NCBI GenBank assembly: GCA_963695855.1
Contig: CAVOHZ010000010.1
Span: 928,001 to 992,000 of the forward strand
Source of the DNA: an uncultured Nitrososphaerales archaeon
GTDB taxonomy: Archaea > Thermoproteota > Nitrososphaeria > Nitrososphaerales > Nitrososphaeraceae
Direction: 5' to 3'
DNA: 64,000 nucleotides
In this document: positions 1 through 64,000 of the stretch, piece after piece
Layout of the letters: each line of letters opens with the position of its first letter
Position numbering within the stretch: position 1 is the stretch's first letter
Position numbers and translations under genes: made by a program
The notes under the pieces: generated by a model
Databases searched by the model: none
Told to the model about the DNA's origin: nothing
Seen by the model: the letters and a program-made list of their open reading frames with translations, nothing else

Positions 1-62
1 TGATCTAATCTGGTTACATAAAAATATTTATCATAATTGCCATGATATTATTGTAAATATGA

Positions 63-308
63 CTATGACTCACATCCTATGCCGTCTCCATCACTATCAA
101 ATCCATGCGGATCTGGTGACAAAACTGTAAATTTTTTATCTGAAATATCAGTACAATCAAGATCAGGTGGTGGAGACGGTATACATACATCTGGATAGGA
201 AGAATCGCAGTTGTCAAATTGTGCTTCTGTCTTAAGAGAAGTGAAGGAAAAAATAGTTAGACTCAGCATCATTAACAATACAGAAATAATTGCTAGTATT
301 GTTTTCAT
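63..308 (-). CDS. Small secreted protein with Excalibur-like Ca-binding C-terminal motif
   Basis: Signal peptide followed by CDSSYPDVCIPSPPPDLDC...DPHGFDSDGDGIGCES. Confidence 0.75.
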   Translation of the reverse strand: MKTILAIISVLLMMLSLTIFSFTSLKTEAQFDNCDSSYPDVCIPSPPPDLDCTDISDKKFTVLSPDPHGFDSDGDGIGCES

Positions 309-690
309 TGCTGGTTATAATTGAAAAGTAACAGTATAAAAAGAATGCTAAAAACTATGAAAACTTAATATTCTAACTTTGTTATATAATATACGCGCTC
401 AAATTATTTTGGGCGTCGATAAAGTGAACGTCTGGATATACTGTCAACTATCTGGATGTTCACATATTTAAAAAAATTAGCTTGTAAATAATTACTTAAT
501 TTATTATTGGGATTTTATAAAGAATATAGACATGAAGAGAATAGAATAATATATTTTTCTTACATTTTCTAATCTGTTCTAGTAGACAACCTTTACGTGA
601 AAAGTTACTGCTTACCCTTTTGGTCGCTAGTTCGATTTATAATATGAAAATCAGATTTGAAAGAAAATAGTCATAATGTATTTTTTATTT

Positions 691-1146
691 TTACCATGGT
701 TCTTTTTCGGTTTGTTGCACTGATTGATTAAATTCCTTAGCTAGTTTTCTAGCGTCAAATATTTGCCAGAACTATAAGCCAAAATATCCTATAATACCAA
801 GAAAAATAATCATAGCTATGACTGGATCACCTCCGTATGATGAGAACAACCTAGAAAACAATATAAAGACAAGTATAACATAAGTGACTATACTAGAGAT
901 TAGTAATATTATTCCTTTAGCCACCTGTCCAACATATATATGACCAAGCCTAATAAACCAAATAAACCTCCTATAATTGCTATTAGTGCTGCTGTTCCGG
1001 GACTTCTGTAAGGAAGCTGTGTTACCACAGAACTAGGAGGTCTGGAATCTTCTTGAAGATTGATAGCACATTTCGTATACGTAGAAATATCTTCATTTAA
1101 ATGAGCTGCTGACCACAATTTTTGCAGAATTTTGGTCTATTGGCCA
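691..1146 (-). pseudogene. Frameshifted zinc-ribbon/TM2-like membrane protein
   Basis: ORF 909-1118 (SPGTAALIAIIGGLFG) continues in another frame as LGHIYVGQVAKGIILL and ends WQIFDARKLAKEFNQSVQQTEKEPW* at 691; 5' boundary approximate. Confidence 0.6.
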
Positions 1147-1361
1147 ATCAAATATAACAAAAACAGTACGAAATAAAGATTTCTATTCGATCTATTTTAA
1201 ACATTATCCTTCCTCGCCAATCGCGTTTAAAACATTTAATATAAAAGGAAATTATTCATTGCTAGAACAAAAGTTAGTAATAGTAGGTAATAATCAAGCA
1301 AAATAAAGTGATAAATTGGCTCTGACGATATGAAAATCTTCTAGTATATTCCATTACTGTA

Positions 1362-1494
1362 TGTTGGCTAGGTTCAAACTTAACATACTCCGTATGAGAG
1401 TGAGGCTCTGACTGAACCGTATCTTATGAATGAATGAGTGGCTATCATAGTACCCTTAGAGGGTGAATGGATGTTTGCCACCTGTTAGCCAACA
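1362..1494 (+). ncRNA. Putative IS110 bridge RNA with target- and donor-binding loops
   Basis: Closing stem TGTTGGCTA/TAGCCAACA; two internal-loop hairpins whose loops match the element's target (AACTTAACA, GGCTCTG) and donor (ATGGATG) junctions. Confidence 0.78.
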
Positions 1495-1530
1495 ACAAGA
1501 ACTAAAAAAGAAGGTGAATGAAAAAGAAAA

Positions 1531-2601
1531 TTGAATCATCTTGGAATAGATGTCGGAAAAAGAATATGCAGAGTAGCACTAAAAGATGACATGGGAAAGA
1601 TACAGGATGAATTCTTCTTTGGTAACAATTCTCAGGGAATATTAGAATTGATTAAAAGGACACACAGTCATGGAACAAAAAAATGTAATGCAGTACTGGA
1701 ATCTACCGGTAACATGTGGATGAGAATACATGATACACTGGAAGATAATGGAATAGATACTATACTTGCCAATCCATACAAGACAAAGATAATAGTACAA
1801 GCAAAGATAAAATCAGATAAACTTGATGCTTCTATATTATCTGATCTGCTGAGAACTGGATTGGTATACGAATCATATGTACCTGTAAAGGAATTCAGAG
1901 AAAAAAGGAGTCTGGTCAGACACAGGATAGTATTATCCAGAACCAAAACAAAACTAGCAAACAAGGTTCATGCTATTTTAGACAAATATGAATACAGAAC
2001 AGAACTGGCAGATATATTTGGAAAATCTGGAATTGAGTGGCTGAAATCACTGTCTGTTTCACCAATAGACAAAATAATACTGAATACGACACTAACATCA
2101 ATAGAATCTATAGCTAACCAGATAGAAATAGTATCAAAAGAGATAGCAAGATATGCCTGGCAAGATAGTCAAGATGTAAAGTTACTTCTAAGTATTACAG
2201 GTATAGACATATTTTCTGCAATGCTGATATCAACAGAGATAGTTGATATCACTAGATTCTCTACACCATGGAAACTTGTTAGTTATGCAGGATTGGCACC
2301 ATCTACAAGAGAGTCATCTGGAAAAATAAAAACAGGTAGAATAACAAAACAAGGTTCTCCATTGCTGAGATGGATACTAGTACAGTGTTCATTATCTGCC
2401 ATCAGACATGACCATCATATGAGAACATTCTATGAAAGAATCAAACAGAGAAAGGGGCATGGAAAAGCAATAGTTGCGACAGCAAAAGAAATGCATGTTG
2501 TAATATGGTACATGCTAACAAGACACCAATTGTATAGATACATGAACAAGACTAGATATGAGGAGAAACTAGAAAGACTGAAGAAGATCGGATCTCAATA
2601 A
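1531..2601 (+). CDS. IS110 family transposase/recombinase
   Basis: GIDVGK, LESTG, KSDKLDA (DEDD) and YAGLAP...SSGK...ITKQG motifs. Confidence 0.95.
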   Translation: MNHLGIDVGKRICRVALKDDMGKIQDEFFFGNNSQGILELIKRTHSHGTKKCNAVLESTGNMWMRIHDTLEDNGIDTILANPYKTKIIVQAKIKSDKLDASILSDLLRTGLVYESYVPVKEFREKRSLVRHRIVLSRTKTKLANKVHAILDKYEYRTELADIFGKSGIEWLKSLSVSPIDKIILNTTLTSIESIANQIEIVSKEIARYAWQDSQDVKLLLSITGIDIFSAMLISTEIVDITRFSTPWKLVSYAGLAPSTRESSGKIKTGRITKQGSPLLRWILVQCSLSAIRHDHHMRTFYERIKQRKGHGKAIVATAKEMHVVIWYMLTRHQLYRYMNKTRYEEKLERLKKIGSQ

Positions 2602-2934
2602 AGTAAAGGTAATTAGACAACAAAAAGACAATGACCTCTGAGAATAGGAACGTCATATATAGCGGAGGCTATTGTTGACAATGCTTAATAGATAGAAAGA
2701 CATAACAAAATAAGGCTGAACAGGATACAAAAGATAACCAGCATACATGTAGATTTTCATGGATGTTAAGTTAAGGAAAATTTATGAAATAAATTGAAAA
2801 ATTCTTTTGAAATTGAGCACAGAACATACCTATTACTTTATCCTTAAGTTAACAGGGCCCTATAAACCCGACATTTTTTTCTTTTTTTCTATAATTTATA
2901 AATCTATTACTCTAGCGATATTCTTTTAGTGTTA

Positions 2935-2967
2935 TTGAACTCAAGAGACTGTTCAACTCCCGACGGG
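2935..2967 (+). repeat. att-like site A: hairpin plus tRNA T-loop/3' fragment
   Basis: TTGAAC-N10-GTTCAA then CTCCCGACGGG; GTTCAACTCCCGACGGG fits a tRNA T-loop, T-stem and start of the acceptor strand. Confidence 0.6.
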
Positions 2968-3057
2968 TATGTTATAAATATAATTCATTTCACTTTTATA
3001 CGATTTTGTAATATTGATATATCAATAATTAAATTTGATATACGATAATAACATATC

Positions 3058-3468
3058 ATGAAATTTACAAAAATTATTGAAACCAGTATATATTCTTCCA
3101 ATCTAAAACAAATGAAGGATTTTTATATCGATATTTTGGGATTGGATCTTGTTTCAGAAGAAAAAGACAGACATGTATTTTTAAAAGCAGGAAAAAGCAT
3201 GCTTTTAATTTTCAATCCTAACAATACATTAAATAAAATCAATGATATTTTTCCGTCTCATGGGGCATTTAGTCCTCCTTCTATAATACATTTTGCCTTT
3301 GAAATAAAAAGAGAAGATTATGAAAAATGGAAGTCTCTTTTAAAAGAAAATAAAATCAGTATTGAAAAAGAGAAGAAATTTGGGAAGAGCAAATCAATAT
3401 ATTTTCGCGATCCAGTTGGCAATATGGTTGAATTCATAACCTCTAATGCTTGGCCAGTGGATGATTAA
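3058..3468 (+). CDS. VOC/glyoxalase family protein
   Basis: FYIDILGL, HFAF, SIYFRDPVGNMVE motifs. Confidence 0.9.
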   Translation: MKFTKIIETSIYSSNLKQMKDFYIDILGLDLVSEEKDRHVFLKAGKSMLLIFNPNNTLNKINDIFPSHGAFSPPSIIHFAFEIKREDYEKWKSLLKENKISIEKEKKFGKSKSIYFRDPVGNMVEFITSNAWPVDD

Positions 3469-3656
3469 TAATCTATTTATTTTTATTTTATACTTATTGG
3501 CATGGAGCTTTGGTTTTTCATCAGAAAAGATTTTGGAACTGGTGAGAGGTTTTTTGGACAAGATTCTTTCAACAAGATAACAAAAGTTAAGTATTGACGT
3601 TTGTTGAAATCTAATTTTAAAAATTGGTCATATCTTCTATTATGACAGGTTACATT

Positions 3657-3685
3657 ATAGAGGCAAAAATGCCTCTCAACCCGAC
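3657..3685 (+). repeat. att-like site B (family 1)
   Basis: ATAGAGGCAAAAATGCCTCTCAACCCGAC, 28/29 identical to 5390-5418. Confidence 0.75.
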
Positions 3686-3855
3686 TCCCCCATATAGAAA
3701 TTGAGAAGTAAAAACGTTAATTCATTCTGATATGTTACTAATTGGTGAAGAAATAAAATCTGATTTTATACAGAAACTGGTAATACCACATTCAATTATT
3801 TCAAAGAAAGGAGAAAATGGAATAATTATGACCTGCCCTCAAAAAATGATAGGTA

Positions 3856-5154
3856 TTATTTGTGGATATATAAGTTCAATACAGCCTTTTCATTATCCCC
3901 GTTTATATTGTCTATAATAAGTTTAGGATTATTAGAAATATCTTCAGGGAATGAATATTGAAATGCAAATGTACCAAAAGAAGATTTTTGATTTTCTGTA
4001 TAAATTATCTTATTTTTATCCTCTACTACAAAATCAAAACTAGAATGTCTTACCAAATCTCCTATTTTAGGATCTTGTAAATTCATAATAAAATTAATAG
4101 GAGTTGATGGAGTTATTAAGGAAGGATTCCAAGAAATTTGAACTAAAAATTTTTCGTTAGATGTTAAAATATCTAAGGGAAATTGTGGTTTCTCTACGGT
4201 ATATAATTTAAATGAAGTAGGAATTTGGTTATTAGTAATATCAATATCTTGGGAGATTTGTCGAGATAATTGATCCAATTGATCTTTATTTAGAACTAAA
4301 TGAATAATGCGTGAATTTAGATCTGAATAGTCATCTATGATCAGGGATCTTGTTGGAAGATTCTTTTCAAATATCAAACCGCCATAACTATTAGTATTAG
4401 AAATGTCAAGTAGTTTTGGTATTACAAATTCAATGTGCAAGTATTCCATTTGTTGTATGTATATCGGGTTCCAATTGAATGGCATTTCAAATGCTAATGT
4501 ATTATTTTCCTTAACATAGTTAATATTTCTTAAAGAATCATAATAACTTTTAATTATACCATTGTTTTTTTCTTCAGTGGTGTCTTGTATGTTGAAGTAA
4601 TGATCTTCACCTATACTTATGAATAAGTCAACTACTATATCATTTTCTAATGCTAATCCTCCACTTGGTTTTTTAAAAGTAATAGATAGATGATATAAAC
4701 CACCCTGTGAGAGAATTTTACTTGTTATTTCAAATCTATCATTTTGTTTGATATTTTGTATACAATCTATAGAATTTAATTGGATACCATTCTTAGAAAT
4801 AATAGCCTCAGTTATGTTTATTGCAATAAGTTTAGAATTAAAAAGACCAGCGCTAGATTTGATACATAGATTTAAAAATAATTCTTTATCTGAGAAAATT
4901 TTTATATCATAATCCAAATCAGAGATTGTTTGATTAGTCAACTGGTCATAAATCCTTAATAAAAATTTCGGATCAGTATAATCAATAGAGTTATTAACAT
5001 ATGCAGGCTCTAATTTTGCTTCTACTACAATTTTTTTACCAGGCACATCAACTGGATTGGAAATATCTGTACTAAGACCATGTCCATTAACTTGGATATA
5101 GGAAATTTTAAAGAGGATTAAGAATATGAATATAAAAATACCAATAGAATTCAT
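3856..5154 (-). CDS. Exported thaumarchaeal-type conserved protein
   Basis: Signal peptide ending in NGHG; GGLYHLSI, SYYD, FEMPFNW motifs resembling exported Nitrososphaerota proteins. Confidence 0.65.
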   Translation of the reverse strand: MNSIGIFIFIFLILFKISYIQVNGHGLSTDISNPVDVPGKKIVVEAKLEPAYVNNSIDYTDPKFLLRIYDQLTNQTISDLDYDIKIFSDKELFLNLCIKSSAGLFNSKLIAINITEAIISKNGIQLNSIDCIQNIKQNDRFEITSKILSQGGLYHLSITFKKPSGGLALENDIVVDLFISIGEDHYFNIQDTTEEKNNGIIKSYYDSLRNINYVKENNTLAFEMPFNWNPIYIQQMEYLHIEFVIPKLLDISNTNSYGGLIFEKNLPTRSLIIDDYSDLNSRIIHLVLNKDQLDQLSRQISQDIDITNNQIPTSFKLYTVEKPQFPLDILTSNEKFLVQISWNPSLITPSTPINFIMNLQDPKIGDLVRHSSFDFVVEDKNKIIYTENQKSSFGTFAFQYSFPEDISNNPKLIIDNINGDNEKAVLNLYIHK

Positions 5155-5389
5155 TTTTAAATAATGAATAAGATAAAAACAACGATATTAATAAATTTCG
5201 AAAATAGCAAGTCTAGAATATGTATTTGTATATAAAAAGTTCTAAAATAAATAATATAAAAATGATATATTTACAATAACAAAAAAATCATCTATCTATA
5301 CGTAAGGAGACAAGTCTTTAAAATTTGTGGAATAAAATTTTTAATATTGTAATTTTTTTATTAATTATTCTTAAGAAATAAATAACAAA

Positions 5390-5426
5390 ATAGAGGCAAA
5401 AATGCCTCGCAACCCGACGGGCCCGT
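5390..5426 (+). repeat. att-like site C (family 1, intact tRNA 3' core)
   Basis: GAGGCA-AAAA-TGCCTC hairpin then CCCGACGGGCCCGT. Confidence 0.8.
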
Positions 5427-5722
5427 ACGTTTCTAGGGCCCAGCACCTAGGATTATATTAATAGAGTATTCCAATATTATCAAACTTTTAAAAACTAGGC
5501 TATAAGGAAACAAACTGTGAGACATTTGCTGAAGCATTAAAAAAGCAGTTTAAATACTTTATTGTTTTCATCTTGTTTTTATATGCTATCAATTAATTAC
5601 CATTGTTATCATTTACTTTTCACTCATCATCGAAAATATCATTTAAATTACCTAGATTATTCGATTTGGTACATTAACAAACAAAACAAAATCTTTTAAC
5701 AAGTTTATATTATTGATAAATA

Positions 5723-6019
5723 TTGGATAGAGAAAAAATTCTTAGAAACTTATTTAATAAAGCCACTGAAGATACAATAGAAACTCTACCTTATACAATT
5801 CAAGTATTTCAGAACCCTTCATATGATCTAAAGAAAACAGTAACGAATGATTTGGATTTTCTTTTAGGGGCATTTTTTGGACAGGTAATTTTGTTTTATT
5901 CTGTTTATTGTTCCAACAAAGATATGAAGCCAACAATTGAAGAATCAAATCAATTTAATTATGAATTATTTTCGAAGGCAGAAGAATACAAAACTATTAT
6001 CAAAGAATTAATGGTATGA
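5723..6019 (+). CDS. Hypothetical protein
   Basis: 98-aa ORF, the best candidate gene between two att-like repeats. Confidence 0.6.
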   Translation: MDREKILRNLFNKATEDTIETLPYTIQVFQNPSYDLKKTVTNDLDFLLGAFFGQVILFYSVYCSNKDMKPTIEESNQFNYELFSKAEEYKTIIKELMV

Positions 6020-6136
6020 AAATACTTAAAAGAATCAACTCTAGGAAAACAATATGGTCAGGTTTTTTTAGACAACACAAAACATCGGAAATAGCCAAAA
6101 TCTAAAGAAATTACACTAATCTTTTAAAAATATGTA

Positions 6137-6228
6137 TTCAAAAGTAAATCATAAATGTTATCTCTTTACTACCATACATTAGACTCTAATTTTTGCACCG
6201 CTATCGGTGTTACTCCCGACGGGCCCGT
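6137..6228 (+). repeat. att-like site D (family 2, intact tRNA 3' core)
   Basis: ~90-bp unit ending GCACCG-CTAT-CGGTGT-TACTCCCGACGGGCCCGT; related copies near 14071, 14360/15525, 17683 and 21327. Confidence 0.85.
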
Positions 6229-6270
6229 GCTGATATAAGTGCTAAAATTATGTTCTTTACAATTTACTAT

Positions 6271-6822
6271 TTAGTATTTTTTTATTATATAAACTAAAGA
6301 ATTTCTATAACTATTTGAGATAGTATGGTATTCATTTACTTTCTTTGTCTTTACAAAACCATTTTTTTCCAAAACTCTTATAGAAGGTTTATTTTCTGGA
6401 AAAACATAAGCTGAAATCTCTTTCAATCCCAATACGTCAAATGCGTAGTTAACCACTAGTTCAATACATTCTGTTGCTATGCCTTTGCCATGATATTGTT
6501 GACCTATCCAGTAACCTATATTTGCTTTTTTATTAACATAATCAATATCTTTAATAGCTATAATTCCAACTAGTAGACGAACTGATTGAAATTTATTTTT
6601 ATAGTCTATAGCAAAAGTTATTGATTTATGTAGCCTAAAATCATCACAACTAGATTTAATAAATTTTAAAGCATCATCTATCTTATAAGGATATGGAACT
6701 TCATAAAGATATTTAGCTATATCATAACTCATAAGATTTACTATATTTGTAACATCATCCATCGAAGGTTCTCTTAAATTGACTAGCTTACCAGATAATT
6801 GTGGAAAAGATGAATTAGTCAT
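6271..6822 (-). CDS. GNAT N-acetyltransferase, RimJ/RimL type
   Basis: IGYWIGQQYHGKGIATE and NKPSIRVLEKNGF. Confidence 0.92.
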   Translation of the reverse strand: MTNSSFPQLSGKLVNLREPSMDDVTNIVNLMSYDIAKYLYEVPYPYKIDDALKFIKSSCDDFRLHKSITFAIDYKNKFQSVRLLVGIIAIKDIDYVNKKANIGYWIGQQYHGKGIATECIELVVNYAFDVLGLKEISAYVFPENKPSIRVLEKNGFVKTKKVNEYHTISNSYRNSLVYIIKKY

Positions 6823-6948
6823 CTGCTACTTGTTTTATTATACCACAAAATGCTATATTTAACTAACTTCTACCTTTAGCAAGATAGTATATAATTTTAA
6901 TATATGTTGTTAGAACTTTAAATTAAAATAAGAGCTGTATTTGGAAGT

Positions 6949-6982
6949 TAGATTAGTAACAAATTTGTTATTCAAAAGACCC
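6949..6982 (+). repeat. Palindromic repeat I1, with a copy at 14291
   Basis: TAGATTAGTAACAAATTTGTTATTCAAAA containing perfect palindrome TAACAAATTTGTTA. Confidence 0.7.
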
Positions 6983-7389
6983 TTACCATCTGATTTTGGC
7001 TGAATTCTTTTTGAGCGTCAGAATTCTGTAACTATTTGAGTACCTCTGTGACTTTTTTACCATCTTTTGTCCATGATGTTATCTCTTTTTTACCATCAGG
7101 ATATTCTGTAATTACTTGATTATCTTTTGTTGTGGTAATTTTTGTTTCTTCTCCTTTGGACCCGAAAAGTATTGTTTCAGTTGTACCATCAGGAAGTATT
7201 TTTTCAATTTTGTTATCTGTTTTCGTAATTTTACCTGCTGTTATTCCTGAAATTTTATACTCTGTGACACTTAATCCTGGTTTCTCATATTTGCTTTCCA
7301 CAAGGCCGGAAGGATTTACAATATATTCTTTTTTTGTATCTCCCTGTTTTATTTGGTAAACCTTTGTACCATCTGTTTCTTTGTAACTA

Positions 7390-8524
7390 TACCAGTTATC
7401 ATAAGTATGCTGACAATATTTTACTATCTTGTATTATCTTTTAGATCAGAATAGCTATTAGCTGATACTATAAACATGATATCTTATTGACTAGTACAAT
7501 ATCTAAAGCAAGATTTGAAAAACTATACAGATCTGAACATGATACTAATGTAAAGGAAAGAATGCTAATTGTGTTGAACGTAGTATATGATAAACAGATT
7601 CCTGCACAGGTAGCAAGAGATCTTCATAGAAGCAGAACATGGGCTTCTGACTGGTTAAAGAGGTACAGGAAAGAAGGTATAGAAGGATTAAAAAACAGGA
7701 CAAAGAGTGGCAGACCACCAGATATACCAGAAGAGACTGTATATGAGATAAAAAACGAATTAGCATCCAGTAAACAAGGATGGACTACGAAACAGGTAGA
7801 AGATCTAATAGTAAGGAAGAGTGGTGGAATCAGATACCATTATACACATATTTACAGACTAATGCACAAGTGGGGATTCAAACAGAAGGTACCAAGAAAA
7901 GTGCATGTGAACACAGCATCAAAAGAAGAGAAAGAGGATTTTAAAAAAGAGCAAGAAAGGTACTGGATACTCTCCAGCAGCAGCATCAGCAAGAAGGATT
8001 TACAGTAGTATCTACAGATGAATCATTTTTCTTCTATGATTCACTTGTCAGGAAAGTATGGATAAACAAGGATGAAAGACCAGTTGTAAGGATTACGGGG
8101 TCACATCAGGAGTCAGTTCTATTTGGTACCACAAGTCTGGAAGGAAAACAGATGTTCAGGCAATATGACTGGTTTGATGAAAACACATTTTTAGATTATC
8201 TAAAACAGATACACAGAAAGTTTCCAAAATGTTATCTGTTTCTGGATAAAGCAAAACAGCACTACAGATCATATAAGGTACTACGATATTTTGATGAACA
8301 CAAACAGAATCTAATTCCAATATATCTTCCAACAGCATCTCCGGAATTTATGGTACTGGAAGAGATATGGCATATAGCCAAAAACGATCTGCTTGTACTA
8401 CAATACTATTCATCCTTTACAGATTTCAAAAATAAAATATCCTCGTATTTTAAGACAAAAAGATTCTGTCTTGATATGAGACACTATCTGTTGGGAGGTG
8501 TCAGCTAACATATGCTAGATGGTA
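7390..8524 (+). mobile_element. IS630 family element, copy 1
   Basis: Imperfect ~25-bp TIRs TACCAGTTATCATAAGTATGCTGAC / GTCAGCTAACATATGCTAGATGGTA; TA duplication at 7388-7389 and 8525-8526. Confidence 0.92.
7487..8508 (+). CDS. IS630 transposase (HTH ORF plus DDE ORF, probable -1 frameshift)
   Basis: HTH ORF 7487-8008; slippery TTTTAAAAAAG near 7940; second frame has STDES, LDKAKQH and LPTASPEFMVLEEIW. Confidence 0.88.
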
Positions 8525-8978
8525 TAGTTGTCGTCTTACCATCAGGATATTCTATGATTATATGATCATTATAACTAGAAAAGATATTTTCGGTCACCTT
8601 GAGTATTGTCCATTTGGCCAAATCTAATCTTCTATTATTCTACAAATTAAAACAATTATGAATTAAAATTTTTAATCAAATTTTTTAAGGTATTACTTAA
8701 CTCAGGATTAATGCTTAGAGAAATAATCAACTTATAGAGATACCAACTATAGTATCATAAATATGTTAAATCGCATAAAAATAGATGAATATTGTTCTAG
8801 TCAGAAAATCAGCAATAACTATATCTTAAACTATTCTTCAAAAGAAAAAAAATAATTCCCAGGTTCTAATTTTCACTTCCTAAAAGGACATAATAGTTAT
8901 AAATAGCAAAATTTTGTACCTGATAAATCATATTATCAATTTATTAATACTTATTAACAGTAGAAAATATTCCGGTTT

Positions 8979-9701
8979 ATGAGTGACTATCAATCTAAGA
9001 ATATATCAAATAAAAGTAATAAAGCAAAATTTAGTGTAAAACATAAATATTTAGTAGAAATTGTAGGCACTTTTATTCTAGTTTATGCCATTGCATCTGC
9101 TGCTACTGTTTATTCAGACAGTGGGCAATTAGGAGTAATTGGAATAGGATTGGTACATGCACTGGTGTTAACAGCAATAATATATGCTATTGGTTATCGT
9201 TCTGGTGCTCAAGTAAATCCTGCTGTTACAATCGCTTTATTAGTAGCAAAAAAAATTGGAAGAAAAGAAGCAGTATTATACATAATTTGTCAGCTAATTG
9301 GAGCCGTAATAGGAGCTGCTGTTGTTTACGCAATGTTTGGTTCTGCAATGTCGACAAGTGTAACGTTACCCTCAGACAATAACATATTGAGAGCGTTTGT
9401 ATTAGAAACAGTAATGACATTTACTTTGGTATATGTAGTTTTAGCTACTACTACTGCTAAAAATTTTAAAATTGCACCCTTAGCAGGAGTTGCAATAGGT
9501 TTTACGCTAGGATTTAATGTTATTTTGGGTGGATCTATCACCGGTGGTTCTCTTAATCCAGCTAGATCATTTGGACCTGCATTGATGACTGGGAATTTTG
9601 ATTATAATTGGCTTTACTGGATAGCTCCGATCATAGGAGGTCTGATCGCAGCAGGTGTGTATAAAGCATTACATCGTGATTCAGAACTTCCCTCAGAATA
9701 G
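8979..9701 (+). CDS. MIP family aquaporin
   Basis: Two NPA motifs (QVNPAVT, SLNPARSFGP) and hydrophobic helices. Confidence 0.95.
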   Translation: MSDYQSKNISNKSNKAKFSVKHKYLVEIVGTFILVYAIASAATVYSDSGQLGVIGIGLVHALVLTAIIYAIGYRSGAQVNPAVTIALLVAKKIGRKEAVLYIICQLIGAVIGAAVVYAMFGSAMSTSVTLPSDNNILRAFVLETVMTFTLVYVVLATTTAKNFKIAPLAGVAIGFTLGFNVILGGSITGGSLNPARSFGPALMTGNFDYNWLYWIAPIIGGLIAAGVYKALHRDSELPSE

Positions 9702-10303
9702 CAAAGGACCAAGGATAATACGCATTAAAACTCTCCGTCCTATCCAACAAAAATTTATCATAGAGCTAATCATCATGGAATGAAATTCGTGTATCTCTTT
9801 TTCATTTTAAATCAAAATAACGTATGAAAAAATCATAGAAAAAATCGTCATAATTTTGGCTCTGTTCATTTGATTCTTTTTTTAAGAATCATTCTATTGT
9901 GTATGTCAATAAACAAGATTAACCAATGCATTATATGTTGTAAATTGCAGTTGTATATTCTACAGGGAAAATAATCATCAAACCCTTCAGTTCTGTCCAA
10001 AGATGTCCTTTCGAGAAAATAAATGTAATTTTATTAGGATTATGAAGAGTATAATTTACCGTCTTTTCAAATTTAGTAGATTTATAAGAACCCTTTTTAT
10101 GGCCAAAGTATTTAATTTTGTAAAATTGTTGTTATCTTATTTGCCTTTCTAATTTGAAATTTATTAAATACCTTTTATAATGAAATTAGAGACAATACCG
10201 GACCTGCTAAAAAATACGTCATTATCTTAATTTTAAATATCTGATCTTAACAAATAAGTTTTGTATTAAATCTTTATTACAAAATCTAATATCGTATAGT
10301 TTA

Positions 10304-10864
10304 ATGGAAAAACATCAACTATCATCAAAGATAGGTAGATTATCAATACTTGCTGCAATAATGTCAGTAATAATGCCATCTGTTTATGCAATAGACGATG
10401 AGGATAAGAAAGATTTATGTCAAGACTATGGAGGAGACTGGGAAGGAGTAGCTTGTGATTTTGAAACAGATGATGAAGATAATGCAGATAAATTTACTGA
10501 TGAGCTTCAAAAATTAGATGAATTTGAGGATGACAAGGCAGCTCTTGAAGATGATTTATGTGATGATGAAGATGCAGAAGAGACAAACATCGATATATGT
10601 CAATCTGCTACATTAGCTTTTGCATCTACAGATTCAGAGGAAGATGAAGATGAAAAAGAAGATAATCAACCTAATACAAAAGAAGAAGATGAACAGTTTG
10701 CAAAAGAATTGTGTGAAAGTGAGACCTATAAGGGAGAATGGAAAAACGGTGAATGTACTAATTTCCCAGGTGGTCAGTCTTCAGCCTCCATAGGTTATGG
10801 AGATGAATGTGAAAGCAGTGATTTTCAAAAGAAGCATCCTTACTTTTGCAAAGTAACTGACTAA
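10304..10864 (+). CDS. Secreted acidic Cys-rich protein
   Basis: Signal peptide; D/E-rich; two LC..(Y)xGxW...C modules. Confidence 0.7.
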   Translation: MEKHQLSSKIGRLSILAAIMSVIMPSVYAIDDEDKKDLCQDYGGDWEGVACDFETDDEDNADKFTDELQKLDEFEDDKAALEDDLCDDEDAEETNIDICQSATLAFASTDSEEDEDEKEDNQPNTKEEDEQFAKELCESETYKGEWKNGECTNFPGGQSSASIGYGDECESSDFQKKHPYFCKVTD

Positions 10865-11215
10865 CTATCAAACCTTCTTGAATGAGGACTTTATGTAATT
10901 CATTTCTAATTTTTTTTAGCCTAAAACCATTTTTTATTATTGTTAAAAAAAAGGTATCGTTATAATCTGATTAATTTTATAACTATTAAAAAGTATTAAA
11001 TGGAAAATAAGTTCTAGCTCCTTCAAAAATTAAATTAGGTACCTAACAATTATAAATCTTGAAAACTCATGAGGAAGTATATTTCTACTTCTGTCTTCAA
11101 AATAAAAATTTTGCAAATATTGCAGAAATATAATAGCTTTAGAATTGAATATTTTTCCATCCAAATGGTCTTTATTTTAAATTATAAATAGTTTAGAAGA
11201 TGAAATAATATTATT

Positions 11216-11497
11216 ATGGGAGCTTTCAAATCAAGGAGAAATTATAATACTTTTTTTCATAAGAAGAATAGATGGGATTTTGGTAAATATTATAGAGAAG
11301 GTTCCCGCTATCATCAGGTAGTATCATCTGGGTATTATACAAATCAGATATGAAGAGCTTTAAACAAATGTTGGGTAGGATACATGATAGCTATCAATAA
11401 ATGGGAATTTGATAAAGAAATTATGTATGCTAAAAGAATACAAAAGTTACAAAGTGAATTAGGGTTGCAAGTATCAGAGTTTGCGTGTTTAACCTGA
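11216..11497 (+). pseudogene. Small hypothetical gene with one in-frame TGA; paralog of 12887-13158
   Basis: MGAFKSRR...YTNQI*RALNKCWVGYMIA...IQKLQSELGL; TGA at 11351. Confidence 0.65.
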
Positions 11498-11700
11498 TTA
11501 AGGTTTACTCAGATCATCTTTATAAGAATATAGTCAAAGATATTGATAAGAAAATCTTACTCTTGTTATACATAAAAATACGTTAGATATATCTTTGGAG
11601 AGTATTTTTATAGATCTTCTTAACTTTATAGACTACATCATTAGGTCTCAGCTTTTGCATTACTTCCTTTAAAATTGTAATATAGTTTGGCTTGGCTTGA

Positions 11701-12462
11701 TTAATTAAACTCCGTCTTAGAATCATCTTGATACTTTAGGTAAGTATCTATGATCTTGTTGATTTTATTTTGATCATCCTCAGGTCTTACCAATTTTGCG
11801 ATATTCAACACCTTTCTAATATCTTTTTCACCTTTCTCAAGTAACAATTGTGCAATCAATGCTGATAAAATCGAAGGCAGATAGAACTTTGATATAAGTA
11901 AAGTAACACAAATTTTAATGAATTCTCTATCAGAATATTCTGGCAACGTATAGATACTAAATCTTGATCTGAAAGGTTTGGTTAACCTTTCTATGCTATT
12001 TGATGTCGCAAATATCTTTGGATTATCCATTTTAAATTTGACTCTGGTCTCTTTTTTTGTTATATTTACTTCTCCAGTCTCTAAAAGATTATAGAAAACT
12101 GCTTGATCCTTTCTGTTTATTTTATCAATTTCATCAATGAGAATTATTCTTGCATTTCTATGATTTTCTAAATCATGTATAATTCCTGGTCCACTACTGT
12201 TAGCAGCATCATAATATATACAATCATTCACCTTTTCATGTATGCATTCTAATAAGAGGGATTTTGCCGTAGCTGGAGGTCCTACAAGTAAGATGTTTAC
12301 ATTATGTTCTGATACTATTCCTCTATACAGAATTTCCTTTAGATCATTATATGAATAAATTTCGGCGAAAAAATCTAAAGCCTTTTCTTCTAATCTGTAA
12401 ATATGTGGTTGCTGTTTTTGTTCATGTCTTGAATTATCTTTTCTGAAGGAATGAAATATCAA
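11701..12462 (-). CDS. AAA+ ATPase, RuvB-like fold
   Basis: Walker A GPPATAKS, Walker B ILIDEIDK, sensor ATSN, arginine finger RSRF. Confidence 0.85.
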   Translation of the reverse strand: MIFHSFRKDNSRHEQKQQPHIYRLEEKALDFFAEIYSYNDLKEILYRGIVSEHNVNILLVGPPATAKSLLLECIHEKVNDCIYYDAANSSGPGIIHDLENHRNARIILIDEIDKINRKDQAVFYNLLETGEVNITKKETRVKFKMDNPKIFATSNSIERLTKPFRSRFSIYTLPEYSDREFIKICVTLLISKFYLPSILSALIAQLLLEKGEKDIRKVLNIAKLVRPEDDQNKINKIIDTYLKYQDDSKTEFN

Positions 12463-12886
12463 TATACAAACTATATAGAAGTTTATTATTTAGATATAGT
12501 GTTTTCAATGCTATTTTATATCCATGGTTTCAGCTGAATTTGCACATTCTAATATTTTTCTATAGAAAGAATACAAAAGTTGTGAATTCATCCAGTTTGT
12601 TGTTTAAAAAAGAGATTTTCTTCAGGATAATCAATTCGATATTCCGTAATTCTATTAATATTATTATTTGTTGGGAAAAATTTAAAAAGAAAAAAATTTT
12701 ATGAGGAAGTACACTAGTAATTTTCTTGCCGGAAAAAATATTTTAAAAAATATATTTGTATCAGGTGTAAATTGCATGATGTATTAATTTGAAGTTAGAA
12801 CTGAAAGAATTATGTTATGTATTTTTCCAATAAGCTTATACCAAAAGTTTAATTTTTTAATAACTTTCAAGATCATAAAATAATAA

Positions 12887-13158
12887 ATGAGGGCTCTACA
12901 GGAGGAATTACAATACATTTTTCATAAAACATGATTTGATCCTTGAAGTATTATAGAGAAAGCCAGAAGTATCATGAAAGATTACCATCCGGGTACCACG
13001 TAAATCGGACATGAGGTGCTTTACATAAGGCATGAGTGGGCTACTGGATAGCCAGAGATAAATTGGAACCTGATAAGGAGATTTATTATACAGAAGTAAT
13101 CCAAAAGTTGCAAAAAGAATTTGGGTTAGAACTCTTAGAGTTTGAATGTTTATCTTGA
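12887..13158 (+). pseudogene. Degraded paralog of 11216-11497
   Basis: YYRESQKYH...SGYHVNRT*GALHKA*VGYWIA...IQKLQKEFGL. Confidence 0.65.
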
Positions 13159-13205
13159 ATATAGATAGTGGGAGTTAAGTAAAAAAGCACTTAATATCAG
13201 GTTAT

Positions 13206-13478
13206 CTAATTTCTCATGATTTTGGTACATTCTTTATCTTCATCCATTACATGTAGATCAAGAATTATTGATATCACATTTTCAATATCACGAATACGGG
13301 ATTTAATATGCTGGAATTCATCTTTGATAGAATTTAGGTGATAGTTTTTTTGAAAAATAGAAGAAATAGCAATATTTTGGATTCGTTCTGATTCAGTATT
13401 CCCTGACAATTGCAGATCTTTATTGATAGTATCCAGAACATCTTTTGGAAGTGAAATTTTTAGGATCTTAGCCTCCAT
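13206..13478 (-). CDS. Probable ribbon-helix-helix (CopG-like) DNA-binding protein
   Basis: N-terminal strand KILKISLP followed by two helices and SERIQ. Confidence 0.5.
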   Translation of the reverse strand: MEAKILKISLPKDVLDTINKDLQLSGNTESERIQNIAISSIFQKNYHLNSIKDEFQHIKSRIRDIENVISIILDLHVMDEDKECTKIMRN

Positions 13479-13665
13479 TTTAATAAATTATTGCGTTTAA
13501 AGTTTTATTATTTTCAATACGATCTTTTTCCTATTTTTTTAAAAAAAATCATGTTGTTTGCTGAGCATAAGCTATGTAAATTATTTTTTTATTGATATTA
13601 TTGGAAATATTTCTAAAATTAATTATTAATATTTAATAGCATCTTCCTGTTATTGAATAATTGAG

Positions 13666-13932
13666 ATGAGTGACATTGATATTTGGCAAAAAGAGTTCTG
13701 GAATCGATTGAATCAACAAATGCAAGAAAATTTTAAAAAACAAATGGAACTTACACAAGAACAGGTAAAAAAACAAATGGAACTTACACAAGAACAGGTA
13801 AAAAAACAAATGGAATTTACACAAGAACAGATAAAAGAACAATTGGAATTTACAGGAGATCTGGTAAAAAAACAATTGAATATACAGAAGGACAGCCAAG
13901 AAGATCAGAAGAAGAAGCTAAAAGATCGATAA
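13666..13932 (+). CDS. Coiled-coil protein with 11-aa tandem repeats
   Basis: KKQMELTQEQV repeated about 4 times (33-bp unit). Confidence 0.6.
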   Translation: MSDIDIWQKEFWNRLNQQMQENFKKQMELTQEQVKKQMELTQEQVKKQMEFTQEQIKEQLEFTGDLVKKQLNIQKDSQEDQKKKLKDR

Positions 13933-14070
13933 AAGTGGCTATGAAAAATGGAGACTTTTCTTAATCAACATAATCCAACATTAGCAATGATAGAATTTGA
14001 ACAAGCAAGATTTTTAAGAAATTTCTTGAGAGAGTGAAATTTCCCTTTATTTTTATTAATTTAAAATAAT

Positions 14071-14161
14071 TAAAAAATAAATCTTTAATATTATTATCTT
14101 TATTACCATATATTAGACTCTTATTTCACACTGCTATCGGTGTTACTCCCTACTGGCCGGT
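14071..14161 (+). repeat. att-like site E (family 2)
   Basis: ATTAGACTCTTATTTCACACTGCTATCGGTGTTACTCCCTACTGGCCGGT, homologous to 6137-6228. Confidence 0.85.
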
Positions 14162-14290
14162 AATATATTTGGGTTTATATACAACTATTGATAATATAAT
14201 TTAAAAATTTAGTGACTTGGTCGTGAGTATAACTTAAAATTTCAGACTAACAAAAAGTTTGTGATTACAAATAATTGATATTAGTTTTTA

Positions 14291-14331
14291 TAGATTAGTA
14301 ACAAATTTGTAACTCAAAACTACCCGGCCCC
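14291..14331 (+). repeat. Palindromic repeat I2
   Basis: TAGATTAGTAACAAATTTGTAACTCAAAACTACCCGGCCCC, matching 6949-6982. Confidence 0.7.
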
Positions 14332-14393
14332 TAATCTTTTAAAAATAATAGTATAATAATTGAACAGTAGATTTTAAATATTATGCCTTTTTA

Positions 14394-15524
14394 TACCAAT
14401 TAGCATAAGTATACTGACTTTATTTTACTATTGTATCATACATTTTAGAGCAGAATAGCTATTAGCTACTATTATTATTAACATGATACATCTTATTGAT
14501 TACTACAGAAATATCAAAAACAAGATTTGAAAAACTATACAGATCTGAAAATGATGCTAATGTAAAGGAAAGAATGCTACTTGTTTTAAATGTAGTATAC
14601 GAGAAACAGATTCCCGCACAGGTAGCAAGAGATCTTCATAGAAGCAAGACATGGGCATCTGACTGGTTAAAGAGATACAGAGAAGAAGGAATAGAAGGAT
14701 TAAAAAACAGAACAAAGAGTGGAAGACATCCAGATCTATCAGAAGATACAATATATGAAATAATAAAGGAATTATCATCCAGCAAACAAGGTTGGACTAC
14801 AAAACAGGTAGAAGATCTGATTGTGAAAAAGAGTGGTGGAATAAGATACCATTACACCCACGTATACAGACTCATGCACAAGTGGGGATTCAAGCAGAAG
14901 GTACCAAGAAAGTTACATGTTAATACAGCATCAAAAGAAGAGAAAGAAAATTTTAAAAAACAGCCAGAACGATTCTGGATACTCTCCACGACGAAGGATT
15001 CACGGTAGTATCTACAGATGAATCATTTTTCTTCTATGATTCACTCGTCAGGAAAGTATGGATAAGCAAGTATGAAAGACCAGTTGTAAGGATTACAGGG
15101 TCCCATCAGGAATCTGTCTTATTTGGTGCCACAAGCCTTGAAGGAAAACAGTTATTCAGACAGTACTACTGGTTTGATGAAAATACCTGTTTAGATTACC
15201 TAAAACAGATACACAGAAAATTTCCAAAATGTTACTTGTTCCTAGATAAGGCAAAACAACATTACAGATCGAAAAAGGTACTGAAATATTTTGCTGACAA
15301 TGGAGATAGTTTGATTCCAGTTTATCTTCCAACAGCATCTCCAGAGTTTATGGTACTGGAAGAGATATGGCATATAGCCAAAAACGATCTGCTTGTTCTA
15401 CAATATTATTTGTCATTTACTGATTTTAAAAATAAAATATCATTATATTTTAGAACAAAAAGATTTCATCTTGATATGAGAAACTATCTGGTTGATGGTG
15501 TCAGCTAACATATGCTAAGTGGTA
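14394..15524 (+). mobile_element. IS630 family element, copy 2
   Basis: TIRs TACCAATTAGCATAAGTATACTGAC / GTCAGCTAACATATGCTAAGTGGTA; TA duplication; close paralog of copy 1. Confidence 0.92.
14496..15508 (+). CDS. IS630 transposase (two frames)
   Basis: HTH ORF 14496-15008 plus DDE frame ending at 15508; slippery TTTTAAAAAA near 14950. Confidence 0.85.
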
Positions 15525-15589
15525 TACTATAACACAATATTAAATTCTTATTTTTGCACTGCTATCGGTATTACTCCCAACGAATCAGT
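15525..15589 (+). repeat. att-like site F (family 2; 5' part at ~14360-14393, split by IS630)
   Basis: TTTTTGCACTGCTATCGGTATTACTCCCAACGAATCAGT. Confidence 0.8.
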
Positions 15590-15658
15590 AGATTTCTCTG
15601 GTTCACCTATATTATTCAAAAATATTGAATAGGGTTTAATTTAGTTATCTCAATAATT

Positions 15659-16424
15659 CTAATCAAATAAGGCTTTTGTTCTTTTAAATAAATTTACTTT
15701 TTTATTTGTGTCCATACTATCCAATTCTTCTGCATGCTTACCAGATACCTCATCATTCCATGCTTGCACTATTTTTTCCAGTACTTTATTTAATTCTGTT
15801 AAATTGCTATTTTCGGTAGTAGGAAAAACATCAGTTTTATTTTTTGTCAATAAATATTCTTCCATCTTCATCTTCACAAAAGCTTGTACATCATCCATTA
15901 TAGTTCCCATTGGTGAACTTGGCAGACCATATTCATTGGTAAATTCTTTAAGGTTTTTCTTGGCTTGATTTTGTTTAGGATTATATTTAAAGATGTTTTC
16001 CATGCTTTCAATGCTTCCTCTCTTCTCATATCTTCCCAAAGAACACAAGCAAGATTTTGGTAAGAATCAGCTATCTCCATCTTCTTTGAATCCTTATCAT
16101 CATAAAGAGTAATGGATTTCTCATACATCTTAATCGCCTTTTTTCATTGTTTTTTATTACTATAAAAAATTCCAAGCATCAGGATTATTTGGATACAACG
16201 CAAGGATGTTATCAAGCCATTTTTTAGCCTGGGTTAATTTATTTTTTGCAATAAGAATCTCTACCATCATTATCATGGTTTCTGAATCACTGATACATCC
16301 TATCAAAATTTCCGATAAAACCTTTTTTTGCTTCACTATATTTTTTTTCTAAACATAACTTTGTTGCTAATGTTAACCCACAATTGCGTATTTAATCAGG
16401 TGTTGGAGCCTTAGCATCATCCAT
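15659..16424 (-). pseudogene. Fragmented TPR-repeat protein
   Basis: Fragments in several frames: AKKWLDNILALYPNNPDAW, AIKMYEKSI, EALKAWKTSL, YNPKQNQAKKNL; 5' boundary approximate. Confidence 0.65.
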
Positions 16425-16773
16425 GTTATCATAATAATTGAACTTTCTGTACTTTTAATATTTTATCCTATCAATTAATAATTTTTCATAACCATAAAAT
16501 ATTAAAATGGTTTTTAAAAATAAGCTTACAAATATATCATTACTATTCTCACCTATAACATGATGTACACTTTTAGTATCTAATATCAAATTCATGTGAA
16601 CCAATTTTATCTGACTGATTTTAATTTGAGTTTCTAATAATAAAAGCTAAATACAATGTAGTAAAACCTACCACATGAAAGATTCTACTCCAGTTAAAAG
16701 CTTCTAATGTATATCATAAATGACAAGAATTCCAGCGTGATTTATGAGAATTATCTTCTCTTAAATTATTATC

Positions 16774-17418
16774 TTATTTATATTCTTGAATCAAGAATGA
16801 TGGTTTCTCTGAATCTTGAATTACTGGTACGAATTCAATAGAATTAAGAATATTTTTTATATCTCCAATATGTTCCATGTAATATTCTTTAGAAGGAGAT
16901 TCAAATCTGAAATCATAGAATTTATCGAAATCCCTTACTAATACATCATAATTATAATTAAATCCGTTATTTGATAAAGATAGATATTCCATTACCCATG
17001 CAGAGTGATTCCCAGCTATTTTTATCTCTTCATCATCAATGTATGAGAATCCAGGAGCTTTGTTTAAGTTTTCATATTTCCATGCCATAAAATCAATAGA
17101 ATTAGAACATTTACATTCATCTTTTATTTTAGCCAAATCATAGGATCTTATGGAAAAATATGAATCTCTATTTTCATTATTCTCTTTTAAGTTGAACGCA
17201 ATAATACATCCAAATAAGTTACATGTATTACTATCAAATGATGATGGGCTTACTTTTTCCCAAGGATTGGGGTATTGTAATTTAATTCCAAGAAACGGGT
17301 TATAATAATCATTAGTTGTTGAATTTGATTGTGCAAATGAGGGTGGTATAATTGATAATATTGACGATAAAACAATAACAACAACAAAAAGAAATAAAAA
17401 ATATTTCATAGTGTTCAT
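16774..17418 (-). CDS. Exported PsbP-like domain protein
   Basis: Signal peptide, YYNPFLGIKLQYPNPW, C-terminal IKNILNSIEF. Confidence 0.7.
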   Translation of the reverse strand: MNTMKYFLFLFVVVIVLSSILSIIPPSFAQSNSTTNDYYNPFLGIKLQYPNPWEKVSPSSFDSNTCNLFGCIIAFNLKENNENRDSYFSIRSYDLAKIKDECKCSNSIDFMAWKYENLNKAPGFSYIDDEEIKIAGNHSAWVMEYLSLSNNGFNYNYDVLVRDFDKFYDFRFESPSKEYYMEHIGDIKNILNSIEFVPVIQDSEKPSFLIQEYK

Positions 17419-17682
17419 ACCTTATTGCTTCTATTATATTTCTTTCTAACATGAAAATTCTATCATCGCTATAGAAAATAAATTTGATGGAATTAAGATA
17501 ATAAAATTTGGATAGGGGTATAATAAAAATACATTATATAATAGGACCCCAATCTGAGTCTATTAATTGATCTGACAGATGATATTAATATTGTGTGTAT
17601 ATATGCAAGAGACAGCATTGATTGTTACTTATCATTTACTATTACTTCACAAATAAATTAAGTTATAAGGGCTTATTAATAA

Positions 17683-17763
17683 TTCAAATCTAAAATCTTA
17701 AATATAATCCATATTGCTATAACATTGGGTCCTAATTTTTCCACCGCTATCGGTATTATTCTC
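17683..17763 (+). repeat. att-like site G (family 2, tRNA core lost)
   Basis: CATTGGGTCCTAATTTTTCCACCGCTATCGGTATTATTCTC. Confidence 0.7.
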
Positions 17764-17809
17764 TATATTCATTATGGTAGAAGATTTTGTTTGTATTTAT
17801 CTAATTTTC

Positions 17810-18822
17810 TGGTTTGTTGCATAACTCGTTTAACCAATCGTTCTCATTATTATATAATTGATAATTATGTAACAGTTATACTTTGAAACCAGTTATACAA
17901 CGATGCTTTCAACATTATCTCTCTTATCATGTTCTCTAACCTGATAGCAGTAACATATTCACCAAACATTCTCTTCATAGAGGAAAAAACAGATTCTACC
18001 ATCCATCTTTGTCCATAGCGTACACTATCTTTCCATTCTTGCAAATCATTCTTCTGCATTTTCACCATCTTGTTTCTAAGGTAATGATTGGTCTTGTTTC
18101 TGCATCTAGAATTCTTTCTTACCTTTATTGCTGGTTGTATGCCTTTAAATGATAGAAACTGAAAGATCTTGTTGCTATCATAGGAACCATCCATGATAGC
18201 AGTATCTATTACCTTATTCTGTTTTATTGCTATATAATCAACCAATTTTGGAAGTACTTTTACATCATGTACTTCTTCACTAGTAACATCTAATGATAGA
18301 ATTCTCTTCTTTTTTATATCGACTGCTAAATGTATCTTTAGATATCCTCTTTTTACATTCCACTTGTGTCTAATCCATTCACCCCTCTTAGATACCTTTA
18401 TACCGGTAGAATCAATTGCAATAACAAAATTATCATCATGCAAGTTAGATTTGGTTATATCATCAGAAATCTTGATATCCAGTCTATTTATTCTTCTGCT
18501 AATGTTACTATAATCTGGAATTGATGGCAAAGTGTTTGAAGCATGTTCTCTTACTACTCCTTCAGTTTGTCTGTAGGGTAAGTGAAAGTATGCTCTCATG
18601 TATCCCAATAACTTGACAAATGAATCTGGATATACGAATTTCCTACCTTCCTTTTCCTTATTCATCTTCTCTAGTTCAGTATTCCAGTTATCTATAACAT
18701 CAAAATCCAGTAATACCTCACCACGTTTAACAAGAGATTCGTTGTAATTTCTCCAGTTCACATAATATGACTAGAATTGGTTAGCTAAATGTGTTGAGAA
18801 GAACAAGTTGTGCAACAAGGCA
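17810..18822 (-). mobile_element. IS5 family element, IS903-like
   Basis: TIRs TGGTTTGTTGCATAAC / GTTGTGCAACAAGGCA flanked by direct repeat TAATTTTC (17802-17809 and 18823-18830). Confidence 0.9.
17865..18761 (-). CDS. IS5 family transposase
   Basis: MNWRNYNESLVKRG, IDSTG, DGSYD, YGQRWMVES. Confidence 0.95.
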   Translation of the reverse strand: MNWRNYNESLVKRGEVLLDFDVIDNWNTELEKMNKEKEGRKFVYPDSFVKLLGYMRAYFHLPYRQTEGVVREHASNTLPSIPDYSNISRRINRLDIKISDDITKSNLHDDNFVIAIDSTGIKVSKRGEWIRHKWNVKRGYLKIHLAVDIKKKRILSLDVTSEEVHDVKVLPKLVDYIAIKQNKVIDTAIMDGSYDSNKIFQFLSFKGIQPAIKVRKNSRCRNKTNHYLRNKMVKMQKNDLQEWKDSVRYGQRWMVESVFSSMKRMFGEYVTAIRLENMIREIMLKASLYNWFQSITVT

Positions 18823-19049
18823 TAATTTTCCATATTCTTGCCTTTCTTACTATTTAATATTATTGGAAAACCAAAAAGTAAAAATAGTAAACTAATCATT
18901 GGAACAAATATTCGAATGGAACTTTCTGTTATAGTTATAATTAACGGAATTGCCAACATGACAGCGCCTAACACCATAAAAATTATTCCTATTCTTCTCT
19001 CTTCCAATAAAATGCTTAATTTCACATGTTGTATAAAACAGTATTTCAT
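18823..19049 (-). CDS. Small two-TM membrane protein; native stop displaced by IS5
   Basis: Empty-site reconstruction ends KKGKNMEN*. Confidence 0.5.
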
Positions 19050-19393
19050 ATTTGATAGAAAAGAAAAACAATTGTATTGAAATTTATAGATGATTCGGTG
19101 CTGTAACTTAAGGAAAGAGCTATAGCTGTGAATGTTCTATTCTAACAATATATGTTGTTAAGATTTGTCAGAAATAGAACATGTACTTTTATTGTAATGT
19201 ATTCCCTTTATTGCTTTCAACCCATGCAAATCCTCAATAATAATTATTATAGCATTTCTCTAAAAAGCAAAAATATAGAACAATTTAGATAAACAAAAAA
19301 AACGATTTAGGAATTTAATACCCTAATGAATATAAAACTACCTAGTACTGGATTTGAAATTCGAAGATAGAGGATTCATTAGTACTTCCATAG

Positions 19394-20041
19394 TTATGGA
19401 CCTCTGTATTCTACTACTGAATAAAATGCGTTCTTTCCAGAGTGGTCAAAATTTAAACTTGGAGTAGTAATACGCATTATCTTTGTTTTTGCTGCTTCTG
19501 CAACTTTCCAAATAAATCCGTTTGGTAGTTGTACCTTTGTATCCTGTTCTTCCCCAGTTACAGGATTCTTAAAACTTTCTAAATGAACATCCATGATATT
19601 GGATACAGTGAAACTACTTCTCTTTCCATCTATCTTGATATTGATGTCTACAAATTGAGGTTCTAGAAAATATTTTATTGTCCCTGCAAAGAGAGCAAAA
19701 GGACCTTCTCCTTTAGCTTTACCCGAAAATATATCGACTAATGCACTTCTTATATTATTATATGGTGTATTTTTAGTAATGTAAAGCTGCATTGTACCAT
19801 TTCCTTCATGTATTGCCTTCGGCCAGGCATATGCACCAACTACATCTAAGCCATCTAATTTTACATCTCCATAATTTCCTTCTCTTATATGATACAGTAC
19901 TAAAGCTCTGCAAAAGCCTGAGGAAGGAAAACCATCAAAATTACATGGACAACCATAATCACAATTACATGTTTCAACATAATCGGCTTTTAAATGCCAA
20001 GTCGGAATCTGAGTGGTAGATGATGATAACGAATATTTCAT
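19394..20041 (-). CDS. DUF1326 domain protein
   Basis: ETCNCDYGCPC...GFC...YHIREGNYGDVKLDGL. Confidence 0.88.
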   Translation of the reverse strand: MKYSLSSSTTQIPTWHLKADYVETCNCDYGCPCNFDGFPSSGFCRALVLYHIREGNYGDVKLDGLDVVGAYAWPKAIHEGNGTMQLYITKNTPYNNIRSALVDIFSGKAKGEGPFALFAGTIKYFLEPQFVDINIKIDGKRSSFTVSNIMDVHLESFKNPVTGEEQDTKVQLPNGFIWKVAEAAKTKIMRITTPSLNFDHSGKNAFYSVVEYRGP

Positions 20042-20123
20042 ATCAATAACTAATTATTTATTTGTATAAAAGAATATCTTTATACAGTAAAATTAATTTG
20101 ATTACTACTAATCAAAAGGATTC

Positions 20124-20906
20124 TCAACAATGGATAATAGGTTCTAACTTTTGTCTTAATAAAATACCTGAATATGCAAAATCATTCTTCATTATAGCTT
20201 CAGTATACTTTGTAAATAGTGAATTGTCAATACATGAACCATCGATAGGATATACCATATTTGGTGATAAATCTTCAAGCCTTTTAGTTGTATTTCTCAC
20301 AGGTTTCTTACTGGCAAATATTCCAGCACATCTATAAAGATTAATCAGTAGTTCTGAAAGTTCTTCAGATAAAACAGGTTTATTCTTTCCTGGTTGGATA
20401 AATAAATCAGAAGTAAACAGTGACTTGGTATTCTGCTCAAATATCATCATACTATCCTAGTGATGAACATGTGGTGTCATAATGTATTTGAATTGCCTCT
20501 TACCAGTCTTTAGGATTTCAATTTCCCAAACTGCTATATGGTCTAAAGGAATGTTATACCAGCCCATCATTTTTAGCTTTGAACTTAAATCGCTGCATAC
20601 TAATTTTGCATAAGCAGATTCTAAAAATCCCATTCCACCCCGTTGGTCACTTTCAAAATTAAAAAAAGATATATATGCTAACTTTTGCAAAGGGATAACT
20701 TCTTATATTTTTTGTTCTAAATTTTTATACATTCCTATGGGACCTGTATGAAATAACATAGGTTTTTCATCATCAATCAAAAATTGATGAAACGTTATTC
20801 CAAATGTATTTGAGAATCCGGATATTCTATAGATTGCATCAGTAATTTCAGAAATGGTAACATCAACATCCTTATTATAATAATCAGTCTTGTTAATTTC
20901 TCTCAT
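20124..20906 (-). pseudogene. Fragmented FprA/ODP-type metallo-beta-lactamase-fold protein
   Basis: Three consecutive fragments: QFLIDDEKPMLFHTG, FESDQRGG...TPHVHH, LFTSDLFIQPG. Confidence 0.8.
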
Positions 20907-21326
20907 CTTTAGAATAGATTAACATAAGTAAATAATTTTCATGAAATTTGCTTGTAGGTAGATTAAATATATTGGATGACAAATATATCCAATAGTCGTA
21001 TGAATCTTCTCTTAGCAAAAAGATTCGATACCCCTTATTTTATTAAGTCCTTCTGTTCTAAATAGTTACCAAAAAACTAAATCTAATAAAATATCATTTT
21101 CATTATCAGGAATTCGTTGTCTATAAAAAGGAATTCGCCCTAAGATTTATTAAAAAAATCAGAAAATAAGATTAAAAAGAATATTATAAAAAACATTATA
21201 AAGAGGAAATAAAATAAATAGGACAAAAAAATGATTCGATATAGTAACTTTAACTACTGATCTATAATAAATTATATATTGACTTTTTCATGCATGTCTT
21301 TGTAATTAGAAAAGCCGTATTATCAT

Positions 21327-21405
21327 TTCTAATCATAATTCTTACATAATATCACTTTATTGTAACCTTAGACTCTTTAGCGCCGGCATCAGTGTTACTG
21401 GCGAC
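21327..21405 (+). repeat. att-like site H (family 2, most degenerate)
   Basis: CCTTAGACTCTTTAGCGCCGGCATCAGTGTTACTGGCGAC. Confidence 0.55.
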
Positions 21406-21539
21406 ACACTTGGTGCAAAATTTTGTATGGGACTAGAATTAGACATTAATAACATAGATCTAAATATTAGACAATTATTATATAACTGAGAAAATATTAA
21501 TCATCTGTTTTGATTTATTCTCATTTAGAATACTTAATT

Positions 21540-21597
21540 TTAAGTCTGAACCTAGCCAACATAGATAAATGGTATAGACTAATAGATTTTTTATATC
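21540..21597 (-). mobile_element. Remnant of an IS110 left end
   Basis: Reverse complement GATATAAAAAATCT...TATGTTGGCTAGGTTCAGACTTAA aligns to 1327-1383. Confidence 0.7.
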
Positions 21598-21778
21598 CTC
21601 TAGGATAAAATTCAAAATACTAGAAAAAATATTGCAATTCTGTCAGATTTTTTCAAAATATAGATTTCTGATGTACAGTAACATTCTGTATTGAATAATT
21701 ACATTCTAGTTTTTCTCTAATCTTGTAGTAAATTGAATATTAAATTGTAGCTAAGGTATTATTTATTGAGACTACGAC

Positions 21779-21997
21779 TCACAATATCCGACTGTGTATT
21801 ATACTTTCATTTAACATAGATTTGTACTTTCCATTTCGTGGTCTAGTTCTTAACCGTCCTCCACAACAAGGACATGTTGCAATAGGCCACATAATAAAAA
21901 TATTGCATATCTGACAACGTTTTTGACCTAATATGTAACGCTGACCATTTTTAGGTTTTAATGCTTTGTGTCGTAAGCATATGCCCTTACATGTCAT
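21779..21997 (-). CDS. Small Cys-rich zinc-finger protein, thaumarchaeal type
   Basis: MTCKGIC...GQKRCQIC...CPCCG.RLRTRPR. Confidence 0.8.
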   Translation of the reverse strand: MTCKGICLRHKALKPKNGQRYILGQKRCQICNIFIMWPIATCPCCGGRLRTRPRNGKYKSMLNESIIHSRIL

Positions 21998-22050
21998 TTT
22001 AAAAACCGTTTATAGTATTCAAATTTTCAGATTTGATTTCTATTGCCGTG

Positions 22051-22371
22051 TTAAAAATGTATGTCATTAAACTTTGTCTCAATCTCGTTTATTCTATCTG
22101 GATAACCTTCTAATTTTCTTAAATCAGAAAAATCTGAATCAGTTTTTATTTTTTCTAAAAATAAAACAATTTCCTCATTTTTTACACCGTGTTTTATATC
22201 GTATTTGATACGATTACAAACTTTATTAAAACCACCATATTTTTTGAAAAGTCGTTTCTGATATGGAGAAGCATTTTCTGGAAGACCTGTCAAATATTTA
22301 ACAACTGTTTTTTCCATATTTTTTACATGCCATTCTCTCATAGGATAATTATTTGGTATCAAAATGACCAT
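22051..22371 (-). CDS. Conserved hypothetical protein, paralog of 43698-44027
   Basis: NYPMREWHVKNMEKTVVKY...DIKHGV. Confidence 0.75.
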   Translation of the reverse strand: MVILIPNNYPMREWHVKNMEKTVVKYLTGLPENASPYQKRLFKKYGGFNKVCNRIKYDIKHGVKNEEIVLFLEKIKTDSDFSDLRKLEGYPDRINEIETKFNDIHF

Positions 22372-22523
22372 TGTTATTTATGAATAAGGGATATATAATA
22401 TGACCTTTTTTAGAGTAAATTTCTACAAAATTCCAAATTATTGTTAATCTTTATTTATATAATGAGGAAAAGAGAATAAAATTGGCTATCAACGTTCTTA
22501 TTATCATTAAATAATAAAATATT

Positions 22524-22697
22524 ATGAAAAAAATAGAAATTTTTAGTAAATTCAAATCATCAAAAAATGGTGAAACACGAGTTGTATTTGATAATAACAA
22601 AGATAAACACCTTGAATACTTTATGAATGGAAGCTGGCGACATAGTCCAAAATGTAAGGAAAATACAAATAAGGTATGTGACAAAATACAAAGATAG
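22524..22697 (+). CDS. Possible 57-aa protein
   Basis: Open frame MKKIEIFSKF...WRHSPKCKENTNKVCDKIQR*. Confidence 0.4.
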   Translation: MKKIEIFSKFKSSKNGETRVVFDNNKDKHLEYFMNGSWRHSPKCKENTNKVCDKIQR

Positions 22698-23308
22698 TAG
22701 TATGGATCACTCTTTTGTGATTACTTTCTAGATCTATACTTATTTATATCTACAAAAAGAGATCTTGATATAATTTTATGATGTTATAAAAATCGATAAT
22801 TGTTTGATAGCTATATGATTATGATATGTATATTCAATGTTTGTTATGACTTCGATAACCTCAAAGTTTCTTCAAATGGTACCTTAAAAACTCGATCCAT
22901 TTTATTTTTGAATGAATTTCATAGCTTCAAAATGTTACATACACTAAACAATAAAAATCTAAGTAATGCATAACAACACAAGGTAATATCTTATTTTTCT
23001 TCCTATCTAGTATCTAGATCTTACTAAAAAGAAATTTGAAGCTGGAGTTATTTAGATTCTTGGAATAAATTAAACCTAAATTCTTGCAAAATACAAGAAT
23101 TCGATTAATCTACTTCATAAATTCATTTCAGTGAAGTTAGGATCGTTTAAAGATTAAACCTCAGACATATCTGAAGATAAACTGAAAGTTTGATAAAGAT
23201 TTTGAATGTTAACAAGAAATTTTCAAAAAATCTTGTTATTAAATATTCTTATCATTCGACTACTATCACAGAATCATTTCATTTTTTAGCAAAATAATAA
23301 TAGTATTA

Positions 23309-24517
23309 ATGATAACCTGTTCTTGTTTGAATATTAGGGAAGACTCATTAAACCTACATAGGATGCTTAAAGGTAAAATAGAGATTCATAATCGTGTTCC
23401 TGTGGAAAATATCTTTGAAAAAGAAAACGCTCTTATCAATTTGATATACACTCCTGGTGTTGCATATGTTGCGAAAGAAATAAGTAAAGATAAGGAATTA
23501 GCGTATGAATATACTTCGAAATGGAATAATGTTGCAATAATATGTGACGGTACACGTGTGTTGGGTCTAGGCAATATAGGACCTGAGGCTGCAATTCCAG
23601 TTATGGAAGGAAAATCTGTCCTTTTTAAGTTGTTAGGTGGAATAAATGCAATCCCATTATGTATCGCTACACAAGATAAGGAAGAGATAATAAAATTTGT
23701 AAAATCTGTTGAACCGATGTTTGGAGCAATTAACATTGAAGATATCGAATCGCCCAAAGTTTTGGATATTGTAGAACGATTAAAACATGAAATTTCTCTA
23801 CCTGTTTTTCATGATGATCAACATGGGACAGCAATTATTACCTTATCTGCATTACTTAATGCTCTGACTTTATCGGAGAAAAAATTGGAAGATATTCTTG
23901 TGGTAATATTAGGTGCTGGCTCTGCTGGTTATGGTATATATAAGATTCTACATGCAGCTGGATGTACAGATATGGTTGTAGTAGATAGTCATGGATCTAT
24001 TTATGATGGACGTGATCACTTAACTGGCAATCCATATAAACAAGAAATAGCAACCAAAACTAATCGTCGAAAAATTAGTGGAAATCTAGATGAGGTGTTA
24101 AAAGGAGCAGACGTTTTTATCGGAGTTTCAGGAAAAGCTAAAGTTTTAACTAGTCAAATGGTAAAATCGATGAATTTAAATCCGATTATATTTGCGTTAA
24201 CTAATCCAGATCCAGAAATATTTCCAGAGGATGCATTAAAAGCTGGTGCTAAAATAGTTGCTACTGGAAGGTCAGATTTTCCTAATCAAATTAATAACGC
24301 TACTATCTTTCCTTCTGTTCTTAGAGCTTTACTAGATCTACGTATAAAGTATTTAAGTGAAGATCTACTTGTTACTGTGGCTCAATCAATTGCAGGATTG
24401 GTGGATAAACAACAACTTAAAGAAAATTATATAATTCCACAAATTAATGACCAAAGGATACTGCCAATCGTAACTCAAACTATGAAAGGTGTCATGAAAC
24501 AACATCTAACGAAATAA
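23309..24517 (+). CDS. NAD(P)-dependent malic enzyme
   Basis: YTPGVA, DGTRVLGLGNIG, MEGK, FHDDQHGTA, GAGSAG, ATGRSDFPNQINN. Confidence 0.95.
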   Translation: MITCSCLNIREDSLNLHRMLKGKIEIHNRVPVENIFEKENALINLIYTPGVAYVAKEISKDKELAYEYTSKWNNVAIICDGTRVLGLGNIGPEAAIPVMEGKSVLFKLLGGINAIPLCIATQDKEEIIKFVKSVEPMFGAINIEDIESPKVLDIVERLKHEISLPVFHDDQHGTAIITLSALLNALTLSEKKLEDILVVILGAGSAGYGIYKILHAAGCTDMVVVDSHGSIYDGRDHLTGNPYKQEIATKTNRRKISGNLDEVLKGADVFIGVSGKAKVLTSQMVKSMNLNPIIFALTNPDPEIFPEDALKAGAKIVATGRSDFPNQINNATIFPSVLRALLDLRIKYLSEDLLVTVAQSIAGLVDKQQLKENYIIPQINDQRILPIVTQTMKGVMKQHLTK

Positions 24518-24739
24518 ATGATCAATTTAATATTTATCTGACGAAGAAAATCTACTTCATAAGAGTAAATCTAATTCTAATTCAATATGGTTAACATCTT
24601 TATTAAAGACACATAATATTTAGTTTATCTCTTGTGTCCTAGATCAACGTTCAATATTGATGGTTCAACATATTGCATAATAAATTTATGTAAACACTTG
24701 ATAAAAATAAAACTTTATTATACCTCCATTGTTAGAAGT

Positions 24740-26351
24740 TTGAAATGCAAAAATATTTTATTTTATATGTTACATTTGTCTTTATCTTATCAATGTTTTC
24801 TATATACCATAACTTTTTCAATCAGTTTTGCTCAAACAATCGATACATCACATAAATCTGAAAACGTAACTAATTCTTCAACATTATTACATTCTATCCC
24901 TGTCACCACAACACCTATAAAATATATTGTAGTGATATTTCAGGAAAATAATTCATTTGATCATTATTTTACTACATAACCAAACTCTGAAAACCAAGAA
25001 GGAGAGTTGGAGATCATTCCATTAAAAGATACTCCTTTGTAAATGGTTTAACCGAAGCACTTATTATGAATAACAAAAATTTGGTTAAACCATATCGTCT
25101 TGAGCCCTCTTTTGCAACCAAGATTGCCGAATGTGGAAATAACCATACCTATACCCCAATACAAAGGGCACTTAATAGTGGTCTTATGAACAAATTTGTT
25201 TAATATTCTGGACAAAATTATGGTAATTGTGATTCTGAGCAGGTCATGGGTTACTTTGACGGCAATACCGTTACAGCATTATGGAATTATCCACAACATT
25301 ACGCTATGAGTGACTCATTCTATAGTTCTATTCTCGATCCATCCCTCCCAGGACATCTCAATCTTATTTCAGGGCAAACACATGGTGCTTCCCCTTCAAA
25401 CATTGAGAACCTTGTAGTTAATGGTACAGTGATAGATGATTTAGATTCTTTCTATGATGATTGTTCAGAAGGTCAAACTATTTCCTTAAGTTGTAAGAAT
25501 ATAGGATATATATTAAATTAAAAAAATATTACTTAGGGAGGGTTCCAAGGCGGGTTTAAGCCAACTAATTGGATTTCAGAGGATAATAATTCCAGTAAGA
25601 ATAGAAAAGCAGAATGAAATTCTTCATACCAAGATATAGTTGGAAAGAACATTACAGATTATGTAGTACATCACGAACCATTCCAATATTACAGATCGGC
25701 ATCTAATCCTCATCATCTTCAGCCAAGTGGTGTACATATGACAGGTCATACAGCTCAAGCTAATCATCAATACAACATATCCGACTTTTGGAATACCTTA
25801 GATCCCAAAATGTTCCATATGTTAGTTTCTTAAAACCACCGGCATATTAGAATGGGCATTCTGGATACTCTGATCCTTTTGATGAACAAGTATTTATTAC
25901 AAGTACAATTAATAAATTGCAAGAATCACCTGAGTGGAACGAAATGGAAATAATAATTGCATATGATGATTCAGGTGAATGGTACGATCACGAGATGTCT
26001 CCAATCATTATGAATTCTGATCTTCCCCGATATGATCCTTTTTCTGGAGCTGATCTTCTCCGTGGTAGTTCCCTAGATGAAAAAAGTTATGATGGTTGAT
26101 GTGGATACGGGTTGAGATTTCCAATGCTTGTAATATCGCCATTTTCAAAGGAAAATTATGTTAGTCATTATGTTATTGACCAATTTTCTATTATAAAATT
26201 TATTGAAGATAATTGGCAATTAGGAGAAATCTGTGATTTATCGTTTGATTCTATTGCAGGTTCAATAAATGACAAGTTTAATTTTTCAACTGCACATGAT
26301 GCCGGAAAGTTACAATTGGACAAATTAACCGGCCAGATTTCAAGTAACTGA
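24740..26351 (+). pseudogene. Degraded phospholipase C/acid phosphatase (phosphoesterase family)
   Basis: PIKYIVVIFQENNSFDHYF, MGYFDGNTVTALWNY, YDDSGEWYDH, RFPMLVISPF with many stops and frameshifts; 5' boundary approximate. Confidence 0.88.
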
Positions 26352-26688
26352 AAGAACAATACAAAACAACATGTCACATTGCATATTAAAATATTTTAAT
26401 TTCATGTAACAAAAAGAGTTTATAGAGGTATAATGAAAGTAGCCTACCGCTATACCTTGCCAAATCTTGGCTGAATCATATCTGCAAGAGTCGATAGAAC
26501 AAGGATGTTTAAGATGTCTATAACTAGAAGATCGTGGAGAATCTATCAAAGAAGATAGTAAAAAGTCTTGGCAATAATCTTAGTTGCCCTCAATTGTTAA
26601 ATCACTTTGATATTCCTTTTTAAAAATAACTCAAAGTATCATCAGGTATATTTCATAACTAGTAATCGATAAAGGTTAATTATATAAA

Positions 26689-26961
26689 ATGCTGACTATC
26701 TCTCCACTTATGAAGATGGTAATAAATTGGATTAGGAGAAAGATGTGGAAGCCAAAAGGAAAAATATATAGTTTGAAATGCAATCAATGCAATGAGGGCT
26801 TCTTATCAAGCTATTCGATGGATGCTCCTATATGCGGACATTGTTTACAACGTGTTAAATCTCCTGACGCTACCATAAACACCGAAAAACATTGCAGGGT
26901 GTGTGGTAAAATTGGAACAATACACTCTTCTGATAAATGCGATAGCTGTTATTTTAAGTAG
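26689..26961 (+). CDS. Small multi-CxxC zinc-finger protein
   Basis: Four CxxC pairs. Confidence 0.6.
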   Translation: MLTISPLMKMVINWIRRKMWKPKGKIYSLKCNQCNEGFLSSYSMDAPICGHCLQRVKSPDATINTEKHCRVCGKIGTIHSSDKCDSCYFK

Positions 26962-27303
26962 GTGGAAGAAAATAGTTGGTAGAAATAACAATCAGAGACA
27001 TGTTGACGTAAAAAATTTCCCTCAAAATTGAAAATTACTAAAATGTGAAATAGATTTGATGTTTATTATTTATCTCCAAGACTTAGGTTGACTGTCATGT
27101 GAAATGAATAGAATTATAATAAGTTATTTGGATTAATGTATTTAATTTTCAGGAAATGCTAACAACAATTCGTAGTTTCGAATTGGATAGGTATTTTAAA
27201 AATATATGCTAACTTATTTTAATAATTCTGCTTGACTTATCAATTTGAATATTTATTAAACGTGGGCAAATCTTTCATATAAGCTCAATCTAAATATGTA
27301 TTA

Positions 27304-28104
27304 ATGAATAAAAAGACGATAGATAATTCACAAAAGAGAGTAATATCAGCAACACTATTTACATCCATTTCTGTTTTGGCCTTTGCATTATTTTTCTCTG
27401 TAATCCAAGACGATATTCTCGCGTATTCAGAGTTGCCTTCCTCAGATTTACCGAATAGTACTTTGTTTGTTACTGGATCTGCGACTAGTCATGCAAAATC
27501 AGATAAGGTAATCGTTTCTCTTGGAGTCGAGACTGCAAATCGCACGGCCGAAGAAGCTTTATCTTCCAATTCTAACCTTATGAAGAAAGTTCTTACTAAC
27601 TTAAAAGAAGCAGGTGTGCAGGATAATGAAACAAGTACATCTTCATTTACCATAAATCCAAACTATAATTATTCTGCATACGGAACCCGTGGCGATCTTA
27701 TAGGTTTTACTGTATCCAATTCCATTCAAGTGGATAGCTCACATATTGACCAAGTTTCAAGATGGATAGATACCGCAGTAAAAGCTGGTGCAAACAATAT
27801 CAATAATGTTTATTTTAGCTTATCGGATTCAAAACTCGAAGAGATCAAGGATAGTTTATTAAAAGAATCCATAACTAAAGCCAAAATGAAAGCAGATATA
27901 GTGGCTTCTGCAGCAGGAATGAATATAGTTGGAATCAAATCGATAGCAGTTGGAGGGATTGGATCATCTCCTCCCATACCGTTTCCTGGACCTTCATTTA
28001 CTGCGAAATCTATAGGATCTGAGGCAGATTCATCAACTCCAATTCTAGAAGGTGAACACGAAGTTTCCGTGAGTGTGAGTGTTATCTATATTTTGGATAG
28101 ATAG
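27304..28104 (+). CDS. SIMPL/DUF541 domain protein
   Basis: LFVTGSA...VSLGVET, IDTAVKAGAN, AKMKA...GEHEVSVSVSVIY. Confidence 0.9.
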   Translation: MNKKTIDNSQKRVISATLFTSISVLAFALFFSVIQDDILAYSELPSSDLPNSTLFVTGSATSHAKSDKVIVSLGVETANRTAEEALSSNSNLMKKVLTNLKEAGVQDNETSTSSFTINPNYNYSAYGTRGDLIGFTVSNSIQVDSSHIDQVSRWIDTAVKAGANNINNVYFSLSDSKLEEIKDSLLKESITKAKMKADIVASAAGMNIVGIKSIAVGGIGSSPPIPFPGPSFTAKSIGSEADSSTPILEGEHEVSVSVSVIYILDR

Positions 28105-28824
28105 CCAATCTCATTTTTTTATAATCATCATAATCCTTTAAAATAGAATGCAAGAGTAAGTTGAACTTTTTCTTGATGATGTTATCAGTTTTATATACTT
28201 TATAAAGTTAATTTGCACCGTTTATAAAAAATCTAGTTAATAGATATTCAACTTGAAGATATTATTTGCAAAACCTTACTAATATTAGTTTTAAACTAGG
28301 ATCAAAAATGGGGTTTATAGTTAAGGCATTAATTCGCTCATATCACAGTAGCAAGATAGGAATTAATCCTAAATTTTTAAATTTTCTTGAAAAGAGATTA
28401 TAAATGAATGTGGATTGAGCCTATCCTACAGAAATATATGGCGAAAGAACTTTAATTTCATTTTGCATATTGTGCAAGCAATAAAAGATCTTCATTTGTT
28501 GCAGAACCCCATTTCCTGCAGTTCGATGCTAAAGTGGAATTTCATTCTCCGATAAATTTCGAGGATATTTAACAGGTCGATTAATAATTTCAACAGATAA
28601 TTCGTTTACACGTTACTAATTAGTAGACATGATAATTTTTTTAGTATTCTGCGTAGTATTTGTCAAATAACAGTTCTTGGGATAATTTTCAATAATATGC
28701 AAAGATTTTTTATAATTTTATTTTTATATACCTTGCAATACTTCATTATACCAATATCAAATAGTTTTATGTAAGTTCTCCGTTTGCTAAATTCAATAAA
28801 ATAGATATATGAAACAGGCTTTTT

Positions 28825-30108
28825 CTAATTGGCGATTCGCAGTGATCGAAACTTTACTGGAAGATTACTGACTCCATGTAAAAATACATCATAGAGAGGT
28901 TTCAAAGAGTCCTCACTATAATCATCATCAAATCTTAAATCCTCTAATCTCTCTATTACTTTTCTCAATACTATCTGGGCTTCTAGCTTCGCTAAGGTTG
29001 AACCTAAACAAAAGTGGATTCCATGTCCGAAAGCTATGTGATCGTTGGGGGTTCTATTTATATTAAATTCTTCCGAATTTTGAAAGACTCTTTCATCATG
29101 ATTAGCAGAGCCTATCCATATTACTACCCTTTCTCCTTTTTTCATTTTGTGTCCATGAAAAACCAAATCTTTGATTAAAAAACGAAAAAGTGCCTGAACG
29201 GGGGACCTATAGCGTAACGTTTCTTCTATTGTTAACGGTATCAACGAGTTTTGTTCATCTTTTAATTTCTTAAATTGTTTAGGATATTCAAGTAATGATC
29301 GAATTGTATTGCCTATAAGGTTTATAGTGGTTACGTGGCCAGCTAGCAACAGGAGCGAACAGAATGCAAGGATTTCATCTTTGGATAATTTTCTATTATC
29401 TACTGTAGCTTTTATCAAATTTGAAATAAGATCATTTTGAGGATTTACCTTTCTTTTTTCTATGATGATATTGAAATAAGAATCCATTTCATTCTGAACT
29501 TTTCTGAAAAGTGGCTCTAATTTTCTGTCGAGAAAATTAGTCGTATTTTTATTTGAACCAAGTAATCTATCTGCCCATTGCCTAAATAAATCATGATCTC
29601 TATAAGGAACACCAAGTAGTTCCGCAATAATGGTTACAGGTAAAGGATAAGCTAAATCTTCTATGACATCCATTTGACCTCTTTCGATAACTTGATCTAA
29701 TAGATTATTTGTAGTCTGTTCTATTCTTGGTTTTAAGTTATATATTGTGTTTGGAGTAAAAGCAGAAGATATGACATTCCGTAATTGTCTTTGAAGAGGT
29801 GGATCTAATGTAAGAATACTAGGCCTTACTGTCTGTACTTCATCATTTTCACTATACCTATCTTGATCGTTTTTATTCTTAACCTTGCTTCTCTTTTTTT
29901 CATTTTCTCTTTCCTTCTGTAAAAAAGTTAATCTTTGAATGTCAGACGAAAAAATCTTATAGTTAGAAAGAACTTCCTTCGAATCAGAATAACGAAAAAT
30001 TCCCCATATTTCATTTTTAGAATCATATTCAATATGATGATGACTTCGCATTTTAGCATAAAAGGAGAATGGATTCAAGCGTTCGTCTTGCGATGGAAAA
30101 ACATCCAT
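28825..30108 (-). CDS. Cytochrome P450
   Basis: AGHVTT I-helix, EETLR (ExxR), heme motif FGHGIHFCLG. Confidence 0.96.
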   Translation of the reverse strand: MDVFPSQDERLNPFSFYAKMRSHHHIEYDSKNEIWGIFRYSDSKEVLSNYKIFSSDIQRLTFLQKERENEKKRSKVKNKNDQDRYSENDEVQTVRPSILTLDPPLQRQLRNVISSAFTPNTIYNLKPRIEQTTNNLLDQVIERGQMDVIEDLAYPLPVTIIAELLGVPYRDHDLFRQWADRLLGSNKNTTNFLDRKLEPLFRKVQNEMDSYFNIIIEKRKVNPQNDLISNLIKATVDNRKLSKDEILAFCSLLLLAGHVTTINLIGNTIRSLLEYPKQFKKLKDEQNSLIPLTIEETLRYRSPVQALFRFLIKDLVFHGHKMKKGERVVIWIGSANHDERVFQNSEEFNINRTPNDHIAFGHGIHFCLGSTLAKLEAQIVLRKVIERLEDLRFDDDYSEDSLKPLYDVFLHGVSNLPVKFRSLRIAN

Positions 30109-30558
30109 ATGTTGTCTGATCGTTATTCTATTATAAATATTATCAATGTATTAGATTATCAAACGTTTTCAAAATCTAGAAAAATATTATTTTCTTCTTT
30201 TAAATGTACGTGATAATTGAATTCAGTTAAAATTTTATCATTTACAATTATGTCTAAAATTATATTTAATAAATTTATATGACTTGAATCTAATGATTAG
30301 CTCAATAATATTATGGAATAACTTATTGATGCTTTGTTTTACAACTATGATTATAGTCAATTTTGATTAAAAAGATGGATCAATACTCCTATAAGAATTC
30401 TATTTTATCAATTTGTTTGGGTCAAAAATTTATATCATATAATGATTTTCATAGTTGGGCAACAAACCAAAAATTGGCACCGATTGATGTTCAATGGAGA
30501 TTACTTTCACACTCTATAATTAAAATATTTTTATAAACGTAATTTGTTATATTTTTTT

Positions 30559-31634
30559 ATGGATTCCAATTCTTATAGTTCTATTTCTGAAAAGAAACTT
30601 GAATTCATGCAAAAAGCGTTTGCGGACATATCTAGTAGTATGAGTGTCATGCTTGTGATTCTTGGAGAGAAATTAGTTTATACAAAGCTATGGCAAAATC
30701 TGGACCCATAACGACCTCAGAGTTAGCAGCAAAAGATAACACGTATGAGAGGTATGTCCGAGAATGGTTGGTGGTTGGCATATCAGGCGGCAAGCGGGTA
30801 TGTAATTTATGACCCGAAAAATGGTAAATATTTTCTTCCACCTGAACATGCAATGGCTTTGGCCGATGATAATAGTACTGTGTATTTGCATGATGCTTAT
30901 CCAGTAATGCGTTCTATCTTTAAGATGAAGATAAATTCATTGATATGTTCAAAACCGGGAAGGGCTTGAGATGGAATGACCATCATAATGACTTGTTTGA
31001 AGAAACTTCACTTTTTTTAAATCAAATTATATTTCAAATCTTATAAAATCGTGGATTCCATCACTTGATGGAGTAAAAGAAAGGTTAGAAAAAGGTGCTA
31101 AGGTGGCTGATATTGGCTGTGGATACGGAATATCTACAATTATTATGGCGAAAGAATTTCCTAATTCTATCTTCTTTGGTTTCGATAATCATACACCATC
31201 GATCGAAAAGGCTAAGCATCAAATCCGATTAGACGGATTGGAAGGACGGGTAAAATTTATGACTAATTCTGCCAACGAATCCTTAGAAGGAGATTTTGAA
31301 TTTTGATTTTATGACTTTGATTGTTTGCATGATATGGGTGACCCAGTAGAGGTTATGAAACAGTCTTGGAAATCTCTAAAATCTGATGGAACTTGCATGA
31401 TAGTTGAACCAATGGCAAATAATAAATTAGAAGATAATTTAAATTTAATTGGCAAGAGTTTCTTTGCTGCTTCAACTCTTGTATGTGTACCTAATTCGGT
31501 TGCGCATCATGGTCCGGCACTCGGGGCTCAAGCAGGTGAAAATAAAATGAGATATAATAAAATCGGCAGGTTTTAGTAGATTCAGGAGATCGGCACAGAC
31601 CCCATTTAATATTGTATATGAGGTCAAAAAATGA
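30559..31634 (+). pseudogene. Frameshifted wHTH plus SAM methyltransferase (Rv2258c-like)
   Basis: Fragments ERYVREWL, LPPEHA, VADIGCGYG, LHDMGDP, LGAQAGE. Confidence 0.85.
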
Positions 31635-32135
31635 TTTATCATTAACTGTTTTTTCATTTTTGATTTTTCTTTTTTCCTTGAGTACTCATCTGGTAAAATT
31701 GAAAAAATTCTTGTATAAAGTCATAATATAATTAACGACGGTAAAAATACAGTTATCATTTTAGCGGTTAGAGATTAAAATAAGTCAAGCCAGAATTATT
31801 TATCTAGGAGCACTCAATTTAAAACCATTCCCGTTGACTCGTACCATTACAGGAAAAAAGGTAAATTGCTTGCAATAATACTTTATTAACAAATATGCAG
31901 TATTATACGTTATAGAATTGAAACATCATTGTATTTTATTTTGAATATTGAAAAATTATAAGCAATGTGGCATAAATTGTCTGAAATTTAGGAACACACA
32001 AAAAGATATCGTGACATTTCTAATATTTTACAATATCTCGAATTACAGAATCATGAATAATAATAACATTTCACTATAACGACATTACATGAAGGAGTAA
32101 CATGATATCTTAAAGATTGTATTATTACGCAAGAT

Positions 32136-32807
32136 CTAACTAGTTGGGAATATGTTACCCTTTGAATCTTCCGATTTGTCCTTACCCTTTGAATCTTTCG
32201 ATTTGTCCTTACTCTTATTCTTATCTGACTTTTTATCTTCATTTTTAGTATCAGATGAAGATGATAAGGCTCCTTTGTCTTTAACCTTGCATATTCCTAT
32301 CTTGGTATCGCCTTCATCAGAATTAAAACCAATTATTTTATCCATCTTATCACAAATATATTTATCAGCACCTTCTCCACCAGTAAGTTCATCATTTCCT
32401 GGTCCACCATCAAGTTCATCAGCACCGGGCCCACCATCAAGTTGATCATTCCCCTCATCTCCATTTAATATATCATTTCCTTGGTCACCTTTTAATCGAT
32501 CATTCCCCGTCTTACCACTTAGTAGATCATCTCCTCCAGCACCCAATATCTCATCATTGCCTTCACCCCCTCTGATCTTATCATTATTAACAGTTCCCTC
32601 AATTATGACGTCCACCTTTATGGTTCCGTAAGAGTTGGAATCAGAAGTATTAACCGAATTTACAGCCTCATTTTCAATAATAGTAGTAGAATTAACCTGA
32701 CCATTTACCTCACTTAAAGAGATAACTACGTTAATTGTTACTATAAATAAAATAATGGTTGTTATAAAATACACTCTTATAAAATACATATGATTTAATA
32801 TAAACAC
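32136..32807 (-). CDS. Secreted RTX/hemolysin-type Ca-binding repeat protein
   Basis: GGxGNDxL nonapeptide repeats after a signal peptide. Confidence 0.9.
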   Translation of the reverse strand: MFILNHMYFIRVYFITTIILFIVTINVVISLSEVNGQVNSTTIIENEAVNSVNTSDSNSYGTIKVDVIIEGTVNNDKIRGGEGNDEILGAGGDDLLSGKTGNDRLKGDQGNDILNGDEGNDQLDGGPGADELDGGPGNDELTGGEGADKYICDKMDKIIGFNSDEGDTKIGICKVKDKGALSSSSDTKNEDKKSDKNKSKDKSKDSKGKDKSEDSKGNIFPTS

Positions 32808-33127
32808 TATATTCTCATTATACTGAATTACTAAAAAATTGATCTATCTTTTAATATTGATTCTAGCAAGCTTTCTTATTTCCGTTACGGCATCAAATTA
32901 ATAAATTTTATTTTATATCTTTTTCATATTGCCATATTCTATTTAAAAGAGAGACTGTGAAGGCATTTATACAAATCATATATTATAGTAAATTGTTTGG
33001 ATCTATAAATGAAATTCCAAATATGAAATAATAAAAAAGAATTAAAAAAATTCATCAATAATTTTAGGTGATCATTCTAGATAAGATATAAATAAATCAT
33101 TTATATACATTGACAATCAAATAATGG

Positions 33128-33736
33128 TTATCTCCTAAATGAGTTACCAAGGAACGAATTTTTCGGATATTTATATTTGGGTATTTTTGGTACTATTATT
33201 CCTTTATCCACATATTTGCAATTACCCGATACGCGGTCATGTTCCAAGGAATTAAAATCTTTGATTTTGTCTTTTTTATCACATATAAATTTATCAGATC
33301 CTCCACCGCCAGACATCTGATCCTTTCCGAGTCCACCTTCTAGAACATCATTCCCTTTACCTCCGTCTATTTCGTCATCTCCTTCTGCACCGTAAATCTG
33401 GTCGTCTCCAGAGTCGCCATTAACTTCATCGTCACCCGGTCCACCTTCTAGAACATCATTCCCTTTACCTCCGTCTATTTTGTCATTTCCTTCATTTCCA
33501 TGCAGGGTATCATCTCCTTTACTACCATCAATTGTATCATCTCCCGAACCACCTTTAAGTTTGTCATCTAATTCCGTTCCTTCTATTATAACATGAGCTG
33601 TTGGTGTAGCAACTCCAGGAAAACTGGTATTTTCGGATTCGTTATCTACGACCTCTTGGGCTTCTATATTAGTATAACCTATGGCTACCAATATTATTAA
33701 TGAAATGATGAAAAGGTATGACTTCACAGATATCAA
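33128..33736 (-). CDS. Secreted RTX/hemolysin-type Ca-binding repeat protein (paralog)
   Basis: GGxGNDxL repeats; internal direct repeat with 108-bp period. Confidence 0.9.
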   Translation of the reverse strand: MISVKSYLFIISLIILVAIGYTNIEAQEVVDNESENTSFPGVATPTAHVIIEGTELDDKLKGGSGDDTIDGSKGDDTLHGNEGNDKIDGGKGNDVLEGGPGDDEVNGDSGDDQIYGAEGDDEIDGGKGNDVLEGGLGKDQMSGGGGSDKFICDKKDKIKDFNSLEHDRVSGNCKYVDKGIIVPKIPKYKYPKNSFLGNSFRR

Positions 33737-34403
33737 TTATTTTTATCGACATTTTACTAATAGCATTCCCATTTAAAATAGGTATGTTAAAATTATTCTA
33801 AAAAAAATATCTTAAAAATCTTATATCATTGTTTATAGTAACTTTTTTCCTTAATTTAAGATTTAGTGATACATATTTCCAATAAAGCTAAATACGAAAG
33901 GATCACGTTTGTTTTAATTTTATTCAAAATATTTAAAATAACAATATTAACAAAATAAATCTGTCAACAAATATTTTATATTTGTGCAAGTAAATATTAT
34001 AATAAACTTAAAATTATACAGTGTTTTTTTTATTTCATTTTTCATTTTGAAGGATTAGATTTTATCTTTTTATTTTTTTAAGAACTCGATATAATATTGC
34101 TGTTATTTCATCTCTTTCAATAATAAATGCTACAAACAGAATTAAAAATTTATAAAAAAAATTTTAAATACGGATTAAATCGAATTTAAATTCTCATAAT
34201 ATCTAATCGCTACCCTTATATTAATTAGGTTACATTTATTCAATAAAAATATTTTTATCTTTGATATTTATCTGAAATCATAATTTTTCTAAATGAATGT
34301 TTTTTATTATTTGATCATCAGTTCGCATATTCCCAAAATTTGTATCAACATATTGGTTACTTCCATTTCCTTTTCTCAAATAGCAGAATAACAAGATTTT
34401 GGT

Positions 34404-35258
34404 CTATCCTTTCAATGAACCTGCTGTAAGACCTTGGATGAGTTGTTTTTGAAACAATAACATCAACACGACAATGGGTATCAATGCTATGTTAATTCCA
34501 GCAGTCAGATAACCCCATTCTATTCTGTAAATAGAAATAAATTGATATAATGCTACCTGAAAAACTAGTGAATCAGGTCTATTTGACAAAACTATTGGAA
34601 GAAGAAATTCGTTCCAGGAAAATCTAAAAGCTAAAACTGATGCAATAGCAAGTCCTGGTGTAGATAATGGGATGATTATTCTTCTCAGTATTCCAAACCT
34701 AGAACATCCATCTACCAGGGCAGCCTCTTCTAGCTCCTGTGGTATAGTTTCAAAATAGTTTTTCAAAAGAAAGATGTTAAGGGGGATAATCAAAATCTGA
34801 AAAGTAATCATAAGTGTAAATATAGAGTTTAGTAATCCTACTTGTGATAACATAAGGTATAAAGGAATTATATTTATGATGATAGGGATCATAAAAAGAC
34901 CAAGCACTATACTTAAAAGTATGTTCTTTCCTCTAAATTTGAACCTGGCAAAAGCATAACCTCCTAGGGCACTTATGAGCACGCTTAGTCCAGTACTTCC
35001 TAAACTAACAAGTAGGCTATTTATCAAACTATGAAGCAGACGCGGTTCCGTAATTACAAAAATATAGTTTTCTAAGGTTGGATCAGAAGGGAGAATCTTT
35101 GGAGGAAGAGAGACAGCCACATCATTAGATTTTAAAGAGGCAGAGAATACCCATGCTAGAGGAACCAAAGTTATAAAGATGTAAATGAATATGACAGAAT
35201 AAATCAGCCATTTATCAGTCAAGACTAATTTTGATTTATTTCCAGAACTGTTTTTCAT
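34404..35258 (-). CDS. Carbohydrate ABC permease, MalG-like
   Basis: EAA motif ELEEAALVDG; C-terminal GLTAGSLKG. Confidence 0.93.
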   Translation of the reverse strand: MKNSSGNKSKLVLTDKWLIYSVIFIYIFITLVPLAWVFSASLKSNDVAVSLPPKILPSDPTLENYIFVITEPRLLHSLINSLLVSLGSTGLSVLISALGGYAFARFKFRGKNILLSIVLGLFMIPIIINIIPLYLMLSQVGLLNSIFTLMITFQILIIPLNIFLLKNYFETIPQELEEAALVDGCSRFGILRRIIIPLSTPGLAIASVLAFRFSWNEFLLPIVLSNRPDSLVFQVALYQFISIYRIEWGYLTAGINIALIPIVVLMLLFQKQLIQGLTAGSLKG

Positions 35259-36133
35259 AACTCGCTTCTCCTATTAAAAATTTTTATGTAAGTTAAAGTT
35301 AGAAGCAGATTCATAATTATCAAAAAAATGCCGATAGTTGCTCCACCCGAGAATGAACCAAATTCAAATGCCTGCCTGTACATGTATAGCGAGATGGTGG
35401 TAGTCGAAAACAACGGACCTCCTCCAGTCATGATAAGCTGTAAATCAAAGAAATTTATACTCCATACTGTTATAAGAATAAGATTTGTAACCATAAATTG
35501 TCTTAAAAGTGGGATCGTTATGAAAAAAAACCTCTTTATCTTTGTTGCTCCATCTATTAGTGCAGCTTCATAAAGAAGAGGGTTAATTGACTGAAGGCCT
35601 GCAGTCAAAAACAAAATCGTGAAGGGAGTACCGTACCAAATATTTGTTAAAACTATAGACCAAATGGCGATATTTGGATCGGAAAGCCATCCGACAGTGT
35701 CCAATCCTATCTGCTTCAAGAGATAATTCAGAATTCCAAAATTATCATCATACATGAATTTAAAAGAGAAAGCAGTTATTACGGTTGAAACACTCCATGG
35801 AATTATTAACAACATTCTGAAGATATTAGTTCCTTTTATTTTTTGATTGAGTAAAATAGCTAGAACAAGTCCTATGGTAAATTGAGCTAGAACCGACCCA
35901 CCAGCAAAAAATAAAGTTAGTTTTAAAGATTCATAAAATTTAGGTTCTGTTAGAAGGTCAATAAAATTTTTTAATCCAACAAATTCCCAATCTTTTAAAA
36001 TGGTCAAAATCGACACATTATGAATTGATACATAAATATTCCATATTAGAGGAAACAATAATAATACAACTAGAATTAGTAAGCTCGGAAGCAGATATAA
36101 ATATGGTTCAATGGTTGCTCTGTTACTTGGCAT
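35255..36133 (-). CDS. Carbohydrate ABC permease, MalF-like
   Basis: FVGLKNF, LYEAALIDGA; ATGA-type overlap with the next gene. Confidence 0.93.
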   Translation of the reverse strand: MPSNRATIEPYLYLLPSLLILVVLLLFPLIWNIYVSIHNVSILTILKDWEFVGLKNFIDLLTEPKFYESLKLTLFFAGGSVLAQFTIGLVLAILLNQKIKGTNIFRMLLIIPWSVSTVITAFSFKFMYDDNFGILNYLLKQIGLDTVGWLSDPNIAIWSIVLTNIWYGTPFTILFLTAGLQSINPLLYEAALIDGATKIKRFFFITIPLLRQFMVTNLILITVWSINFFDLQLIMTGGGPLFSTTTISLYMYRQAFEFGSFSGGATIGIFLIIMNLLLTLTYIKIFNRRSEL

Positions 36134-36217
36134 TTCGAATATCGTAGTTAAAATATTTAAAAAATTACGGACGTTAGTTTAATATTACTTTTTATTTTAA
36201 TTTGAATTTTGTTTTCA

Positions 36218-37582
36218 CTACTTCCATCCAAGCACTTTCATTGAATCTTCTACTGCTTTATCAAGAGACTGTTTCGGATCCGCTCCTTGATAGACTTCTT
36301 CAATTGCTGTGCGTATGTGATCTGCAATTTGTGGATATTCAGGAATGTTGGGTCTACCTTTGGCGTAAGGAATAAGTGAAATCAGCTCTTCATAATATGG
36401 AATAGTAGATTTCATTTCTTTCGAGTAATTTCCTTCTGCAATGCTCTTCTGCGTAGGTAGATAGCCTTCTTTCAAAAGCATAGGCATAAGAACATCAGGA
36501 TCTAACATAATAGTGATTAATTCCCATGCAAGGTCTTTATGTTTGGAAGTTTCAGGAATGCTAAATAGCCATCCTCCCATCATGGTAGATGTTTTAGTGC
36601 TATTTTTAGGAACAGGAAACATTGTTATCAAACCTATTTTATCTTTCAGATTCTTCCATTCTTCTTTTGGGAAATGACCTAGAATCCATGATCCTTCTAA
36701 CATTACAGCAAATTTTTTATCTGCAAACTCTTGACCCCAAAAATGGTTTATTTGAGGTTTAATGCCGGTGTTAATTTGATCCCTTAAAAATTCAAGTGCC
36801 ATTACACCTTGTTTACTATTGTACGTTGGAAACCAGTAATTTCCTTTTGATGGATGACCATCTCTTAATTCTAATATGTTACCACCTAACATCCATAAAT
36901 ACGGATACCACATATCAGGTACATGATTTGCACTGGTCAGATGTATTGGTTGAATATTCTTATCAGGTAGTTTTTCCGATAATATTTTAAATCCTTGTAG
37001 ATATCCATCCCATGTTTTTAGTTTTTCAGGTGATAAGCCGGACTGATTCAACAGGTCTTTCCAATACCATAGTGCTCTGACATCTGTCCATGCCCATATT
37101 CCATATACTTTGTCTTTATATATGCCTCCAAGCCAGTTATTTTCGTACCAGTCTGAAGACTTATTCCATACTTTTGTCTTTTCAGTTATATCCGTTAGAA
37201 ATCCTGCCTCGGCAAATTCACCCAGCCAAATCTGATCAAGTGAAACAAGATCCAATTCTGACTTGCCAGCCATAGCCGTAAGAATTTGTGTTCTTGTATC
37301 TGAATATGGTAGAATACTATATTCAATTTGTATTTTTTTGTCAGGATGTTTTTCGTTTAATTTCTCTAGAGCCTTTTCAACGAGTATATCCCATCTATCT
37401 TTGGGTTCAGCAAAAATGGCAGTCAGTGTAATGGACTCTTGCTGACTATAAGAATCAATTATCATTACTGGATTGAAAACAGAAATACTACAAAATAGTG
37501 AAAGTGGTACGAGTAATAAAATTGCTATATTTTTCGGTTGAGGAAATTTTATAATATGAGTTTCATTACTACTAGACATCAA
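36218..37582 (-). CDS. Sugar ABC transporter substrate-binding protein
   Basis: DQIWLGEFAEAGFL, MMGGW, SKHKDLAWELI. Confidence 0.9.
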   Translation of the reverse strand: MMSSSNETHIIKFPQPKNIAILLLVPLSLFCSISVFNPVMIIDSYSQQESITLTAIFAEPKDRWDILVEKALEKLNEKHPDKKIQIEYSILPYSDTRTQILTAMAGKSELDLVSLDQIWLGEFAEAGFLTDITEKTKVWNKSSDWYENNWLGGIYKDKVYGIWAWTDVRALWYWKDLLNQSGLSPEKLKTWDGYLQGFKILSEKLPDKNIQPIHLTSANHVPDMWYPYLWMLGGNILELRDGHPSKGNYWFPTYNSKQGVMALEFLRDQINTGIKPQINHFWGQEFADKKFAVMLEGSWILGHFPKEEWKNLKDKIGLITMFPVPKNSTKTSTMMGGWLFSIPETSKHKDLAWELITIMLDPDVLMPMLLKEGYLPTQKSIAEGNYSKEMKSTIPYYEELISLIPYAKGRPNIPEYPQIADHIRTAIEEVYQGADPKQSLDKAVEDSMKVLGWK

Positions 37583-37707
37583 ACAATAACCAAGACGATA
37601 TTTTTTAAGGTTATCTATAGGCTATTATGATCTAGAAATGATTAGATAAAGCTAATGAAAATGACTAAAATTAAATAATATAGAAAGTCTAGATAACTTG
37701 ATATTAT

Positions 37708-38820
37708 CTGTCAAGGGTCAGGGTAACGGGATTAAGCAAGAAATACGGAAACTTTACAGCAATTGAAAATTTTTCAATCCAAATAGCAGATGGTGAATTC
37801 TTAGTATTATTGGGTCCTTCTGGATGTGGGAAAACAACAATCATACGATGTATATCTGGACTAATAAACCCTACTGATGGACAAATATTTATAGACGACA
37901 AATTGGTGAATGGAATTCCTCCAAAAGATCGCGATGTTGCGGTAGTTTTCCAGAATTATGCACTATATCCTCATATGACAGTCCACGACAACATCGCATT
38001 TCCTCTGAAAATGAGAAAATTATCTAAAGAAGAAATTAAAGATAAAGTAATAAAAATCTCTCAAATGCTGGGCATTTCAGAGTTGCTAAAAAGAAAACCT
38101 AGAGAATTAAGTGGAGGTCAAATGCAGAGGGTAGCATTAGGAAGAGCGTTAGTCAGAGAACCTAAACTATTTTTGTTAGATGAACCTCTAAGCAATCTAG
38201 ATTCAAAACTGAGGATACAAATGAGATCAGAAATAAAAAAACTTCAAAAACGTGTCGGCGTTACTACAATATACATTACTCATGATCAGACAGAAGCAAT
38301 GGGTATGGCGGACAAAATAGTTATCTTAAATGAGGGAATAATTCAACAGGTAGGTACTCCAGAGGAAGTTTATAAAAAGCCACAGAATATTTTTGTTGCA
38401 AATTTTATAGGAAATCCTCAAATAAATATCTTGAATTTTGAGACAATAAGAAAGGAAGATGGTCAACTAATTTCCTTGAAATCTGAGAATATGTCGATAA
38501 ACATTCCTAAGATATGGTATGATGTACTTTCGTCTTTTGGAGACTCTATAAAAAATATATCCCTGGGTATCAGGCCAAAAGATATATTTTTAGCTGATTA
38601 TAGTAATTCTAATTCTATGCATTTCAAAGGAGAACTTTGCTTTGTGGAAATGCTAGGAGATGAAACAATATATGAATTTAAACTTGAAAATAATAGTATC
38701 ATTCATGTAAGTAATTTATCTGTAGATTCTTCTCTTAAAAATGGCACCACACTCATTTTGGAAACCAAGTATGAAGATATCCTCCTCTTCAATGCCGATA
38801 CCGGAATTAGAATTTTATAA
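37708..38820 (+). CDS. Sugar ABC transporter ATP-binding subunit, MalK-like
   Basis: GPSGCGKTT, VFQNYALYPH, LSGGQMQR, DEPLSNLD; frame extends upstream of 37810 to CTG at 37708. Confidence 0.93.
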   Translation: MSRVRVTGLSKKYGNFTAIENFSIQIADGEFLVLLGPSGCGKTTIIRCISGLINPTDGQIFIDDKLVNGIPPKDRDVAVVFQNYALYPHMTVHDNIAFPLKMRKLSKEEIKDKVIKISQMLGISELLKRKPRELSGGQMQRVALGRALVREPKLFLLDEPLSNLDSKLRIQMRSEIKKLQKRVGVTTIYITHDQTEAMGMADKIVILNEGIIQQVGTPEEVYKKPQNIFVANFIGNPQINILNFETIRKEDGQLISLKSENMSINIPKIWYDVLSSFGDSIKNISLGIRPKDIFLADYSNSNSMHFKGELCFVEMLGDETIYEFKLENNSIIHVSNLSVDSSLKNGTTLILETKYEDILLFNADTGIRIL

Positions 38821-38821
38821 T

Positions 38822-39448
38822 CTAAAAGATAAATCTTCTAGGCTTGATAAATCCAAATTTTTTTTGGAAAATTAATTTATTCCAATCAATTAATAGTATT
38901 AGGATAGTCATAATTATACCTGCAACATCTATCCATATTACAGAAGCAAAGCTCAGATCTATGTTTTCTGTAATTGAAAGTAAAATGTTTTTTGATAAAT
39001 AAATCATTAGCAGATATACCGAGAATCTTCCAATCCAGAAACCTGCTATTACCTGTAATGATCGAACTTTCATAAGTCCGTAAGAAACAAAGAGCATGTT
39101 GCTTGGCAATGGTAATAAGGCAAAAAGCATAGTTCCTAAAAAGTATCCATATTTTTTCCTTTCCAAATAATCTTTTAGTTTGGCCAGACTAGATTTACGT
39201 TCGTCATTTATTACTTTTCTTCCTATAGAAGAAAATCTCATCAGTAAAAATCTTCCTAATGTAGCAGCTGATGCACCAATTACTGAAAGAAGAACAGCAT
39301 CCAAAGAAGGATTTAAAGTATAAGACATAACCACTATTGCCCATGTTGGGGGAGTGAGAATGGGTATGATACTTATAACAAATATAATTGCAAGAACGAA
39401 TAGATATGAATTTTCTGAAGACAAGAATAGTTCATTTAGGAAGTCCAA
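38822..39448 (-). CDS. Membrane protein, DedA/VTT-like
   Basis: Multiple TM segments; IPILTPP, FALLPLPS, GFWIGR. Confidence 0.7.
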   Translation of the reverse strand: MDFLNELFLSSENSYLFVLAIIFVISIIPILTPPTWAIVVMSYTLNPSLDAVLLSVIGASAATLGRFLLMRFSSIGRKVINDERKSSLAKLKDYLERKKYGYFLGTMLFALLPLPSNMLFVSYGLMKVRSLQVIAGFWIGRFSVYLLMIYLSKNILLSITENIDLSFASVIWIDVAGIIMTILILLIDWNKLIFQKKFGFIKPRRFIF

Positions 39449-39946
39449 ATAATACTAGTTCTTTAAAGGTTGGCGGGTCTATTATTTCTTGAGCAATAAT
39501 CTATAATAAATATCTATGAATCCACTGAAATGATCTTTTCAACGCGTATAATTGTCTTTCCAATTATAATTAGATGGATTATTTTATTATTATAAGACAT
39601 TATGATTCAGATATTTTGTTGAAATTTTAATTTGGTTTTAAGAATATAGATTCAGTGATTGATGACCATGCTCATATAATTTGATGGTTGTATTAGAATT
39701 AATCTTTAAAAATTAAGTTTTCATTATAAAGGTTATTTTAAAACGAACTGGAAACTACTATTTTTTGACACTGGACGAATGACCTAACTAAATATATGTT
39801 TCGTCATAAAAATCGTTGTAAAATAATTATTGTAGTGAATATCTGGTTGTAGTACTTCTGTGATTCTCCAATCCTCTACATAAAATATATAAAAAAATGA
39901 CAATTTTTGGATTTTTTTATCTGACTTAAAAATGGAAAAGATTTTC

Positions 39947-40504
39947 CTATTTTTTTGTCAGTCTTATTTTTCTTCCAGAAATTCCCTGTGTTATACTATC
40001 TATTCCTATCACCAGTAAGCTGATTGATATTATCAAAGCTAAGAATATAACTCCTATCAGAGGCACTGCAAATACTATTATAGAAGCTACGATTGCAAAG
40101 CTTCCAGAAATTACTTGAAATATTCTTAACCATTTTGCTATCTCCTTTTGAGATAATCCAGTGATCACTCTAGCCACACCTATGAATAAAAGTCCTAATG
40201 CCATTAATATTAGTAAAAAGCCAGTGGTAAATCCAGGATACGTAGCAACAAGAATTCCAAATCCAATTCCAATAATTCCTAGAATAATATTTCCCATCTT
40301 TGAAGTTTTCGCAGCCGACTCTGAGGAGCTTAAACCATGAACAATCCTTTCGATACCTATAATAATCAAAATGATGGACAGGATTGTTATCATATATGCC
40401 AAAACAAGAGCAGGATTTAAAATCACATAGAGAGATAACCCTATAGCAATAATTCCAAGTATAATTTGGGCAATTCTTAAATAAGTATTACTCATATTCG
40501 TCAA
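39947..40504 (-). CDS. HdeD/DUF308 membrane protein
   Basis: Three repeated helical-hairpin units. Confidence 0.8.
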   Translation of the reverse strand: MTNMSNTYLRIAQIILGIIAIGLSLYVILNPALVLAYMITILSIILIIIGIERIVHGLSSSESAAKTSKMGNIILGIIGIGFGILVATYPGFTTGFLLILMALGLLFIGVARVITGLSQKEIAKWLRIFQVISGSFAIVASIIVFAVPLIGVIFLALIISISLLVIGIDSITQGISGRKIRLTKK

Positions 40505-41226
40505 CTTTAAGAAAGCATAATAAAATGCTTTGCTTAGCCCACATTCAAAAATTCTTTAGTTGCGCCATATTATCATTTCATTATATACCTTCTTAAATGT
40601 CACACTCATATAAGAAATCCATTTTGTGAATTTGTTCCTGTAAACAATTTATATCATAGTATCAATTTTCATAGTTGCAACAAATAGCATATATTTAAAA
40701 TAAAAAATAGTTTCATTAAATGGAATTCCTTTTCTGAAAATCGAAATAAATATACAAAAGTATTACCTTTTAAAACGTGAGATACATATACAAGGAATTA
40801 AATGCAATAATATATATTTCTAGGATTGTAAATTTATAACATATTAATTCGATAACACACATCTTAAACTTTAAAAAAAGGACTGGTTCTTATTATTCAT
40901 CAAAATTCATCCTAAATACACTATCTAACATAAATTGATACCATACAGAAGTATGTTATAATCAAACCTATCAATTTTTGACCATATTTAAGATAATATA
41001 AAATAATTTGAGTACGAGATTAGTCTAATGATGAAGATTTTATTTCAAATCCTTAGAAGGTTTATAGAATAAGAAAAACAATTAGACAAATTTAAGTTAA
41101 GCAGTATCTGGTCCTTTATTATATTATCAACATTCTCGTAATCAAGTAACAAAAATAAATATATTCAATGTATGAAATTTCTACACACTTAATAGTAATA
41201 GATATTACAACGATTTTGAATAATAA

Positions 41227-42396
41227 TTATCCTATGAAGTAGAATCCAATTGCAATAATGACATACACCGCAGTTAGCATTACTCCCTCAAACCAATTAC
41301 TTTTTCCATCGTGTGCAATTAGATTAAGAATAATGGCAGCAAGGAATAAAGTGACTAATTCATAAATCGTAAATTCGAGTGTAAATGGTTGATTCGTCAT
41401 TATTCCAAATATTACCAAAATAGGTACCACAAATAAAGCTATTTGAGTACCAGAACCAGCTGCTATTCCTATTGATAGATCAATCTTTCCTTTTCTTGCA
41501 AGAATAATAGCACTACTATGTTCTGCTGCATTTCCAACTATTCCAACTATGATAGCTCCTACAAATAATTCCCCAAAACCAAATTCTTTGCTGGTTTCTT
41601 CTACCGATCCCACTAAAATTTCACTTATCACAACTACACCTATCATACTTACCGCTAACATCAAAAAAGCCTTTTTCTTACTCCAGTGTTTTGCATACTT
41701 GTGATCACCAGAAGTTTCATTTTCCTCTTCTGACTGAGGAGACACAAATAAATATTTATGCGTAACAAATGTAAATATTATTCCTGCTATGTATACACCT
41801 AATAGCAAAAACGCCAGAGCATCACTCAAAAATTGAATTTTAATTTGATTCTCGATATCGACAGGTTTCAGTACAGTGCTGGATAGAACAGTTGGAATTG
41901 CTAATCCTATTATTGCCAAGAAGATCATCGTTGACTGAAGTCCTGCATTTTGTATACTGAAAAGTTGTTCCTTTCTTCTAATACCTCCAACAATCATACT
42001 CAAACCGAAAATTAACATTATATTTCCAAGGATGGCGCCAGTTATTGATGCCTTCACTAGATCTAATAAACCAGCATTAATAGCTACTACTGCAATTATT
42101 ATTTCCGCAGCATTTCCAAATGTCACATTTAGTAGAGAACCTAGAGTAGAACCGTAATGAGTAGAAAGATGTTCAGTAGAATCTCCTATTAACTTTGCAA
42201 GTGGTAATAATGCTATTACTGCAATAATAAATAAGATAATGTGATTTGCATGGAGTAAATCTAATATAATGGCAACAGGCACAAAGATTAAAAGAAAGAA
42301 AAAGATAGATGATTTTGTAAATTTTATCATTGTATTTTTGATACAAGTATACTGTAATATTTGAGTGTTTATTAGATTTTGCATGAATTTCTGCAA
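41227..42396 (-). CDS. cax: Ca2+/H+ antiporter
   Basis: Two GNAAE alpha-repeat motifs and DGKSNWFEG; true start probably the ATG at 42330. Confidence 0.93.
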   Translation of the reverse strand: MQKFMQNLINTQILQYTCIKNTMIKFTKSSIFFFLLIFVPVAIILDLLHANHIILFIIAVIALLPLAKLIGDSTEHLSTHYGSTLGSLLNVTFGNAAEIIIAVVAINAGLLDLVKASITGAILGNIMLIFGLSMIVGGIRRKEQLFSIQNAGLQSTMIFLAIIGLAIPTVLSSTVLKPVDIENQIKIQFLSDALAFLLLGVYIAGIIFTFVTHKYLFVSPQSEEENETSGDHKYAKHWSKKKAFLMLAVSMIGVVVISEILVGSVEETSKEFGFGELFVGAIIVGIVGNAAEHSSAIILARKGKIDLSIGIAAGSGTQIALFVVPILVIFGIMTNQPFTLEFTIYELVTLFLAAIILNLIAHDGKSNWFEGVMLTAVYVIIAIGFYFIG

Positions 42397-42654
42397 TATT
42401 ATTGAATAGAATATTTGTGATTGTTTTATCTTTAATTATCTTTACAAAAAATATTTATTAAAAAAATTATATTAAAAATTTTAAGATTTGACATTACTTC
42501 CCAGAAAATAGATCATCACATAAACTAATAAACATTATAATTTAATTTATCATTTATGTTTATTCTAATAGCCACTTATTACATTATATTATATATTACT
42601 CATAATAAAAATTAATTAAATTTTATAAAATATTTAAAAACCCCTTTTTATATT

Positions 42655-43353
42655 TTAGATAATTGCTAAAGCTCTAATAGGAGAACCAGTTGCACCCATA
42701 ATTTTCAGAGGAACGGCGATGAATGTAAAATTATTTTTAATAATCTTTTCTAGGTTACAAAGATTCTCTATTATAATAATATTATTTTTTAGGAGTGCCT
42801 GATGTGCTATAAAGGAATTATCTTTACCTACATCTATACTTGGACTATCTATCGCCACTGTATTGATCTTATTATCTATCAAATAAGTAGCAGCTTCTAT
42901 CGATAGACCTGGATTAGAAGACATATAATTATCAGAATAATAGTGTTTTTCCCATCCAGTTGAAAATACGATTGAATCTCCTGTTTTGATGGATACACCA
43001 CTATTGACAATATCTTCTAACGAGATCAATTCATTTTGATCCTTATGAATTCTAATTATATGTGTACTTGACATAAAGAACCTATTCACGTCTATCTTAT
43101 CAACAGAATAACCTTCCTTGATAAAATGAGATGGTGCATCCATATGCGTCCCTGTATGAGTACTTAAAAACATTGCTTCTAAATTATAACCTTGAATTTC
43201 ATATTTTGACCATTTTATAAATGCGACCTCAGGCGAACCTGGAAATTGCTTGAGTGTTTGAGAGATTGATTGAGTTAGATCAATTATCATCAAAATAGGA
43301 CTCCATCTCTTAGTTATAAATTCTCTTGTAAATTGAAAAAATAGGAATTCCAA
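42655..43353 (-). CDS. Cyclase/kynurenine formamidase family metal hydrolase
   Basis: HTGTHMDAPSHF, IIENL, GATGSPIRA. Confidence 0.9.
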   Translation of the reverse strand: MEFLFFQFTREFITKRWSPILMIIDLTQSISQTLKQFPGSPEVAFIKWSKYEIQGYNLEAMFLSTHTGTHMDAPSHFIKEGYSVDKIDVNRFFMSSTHIIRIHKDQNELISLEDIVNSGVSIKTGDSIVFSTGWEKHYYSDNYMSSNPGLSIEAATYLIDNKINTVAIDSPSIDVGKDNSFIAHQALLKNNIIIIENLCNLEKIIKNNFTFIAVPLKIMGATGSPIRALAII

Positions 43354-43697
43354 GATTTAAAAAAAGCATTTTACAATCTTTTTGCTTGTTCTTGTAATGT
43401 TATATTTGTATTTTTATGACTGCTATATCAATATCCCGTACGGTGATAGCACAATATGTTACCGTTTTTAATTAGTATATCTGATTATATTATAAAAGGA
43501 GAATTTGGATCAGAAATAATATCTGCTGTATAACTGCTATTACTTGTTTATAATGTGCTCAGTGGTATTTTTTCGTAAGATCTGTTTAATAAATATTATT
43601 GTAATAAAGTATAAAATAAAAAAATTTACATTTATCCCAATGGAATTAATACAAAATCTAATGTATTAATTCCTAAAAATTATATGATATTCTTTGT

Positions 43698-44027
43698 CTA
43701 AATATTCAATCCACTATTTCTGGAAGGGCCAAAATGTTTCTCCACTTCCTCTAACCTTTGTATTACACCCTCTTTTTTTCGTAGATCAAAAAAAGAAGAA
43801 TCATCATGAATTTTCTGCAAAAAATCTTGAACTTCTTCACTTGTTACTCCATGTTTAATATCGTGATTTATTTTTCCACAAGTGCGATATATATTATTAA
43901 ATCTTTTATGTTGTCTCTTTTCCCAGTGTGATGGATTAGGAGATAGTCCTGTTACAAACTTTACAATAGTTTTCTCCATATGTTTAATATGCCAGTCTCT
44001 CATTGGAAAATTATTATATACTGTCAT
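43698..44027 (-). CDS. Conserved hypothetical protein, paralog of 22051-22371
   Basis: NNFPMRDWHIKHMEKTIVKF...DIKHGV. Confidence 0.75.
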   Translation of the reverse strand: MTVYNNFPMRDWHIKHMEKTIVKFVTGLSPNPSHWEKRQHKRFNNIYRTCGKINHDIKHGVTSEEVQDFLQKIHDDSSFFDLRKKEGVIQRLEEVEKHFGPSRNSGLNI

Positions 44028-44349
44028 AATTTATAAACGCCAATCTTGTATATATATTAATCTATCAAGTGATTCTCGTAAGAACATATTTTCTCAATTT
44101 AATTATTATAAAATTCACGTAATGTATTTGCTTTCATTTGATTCATTCAATTTATAATTCTTACATTTTATATGAGAAATGGTTTGTTATCGATTTACCT
44201 TTTTGCCGATTGAAGTTGGAATTTCTTATTATTACAATAATATAAGAGAAATGATGATTTATCCAATTTATCTTGAAAATCCTGAAGGAAATGGCGATAT
44301 TTAGATGATATCTAACATTATATTATAGATAAGTAGTAATTATGATACA

Positions 44350-45024
44350 ATGAATTTTAATGGATACACTCTCCCAAAAAAATTCTTTTCTTCTGATAAC
44401 GCATTAACATATGACCTCGTAGTTAAATATACGACTTTCGGAAAGGATTCATCGTGGAAAAAACATATTGTGAAAAATGTTAAAGAAGAACATATACGTA
44501 TTCTAGACCTTGCGTGCGGAACAGGGATCTATTCTACATTTATTCCAAGCTCAAATTTAGAGATCTTTGGAGCTGATATGACATATGATTATATTACAAA
44601 GGCAAAAAATAGAATGAGATACTCATTTCTAACAAATTGTGTGGCAGAGTTTTTGCCATTTCAATCTGACACATTTGATATAGTACTATCATCATACTTA
44701 GCTAAGTATGCAAATATTCCTCTTTTGGTGGACGAACTATGGCGCATTATCAAGAAAAATGGATCGATAATTGTTCATGACTTCACATATCCTACTAATT
44801 TCTTTATGCAAGCCATGTGGAAGTTATATTTTGTAATATTAAATGTAATTGGAAAGATATCTAAATCGTGGGAATTAGTTTTTTCTGACCTAGACGATGT
44901 AATCGAAAAAAGTGAATGGGTTAAGGATCTTGTAGAGGAATTAGATAAAAAGGGATTCAAATCTGTTACTTACAAGCATTATACTTGCGGAACGGCTGCA
45001 ATTGTATCGGCTATCAAGTCATGA
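44350..45024 (+). CDS. UbiE/MenG-like SAM methyltransferase
   Basis: YDLVVKYTTFGKDSSWK, ILDLACGTG, AEFLPF. Confidence 0.85.
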   Translation: MNFNGYTLPKKFFSSDNALTYDLVVKYTTFGKDSSWKKHIVKNVKEEHIRILDLACGTGIYSTFIPSSNLEIFGADMTYDYITKAKNRMRYSFLTNCVAEFLPFQSDTFDIVLSSYLAKYANIPLLVDELWRIIKKNGSIIVHDFTYPTNFFMQAMWKLYFVILNVIGKISKSWELVFSDLDDVIEKSEWVKDLVEELDKKGFKSVTYKHYTCGTAAIVSAIKS

Positions 45025-45725
45025 ACGAGTTTACCAGAATTAACGAATGGTTTGTACCAAATTTTGGTCCAGTAAAATTCAGAGCATTCATTGGATTGTT
45101 GTTTCTCCCGTATACTGGAATGTGTATTTCATTTACCATTATAGGATCTATGCTTTCACCTACGATATACTGGGATAGAGTAGTAGCTATATTTACAATA
45201 TACTTTTTGGCACTAGGAATATCAGCTCATGCGGCAGACAATCTCGGTTCAAAAAAAATTAAACCGTGGGGTAGCTACTTTTCAAAGTTAGAGCTAAAAA
45301 TAATGATTATAGTTGGTCTTTCTATTGCATATATTATTGGAATTTACTATGTAATAACTTCGGTAAATTTGTTATTATTTATTGGAATCATAGAAGGATT
45401 TTTCTTATTTGCTTATAATTTCGAGCTTTTTAGAGGTGTTTTTCATAACAATTTTTGGTTTGCCTTATCTTGGGGAAGTCTACCCTTATTAGCCGGTTAT
45501 ATCATGCAGACAAATACTATTTCTGAGCTGCCTTTAATATTAGCTCTATTTACGTTTTTAGTTTCTTTTCTTGAAATAAGATTTTCCAGAGAATACAAGG
45601 AAATTAAAAGAAAAAATTGTGATAATAAAAAATCAAGGAAATTAGAGTTAAATCTCAAACTTCTCAGTGCCTCCACAATTTCAATTTGCATAATACTAGT
45701 TATTTACAGAATTTTCTTTTTATAA
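45021..45725 (+). CDS. Multi-TM membrane protein, possibly UbiA-superfamily-like
   Basis: ATGA overlap with the methyltransferase; about 7-8 TM; AHAADN, AYN and WGSLP resemble degenerate UbiA motifs. Confidence 0.55.
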   Translation: MNEFTRINEWFVPNFGPVKFRAFIGLLFLPYTGMCISFTIIGSMLSPTIYWDRVVAIFTIYFLALGISAHAADNLGSKKIKPWGSYFSKLELKIMIIVGLSIAYIIGIYYVITSVNLLLFIGIIEGFFLFAYNFELFRGVFHNNFWFALSWGSLPLLAGYIMQTNTISELPLILALFTFLVSFLEIRFSREYKEIKRKNCDNKKSRKLELNLKLLSASTISICIILVIYRIFFL

Positions 45726-45757
45726 GATTTTAAATTTCAGTAAATACTATATAATAT

Positions 45758-46249
45758 ATGAAAAAAATTTTACAGATAGCAAATCCTTATCAAGTTACAT
45801 TGAATGATATTTCTAAACTCGAACAAGCAAGTAACACTAAATTTAATATTTATGAAAAAGTCTTGTTAGTGAATAATGGTACTACGGAACAAGTGCTTCA
45901 GGTTTTATTAAATACTTCCACCAAGATTAAAGTAATTAGACAAAATGAATCGAATTTTATTATGAGGCGTGAATCTAATATTATATCTAACGATAAAATA
46001 AAAAAAGTATTAGCAACAGCTATTTCGAAAATTTATGTGAAAAGAATTCCATTAGAAATAATAAATGAAATAAGATTGGGTAGAATTGGAATTGGTATGA
46101 TAATGATGAAATATCAATTAGAAATATTTAAGAAAATATTAAAAATAGGATATAATTCTAGTAAACAAAATATTTTTAGGGAATATAAATTGTTTCATAA
46201 TTATCTTAATATATGCGACATAAATGAAACATTCCTAATGAGATTTTAA
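45758..46249 (+). CDS. Chorismate pyruvate-lyase-like (DUF98/UbiC fold) protein
   Basis: LLVNNGTTEQVL, IKVIRQ, GIGMIM...LE, REY...INETF. Confidence 0.7.
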   Translation: MKKILQIANPYQVTLNDISKLEQASNTKFNIYEKVLLVNNGTTEQVLQVLLNTSTKIKVIRQNESNFIMRRESNIISNDKIKKVLATAISKIYVKRIPLEIINEIRLGRIGIGMIMMKYQLEIFKKILKIGYNSSKQNIFREYKLFHNYLNICDINETFLMRF

Positions 46250-46616
46250 TTTATAATATCGTTAAATTGTAGAGTGTATTGTATATTTTAGTATAATATA
46301 GTTTCTACTCTTTATTCCAAAGATTATTACCTTAATTATTTAACATTTTCTTCTCAATCAAACTCTTGCTGAAGATTAGTTAAAATATTATATTACTTTT
46401 ATAGTAAATATTTTATAATAAATATCGATCGTTCTTATGATGAATTTACTTAGTTACAATTATTATTTTTTCTTTACAGAAGGCAAAAAGTATTAACAGC
46501 CAAAATATCTATTTCTGATTATCGAATAATTGTTATATTTCATCATAATGTAGAAACGATCAGGATTCTGTTATGCTGCAACACTCTTTAATTTTTGATA
46601 AATGACCTTGTGACTA

Positions 46617-46787
46617 TTACGGAAGCTCCTTGTCCGCACATATATCACAATATCTTTCTATGAGAATAGCCCCATCGCCTACATTGAAAAAGGCTTCTTG
46701 AGTAGCTAAGTTACCACAGGTTACACAAAATTTTGCCTTTTTACTCGTTTCGATAGATGGTCTTATCAATGAAAAGGTTTTTTCCAT
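46617..46787 (-). CDS. 56-aa zinc-finger protein, below the ORF-track cutoff
   Basis: FCVTCGNLATQEAFF...IERYCDICA with upstream GGAGGGG RBS. Confidence 0.75.
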   Translation of the reverse strand: MEKTFSLIRPSIETSKKAKFCVTCGNLATQEAFFNVGDGAILIERYCDICADKELP

Positions 46788-47394
46788 TTTATTATTCCCC
46801 TCCTATGCATCTTCTATTAGATGAGATGACCAGAGGAGATATGATTAGAGCAATTTCATCAATCAATTTCGTACTTTCGTTCATTGATCTATGTGGTTGA
46901 TATGTCTATATGAACTTGTCTAATACAAGGTCAGTTATAGATACATTAGGATCTAGTATTCAGTTATATTGAATAAAAATTTTTTATAAACTTATGCAAA
47001 TTGGTTAATACAAATCTGTGAAATGCATATAATTTATACAAGAAATCTCTTTGAAAAGAAGATAGCACTTTTAATGGGAAAGTCTTAATTATTCCGAAAA
47101 TATTTTTTGTATGTACTAGGTAAGAATATTCACATATAATAAAATATTTCCGGCATTTTCTATATGTTTATCGTATTTTAGAATTATCGTATTTTAGAAT
47201 GAGTAATTTAGTTAAAATAGAATGCTTTACTCAAGATCAAGAAAAGTTGGTAATACTATTGTTAACGCAATATTACCCTAATATGCATATTTGTGGATGT
47301 AATCTTCTAATGGTTGTAATTGTGATTTGCGCAGGTTATAAAATATTTTTTCAAAACTCGTTAAATATGTTACTAATCATATAAATTGAAAGAA

Positions 47395-48297
47395 TCACAT
47401 TTTCACGCACTTTATTATAACATATTCAATAATTTTATCCTTTGATAGTGTATCCATCTTTAATATTGATCTGTATAGAATGTATTCTAGAACAGGATGG
47501 TATTCGCAACAAATTTTATCCTTTAATTTTTTTCTGTTTTTAATATAGAATTCAGCCAATGGAGAATAGACGTGTGGACCTATTTTAACTATATCAATTA
47601 CTTTAAACTTTTCATTTGTTATAGTCGAGGAAACATAATCTAATAAATAATGCTCAGATGCCCAACTAAAAGATAAAATACCAAGTTTTAATAAATTCTT
47701 AACCGGATTGAATAATTTCGTGATAACTGGTAGAGCTATAACCATTATTCCTTTCGGTTTTAAGATGTATCTTGTTTGTGTGATAAAATTAGTTAACGGT
47801 TTGAAATGTTGTGCTGCCTCTAAACAAATTATTCGATCAACTGATTCCTTGTTGAATGGTAAACTAATAGAAGAACTATTAATTAGACAAATATCATTTG
47901 AATATCTTTTTGACGTTTTTGAATTAAAAAAATTATCTTTTATTTTATTAGCTATTACGTGTTGATTATAATTGATATTTATACAACAGAGCCCTAAAGA
48001 ATTATATCTATTTTTCCACCATATGGCAGGGGATGATAAACCACTTCCCACATCTACAAGATTTCTTGCTGTATCAAGTTCTGCCATTTCTCCAGTTATT
48101 TTACACAGGTTCATTTGAGCTTCGTTAGGCTTTCGAATTTCATCAGACCAATATCCAAAATTTAACATGGTACTTCCTGTGGTAATGTACATTAGTGGAG
48201 AAAGAACATCATACAAATTAATTACATCTCTTTGATCTCGTCTAATTGACCATAGCAGAGCATTAATTGGATTAATAAAAATCATAATTACATTCAT
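47395..48297 (-). CDS. Class I SAM methyltransferase, tocopherol/sterol-MT-like
   Basis: MLNFGYW, LVDVGSG, CLEAAQHF. Confidence 0.85.
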   Translation of the reverse strand: MNVIMIFINPINALLWSIRRDQRDVINLYDVLSPLMYITTGSTMLNFGYWSDEIRKPNEAQMNLCKITGEMAELDTARNLVDVGSGLSSPAIWWKNRYNSLGLCCININYNQHVIANKIKDNFFNSKTSKRYSNDICLINSSSISLPFNKESVDRIICLEAAQHFKPLTNFITQTRYILKPKGIMVIALPVITKLFNPVKNLLKLGILSFSWASEHYLLDYVSSTITNEKFKVIDIVKIGPHVYSPLAEFYIKNRKKLKDKICCEYHPVLEYILYRSILKMDTLSKDKIIEYVIIKCVKM

Positions 48298-48591
48298 TTT
48301 AGAGATTTATAAAATTAATAATCGTTTGTATATCGGTTCGTATAAAGTTTATTTTTTATTACTTCTTTTCTTGAGCAATCATAATGTGATTAGGCTCTGA
48401 CAGTTCTGAGTTATAAAATATTCCATCCATCCTGAATGAAATGACTAGTATTTCTCTTTCAAATCATTAAAATATATTTCATCAATTACTTTTTTGTTCC
48501 GTTATAACTGAAAACGGATAAATACACATGAAATGAAACTAATTAGAAAATTAGAAAGCCAGATATTGTTTCATATCCCTAGTATATTGTC

Positions 48592-49467
48592 GTGCACTTT
48601 CATTTTTCTAATGGATCTCAAATAAAGAATTTAAAATTAGTTCTCATATTAACCAGCTCTTTTATTTCTGTTGAGATTTTTGCCGGATTCTTATTAAATA
48701 GTCTAGTTTTGATAGCCGATGCAGGGCATATGTTTATTGATATATGTGGTTTGTTTCTAGCTTGGTTTGCCATCAAGTTTTCACAAAAACCTCCTACACC
48801 GCAGAAAACCTATGGATTCTATAGATTTGAAATACTAGCTGCCCTAATAAACGGAATAATAGTATCTCTTTTAACATCATATATTATTTACGAGGCTTAT
48901 CGTAACTTTTTTTATTTTGAAAAGACATTAGATTCAATATCTATAATTTCTATTGGAATATTTGGTTTGATAATAAATCTTATTGGAATATTGTTATTAC
49001 AAAAAGACGCCAGAACTAACCTGAATATAGAGGGAGCCTATCTTGAAGTTATTAAGGATGCGATAGGTTCGGTCGGTATAATAATAACTGGAATTATAAT
49101 CTTTTTTACAAATTTTTCTTTAATAGACCCGATTGTCAGTGTTATTTTGGTATTATTTATAATTCCTCGTATATGGTCACTTGTTAAGAAGTCGATTCAT
49201 ATATTGATGGAAGGTGTTCCTCCAAATATATCATATGAAAAGGTTAAAAAATCTATCTTGGAAATAAAGGGAGTGACAGGCGTTTTTGATCTTCATATTT
49301 GGACAATATCTTCAAATCTGGATGCCTTAACGGCTCATGTGGTTATAAGTGATAAGAATAAATCAGATTTAATATTAAGAGAAATAATGTCATTATTAGA
49401 CAAGAAATTCAATATCTCTCATAGCACTATTCAAATAGAAACGTACCACGAGGCGGATTCAAATTAA
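48592..49467 (+). CDS. czcD: CDF family Zn/Co/Cd efflux transporter
   Basis: LIADAGHM, TYGFYRFE, DLHIW, SHSTIQIE. Confidence 0.9.
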   Translation: MHFHFSNGSQIKNLKLVLILTSSFISVEIFAGFLLNSLVLIADAGHMFIDICGLFLAWFAIKFSQKPPTPQKTYGFYRFEILAALINGIIVSLLTSYIIYEAYRNFFYFEKTLDSISIISIGIFGLIINLIGILLLQKDARTNLNIEGAYLEVIKDAIGSVGIIITGIIIFFTNFSLIDPIVSVILVLFIIPRIWSLVKKSIHILMEGVPPNISYEKVKKSILEIKGVTGVFDLHIWTISSNLDALTAHVVISDKNKSDLILREIMSLLDKKFNISHSTIQIETYHEADSN

Positions 49468-49556
49468 AAAAGTTGGTTCTTTTTTTGTTGTTTTAATCTT
49501 TTTCCTATAAATTATTTGTTGCTTTCTTCCTGAATTTTGTATTGCCTTTTCTGATA

Positions 49557-50957
49557 TTATTCTACATGGTGATTACGTATCAATTGATCATAGAATCTCA
49601 CAGATTTTATATTTACAAATTCAAATAACCCGTATTTTGATAATTCCCTACCAAACCCACTATTCTTTATACCTCCAAATGGGACCCGTGGATCTGATAC
49701 TACTACGCTGTTGACAGTCACAATTCCGGATTGAACCAGTCTAGATAGTCGTTCGGCCTTATCTAGATCTTGTGTCCATATACTGCCTCCAAGTCCAAAT
49801 TCTGATTCGTTGGCAAATTTAATCGCCTCCATTTCGTTTTCTACGATTGTTATTGGTGCTACTGGACCAAACGTCTCTTCTTTTGCAACGGGCATTTTTG
49901 GAGTGACATTCTTCAGTATTGTCGGTTCATAGAAATAGCCCTTTCTAGACAACCTTTCTCCTCCCAATAAAAGGTCTGCTCCATCCTTTATAGAACTATG
50001 AATCACTTCATGTATAAACTCGAGACTCTGGAGATTGATCATTGGTCCTATGTCTGTATTTTCATCAAGTGGATCCCCAACACGGAGTTTTTCTGTATTT
50101 TGAGTAAATTTTTCAATAAATTCATTTGCTACTTTTTTTACTACGAAGAATCTTTTACTTGCAATACAACTTTGACCACAATTTATAAAACGGCCCTTCA
50201 CAGCTCCTGCCGATGCCTTGTCAATATCAGCATCGTCACATATTATAAACGGGTCGCTGCCTCCAAGCTCTAATACTGTTTTCTTTAGATGAGATGTCGC
50301 TCGCTGTGCTACTTTTGAACCAACTGGAACACTACCTGTAAATGTAACTGCGTTAACATCACTAGAATCTATCAGATATTCAGCGATATTTGAATTTCCA
50401 ACTACTGTTTGAAATACTCCTTCCGGCAATCCAACTTTGTTAAATATTTTCTCAATTTCTAAGCCACATTGGACAGTGGCGCTTGCAGGTTTAAGAACTA
50501 TGGTATTTCCTGCTATTAACGAAGGAGCAGCAAATCTCAAAGCTTGCCAATAAGGAAAATTCCATGGCATTATACTTGCGATAACGCCTAATGGCTCAAA
50601 AGTTATAAAACTCTTTCTTGCATCAGTATTAACAATCTCGTCAGTCATAAACACTTGGCCGTTATCAGCATAATATTCCATGGTCCAAGCACATTTTTCT
50701 ATTTCCGTTCTTGCTTCTTTTATCGGTTTTCCCATTTCCATGGTCGCAATCTTAGCTAGATTCTCCTTATTCTTTCTAAATTCAGTAGCAAAAGAATGTA
50801 GATAATATTCTCTTTTTTTAAAATTATCCTTCCAAGTATTAAACGCATTCTTAGCTTTAATTATACTTTTATTAATATTATCATATGACATATTCTCATA
50901 TTCATTAAGAATTTCTTCTGTAGTTGGATTAGTTGTTTTGAACTTTAATGATAGCAT
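49557..50957 (-). CDS. NAD(P)-dependent succinate-semialdehyde dehydrogenase family
   Basis: MPWNFP, FTGS, LELGGSDP, GQSCIA, EETFGP. Confidence 0.92.
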   Translation of the reverse strand: MLSLKFKTTNPTTEEILNEYENMSYDNINKSIIKAKNAFNTWKDNFKKREYYLHSFATEFRKNKENLAKIATMEMGKPIKEARTEIEKCAWTMEYYADNGQVFMTDEIVNTDARKSFITFEPLGVIASIMPWNFPYWQALRFAAPSLIAGNTIVLKPASATVQCGLEIEKIFNKVGLPEGVFQTVVGNSNIAEYLIDSSDVNAVTFTGSVPVGSKVAQRATSHLKKTVLELGGSDPFIICDDADIDKASAGAVKGRFINCGQSCIASKRFFVVKKVANEFIEKFTQNTEKLRVGDPLDENTDIGPMINLQSLEFIHEVIHSSIKDGADLLLGGERLSRKGYFYEPTILKNVTPKMPVAKEETFGPVAPITIVENEMEAIKFANESEFGLGGSIWTQDLDKAERLSRLVQSGIVTVNSVVVSDPRVPFGGIKNSGFGRELSKYGLFEFVNIKSVRFYDQLIRNHHVE

Positions 50958-51523
50958 CTATTCAAATTGTCAAAATTTACTTATATAAATTGTTATGAGC
51001 AAATAAAGATATAATATAGTTTGATTTATATTAATTATTTATTTTTTAGTTTTCTGTCAAGTTCTGTAAACAACCTGTTGTCAGTTTCCTGCATGTATAC
51101 GCAACTTAACATTTTTCATTTTTATCAGTAAATTTCAATATTAATAAAAATCCACCATTTTCCCTTTTACTATTGTACCACCAGTATTTTAACTTAATAC
51201 CAATTATCGAGTAATAAAGAACAGTTGAATTAGATTTTAGAAACTTTCCGGTTCGAATTATTTTAATTCGTCTTTCAAATATTCAATTTTTGTGTCATTT
51301 TTCAACTATTTCATATAGTACATACAAAACCTGCTAATAACTATATTTGATTATATTTATTAACGATAGGTAATATATTATTCTATTATATTGTTACAGT
51401 ATAATTCCATACCAATTAATCTACTCTTAATTATCCTGTTGATTTGATAAATTGTCCTTGAATAAGTTTGTAAAATGATCTTAAGAAGACATAAAAAGAA
51501 TCGAATTAATTTTATAATGAATC

Positions 51524-52051
51524 TCATTTTCTTATTCTTTGACAATTTTCTTTTTGACCAATAAAGTTCATTATTTTTTCAAGATTTTTTTCTAAAGATT
51601 TAGATGTATCTATAGTCAAATGCTTTTCTGACATTTTTTCATAAAATTTTTTCATCTTTAGATATACAGAAATATCTGCATCTGAATAATCCTTTTTTCT
51701 AGATTGCAGTCTTGAAATTATAATATCTTCTGGGCAGCTACATTCAATAATATATATATCATTTCTTTCCGAATCTAGTTTTTCGATAGCTTCATCCCTA
51801 GATCTTTTCCGGTTGAATGTTCCATCCAAAATACAATTAGTTCCTGCAGAATGTAAGTATTTGGATATTAGAAAAAGTACATCATAAACCAAAGCCCGTT
51901 CCCATAAACTATATTTGGGTTTTTGAATTATTTCCTTTCTTATTTTATCAGTTGATAGTAATACTGCGTTGATCTTTTCTGATAGTTTCCTAGCTAGAAA
52001 TGTTTTTCCTGTTCCTGGTAATCCACAGATTATTATTATCAAATAGATCAA
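51524..52051 (-). CDS. AAA_33-type P-loop kinase
   Basis: CGLPGTGKT, STDKIRK, ILDGTF, SDAD. Confidence 0.85.
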   Translation of the reverse strand: MIYLIIIICGLPGTGKTFLARKLSEKINAVLLSTDKIRKEIIQKPKYSLWERALVYDVLFLISKYLHSAGTNCILDGTFNRKRSRDEAIEKLDSERNDIYIIECSCPEDIIISRLQSRKKDYSDADISVYLKMKKFYEKMSEKHLTIDTSKSLEKNLEKIMNFIGQKENCQRIRK

Positions 52052-52080
52052 AAAAATAACATGTTCCTTAAAAAAGGAAA

Positions 52081-52368
52081 TTAACGTTTACGCGCTATGA
52101 TAGTGTGAGTTTTCTCTACATACCATCTGATTTCATCTTTAAAAGTTGACCACCATTCCAAAAACTGATCACTTGTATTTGATTGGAACATTAGAAATCC
52201 ATTGTATTCTGTTCCCCAAGCGTGATCATACTCTCCAATAAGTGCTATATCCTTAGGTAAGCTACTCTTTATTTCGTCCCATTTGTGTTTTGCTATGCTT
52301 TTTTCTTCAGAATCTAATGGTCTGAATCTATAAAATACCATAAATGTAGTTTCATTTCCCATGTGCAT
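52081..52368 (-). CDS. Small alpha/beta hypothetical protein
   Basis: Clean ORF with GEYDHAWGTEYNG, 30 bp from the kinase gene. Confidence 0.7.
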   Translation of the reverse strand: MHMGNETTFMVFYRFRPLDSEEKSIAKHKWDEIKSSLPKDIALIGEYDHAWGTEYNGFLMFQSNTSDQFLEWWSTFKDEIRWYVEKTHTIIARKR

Positions 52369-52671
52369 ATTGATTAGGCTGGTGATAAATAAATGGATCA
52401 GTATAGCTTAGATTTCACACTATTTTTTCACATATGTTAAGGAACTGCAAGTGATATGACCTACTTTTTAACCATCTTGAAGACATAATAAAGATAAATT
52501 ATCAATTTTTCAATTTGTAATTCATTATTTCGATGATTTAATGTTTGTAAAATATAAATGAATTATTAAATGAATTATTAATTTTATACTTTATCTATGA
52601 AAGAATATTTTGTCATGTTATAATGTGCTTACCATTTCATTTAAATATCTTTTTAGGTATAAAATAGCATA

Positions 52672-53253
52672 ATGTCTTCAAATAGTGGATTTAATGAAAG
52701 TCCAAACCACTTTATGGTTTTGGACGCTATATCGAGAGGAATGAAAAAAATAGACTCTATCTCTAAGGTTACTAAACTTTCTAAAGCTGAAGTGGAGTTA
52801 ATTGTTAATGATCTGATTAGCCAGAGATTGATAGTAAAAAGCGTAAAAAAGGGTTTCTTTGGTAATAAAAAGGTGGAACTTGATGTCGCCAAAACTGGAA
52901 TAGAAATTCTTCACACAAAAAAACAAGAATTGTATGAAAAATCAGAACGTCTTCAACAGTTATACCAAACTGGCGACAAAACTCAAATGCAAAGCTTTAT
53001 GGATTCTAATAGAATGTGGATACCGATGATGTTATTTTCAGGAATTATGAATATGATGTTTTTTGCTTCTATGATGTCTTTTATGGGAATGACAATGAAT
53101 CCAACCGAAAGTTCAATGACAGATGGACAGATAGACCAATCAGGGGCTGAAGGAGCAGCGACAGATACTGGTGATACTGGTGCGAGTGATATGGATACAA
53201 GTGCTGGCGGAGATTTTGGTGGCTTCGATGGTGGAGGTTTTGGCGATTTTTGA
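52672..53253 (+). CDS. Winged-helix protein with TM segment and Gly/Asp-rich tail
   Basis: N-terminal wHTH-like pattern, Met-rich hydrophobic segment, GGDFGGFDGGGF tail. Confidence 0.7.
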   Translation: MSSNSGFNESPNHFMVLDAISRGMKKIDSISKVTKLSKAEVELIVNDLISQRLIVKSVKKGFFGNKKVELDVAKTGIEILHTKKQELYEKSERLQQLYQTGDKTQMQSFMDSNRMWIPMMLFSGIMNMMFFASMMSFMGMTMNPTESSMTDGQIDQSGAEGAATDTGDTGASDMDTSAGGDFGGFDGGGFGDF

Positions 53254-53491
53254 TTTTTTTTCCTGAAAAGAATTCATTGGGATTCAAATGAAACTTATTT
53301 TTATTTTAGAAACACAATATAGCTGAAGTAGACATTTTACAAAAAAATTAGGTTTATCATTATTATTTATTATAAAATATTAAATTTGAACGATTAGAAA
53401 TAGAATAAATATACTATAATTTGAAATGAGGTGGTGCTCATATTATATATGGAAGAGTATTTTCAAATTTGCCAATCATTTGTATGACTCC

Positions 53492-53740
53492 TCATAAGTC
53501 CTCTGACGTAACTAAAGTCAAAGTTGAGATTGATCCATCTATATTTTTAATATCATTTTGAAATTTTTCTCTCAAATCATCCATTGTTTTAACCATTATT
53601 TCCAAGATTAGATCATAAGCGCCGTTAATAACATCAACATTTATCACATTGTCTATTTTTTTAAGACTGTTGGCAATCCTATACTTATTAGCGGGTTCAC
53701 AGATAATCAAGATATACGCCTTTATCATACTAATATACAA
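53492..53740 (-). CDS. Lrp/AsnC ligand-binding domain protein
   Basis: KAYILI...GAYDLI...STLTL. Confidence 0.85.
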   Translation of the reverse strand: MYISMIKAYILIICEPANKYRIANSLKKIDNVINVDVINGAYDLILEIMVKTMDDLREKFQNDIKNIDGSISTLTLVTSEDL

Positions 53741-54530
53741 TTATTCCATCTATAAAAAAATACTAGTTTTTTTAACATAATAACTGATAGAAAAAGTGAA
53801 TAATGTTTAATAAGATAAATTATATGCCGTTTGTAGCGGATATAAACAATTTCAAAATGGATTTGGATATATTTTTTGGTATTTAGACCAATTTGAGATA
53901 AACATCACAGGAATGGCATACTAAAACTATTATCTGATTATTCATTAATTCTGAACAACTGCAAGTTGTCTATGATTGTATGTGTTGTAATATATTTTAA
54001 AATAAATACATGAAAAATTTTTATATCGATTATAGAGATTCAAGAATCGAAACGGATATTATTTGCGGGCCTGTAAAAATTTAACTTTTGATGTAAGGCA
54101 AAGATGTGTTTTCCATACTAGATATACACAATTTCATGGATATCCTGTACCTAAAACTATCTTGGAAATTTAGGATTTAATCATTTCATGAAAATGACAA
54201 AATTCAAAGATGGTACGATATCAAAATAGTTAGCAAGAATTGAAGAATTTTGATGAACTTAAATCCGTTGTCTAGCTTAAACGATTAAAATGGATATTAC
54301 AACTAACCATTTACTAACCTTGAGTATATTCATATGCTGATATTGTGTTTGGATGTTCGCAATAGTCAAACAATTTTATTCCGGCAATCATTTTTAAGTC
54401 TGATTTCACAGATACTTCGTTTGTAGCGTGTGTGATAAGCATATTTCTTATACCTTACTCTATATTTTGGATGATTAAAATATCTGGTAAATATAGTGTG
54501 TCTACGATATCAAAGTAAACATATTAAAAT

Positions 54531-54899
54531 ATGAATTTATTATACAAATCTTATAGCATGATCACTCAGTGTCCTGACTGTTCTAAAACCGGAAATAAGG
54601 ATAACTTTTGTGATAATTGTACTAAATTGGCAGATTACTTTGATGTTTATAAATATACCGAAAATAGTAATAATACTGAATTTCTTGGAAGAATCAAAGC
54701 TTATAGATGGAAGGATGCATTAAAATTTATAAAAAATTCCTTCTTTAAGAATGAACCCGAGATTGTGACAAACTGTGAAAAAGATTTTGCTTTTGTGGAA
54801 AAAAGATACGTTGAAGATAATATGTTAATTGGCTACAAACTTTATTTAAATAATATTTCATCTCAAGAAAACATCTCGCTCTGGAATTTGACTTTATAA
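54531..54899 (+). CDS. Hypothetical protein with N-terminal CxxC pairs
   Basis: CPDC...CDNC. Confidence 0.55.
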   Translation: MNLLYKSYSMITQCPDCSKTGNKDNFCDNCTKLADYFDVYKYTENSNNTEFLGRIKAYRWKDALKFIKNSFFKNEPEIVTNCEKDFAFVEKRYVEDNMLIGYKLYLNNISSQENISLWNLTL

Positions 54900-55094
54900 T
54901 TAGTTTTATCAAATTGCCAGAAAAAGAGATCGTTAGACAGTTATGCTATAGCCTAAGACTATTTGTCTGCTAGTTTCTATTCTTAAAATGTAAAATCCTA
55001 GTTAGTGTAAAATTTCGATGTTATTCGATTAGACAAAAAAATCTATTTAATAATACACTTCGTCGATAATTTAATATAATAAACTTTTTATGTC

Positions 55095-55216
55095 ATAAAA
55101 TTAGAATAAAAATATTATATTTTATTTATAGAAAATATTTTGTATAATTTAACTTTATAAAATTAGAATAAAAATATTATATTTTATTTATAGAAAATAT
55201 TTTGTATAATTTAACT
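55095..55216. repeat. Tandem duplication, 60-bp identical unit with 62-bp period
   Basis: ATAAAATTAGAATAAAAATATT...GTATAATTTAACT present twice. Confidence 0.9.
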
Positions 55217-55291
55217 AATAGAAATTTTCTTAAAAAAATCTTTAATAATGTACCTAAGCTCAAATATATCTATAAAGATCATAGATAACTA

Positions 55292-55543
55292 ATGAATATA
55301 ACAAACTATAGTCTAATTTTAAGTGTAGTATTGATTACGGGAGTAGTTGCAATGACCTTTTCTTCTAGTATTGCAAACGTATATGCAAGCGAAGATTATA
55401 AACATAAAAAAAATATAAATGTCCAAAAAGACATATGTATAAACAAAAATGTAAATATCAATGGTGAGGCAGTATTCTCATCTGATAATGAAGACTTTCC
55501 ACATTGTTTCAATTTAAATATACCACAAAATTCTGACGACTAA
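55292..55543 (+). CDS. Small secreted protein
   Basis: Signal peptide ending VYA; CINKNVNING. Confidence 0.6.
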   Translation: MNITNYSLILSVVLITGVVAMTFSSSIANVYASEDYKHKKNINVQKDICINKNVNINGEAVFSSDNEDFPHCFNLNIPQNSDD

Positions 55544-56052
55544 CATCAAAATTCATATACACATATGAGAGAATTAGATGAGTTACTCACAAATTCATTT
55601 TTTCTTTTGAACGATATAACTGTTGTTCAATCTTATTTACGATTTAATTATATGGAATTGTCATTAAGAATCTCTTCTGTACAAGCAAAATCTTTAGAAA
55701 GACTTATCAAGAGTTGAACTAATTATTTTAGCTAAATTCTAGTTTAAGGTAAAAAATTTAAAGTTAAAATCTAATATCCTAATTTTTAGACCATATTTAT
55801 AGTCCTTGGGTTAAATATATTGCCAGTTTATCGATATGTTATTTCTGTCAATTAGATCTTTTATTACAGAATACTGAAAATCTGTTAGATTTATGAAATA
55901 ATGTTACCGATGGTAGAAGCAGAGCTCTAAGAAGTGTTAAGTATTGATCTTGTTATATTGAAGAGCAAAAATAAATAATGGAATACAATCTAACTATCTA
56001 TTCCTAGCCAAGTTATTTACTAATTCTCTATCTGTGATGAGAAAATGTATTA

Positions 56053-57054
56053 TCAATAGTTTTTTATCACCTGTGATTGAAATAATTTTAAACTTTTGAC
56101 ATTCAAATTTAAAAAATGCATTATAAAGTGACTTACTCCCTCATTCACATATTCGTTCAACCCTTTAATTATTTTTTCAGGAGTTCCTATCGTAACTCCG
56201 TTGACAAGATACTCTAAATATTCTTTCATGGTTTTGTCTTTCCTTTTCTCTGTGATCAAGATTCTATCGACCTCATCTTCAGATTCTCTAATAAGACAGG
56301 GAAGTACGATAGAATATTCTATCTCTTCAGGATCTCTTCCTATATCCTTACAATAGCCTTTCAAAATCGAAATTTTTCTTTTCATCTTCTTTGGAGACCC
56401 AAAAAAGAGATTGTATCTATCAGCATGTTTTGCGGCAACTTTAAGAAGATATTTTTCTCCAGAACCTCCTATCATTATTACAGGATGCGGTTTTTGAATA
56501 GGTTTAGGGTTACATATTGCGTTTGATATTTTATAGTAATTACCTAGAAAAGAAGTCGTATTTTCCTTCCACATTTTTTTCATTATCTGTAAAGATTCAT
56601 CCAATTGAGAGATTCGTGTAACGTGTGATGCAAATTCATATCCATATGACAAATACTCTTCTTGATACCATCCAGCACCCAATCCGACCTCAGCCCGACC
56701 ATTACTGATTATGTCCAACGTCGCAATCATTTTTGAAAGAAGACCGGGATTCCGATAAGAATTACACGTGACAACCTGTCCTATCTTAATTTTCTGTGTT
56801 ATTGGTGCAATTGAAGAAATCAGTGTAAAACATTCAAAAATATTTTTTTCAACATCATCTCTAAAATGCGGGATAAAATGATCGTAAGCATAAATGGAAT
56901 TGAATCTAGCCTGCTCTGCAGCAAGGGCTATCTTTTTCGAAAACTCGTATTGTTTAATCGGATCATTTTCTTCTTCTAATGGTAGATCTCCACCTCTCCA
57001 ACCTTGTGGAATAGTTAGTCCAAATTCTATATCTTTTTTATCTTTTATTTGCAA
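56053..57054 (-). CDS. LLM-class F420-dependent oxidoreductase
   Basis: YDHF, YRNPGLLSKM, GLGAGW, PKPIQKPHP.IMIGGSGEK. Confidence 0.92.
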   Translation of the reverse strand: MQIKDKKDIEFGLTIPQGWRGGDLPLEEENDPIKQYEFSKKIALAAEQARFNSIYAYDHFIPHFRDDVEKNIFECFTLISSIAPITQKIKIGQVVTCNSYRNPGLLSKMIATLDIISNGRAEVGLGAGWYQEEYLSYGYEFASHVTRISQLDESLQIMKKMWKENTTSFLGNYYKISNAICNPKPIQKPHPVIMIGGSGEKYLLKVAAKHADRYNLFFGSPKKMKRKISILKGYCKDIGRDPEEIEYSIVLPCLIRESEDEVDRILITEKRKDKTMKEYLEYLVNGVTIGTPEKIIKGLNEYVNEGVSHFIMHFLNLNVKSLKLFQSQVIKNY

Positions 57055-57506
57055 GCTGTATTTTAATGATAATTTATCTAGATATAAATAATTTGTAATA
57101 CTTTTTAAATATTAAAAAGATTGACAATAACCTCGAACAAAAAAAGAAATATGTTAAACCTCAGTGATAAGTAACTAAAACTGATTGCATAAATGTCTGT
57201 ATTTTTAAATGATGTAAATAATAACATTCAAATAAATTTATGCGCAACTTTTTAAATATCTTCAGCACTTTTCAAACTAACAAGTCTTTTGTTATTTTAT
57301 TGACATCGTTTATTTCTCAAAGTGGGTTAAGAAAACCTTTATTTTAATATAATTTTCTGCATCGAATTACCATAGTAGATATAACTAATATGACAGGTTA
57401 CCACGAAATGACGCAGACATAAGCACATATAGAAAATATACAATTATGAATAAAAGATTAAAAATTGAATATTCCGTAAAGAATTAGAGGAGGGGATAAT
57501 ATAATC

Positions 57507-59495
57507 GTGAAATACAGCGTAGGTTTCGCGGGATGGCAAAAGATAACAGTTCCATCTAATAAACAAGAAAAAGAAGGAAAAGATATAATTGAAAATCTTT
57601 CCAAGACAACTTTTAAATCAAAAGATTATTTATGGCATTATTCTCAATTTTTTAACTTTGTACAAATTGATTTTCTCGATATTTTCAAGGATAAGAAGAT
57701 ATTGTCAGATTTACGTAGATTTAGACAAGCCCTTAGAGAATGGGCAGAATTTGGTCCTACTGATTTTAAATTCTCTATAATAGTCCCAAAACAATATATA
57801 GATATTAATAATGATAACCATGACAAGCTAGAAAGATTTCTTCAAGAACTTGAACCAATTCAAGAAAAGATTATTGCGATAGTGTTAAAAGTGCCATCGA
57901 CTTTTACTTTAGCAAAAGATAGAGAATGGTTGAATACGCTCTTAAAATTTTGTAAACAGTTTAAATATTCAATTGCAATAGAATTTGAACATCAATCTTG
58001 GTATCAAGACCTTACCTACAACATTTTAAAAAAGTACAATACTTCGCTGATATGGTCTGATCGACATAAATATCATGTAATTACATCCAATTTTTTGTAT
58101 TTACAGATAAGCGAAAATCTGGAAAAGTGGATACAAAAGTTAAAAGAAAAAGAGAAAGAGATTGAAAAAGAAAATAATAAAAGTACAAACTCTTATTCTA
58201 ATACTGATACAGGTTATTTTGTAGGTATAGTACTAGAAAATAATAATATCTCAAAAATAAATTTTATACAGAAATTATTAAATTCAGGGCAGGTTCAAAG
58301 CGTCAATAATTATAATAATCCGAAAAATGAGATCAAAGCATGGAAAGGTAAAGCGATTTTGCATGTTGACACTAACTCGTTTTATTCGTCATGTGAAGAA
58401 ATAAGAGATCCATCTTTAAAAGGAAAACCTCATGCTGTCATAATGACCGATGAAGAAAATAATAATATTACAAAAGGTGTGGTAGCAACCTGTTCATATG
58501 AGGCTAAGAGATTGGGAGTACAGTCTGCAATGCCTTTATACAAAGCTTTAAACCTATGTCCTAATTTGATTCTACGAGCTGTGGACAAAAGATACTATAA
58601 TATGATCTCAGAAAAAGTAATGGAAATACTGGAAAGATATGCAGATACTTTGGAACAAGCTAGTATAGATGAAGCATATTTGGACTGTACAAGAAAGATT
58701 TCTTCAATGAATATGACCGTAGAGTGGTATTCTAAAGAGATTAAAAAGAAAATTCGAGACGAATGCCAGGGGTTGTTAACCTCTGTAGGTGTAGCAACTA
58801 CAAAATCTGCTGCGAAAATAGCATCCGATTATCAAAAACCTGATGGTCTAACCATTGTTCATTTTGATGAATTGAAAAAATTTCTTGAACCATTGGAGGT
58901 TGAAAGAATTTCGGGGATTGGAAGTAAGACACAAAAAATCTTAAGAGAAGAGTTGAAAATTAAAACCATAGGCGAATTGGCAAGAGCCAATGTTCAGGTC
59001 TTGATAGAAAGATTTGGAAGGAAAACAGGAACGTGGATGTGGCAAGTGGCTAATGGAGAAGATAATGATAAGGTCATTCCAAGAGGAGAACATGTTTCCT
59101 TGAGTAATGAATCTACACTGGAGAATTTTACTCAAGACAGAGAGGAAATAAAAACGGTTTTACACGACATAGTTGATGAGCTGTATGATAGAATTTCTAG
59201 TTATGGTTATGAGTATAGAACTGTAGGAATAAAACTCGTTAGGACCGATTTTAGCATTGAAACAAGAGAAACATCTTATAATAGCTACAAAAATGATAGA
59301 AAAAGTATTGAGTCAGCTATCGATAAATTATTGGATAGATTCAATTTAACAAAAAATGAAGATAACAATGAAAACGAATTAGCAACCAAGAAAATACTAC
59401 TTATAAGGAAAGTTGGACTGAGAGTATCCAATTTGATTAGATTTCAAAATAAAATGAAAATTAACTCTCAAAGGACACTGTTTGATTACATTTAA
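57507..59495 (+). CDS. dinB: Y-family DNA polymerase IV with N-terminal DUF72-like domain
   Basis: ILHVDTNSFY, ATCSYEAK, SIDEAYLD, KPDG and C-terminal PIP-like QRTLFDYI; N-terminal ~210 aa resembles DUF72. Confidence 0.88.
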   Translation: MKYSVGFAGWQKITVPSNKQEKEGKDIIENLSKTTFKSKDYLWHYSQFFNFVQIDFLDIFKDKKILSDLRRFRQALREWAEFGPTDFKFSIIVPKQYIDINNDNHDKLERFLQELEPIQEKIIAIVLKVPSTFTLAKDREWLNTLLKFCKQFKYSIAIEFEHQSWYQDLTYNILKKYNTSLIWSDRHKYHVITSNFLYLQISENLEKWIQKLKEKEKEIEKENNKSTNSYSNTDTGYFVGIVLENNNISKINFIQKLLNSGQVQSVNNYNNPKNEIKAWKGKAILHVDTNSFYSSCEEIRDPSLKGKPHAVIMTDEENNNITKGVVATCSYEAKRLGVQSAMPLYKALNLCPNLILRAVDKRYYNMISEKVMEILERYADTLEQASIDEAYLDCTRKISSMNMTVEWYSKEIKKKIRDECQGLLTSVGVATTKSAAKIASDYQKPDGLTIVHFDELKKFLEPLEVERISGIGSKTQKILREELKIKTIGELARANVQVLIERFGRKTGTWMWQVANGEDNDKVIPRGEHVSLSNESTLENFTQDREEIKTVLHDIVDELYDRISSYGYEYRTVGIKLVRTDFSIETRETSYNSYKNDRKSIESAIDKLLDRFNLTKNEDNNENELATKKILLIRKVGLRVSNLIRFQNKMKINSQRTLFDYI

Positions 59496-59781
59496 TTTGG
59501 TCGCATTATAATAATGTATTTATACGTGACCATTATATATTGCATACAGCATTTTTAGCTTTATTGAGTTAAATTGTAACTAAAAAATTAAAATATATCC
59601 AATTCATATAGATTAGAAATTTACTAGGTTATGAGTATGAAATATTACTTATATAAAAAATTATTATAATAGTAAGAATATAATTTAAAAATTTTTTGAA
59701 AAAACATTGACTGCCTTCATAGATTAATTATTTACATTTGATTTTTCTACCCGAAATATATGTAATTGATAAATATACAAA

Positions 59782-62700
59782 ATGTACAATTTCTGGATGA
59801 TAAAGTCATTATTTCTTATCTTTATGTTAGTTTTATCATTAATTCCTTTTTCTTCAGTGTACGGTCAAGAGTCTCGTAATACTATTATACATTCAGCAAT
59901 AGATGGTGATGACAACCCTGTGCCTAACGGAGGTGTCACGACATCGACTTCTATAACTTTCAATTATAGTGAACCTATAGACAACCAACCACAGGTTGAT
60001 TTGTTCAAGTGTCGATTAGATGGAACAGGAATGGACCCATTTGTTCCCTGTACTAATTTTGTACCTCCAGGGTTCTTTTTCAATACAAAAACCTACACTT
60101 TGCTGCCATTGGGAATGCATACATTTGAGGTGATTGCATGTTTGACTCCAGGTCCTCAGGAGATTTGTGATGAAACACCTGCTACTTGGACATGGTTTAT
60201 AGTTGATTTTGATACCTTCATAACCTCAGCGATTGATGGACAGAATAATACAGTATCCAATTCTGGGACATCTTTTTCTGATAAGATAACGTTTACATTT
60301 TCTGACAATGACTTGAACCAGCCTATAACTGTAGATGGCTTTGAGTGTTCTCTGGATGGTTCAATGTTTGCAGAATGTGATGATCCTGCATCCCAAACAT
60401 ATTCAGACCTTACTGCAGGTGCCCATCACTTTGAGGTAAGGTCCTATGTCTTTGATAATGGGGAGGAGCCTACCAAAATATACGATCAAACTCCAGCTAC
60501 ATGGGACTGGACAGTTATTACAGATACTGTCATAGATACTGCGATAGACGGAACCACTGCCAATATACCAAACGGGGTACTCTGTTTCTCGGATATGATC
60601 ACCTTTACCTATCATGCCACAATAGTAGATGACGGAGGACCAGGAACAATAACAGTAACACCAGATGGCTTTGAGTGTTCTCTGGATGGTTCAATGTTTG
60701 CAGAATGTGATGATCCTGCATCCCAAACATATTCAGACCTTACTGCAGGTGCCCATCACTTTGAGGTAAGGTCCTATGTCTTTGATAATGGGGAGGAGCC
60801 TACCAAAATATACGATCAAACTCCAGCTACATGGGACTGGACAGTTATTACAGATACTGTCATAGATACTGCGATAGACGGAACCACTGCCAATATACCA
60901 AACGGGGGTACCTCTGTCTCGGATATGATCACCTTTACCTATCATGCCACAATAGTAGATGACGGAGGACCAGGAACAATAACAGTAACACCAGATGGCT
61001 TTGAGTGTTCTCTGGATGGTTCAATGTTTGCAGAATGTGATGATCCTGCATCCCAAACATATTCAGACCTTACTGCAGGTGCCCATCACTTTGAGGTAAG
61101 GTCCTATGTCTTTGATAATGGGGAGGAGCCTACCAAAATATACGATCAAACTCCAGCTACATGGGACTGGACAGTTATTACAGATACTGTCATAGATACT
61201 GCGATAGACGGAACCACTGCCAATATACCAAACGGGGGTACCTCTGTCTCGGATATGATCACCTTTACCTATCATGCCACAATAGTAGATGACGGAGGAC
61301 CAGGAACAATAACAGTAACACCAGATGGCTTTGAGTGTTCTCTGGATGGTTCAATGTTTGCAGAATGTGATGATCCTGCATCCCAAACATATTCAGACCT
61401 TACTGCAGGTGCCCATCACTTTGAGGTAAGGTCCTATGTCTTTGATAATGGGGAGGAGCCTACCAAAATATACGATCAAACTCCACTACATGGGACTGGA
61501 CAGTTATTACAGATACTGTCATAGATACTGCGATAGACGGAACCACTGCCAATATACCAAACGGGGGTACTTCTGTCTCGGATATGATCACCTTTACCTA
61601 TCATGCCACAATAGTAGATGACGGAGGACCAGGAACAATAACAGTAACACCAGATGGCTTTGAGTGTTCTCTGGATGGTTCAATGTTTGCAGAATGTGAT
61701 GATCCTGCATCCCAAACATATTCAGACCTTACTGCAGGTGCCCATCACTTTGAGGTAAGGTCCTATGTCTTTGATAATGGGGAGGAGCCTACCAAAATAT
61801 ACGATCAAACTCCAGCTACATGGGACTGGACAGTTATTACAGATACTGTCATAGATACTGCGATAGACGGAACCACTGCCAATATACCAAACGGGGGTAC
61901 CTCTGTCTCGGATATGATCACCTTTACCTATCATGCCACAATAGTAGATGACGGAGGACCAGGAACAATAACAGTAACACCAGATGGCTTTGAGTGTTCT
62001 CTGGATGGTTCAATGTTTGCAGAATGTGATGATCCTGCATCCCAAACATATTCAGACCTTACTGCAGGTGCCCATCACTTTGAGGTAAGGTCCTATGTCT
62101 TTGATAATGGGGAGGAGCCTACCAAAATATACGATCAAACTCCAGCTACATGGGACTGGACAGTTATTACAGATACTGTCATAGATACTGCGATAGACGG
62201 AACCACTGCCAATATACCAAACGGGGATACTCTGTCTCGGATATGATCACCTTTACCTATCATGCCACAATAGTAGATGACGGAGGACCAGGAACAATAA
62301 CAGTAACACCAGATGGCTTTGAGTGTTCTCTGGATGGTTCAATGTTTGCAGAATGTGATGATCCTGCATCCCAAACATATTCAGACCTTACTGCAGGTGC
62401 CCATCACTTTGAGGTAAGGTCCTATGTCTTTGATAATGGGGAGGAGCCTACCAAAATATACGATCAAACTCCAGCTACATGGGACTGGACAGTTATTACA
62501 GATACTGTCATAGATGATGCTATCGATGGGGACAACGATCAAGTTTTGAATGGAGGTTCTACCTCCTCTAATGATATCACCTTTACCTATCATGCCACAA
62601 TAGTAGATGACGGAGGACCAGGAACAATAACAGTAACACCAGATGGCTTTGAATGCGAACTGGATGGCAATGGTTCAATGTTTGCAGAATGTGATAGTCT

Positions 62701-64000
62701 TACTAGTCAATCTTATATAGATCTTACTGCAGGTGCCCATCACTTTGAGGTAAGGTCCTATGTGCTTGACGATGAAATGAACAAGATATATGATTCTTCA
62801 CCTGCAACCTTCAATTGGAACATAAAGCAGTTCGATACAGTTATTAATTCAGCAATAGATGGTAACGGTGCCAATGTTACAAACGGCGGGTCCACTCCAT
62901 CTAACAACATAACATTTACTTTTTCAGCTATTGAGATTAATACTCTCCAATTAATGGGTAGCACTTTACAAATTTATACCGAAGATAATGAACAAATAGC
63001 AACACCATTTAATTCGTCCGAGATTGAAAATGATAATTCTAAAGAAATTCCTAATTCTCTATCTTCATTATTTAAATTAGTGATTCCACTGTTTACTTAT
63101 TTGAATTTCTCACCATTTTATACAACTCAATCGCTGGTGTCACCAGCCATTGCTCAGGAGATTTTTAATGTTCAACCAGGACTTCAGTGTATGTTAGATA
63201 ATGGACCATTCGAGGACTGTTCAACTGGTACTAAGAACTATCTTAACTTGTCTGCAGGTCAACATGTCTTTAAGGTTAGATGGAACATTAGTGAAACCGA
63301 ATTCAATCCATCTCCAGCTAACTTCACTTGGACAGTAGAACCAAATACCATTATAGACTCGGCAGTAGATGGAAATGGTGCGAATGTTACAAACGGCGGG
63401 TCTACAAATTCAAGCTCTATAAATTTCACATATCATGCAGAGGTTTCTGAAGGACCAATAATAGTAGATGGTTTTGAATGTTCTATTGATGGTGCTATGT
63501 TTGAAGACTGTACTTCGGGTGCCACCAAATCCTACACTAACCTTACTGCAGGTATCCACACGTTTGCAGTAAAATGGGTCAATGATGGATATGAGGCACA
63601 AACTCCAGCTAACTTCACTTGGACAGTAGAACCAAATACCATTATAGACTCGGCAGTAGATGGAAATGGTGCGAATGTTACAAACGGCGGGTCTACAAAT
63701 TCAAGCTCTATAAATTTCACATATCATGCAGAGGTTTCTGAAGGACCAATAATAGTAGATGGTTTTGAATGTTCTATTGACAGTGGATTATTTACTGAAT
63801 GTAACAGCGGCACTCAATCATATTCTGGTCTTCCAGCAGGTGTGCATACGTTTGCAGTAAAATGGGTCAATAATGACCATGAAGATCAAACACCTGCAAC
63901 ATGGAGATGGACCATTTTACCCGATACTGTTATAGATGCGGCTGTTGACGGAGTCGACGCAAACGCAGATCCAATTCCAAACGGCGGATCCACTTTATCA
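59782..64000 (+). CDS. Large secreted/surface protein with tandem beta-sandwich (Ig-like) repeats; two apparent frameshifts; runs off the window
   Basis: Signal peptide; ~110-aa repeats FECSLDG...HHFEVR...TPATWDWTV; frame changes near 61486 and 62228; third frame open from 62243 to the end. Confidence 0.82.
60333..62517 (+). repeat. 330-bp tandem repeat, about 6.6 near-identical copies
   Basis: AGATGGCTTTGAGTGTTC recurs at ~60333, 60663, 60993, 61323, 61652, 61982 and 62311. Confidence 0.95.
63312..63780 (+). repeat. Direct repeat, 178-bp identical block with 291-bp period
   Basis: 63312-63489 equals 63603-63780. Confidence 0.9.

What the first reader, a model, noticed from the sequence alone, without database searches (positions are those of the whole stretch)
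1318..2772. Archaeal IS110 whose bridge RNA can be read against its own junctions
Seen: 1362-1494 is closed by a 9-bp stem and holds two internal-loop hairpins. Loop 1 is GGTTCA[AACTTAACA-T]ACTC..GAGT[GA-GGCTCTG-AC]TGAACC. GGCTCTG equals the left flank (1318-1324) and AACTTAACA is the exact reverse complement of the right flank TGTTAAGTT (2764-2772), giving a 14-nt target GGCTC-TG-TTAAGTT. Loop 2 is GTGGC[TATCATAGT]ACCCT..AGGGT[GA-ATGGATG-TTT]GCCAC. ATGGATG equals the element's right end (2759-2765); the other donor guide matches the left end only partly. Known: IS110 recombinases use bispecific bridge RNAs; IS1111-type elements have subterminal IRs and usually a downstream RNA. Inference: this element combines an upstream RNA with subterminal IRs, in an archaeon, with a TG core, so it is a candidate programmable recombinase.
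Basis: partly seen in the sequence, partly recalled or inferred. Interest (0 to 1): 0.75.

Follow-up and report, generated by a model that had tools for sequence, protein, structure and literature searches.

The report
Archaeal IS1111-type element with upstream bridge RNA
This is a jumping gene in an ammonia-oxidising soil archaeon that carries its own guide RNA, whose loops spell out both the site it inserts into and its own ends; it is a well-supported natural example of a known RNA-guided recombinase system in an unusual layout.

Summary
Window 1323-2763 is a 1441-bp IS110-family element with an intact DEDD/Ser recombinase gene (1531-2601). It has 10-bp subterminal inverted repeats with 7-bp and 3-bp terminal extensions, and a TG core at both junctions. 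The structured region 1362-1494 lies upstream of the gene.

Its first internal loop carries the reverse complement of TG+right flank, then the left flank+TG. Its second loop carries the element's right end+TG. Each 3' arm runs 2 nt further into the partner DNA, like a handshake guide.

Across 36 copies (12 in this genome, 24 in other Nitrososphaeraceae/Bathyarchaeia assemblies) the guides change together with flanks and ends. Left flank equals guide in 26 of 34 copies, for 9 different guide words, and 0 of 20,000 permutations did as well. Two haloarchaeal relatives (38-39% identity) show the same layout.

The guide order, inverted repeats and extensions are those of the IS1111 group. Only the upstream RNA position is atypical, and such exceptions have been noted in print.

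The target is the terminal inverted repeat of IS6-family elements and their miniature derivatives. Seven 318-355-bp non-autonomous derivatives keep their own RNA.

RNA expression, circle formation and activity are not shown. Verdict: a new member of a known kind.

The parts
1318..1322 (+). Left target half (LT, GGCTC), the outermost bases of an IS6-type terminal inverted repeat of a ~101-bp miniature element split by the insertion
   Evidence: An empty paralogue at C10:1746000 reads GGCTC-TG-TTAAGTT with a single TG.
1323..2763 (+). The insertion sequence proper (1441 bp, one TG counted with the left end)
   Evidence: Conservation among 12 genomic copies starts and stops here.
1323..1324 (+). 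Core dinucleotide TG, left copy (the right copy is 2764-2765)
   Evidence: TG is the only sequence shared by the two junctions. Among the 36 copies tabulated it is absent only where a junction is damaged or deviant: L032, L059 and L055 at the left junction, L042 at the right.
1330..1339 (+). Left subterminal inverted repeat ATGAAAATCT, preceded by the 7-bp extension TGACGAT (1323-1329)
   Evidence: The same word is conserved in a haloarchaeal relative.
1362..1494 (+). Bridge/seek RNA: P1 1362-1370/1486-1494; P2 1371-1376/1413-1418; P3 1386-1390/1398-1402; P4 1438-1442/1477-1481; P5 1452-1456/1460-1464
   Evidence: Fold. In 32 distinct homologues, 91.4% of cells are paired against 30-42% when partners are slid, and 7 pairs show compensatory change. 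Covariance model R1 finds 12 strong copies in the genome.
1377..1385 (+). Target loop 5' arm AACTTAACA, complementary to the top strand of core + right target (TG-TTAAGTT)
   Evidence: 9/9 here. It covaries with the right flank (C/G, A/T, G/C, TTCAC and TAAAC variants). 213 of 252 positions match against 191 +/- 3.7 permuted.
1404..1412 (+). Target loop 3' arm GGCTC-TG, identical to left target + core (so it pairs with the bottom strand), plus AC, which equals the first 2 nt of the element (handshake-like)
   Evidence: 26 of 34 copies match perfectly, with 9 guide variants each matched by a flank, and 0 of 20,000 permutations as good.
1443..1446 (+). Donor loop 5' arm TATC, complementary to GATA at 1327-1330 (element positions 3-6 after the core)
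   Evidence: Four covarying states: TATC/GATA, TGTC/GACA, TATA/TATA, TCCT/AGGA. 32 of 36 match perfectly. The match was not found in the two haloarchaeal elements.
1467..1475 (+). Donor loop 3' arm ATGGA-TG, identical to the element's right end + core, plus TT, which equals the first 2 nt of the right target (handshake-like)
   Evidence: 24 of 28 match perfectly, with variants ATAGATG (minis) and ACGGGTG (L044) changing on both sides. The 2-nt extension TT or TA follows the right flank in 26 of 28.
1531..2601 (+). IS110-family DEDD/Ser recombinase, 356 aa, TTG start (ATG at the same place in relatives)
   Evidence: Pfam PF01548 1.5e-21 and PF02371 2.9e-22. NCBIfam NF033542 scores 223 bits against a cut-off of 140. 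D7, E57, D96, D99 and S262 align with the IS621 catalytic residues.
2602..2763 (+). Right non-coding end (162 bp), containing the right subterminal repeat AGATTTTCAT at 2751-2760 and the 3-bp extension GGA at 2761-2763
   Evidence: Its last ~110 bp are retained in the miniature derivatives.
2764..2859 (+). Core TG + right target TTAAGTT + the rest of the miniature IS6-type element. Its other terminal repeat (GGCCCTGTTAACTT on the minus strand, 2846-2859) is an unoccupied near-target.

Best explanation
Window 1323-2763 is an intact IS1111-type member of the IS110 family living in a Nitrososphaeraceae archaeon.

The region 1362-1494, upstream of and on the same strand as the recombinase gene, encodes a bispecific bridge (seek) RNA.

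Loop 1 selects the target GGCTC-TG-TTAAGTT. [quoted passage not shown] Loop 2 recognises the element's own joined ends, ...CATGGA-TG-ACGATATG.... [quoted passage not shown] Its 5' arm makes a short 4-nt contact with positions 3-6 of the left end.

Each 3' arm continues for 2 nt that match the other DNA partner. Together the two 3' arms therefore spell the two product junctions, a mirror image of the IS621 handshake guides.

By analogy with IS621/ISEc11, the recombinase-RNA complex would excise the element as a circle. It would then insert it, at the TG and without duplication, into the terminal inverted repeat of IS6-family elements and their miniature derivatives.

Shown here: anatomy, RNA structure conservation, guide-DNA covariation, intact catalytic residues, empty target sites, and recent multiplication of copies.

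Inferred: that the RNA is made and processed, binds the recombinase, and directs recombination; and which strand is exchanged first.
For: (1) Protein. Both IS110 Pfam domains are present. NF033542 'IS110 family RNA-guided transposase' scores 223 bits, above its cut-off. The five catalytic residues align with those of IS621.

(2) RNA structure. z is -2.89. In 32 distinct homologues 91.4% of cells pair against 30-42% for slid controls. 40 cells show double changes against 13 +/- 3.8 in shuffles (0 of 500 as high), and 7 pairs are compensatory.

(3) Target guides against flanks.
- 3' arm = left flank in 26 of 34 copies: 222 of 238 positions against 173 +/- 5.3 permuted, 0 of 20,000 as good.
- The result holds on the 16 unique pairs (0 of 20,000).
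- 5' arm against right flank: 12 of 28 perfect, 213 of 252 positions against 191 +/- 3.7 (0 of 20,000).
- D, L040 and L047 were not parsed by the script for this arm. Read by eye, they also have guide = left flank.

(4) Donor guides against ends: 24 of 28 and 32 of 36 perfect, with three and four covarying states.

(5) Two haloarchaeal plasmid elements at 38-39% identity have the same order of words in their upstream non-coding region. LT5+TG+AC matches 9/9 in both, rc(TG+RT7) 9/9 and 7/9, and LD5+TG+RT2 8/9.

(6) There are 6 exact and 97 near (<=2 mismatches) unoccupied target sites at termini of IS6-type repeats. One empty paralogue of the very repeat interrupted here has a single TG.

(7) Copies A and B are 98-99% identical, both intact, and sit in different places.

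(8) IS1111 hallmarks stated by Siddiquee et al. are met: sTIR, 7-bp/3-bp extensions, and the top-strand complement placed 5' of the bottom-strand match.
Against: No direct evidence that the RNA exists as a discrete species.
- Contigs from four metatranscriptome libraries cover 1380-1571 and bridge into the coding region. Nothing covers 1250-1357. Such libraries can contain DNA, and contigs show neither ends nor strand.
- No promoter or terminator could be assigned.
- The outer 4 bp of P1 are not kept in the miniature copies, and P1 shows no compensatory change.

No Rfam family matched.

Some guide matches fail or are weak.
- The 5' arm of loop 2 pairs over only 4 nt, and this was not recovered in the haloarchaeal elements.
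- The Bathyarchaeia copy L044 has a loop-1 5' arm that does not match its right flank.
- Minis F and H, and L032, L035, L038, L040 and L046, each have 1-2 mismatches to the right flank.

Donor-guide covariation is within one inherited element, so relatedness inflates its permutation statistics.

Three of the five full-length copies in this genome are broken.
Confidence: 0.87

Rival explanations
1. The RNA and element are real, but this genome's copies are relics. The family no longer moves here, and the matches are fossil records of past insertions.
For: Three of the five full-length copies (C, D, E) carry stops, frameshifts or a ~1-kb insertion. Truncated left-end fragments exist, for example window 21537-21600. 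No circle junction was seen.
Against: A and B have intact 356-aa genes with all catalytic residues. They are 98-99% identical at different sites. Minis F, G and I are 100% identical over 337-338 bp at three different sites, and H is 99.1%. That points to very recent movement.
Confidence: 0.12
2. The covarying words act at the DNA level (for example the left end pairing or synapsing with the target as DNA, or protein-read repeats), not through an RNA.
For: No discrete RNA was demonstrated. P1 shows conservation only, with no compensatory changes.
Against: Helices P2-P5 keep pairing through compensatory and G-U changes that make sense only for a folded single strand of the + sense. One U-G pair is invariant in 32 of 32 sequences. 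The layout of two internal loops, both arms covering the core, plus a 2-nt extension is that of experimentally proven bridge/seek RNAs (passages read). RNA-library contigs do cover the 3' two-thirds.
Confidence: 0.04
3. The structure is an ordinary 5' leader that regulates the recombinase gene, and the matches to flanks are coincidental.
For: The region lies directly upstream of the gene with no T-run terminator between them, and RNA-library contigs bridge the two.
Against: 0 of 200,000 shuffles carry the three words together. Nine different guide words are each matched by the cognate left flank in other copies. The same holds in haloarchaea at 38-39% identity. A leader role and a guide role are not exclusive: in ISEc11/ISEc21 the short RNA is thought to be processed from a longer transcript.
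Confidence: 0.01

Closest known systems
IS1111-group elements with seekRNA (ISEc11, ISKpn4, ISPa11; Siddiquee et al. 2024, PMC11187229, passages read)
   Same: DEDD recombinase. Subterminal inverted repeats with 7-bp left and 3-bp right extensions. No target duplication. The RNA segment complementary to the top strand lies 5' of the bottom-strand match. Insertion is site- and orientation-specific.
   Different: Here the RNA lies upstream of the recombinase gene, not downstream. The host is an archaeon. The sTIR is 10 bp, against the usual 11-13. The paper notes exceptions with an upstream non-coding region (ISMtsp17) or long regions on both sides (ISHvo10, ISAcp5). In the passages I read it does not analyse their RNAs.
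IS621 / IS110-group bridge RNA (Durrant et al. 2024 PMC11208160; Hiraizumi et al. 2024 PMC11208158, passages read)
   Same: Upstream RNA on the gene's strand. Target loop first, donor loop second. Each arm includes the core dinucleotide. A 2-nt handshake extension follows the 3' arm of each loop and matches the non-cognate DNA. The catalytic D, E, D, D and S are conserved.
   Different: Strand polarity is mirrored. [quoted passage not shown] The core is TG, not CT. Long subterminal repeats are present. The protein is only distantly related (phmmer E 5.8e-9).
[quoted passage not shown]
   Same: An IS1111-type element whose specific target is the terminal inverted repeat of another transposon family.
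   Different: Here the targeted repeats are those of IS6-family elements and their miniature derivatives in an archaeon.
MITEPpu9 / ssr9 module of ISPpu9 (Pares-Guillen et al. 2025, PMC12288879, abstract and passages read)
   Same: A non-autonomous, MITE-like derivative flanked by IS110-family ends, carrying a small-RNA gene, and proposed to use the IS recombinase in trans.
   Different: Ssr9 is a regulatory RNA that is not needed for transposition. The minis here carry the bridge RNA itself, with a donor loop that has changed together with the minis' own ends.

Membership tests
IS110 family (DEDD recombinase insertion sequences) | Recombinase with DEDD_Tnp_IS110 (RuvC-like) and Transposase_20 domains | tested here: met
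   PF01548 at 77.3 bits and PF02371 at 79.3 bits, both above their cut-offs. NF033542 at 223.3 bits against a cut-off of 140.
IS110 family (DEDD recombinase insertion sequences) | Catalytic D-E-D-D plus the serine nucleophile | tested here: met
   D7, E57, D96, D99 and S262 align with the IS621 residues that Hiraizumi et al. call D11, E60, D102, D105 and S241. The PDB chain numbering is shifted by 2.
IS110 family (DEDD recombinase insertion sequences) | Sequence-specific insertion with no target duplication beyond a shared core dinucleotide | tested here: met
   TG at both junctions, empty sites have a single TG, and the target word recurs.
IS1111 group | Subterminal inverted repeats (7-17 bp per Durrant; usually 11-13 bp per Siddiquee) | tested here: met
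   A 10-bp perfect repeat at 1330-1339 / 2751-2760, conserved in the copies that retain the corresponding end.
IS1111 group | Asymmetric terminal extensions: 7 bp left, 3 bp right | tested here: met
   TGACGAT (1323-1329) and GGA (2761-2763). The rule is quoted from PMC11187229.
IS1111 group | In the RNA, the top-strand complement is 5' of the bottom-strand match | tested here: met
   1377-1385 (complement of the top strand) precedes 1404-1410 (identical to the top strand).
IS1111 group | Long non-coding region / RNA downstream of the recombinase gene (typical, with published exceptions) | tested here: not met
   The RNA is in the 208-bp left end. The right end is 162 bp and carries none of the guide words. 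A Rhizobium relative at 37% identity has the usual downstream arrangement.
IS1111 group | Recombinase clusters with IS1111-group proteins in a phylogeny | not tested
   No reference set of ISfinder proteins was available. Plasmid tblastn gave 37-40% identity to haloarchaeal and rhizobial elements and only 23-25% to enterobacterial ones, which does not decide the question.
Bridge RNA / seekRNA | Two internal loops in a conserved stem scaffold | tested here: met
Bridge RNA / seekRNA | Target-loop arms complementary to opposite strands of the two target halves, overlapping at the core, and covarying with natural insertion sites | tested here: met
Bridge RNA / seekRNA | Donor-loop arms complementary to the joined element ends | tested here: inconclusive
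   The 3' arm is fully met (7 nt, covarying). The 5' arm covers only 4 nt, offset from the core, and was not recovered in the haloarchaeal relatives.
Bridge RNA / seekRNA | Handshake nucleotides 3' of the 3' arms that match the non-cognate DNA | tested here: inconclusive
   AC and TT/TA fit in nearly all copies. Only the donor-loop pair varies (TT or TA, following the flank in 26 of 28), and on unique pairs this is not significant.
Bridge RNA / seekRNA | The RNA is expressed, binds the recombinase and is required for circle formation and insertion | not testable with these tools
   The only data are RNA-library contigs over 1380-1571, which is weak.

The most novel reading that the evidence does not exclude
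The seven 318-355-bp derivatives are a class of non-autonomous mobile element whose identity is carried by an RNA rather than by protein-binding ends.

Each keeps only the two ends and its own bridge RNA. Its donor loop has co-evolved with its own diverged ends (ATAGATG/ACTATA against ATGGATG/ACGATA in the full elements). A borrowed recombinase loaded with the mini's RNA would therefore move the mini and not the master element.

Minis F and H sit at sites that fit the master's target loop better than their own. This raises the possibility that target and donor loops from different RNA molecules are mixed in one synaptic complex.

Separately, the mirrored handshake predicts that IS1111-type enzymes exchange the strand opposite to the one IS621 exchanges first.
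Probability: 0.4. Interest if true: 0.6.

Novelty: new member of a known kind. Interest (0 to 1): 0.45.

Why it matters
Bridge/seek-RNA recombinases are being developed as programmable tools for inserting DNA. Almost all mechanistic work is on bacterial IS110-group enzymes (IS621, IS622, ISCro4), and IS1111-type systems have no structure yet.

This locus gives a compact, fully annotated IS1111-type system: a 356-aa protein, an RNA of about 130 nt, and a 14-nt target. Every guide position can be read off natural variation, including a mirrored handshake that makes a testable prediction about strand order.

It also documents RNA-guided transposition in ammonia-oxidising archaea. The element's target is the terminal repeat of another transposon family, so one mobile element family preys on another. 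Miniature derivatives that retain the guide RNA show that the RNA gene itself can be the selfish unit.

None of this overturns current understanding. It extends a known mechanism to a new host group and a rarely analysed layout.

Tried and rejected
- Rfam scan of 1000-3200: 6 matches at E 1.9-8.2, all far below gathering scores and none relevant.
- RNA evidence: four metatranscriptome runs were laid on 1250-2850. Short contigs cover 1380-1571 and most of the gene, with none over 1250-1357 and none showing a circle junction. Contigs cannot show ends or strand, and DNA carry-over is possible. I use this only as a weak hint, and absence of cover counts for nothing. One odd joint (2763 back to 2319, run X3, one contig) fits no model and was left.
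- Promoter reading: A/T-rich boxes next to the left repeat (TAGTATAT at 1342-1349 in full copies, TCTTTATT in the minis) could be archaeal TATA boxes. Their spacing to P1 differs between the two types, so I could not assign a start.
- Group placement by plasmid tblastn did not discriminate between groups.
- The notebook of earlier scan findings held nothing on this element.
- My first two parsers for RNA ends were faulty and were replaced.
- The table script failed to parse the target loop of D and L055, and skipped L040 and L047 altogether because they have a 2-nt insertion between P1 and P2. For three of these (D, L040, L047) the guide and left flank were read by eye. L055 stays unparsed.
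- Copy K was left out of the RNA alignment because of a 23-nt internal duplication.
- Literature searches for an archaeal or Nitrososphaeraceae bridge RNA, or for a bridge-RNA-bearing MITE, found none.
Full report
WHAT IS THERE

The window is part of a 3.55-Mb, ~31% G+C archaeal genome. The archaeal SSU rRNA model scores 1490.8 bits over its full length (composition).

Between 1531 and 2601 lies a 356-aa open frame with both IS110-family domains (PF01548 1.5e-21, PF02371 2.9e-22). NCBIfam NF033542 'IS110 family RNA-guided transposase' scores 223 bits, above its cut-off of 140. Aligned to the IS621 chain in the PDB, D7, E57, D96, D99 and S262 fall on the residues that Hiraizumi et al. name D11, E60, D102, D105 and S241. 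The relationship to IS621 and ISCro4 is distant (E about 6e-9).

BOUNDARIES

A DNA search of the window's own genome found four other full-length copies: one at 99% and three at 87-88% identity, one of them split by a ~1-kb insertion. It also found seven short copies that consist only of the left and right ends.

- Conservation begins at TG-ACGAT-ATGAAAATCT (1323...) and ends at AGATTTTCAT-GGA (...2763), followed by TG.
- The element is therefore 1441 bp, with TG at both junctions.
- It has a perfect 10-bp subterminal inverted repeat (1330-1339 / 2751-2760).
- Its terminal extensions are 7 bp and 3 bp.
- Only the window copy (A) and copy B have intact genes. C, D and E carry stops, frameshifts or the insertion.

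THE OBSERVATION

The region 1362-1494 folds with a 9-bp closing stem and two hairpins carrying internal loops: -41.6 kcal/mol, z -2.89, and 0 of 200 shuffles as stable. In 200,000 shuffles of the 133 nt, the three matching words never co-occurred.

COMPARATIVE TEST OF THE RNA

A protein-based scan of one genome per species returned 29 loci. All were from Nitrososphaeraceae/Nitrosocosmicus assemblies except one Bathyarchaeia contig at 59% identity.

I aligned 32 distinct RNA sequences. I left out copy K because of a 23-nt internal duplication, and collapsed the exact duplicates E, G, I and L052. On the five-helix structure:

- 91.4% of 955 cells form pairs, against 30-42% when partners are slid by 1-3 columns.
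- 7 pairs change on both sides.
- 40 cells carry double changes, against 13 +/- 3.8 in shuffles (0 of 500 as high).
- P1 is conserved but shows no compensatory change, and its outer 4 bp are not kept in the short copies.
- One U-G pair is invariant, which fits a + strand RNA.

A covariance model built from this alignment finds 12 strong and 2 weak matches in the genome. It also finds matches in 22 of 101 sampled genomes of the family, in 8 of 18 genera. One of the 22 is the unpublished genome G035; without it the count is 21 of 100.

GUIDE-DNA COVARIATION

For 36 copies I tabulated loop words against flanks and ends and permuted the partners.

| Relation | Perfect matches | Positions matched | Permuted | Permutations as good |
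|---|---|---|---|---|
| Loop-1 3' arm vs left flank+TG | 26 of 34 | 222 of 238 | 173 +/- 5.3 | 0 of 20,000 (also 0 on the 16 unique pairs) |
| Reverse complement of loop-1 5' arm vs TG+right flank | 12 of 28 | 213 of 252 | 191 +/- 3.7 | 0 of 20,000 (11 of 20,000 on unique pairs) |
| Loop-2 3' arm vs right end+TG | 24 of 28 | 190 of 196 | 179.5 +/- 1.6 | 0 of 20,000 |
| First 4 nt of loop-2 5' arm vs left-end positions 3-6 | 32 of 36 | 138 of 144 | 109.3 +/- 3.3 | 0 of 20,000 |

- Nine different loop-1 3' words each have a copy with the identical left flank: GGCTCTG, GGTCCTG, GGTGCTG, GGCTGTG, GGCCCTG, AGTTGTG, AGTTCTG, GGGTTTG and GTTAATG.
- The loop-1 5' arm tracks the flank through variants such as TGTTAATTT, TGTTAACTT and TGTTCACTT.
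- The loop-2 3' arm changes on both sides in ATAGATG (short copies) and ACGGGTG (L044).
- The loop-2 5' arm shows four covarying states.

Misses, told in full:
- B and L046 differ from the guide at the outermost left-flank base.
- I, L, L034 and L050 differ at one inner base.
- L032 and L059 have a deleted base at the left junction.
- F, H, L032, L035, L038 and E have one right-flank mismatch. The 3' portion of the right flank diverges from the guide prediction in L037, L045, L052, L053 and L054.
- L042 has a deviant right junction.
- L044's 5' arm does not match its right flank at all.
- The parser missed the target loop of D and L055 and skipped L040 and L047. Read by eye, D, L040 and L047 have guide = left flank; L055 stays unparsed.

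Target-flank covariation is the stronger evidence, because flanks are not inherited with the element. Donor covariation is inflated by relatedness.

A WIDER CLADE

The best plasmid hits are haloarchaeal IS110-family genes at 38-40% identity. In two of them (Halanaeroarchaeum, Haloarcula) the same anatomy is present:

- the ATGAA(A/G)... subterminal repeat;
- a TG core;
- an upstream non-coding region of 200-205 bp;
- in that region, in this order: the reverse complement of TG+right flank (9/9 and 7/9), left flank+TG+AC (9/9 in both), and right end+TG+T (8/9).

A Rhizobium relative at 37% identity has the usual IS1111 layout instead. Its long non-coding region is downstream and carries the left-flank word.

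HOW IT COMPARES

In IS621 the 5' arm of each loop pairs with the bottom strand and the 3' arm with the top strand. Two handshake nucleotides after each 3' arm match the non-cognate DNA.

Here the polarity is mirrored. The 5' arm reads the top strand. The 3' arms are identical to the top strand and run 2 nt into the partner (GGCTC-TG-AC and ATGGA-TG-TT), so they spell the two product junctions.

[quoted passage not shown] They also state that IS1111 elements have subterminal repeats with 7-bp and 3-bp extensions. All of this is met. Only the upstream position of the RNA departs from the group norm. The same paper lists exceptions: ISMtsp17 upstream, and ISHvo10 and ISAcp5 with long regions on both sides.

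I therefore file the element as an IS1111-type member with a translocated RNA.

THE TARGET

The 14-mer occurs 6 times exactly and 97 times within two mismatches in the genome. It is nearly always the outermost bases of repeats whose upstream flanks are unrelated. These repeats include ~101-115-bp miniature elements (one is the repeat split in this window, 1318-1324 + 2766-2859), ~725-bp elements and ~1400-bp elements.

The ~1400-bp element encodes a protein matching DDE_Tnp_IS240 at 37.6 bits, above its cut-off of 27. It also matches the NCBIfam IS6 model at 105 bits, below that model's cut-off of 125.

The element thus inserts into the terminal inverted repeat of IS6-type transposons. This parallels IS4321/IS5075 and Tn21 (known to me only from a reference title). 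The guide variants seen in different copies correspond to the natural variants of these termini.

SHORT DERIVATIVES

Seven 318-355-bp copies keep both ends and the RNA but have no gene. F, G and I are 100% identical over 337-338 bp at three sites, and H is 99.1%, so they moved recently.

Their ends differ from those of the full copies (ACTATA... and ...ATAGA), and their donor loops differ in step. The closest published case I found, MITEPpu9, carries a regulatory RNA that is not the bridge RNA.

WHAT IS NOT SHOWN

- That the RNA exists as a discrete molecule, and where it starts and ends.
- Circle formation.
- Any activity.

Metatranscriptome contigs covering 1380-1571 are only a weak hint.

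Noticed in passing
own genome, e.g. G000:C3:255295-256690, C8:260125-261527, C3:29447-30168; window 1318-1324 + 2766-2859: There is a large superfamily of repeats sharing IS6-type termini (GGCTCTGTTAAGTT and variants). It includes ~101-115-bp miniature elements, ~725-bp elements and ~1400-bp elements that encode an IS6/IS240-type transposase. 97 termini lie within 2 mismatches of the 14-mer.
   Followed up: partly
G000:C8:113655-114019, C10:1354501-1354865, C10:1407611-1407970, C10:1746092-1746456, C8:187899-188240, C3:465558-465935, C3:37333-37676: Seven non-autonomous 318-355-bp derivatives keep both ends and their own bridge RNA. Three are 100% identical. Copy K has a 23-nt tandem duplication of the 3' half of the target loop.
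   Followed up: yes
window 21537-21600 (minus strand): A degenerate, truncated left-end fragment of the same element family. It has a subterminal-repeat-like word, then P1 and P2 5' strands, then unrelated sequence.
   Followed up: partly
G000:C10:167344-168374: Copy E of the element is split by an insertion of about 1 kb inside the recombinase gene. Its nature was not examined.
   Followed up: no
G000:C10:287645-288700 and 289954-291009; C10:140732-141742, 267178-268188, 1598725-1599735; C8:370371-371102; C3:300200-301023; C10:1354928-1355984: There are at least four other IS110-family lineages in the genome at 34-44% identity to this recombinase. They include a pair of inverted intact copies 1.3 kb apart and three identical intact copies. 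One broken copy lies 70 bp downstream of mini G. Their RNAs were not examined.
   Followed up: no
window 2655-2672 and homologues: A conserved small hairpin, ATAGC-GGAG-GCTAT, followed by a palindrome (TTGTTGACAA), lies in the right non-coding end. It is kept in the miniature copies. Its function is unknown.
   Followed up: no
L044:1863-1984 and 3215-3240 (Bathyarchaeia contig): In this most distant copy, three of the four guide relations hold with lineage-specific words. The 5' arm of the target loop does not match the right flank. No explanation was found.
   Followed up: partly
window 2728-2763 joined to 2319-2561 in one contig of run X3: A single metatranscriptome contig joins the right end of the element back to the middle of the recombinase gene ('goes back 445'). 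This is not the expected circle junction and may come from a rearranged relative in another organism.
   Followed up: no

Follow-up and report, generated by a model that had tools for sequence, protein, structure and literature searches.

About one twentieth of the genome of a soil ammonia-oxidising archaeon (5.3%) is made up of rows of small gene units that end in repeats. These arrays look as if genes had been collected by an integrating enzyme, an integron-like idea with a different build. The units, most of which carry no integrase, probably accreted and were shuffled by site-specific recombination, the repeats being right-end arms followed by a core derived from tRNA-Lys(UUU).

The window, that is, the whole 64,000-nucleotide stretch analysed here, lies on contig C10. 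Its sites follow a general plan in which a conserved arm of 40-95 nt is followed by the final 13-21 nt of tRNA-Lys(UUU), which may be complete, partial or missing. The repeated part is chiefly the sequence to the left of this core and, by nhmmer or blastn-short, belongs to four arm families (F1-F4), with 75-95% identity between arms of the same family. In the window, F1 arms are placed at 6214, 14147, 15575, 17760 and 21399, an F2 arm at 16689, F3 arms at 3679 and 5412 and an F4-like arm at 2958 (Table 1). A sequence-only reading had listed eight same-strand repeats; all eight exist on the + strand, but the exact 13-mer CCCGACGGGCCCG is present in two only (5413-5425 and 6215-6227), the others are degenerate, and the arm at 16689 had been overlooked. 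In shuffled sequence 0.01 copies of the 13-mer are expected by chance, and two copies were seen in 0 of 100 shuffles. The "related pair" at 6949 and 14291 consists of two copies only, outside any wider family. At site 1, GTTCAACTCCCGACGGG matches the 3' end of tRNA-Lys exactly, site 3 forms two local hairpins (fold z-score -3.4), and the a-type flank found in degenerate form at site 5 runs into the integrase gene at the tRNA locus. Metagenome contigs compared with site 4 break at 6176, 6219 and 6228, the short sides of the joints being 23-34 nt. The whole array covers 36 kb (C10:913428-949399) with 14 co-oriented sites, and the studied region is its right-hand two thirds; to the left of the window, at C10:913428-926015, the array has five further sites of the same orientation, the outermost 14.6 kb from window base 1.

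Table 1. Sites, genes, units and insertion sequences (window coordinates)
Feature	Position	Strand	Description
IS110-family insertion sequence	1318..2828	+	Pfam DEDD_Tnp_IS110, Transposase_20; left of site 1; other genomic copies at 87-99% identity; outside the system
Site 1	2880..2967	+	F4-like arm, box ATTACTCTAGCGATAT, end TGTTCAACT, partial core CCCGACGGG (2959-2967)
Glyoxalase/bleomycin-resistance fold protein, 136 aa	3058..3468	+	Pfam PF00903, E 4e-11
Site 2	3652..3685	+	F3 arm, hairpin GAGGCAAAAATGCCTC; core reduced to CCCGAC
432-aa protein	3856..5154	-	No Pfam family; 69%-identity paralogue at C10:653123-654363
Site 3	5375..5445	+	F3 arm, full core 5413-5425, b-type right flank (TACGTTTCTAGGGCCC)
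98-aa ORF	5723..6019	+	No family
Site 4	6122..6227	+	F1 arm and full core 6215-6227
GNAT acetyltransferase unit	6228..6872	-	Gene 6271-6822
IS630-like insertion sequence	7385..8529	+	HTH and DDE_3 domains, terminal inverted repeats
Large integrase-type element, right-end remnant	11672..14147	+	Collinear with C8:18312-21800; ends in F1 arm
AAA/MCM-like ATPase fragment	11701-12462	-	Inside the 11672..14147 remnant
Site 5	14078..14200	+	F1 arm, degenerate core CCCTACTGGCCGG (14148-14160), degenerate a-type flank
Second IS630-like copy	14389..15527	+	Removes 5' part of the following arm (site 6)
Site 6	15528..15582	+	F1 arm, 5' end lost to insertion sequence; then CCCAACG
Discrete 1.1-kb cassette	15576..16689	+	129-aa ORF 15659-16048 (-), no family; F2 arm at end
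F2 arm	16618-16689	+	Right end of 15576-16689 cassette
Cassette	16690..17760	+	214-aa ORF 16774-17418 (-), no family; F1 arm at end
F1 arm	17693-17760	+	Right end of 16690-17760 cassette; core absent
Copy of ~430-bp multi-copy unit	17761..19096	+	Interrupted by IS5/IS4-like element 17806-18825; MITE-like repeat 19097-19212 in place of F2 arm
Last site	21330..21399	+	Degenerate F1 arm, core absent; nhmmer E 1.5e-5

The core was found to be the end of an intron-containing tRNA-Lys(UUU) (C8:2734-2821), where it covers the T-loop, T-stem, acceptor strand and discriminator, and no other of the 33 detected tRNAs has a matching end. The tRNA geometry suspected from the letters was therefore real, but the expected tRNA left of the window was not: the gene lies on contig C8, and the closest tRNA upstream on C10, tRNA-Val(GAC), stands 20 kb before the window, and its 3' end is unrelated and has no duplicates. 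ARAGORN returned 0 tRNAs in the window, where the sequence-only reading had likewise seen neither a tRNA nor an integrase; no integrase was found within or near the window, and its array is flanked by neither tRNA-Lys, an integrase nor a left-hand attL-type site. A tyrosine integrase does exist on C8, where the gene for a 448-aa tyrosine recombinase begins 70 nt downstream of tRNA-Lys(UUU). This enzyme scores 20-22 bits with Pfam, which is under the threshold, and is called a recombinase because of its full-length homology to paralogues that pass; integron-integrase models gave no match to it. A paralogue with 80% identity (C8:291625, - strand) is situated within another array and is preceded by an F1 arm, the core and the same flank. 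The same adjacency is repeated in relatives, with the tRNA and then an integrase in G016, and F1 and then an integrase fragment in G014, G006 and G016. It is this adjacency that connects the integrase with the sites; G012 has a 13-site co-oriented array, yet a close homologue of the integrase is missing there at E <= 1e-30. On C8 the integrase belongs to a 19-kb element bearing a type I restriction-modification system, beyond which the tRNA-Lys array follows with 11 co-oriented sites (21799-43681). A classical parallel in the same genome is the 25-kb element at tRNA-Val(UAC), which has the same plan as the tRNA-Lys sites: the tRNA, an integrase, and then an arm with a ATTACTCTAGCGATA box and the tRNA 3' end.

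According to the mechanism that we propose, each site would be the right-end arm (P arm) of an integrating unit, joined to what remains of the tRNA-Lys(UUU)-derived core. A tyrosine integrase, supplied by the gene beside tRNA-Lys or by its paralogue in the other array, would join a circular "arm-core" unit to a chromosomal core. The site would be duplicated in direct orientation at every insertion, so that units stack head to tail, while recombination between any two sites could lead to excision, duplication and reordering, or to flipping if the sites are inverted. Units without an integrase, the majority, would need the enzyme to be supplied in trans, and many sites would later have decayed, with insertion sequences landing among them. 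We infer that units were captured one by one in trans, that the integrase adjacent to tRNA-Lys is the catalyst and acts on circular intermediates, and that the system may be active at present.

In the window, the first three site-to-site intervals are 721, 1733 and 802 bp and, together with the unit that follows, hold the single genes that had been described, for the glyoxalase, the 432-aa protein, the 98-aa ORF and the GNAT enzyme. Most units are indeed too small for an integrase gene. The GNAT unit has four paralogous copies, each beginning at an F1 junction, with no relation between the sequences to their left. The 15576-16689 cassette is entire in G032 at ~80% identity and kept in G006 from window position 15636 rightwards, and the right neighbour after the junction is different in all three genomes. 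Full-length pairs number 11 among 89 units. Among copy pairs whose homology reaches past the repeat, 53 within the genome are one-sided (27 right-only, 26 left-only) and one, likely an assembly duplicate, is two-sided; between species the numbers are 50 (21 right-only, 29 left-only) and 0. Of the 104 informative pairs, 103 lose their homology at the arm/core junction, within the genome as well as between species, which is where breaks had been predicted. Left-only homology mostly ends between -2 and +8 nt relative to the first base of CCCGAC, and in some pairs up to ~150 nt earlier, within the arm.

The arrays could also be a passive graveyard, in which only large integrase-bearing elements were integrated in tandem at tRNA-Lys and the small units are leftovers of random deletion, insertion sequences and rearrangement that were never mobile. 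Some units are in fact no cassettes: 14148-15576 is almost entirely an IS630-like insertion sequence, and 11672-14154 is what is left of the right end of a large, decayed element of the integrase type. Furthermore, integrase fragments and pseudogenes are frequent in the genus, the arrays are dense in insertion sequences, and integrations at flanking sites could swap the neighbours of an unmoved unit. The core is kept in only 19 of 86 sites (<=1 mismatch in its 13 nt) and absent in 34, and most sites may therefore be dead. However, units of 403-1114 bp recur in other arrays or species, both ends falling precisely on junctions and the neighbours being unrelated, therefore the small unit itself was copied or moved. 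Random deletion is also not expected to spare arms of ~70 nt at 86 places, and 8 of 57 units have kept both sites with almost nothing between them. On balance this explanation is unlikely.

Homologous recombination or gene conversion between arms of 70-95 nt, which are numerous and similar enough within a family, would need no dedicated recombinase. It predicts unit boundaries inside both arms, whereas a 429-bp unit shows high identity from its left junction through the end of its right arm, with unrelated neighbours. The left arm is excluded because the identity begins at the junction, and this asymmetry fits site-specific rather than within-arm exchange. Moreover, identical right flanks are found behind F1, F2, F3, F4 and the tRNA, which have only 9-21 nt (the core) in common, so that exchange of this type appears very improbable.

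Slightly more doubtful still is the view of the arms as a self-standing repeat, be it a MITE-like element or a module for a small RNA or a promoter, scattered among accessory genes with an incidental tRNA-like tail. The arms are conserved throughout the genus (F1 in 18/18 genomes, F2 in 25/25), while 17 genomes from elsewhere in the order yielded none; many lack the core, and F1 and F2 have a conserved TATA-like box ~22-25 nt upstream of the conserved segment, with an ATG at that distance in F2. However, the F2 micro-ORF is not conserved between species and stops after 10 codons in many copies, F1 and F2 fold no better than shuffled sequence, and no Rfam family was matched at E <= 5 by any site in window 1-24000. 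The 86 arms do occur on both strands (42+/44-) at ~12 loci, as a MITE might, yet their placement is not random: 63 neighbour pairs are <10 kb apart, against 18 +/- 3.3 with random placement, and in 57 of these pairs both arms point the same way (P = 8e-12). The one-sided homology ending at the junction likewise opposes such a repeat.

Single-strand (IS200/IS605- or IS91-like) transposition, with the arm as a right end that has a subterminal hairpin and whose TTAC tip recreates the target and gives tandem copies, is suggested by the short F1 hairpin CACCG-CTAT-CGGTG 7 nt before the TTAC|T junction (IS608 inserts 3' of TTAC), but it is hardly credible, given that no Y1 transposase exceeds the cut-off (sole hit 22.4 bits against 23), the genome yielded no TnpB-type domain, the units have no conserved left end and the core is a tRNA end adjoining an integrase.

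Among known systems, partitioned SSV-type integrases reportedly captured genes in Sulfolobus, fixing foreign genes between tRNA-derived direct repeats. Foreign genes held in this manner in an archaeal chromosome resemble the present arrays; in contrast, integration does not split the integrase of the present genome, whose gene begins 70 nt past the core. Streptococcal CIMEs are att-flanked units without recombination genes of their own, which accrete next to an element that bears an integrase and is able to mobilise them. The units described here are bounded and piled up in a similar way, whereas the CIME system is bacterial, has few units per site and requires conjugative transfer, for which no genes were seen here.

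The integrated elements of Thaumarchaeota likewise use tyrosine recombinases, tRNA gene targets and short att sites (median 17 bp), and tandem integration at a single site is noted (Krupovic et al., 2019, PMC6563490). In the portion available, that survey covers whole elements (proviruses, ICEs and cryptic elements); neither a conserved family of arms nor arrays in which tens of small units lack an integrase are described there. Integrons, including archaeal ones, consist of short, often single-gene units of accessory cargo, each closed by a recombination site (Ghaly et al., 10.1101/2022.02.06.479319), a paper whose accessible part has 0 mentions of Thaumarchaeota and 0 of tRNA. Short site-ended accessory-gene units are shared with integrons, and integrase-less arrays occur here as in CALINs. 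As the sequence-only reading had supposed, the sites are unlike attC: there is no IntI, they are no folded palindromes, genes face both ways (80+/76-), so that no shared promoter logic exists, and the core corresponds to the 3' end of a tRNA. In Prochlorococcus, tycheposons are described in the available text as tyrosine-recombinase elements that integrate at tRNA 3' ends, where serial integrations drive older elements inward, with associated inversions, and where degenerate elements, integrase fragments and partial tRNAs build up islands of accessory genes (Hackl et al., 10.1101/2020.12.28.424599). Integration at a tRNA 3' end, accretion of decayed elements and accessory genes are common to both systems. 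The present one differs in its archaeal host, its 86 sites per genome, a retained genus-conserved 40-95-nt arm beyond a partial tRNA alone, units of 0.4-1.1 kb recurring as discrete modules, and the position of most arrays away from tRNA. Taken together, the arrays resemble tycheposon or CIME islands more closely than attC integrons.

The repeated sites were traced to one tRNA gene of the genome under study. The 3' end ...TCTCGGGTTCAACTCCCGACGGGCCCG belongs to a single tRNA out of the 33 that the Rfam tRNA model detects genome-wide, an intron-containing tRNA-Lys(UUU), and the core of the sites (13-21 nt) is identical to its end, thereby forming the direct repeat typical of tRNA-targeting elements. 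A 16-mer of this end has 16 further copies in the genome (at most one mismatch); when 31 tRNAs were tested in this way, 27 had 0-3. The gene of a 448-aa tyrosine integrase, P0001, begins 70 nt downstream. This protein matches the Pfam Phage_integrase model weakly (20-22 bits) and aligns full-length (E 2e-40) to paralogues of the same genome that score above the Pfam cut-off; many source annotations call its homologues "integrase/recombinase XerD". The NCBIfam models (E <= 1) gave weak matches to XerA (20.6 bits) and XerC (14.6 bits), with cut-offs of 220 and 335, and a PDB sequence search returned nothing relevant at E <= 1. The structure model has a mean pLDDT of 63, with the catalytic part below 50. 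An 80% paralogue on the same contig, C8, comes after an F1 arm, the core and the same flank as at tRNA-Lys. The integrase again lies behind tRNA-Lys in the relative G016, and integrase fragments lie behind an F1 arm in three relatives (G014, G006 and G016).

On C8, tRNA-Lys is followed by a 19-kb element carrying the integrase and a type I restriction-modification system, and then by 11 co-oriented sites that extend to C8:43681, the last with a perfect core. The sequence-only reading had proposed an integron-like cassette array at a tRNA left of the window, filled by a trans-acting recombinase. The tRNA, the integrase element and the sites on C8 show that such a tRNA-anchored architecture exists, but at another locus: the window lies on contig C10, and ARAGORN finds no tRNA in it. 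The window array, with no tRNA-Lys nearby, does not abut an intact target tRNA as the C8 array does, and no integrase was found in or near it, so that the adjacency of integrase and sites holds at the genome level alone. An island at a tRNA-Val(GAC) upstream of the window was considered and rejected, since this tRNA has an unrelated 3' end of which there is no second copy.

Sites are present at the positions proposed for same-strand repeats, but only two (5413 and 6215) are exact copies of CCCGACGGGCCCG, for which shuffles give an expectation of 0.01 in the window. The repeat had been defined by its core, and both sequence reading and a repeat finder showed that the main repeated DNA is the stretch to the left of it, here called the arm. 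By nhmmer and blastn-short, the whole genome (3.55 Mb, 11 contigs, GC ~31%) was found to hold four arm families, every one of which ends ...TTAC-T or ...CAAC-T directly before CCCGAC, at the arm/core boundary or junction. A pair at 6949 and 14291, thought to be related, is limited to these two copies. The core itself varies among the 86 sites: 19 keep it (at most one mismatch), 16 have 2-3 mismatches, 17 retain CCCGAC alone and 34 have lost it. A permuted or split tRNA was rejected, as neither the arms nor the b flank extend into tRNA halves.

Locations and characteristics of the tRNA-Lys genes, arms, flanks, units and arrays
Feature	Location	Remarks
tRNA-Lys(UUU), genome under study	C8:2734-2821(+)	
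Integrase P0001	C8:2892-4235	
Integrase paralogue	C8:290264-291544(-)	
tRNA-Lys(UUU), relative G012	C15:1-88	
tRNA-Lys(UUU), relative G035	C64:497-584	
tRNA-Lys(UUU), relative G014	C88:3041-3128	
Arm family F1		55 copies; TATA-like box, further on ...GACTCTTATTTTTGCACCGCTATCGGTATTACT
Arm family F2		37 hits, 24 of them full copies; box AAAGCTAAATA and hairpin GTAGTAGAACCCTACTAC, after it ATGGAGGATTCTACT
Arm family F3		4 copies; hairpin GAGGCAAAAATGCCTC
Arm family F4		2 copies and a variant at window 2958
F4-like site	window 2958	
F3 sites	window 3679, 5412	
F1 sites	window 6214, 14147, 15575, 17760, 21399	
F2 site	window 16689	absent from the list of the sequence-only reading
Right flank a		leads to integrase
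Right flank b		TAGTTTTCTAGGGYYC
Right flank c		leads to GNAT gene
Right flank d		CCAGCTTGC...GAACCCTA
429-bp unit	C8:22973-23402; C8:295725-296151(-); C10:925586-926015	
429-bp unit, fourth copy	window 17761...	split by IS5-like element
Window array	C10:913428-949399	14 sites, all +
Minus-strand array	C8:250822-316655	encloses five + sites, C8:297825-307233

The 86 junctions (42 on the plus and 44 on the minus strand) lie mostly in about 12 clusters with a summed length of 189 kb, or 5.3% of the genome, and the median site spacing is 1733 bp. Neighbouring pairs less than 10 kb apart number 63, as against 18.0 +/- 3.3 under random placement (maximum 30 in 2000 trials), and 57 of these 63 are co-oriented (binomial P = 8e-12). 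In the minus-strand array on C8, the right flanks of C8:297825(+) and C8:314414(-) form a 573-bp inverted duplicate. Together with the plus sites enclosed in that array, this suggests that a segment between sites was inverted or duplicated in inverted orientation.

The exchange point was located by bringing all junctions into one orientation and comparing every pair over 3 kb to the left and 3 kb to the right. Within the genome, 528 pairs share the repeat alone and 72 more also a short right flank; homology is confined to the right in 27 pairs and to the left in 24 (and in 2 others that also have a short right flank in common), while the single pair alike on both sides, between contigs C1 and C9, is apparently one region assembled twice. 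Against 63 junctions from 31 loci of other species, which were chosen for matching F1, F2 or the tRNA, homology was right-only in 21 pairs, left-only in 27 (plus 2) and two-sided in none. With the first C of CCCGAC as reference, the left-only homology ends mostly between -2 and +8 nt, and in some pairs up to ~150 nt earlier, within the arm. This one-sided homology ending at the junction indicates that left arms and right flanks assort independently and that the junction is the point of exchange. Right flanks are common to F1, F2, F3, F4 and the tRNA, whose sole shared sequence is the core.

Between the junctions lie discrete units. Eleven full-length pairs (more than 80% of both members) were found among 89 units, 57 of them from the genome under study and the remainder from the fetched loci. 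The copies of a 429-bp unit align at 91-93% identity from the left junction to the last base of their own F2 arm, whereas the F1 arms preceding them are ~80% alike and three copies run on the right into three unrelated sequences. With the left arm left out and the right arm included, this is what exchange at the junction predicts, and not homologous exchange inside the arms. Another unit, window 15576-16689, carries one 129-aa ORF on the opposite strand. A unit of the relative G032 matches it at 80% identity from end to end, and one of G006 matches it from window 15636 rightwards; the right neighbour differs in each of the three genomes. The 57 units of the genome under study hold no ORF of at least 70 aa in 8 cases, one in 19 and up to 13 in the remainder. 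Accessory genes among the units include glyoxalase, GNAT acetyltransferase, aquaporin and restriction-modification genes besides many unknowns; the window array and its surroundings contain, in addition to the glyoxalase and GNAT genes, those of a MIP channel, an AAA/MCM-like fragment, DUF1326 and several proteins without a family.

Decay of large elements, taken alone, accounts for part of the window and leaves multi-copy small units with exact boundaries unexplained. Not every repeat-bounded interval is a cassette: 14148-15576 is almost wholly an IS630-like element, which also clipped the next arm, and the right end of the C8 integrase element has its collinear counterpart in 11672-14147. 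Five tandem 33-nt repeats at 13690-13887 lie in overlapping 88-aa ORFs on both strands, with a repetitive heptad-like protein, and recur in paralogous copies at C8:21441 and C10:913082. The window array is interrupted by IS110, IS630-like and IS5-like copies and by a MITE-like repeat. The latter, ~116 nt with more than 50 genome copies at 73-93% identity, stands at window 19097-19212 in place of the F2 arm of the 429-bp unit. The left end of an IS110-family copy (window 1333-1386, 54 nt) recurs inverted, at 83% complementarity, in 21537-21590, immediately beyond the last site on its right; IS110 end sequences thus bracket the stretch, which may be the trace of an old rearrangement.

The arms might instead be a MITE or other dispersed repeat, or a small RNA, a reading in line with their TATA-like boxes. 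The clustering and co-orientation of the sites argue against it, and the MITE-like scatter in both orientations that the sequence-only reading had set against its own proposal is not what the genome contains. Further against it are the one-sided homology at the junctions and the lack of an inverted-repeat partner of the arms among the repeats listed by the repeat finder. An Rfam scan of window 1-24000 (E <= 5) gave four weak snoRNA/sRNA matches, none on a site. A leaderless 18-codon frame (MEDSTPDQL...) over F2 and its commonest right flank looked coding within the genome, but in other species a good number of the copies reach a stop after 10 codons, and the frame was rejected; what is conserved are DNA boxes, GAACCC(T/G)A. 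Where F2 meets the d flank (e.g., C2:121181-121240 and C8:194324(-)), the ATG that opens a 10-18-codon frame spanning the junction has a TATA-like box 22 nt upstream, and three GAACCC(T/G)A boxes surround the core. Four such copies have, 230-390 nt further downstream, a gene for a winged-helix (HTH_45) protein of 87-89 aa.

In common with attC-type integrons, the arrays consist of discrete units that are delimited by recombination sites and vary in their order. No integron-integrase (IntI) model in NCBIfam (E <= 1) was matched by P0001, and neither strand of the F1 and F2 sites shows a folding signal above that of shuffled sequence (z -0.98 to +1.2); the F3 site alone shows two local hairpins. 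There are neither co-oriented cassettes nor a common promoter logic, the ORFs being oriented 80+/76- relative to the array and 9+/10- in the 19 single-ORF units. Single-strand transposition of the IS200/IS605 type was rejected, as the genome search gave a best PF01797 match of 22.4 bits, under the cut-off, and none to PF07282, with control genomes positive in both. The sole Y1-transposase-like signal, at C8:562668-562832 (Pfam cut-off 23 bits), lies in a 317-aa open frame.

The arms are common to the genus. The F1 arm occurs in 18 of 18 of its genomes and in none of 12 genomes from other families of the order or of five from three sister genera (two genomes complete), and F2, searched within the genus, occurs in 25 of 25. 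The integrase subfamily was found in 20 of 25 genomes of the genus (E <= 1e-30), and a sister genus without arms has integrase copies 58-65% identical. In G012, a stretch of 40 kb carries 13 co-oriented sites, and a single 11.6-kb contig of G001 carries six. The tRNA-Lys lies at a contig end or within 0.5 kb of it in G012 and G035, and within ~3 kb of it in G014 and G017; the G012 contig stops exactly at the 3' end of the tRNA, and such breaks could be explained by repeats at the core. Metagenome contigs of other strains (four soil runs from four studies) carry window cassettes at 90-99% identity and break or branch at window 5387, 6176, 6219 and 6228. The joints 2916>5415, 6219>14296 and 6040>13971 are each on one contig from other strains, with just 23-30 nt on one side. 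A fourth, 6225>5430, jumps back 796 in two of the four runs (other strains, sides of 30-34 nt, six unmatched letters) and places an F1 arm and core ahead of a 98-aa unit. These joints are compatible with circles, tandem copies or merely different neighbours.

Extra 3'-end copies are also seen for other tRNAs adjoined by an integrase (Val-UAC, 10; Arg-UCG, 8), nearly all remaining tRNAs having 0-3. A box, ATTACTCTAGCGATAT, lies upstream of the F4 arm (window 2906) and of fragments of other tRNAs; one such fragment lies where a classical element at tRNA-Val(UAC), 25 kb long, has its far end. Taken together, the extra end copies and the common box place the Lys-type sites in a general class, of which they are the most expanded member here. 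The classical element comprises tRNA-Val(UAC) and an integrase at C10:1701666-1703206, with the tRNA 3'-end copy at ~C10:1677963. The box has ~50 genome copies (at most two mismatches; e.g., C10:1678012(-), 1755230(-), 1773106(-) and 756850(+)), each preceded by an AT-rich stretch. Behind several copies, at a distance of 30-45 nt, stands the 3' end of another tRNA (Val-UAC and others), and the box resembles an arm motif common to several tRNA-targeting elements, or a promoter. At C10:756850-756913, it precedes an isolated tRNA-like 3' fragment (...TCTCGGGTTCAAATCCCGACGGCCCCG) with no counterpart among the 33 detected tRNAs. Some Val-UAC and Arg-UCG end copies lie within Lys-type arrays, e.g., at C8:44169, 195471 and 260258.

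Ammonia-oxidising archaea are thought to have few routes of gene exchange. Genomes of this genus measure ~1.3-6.3 Mb, about double the size of most in the order, as most others sampled have ~0.7-2 Mb and a few up to 4.6 Mb. That the small units still move in trans is a possibility to which we give a little less than an even chance. Equally tentative, and leaning slightly toward doubt, is the broader proposal of a second gene-cassette platform without attC and IntI, in which every small cassette lacks an integrase gene and is closed by an arm derived from tRNA-Lys. A tyrosine integrase of the tRNA type would cut the cassettes out in trans, as circles, and insert them again at any other arm, and the genus would thereby stockpile and exchange accessory genes over ~5% of the genome. 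If so, the site-specific arraying of tens of small accessory units and their shuffling between species would account for part of the genome expansion. The conserved arms offer an easy marker for such arrays in metagenomes.

In Thaumarchaeota, elements integrated in tRNA genes and tandem integration are already known (PMC6563490). The integrons described for archaea are of the IntI/attC type, and the accessible part of that study makes no mention of Thaumarchaeota or tRNA (10.1101/2022.02.06.479319). The titles and abstracts listed by literature searches yielded no description of such arrays or arms. The structure fits cis-mobilizable or satellite units, namely integrase-less units between putative att sites that a helper's integrase would move. 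The closest concept is the growth of tycheposon islands at tRNAs (10.1101/2020.12.28.424599), together with the CIME/accretion model. The system described here is of the tRNA-Lys integrase type and has multiplied, throughout the genus, into arrays of small units tagged with arms. If the proposal is true, these arrays would be an archaeal counterpart of integrons and tycheposons, testable with one enzyme and short DNA substrates.
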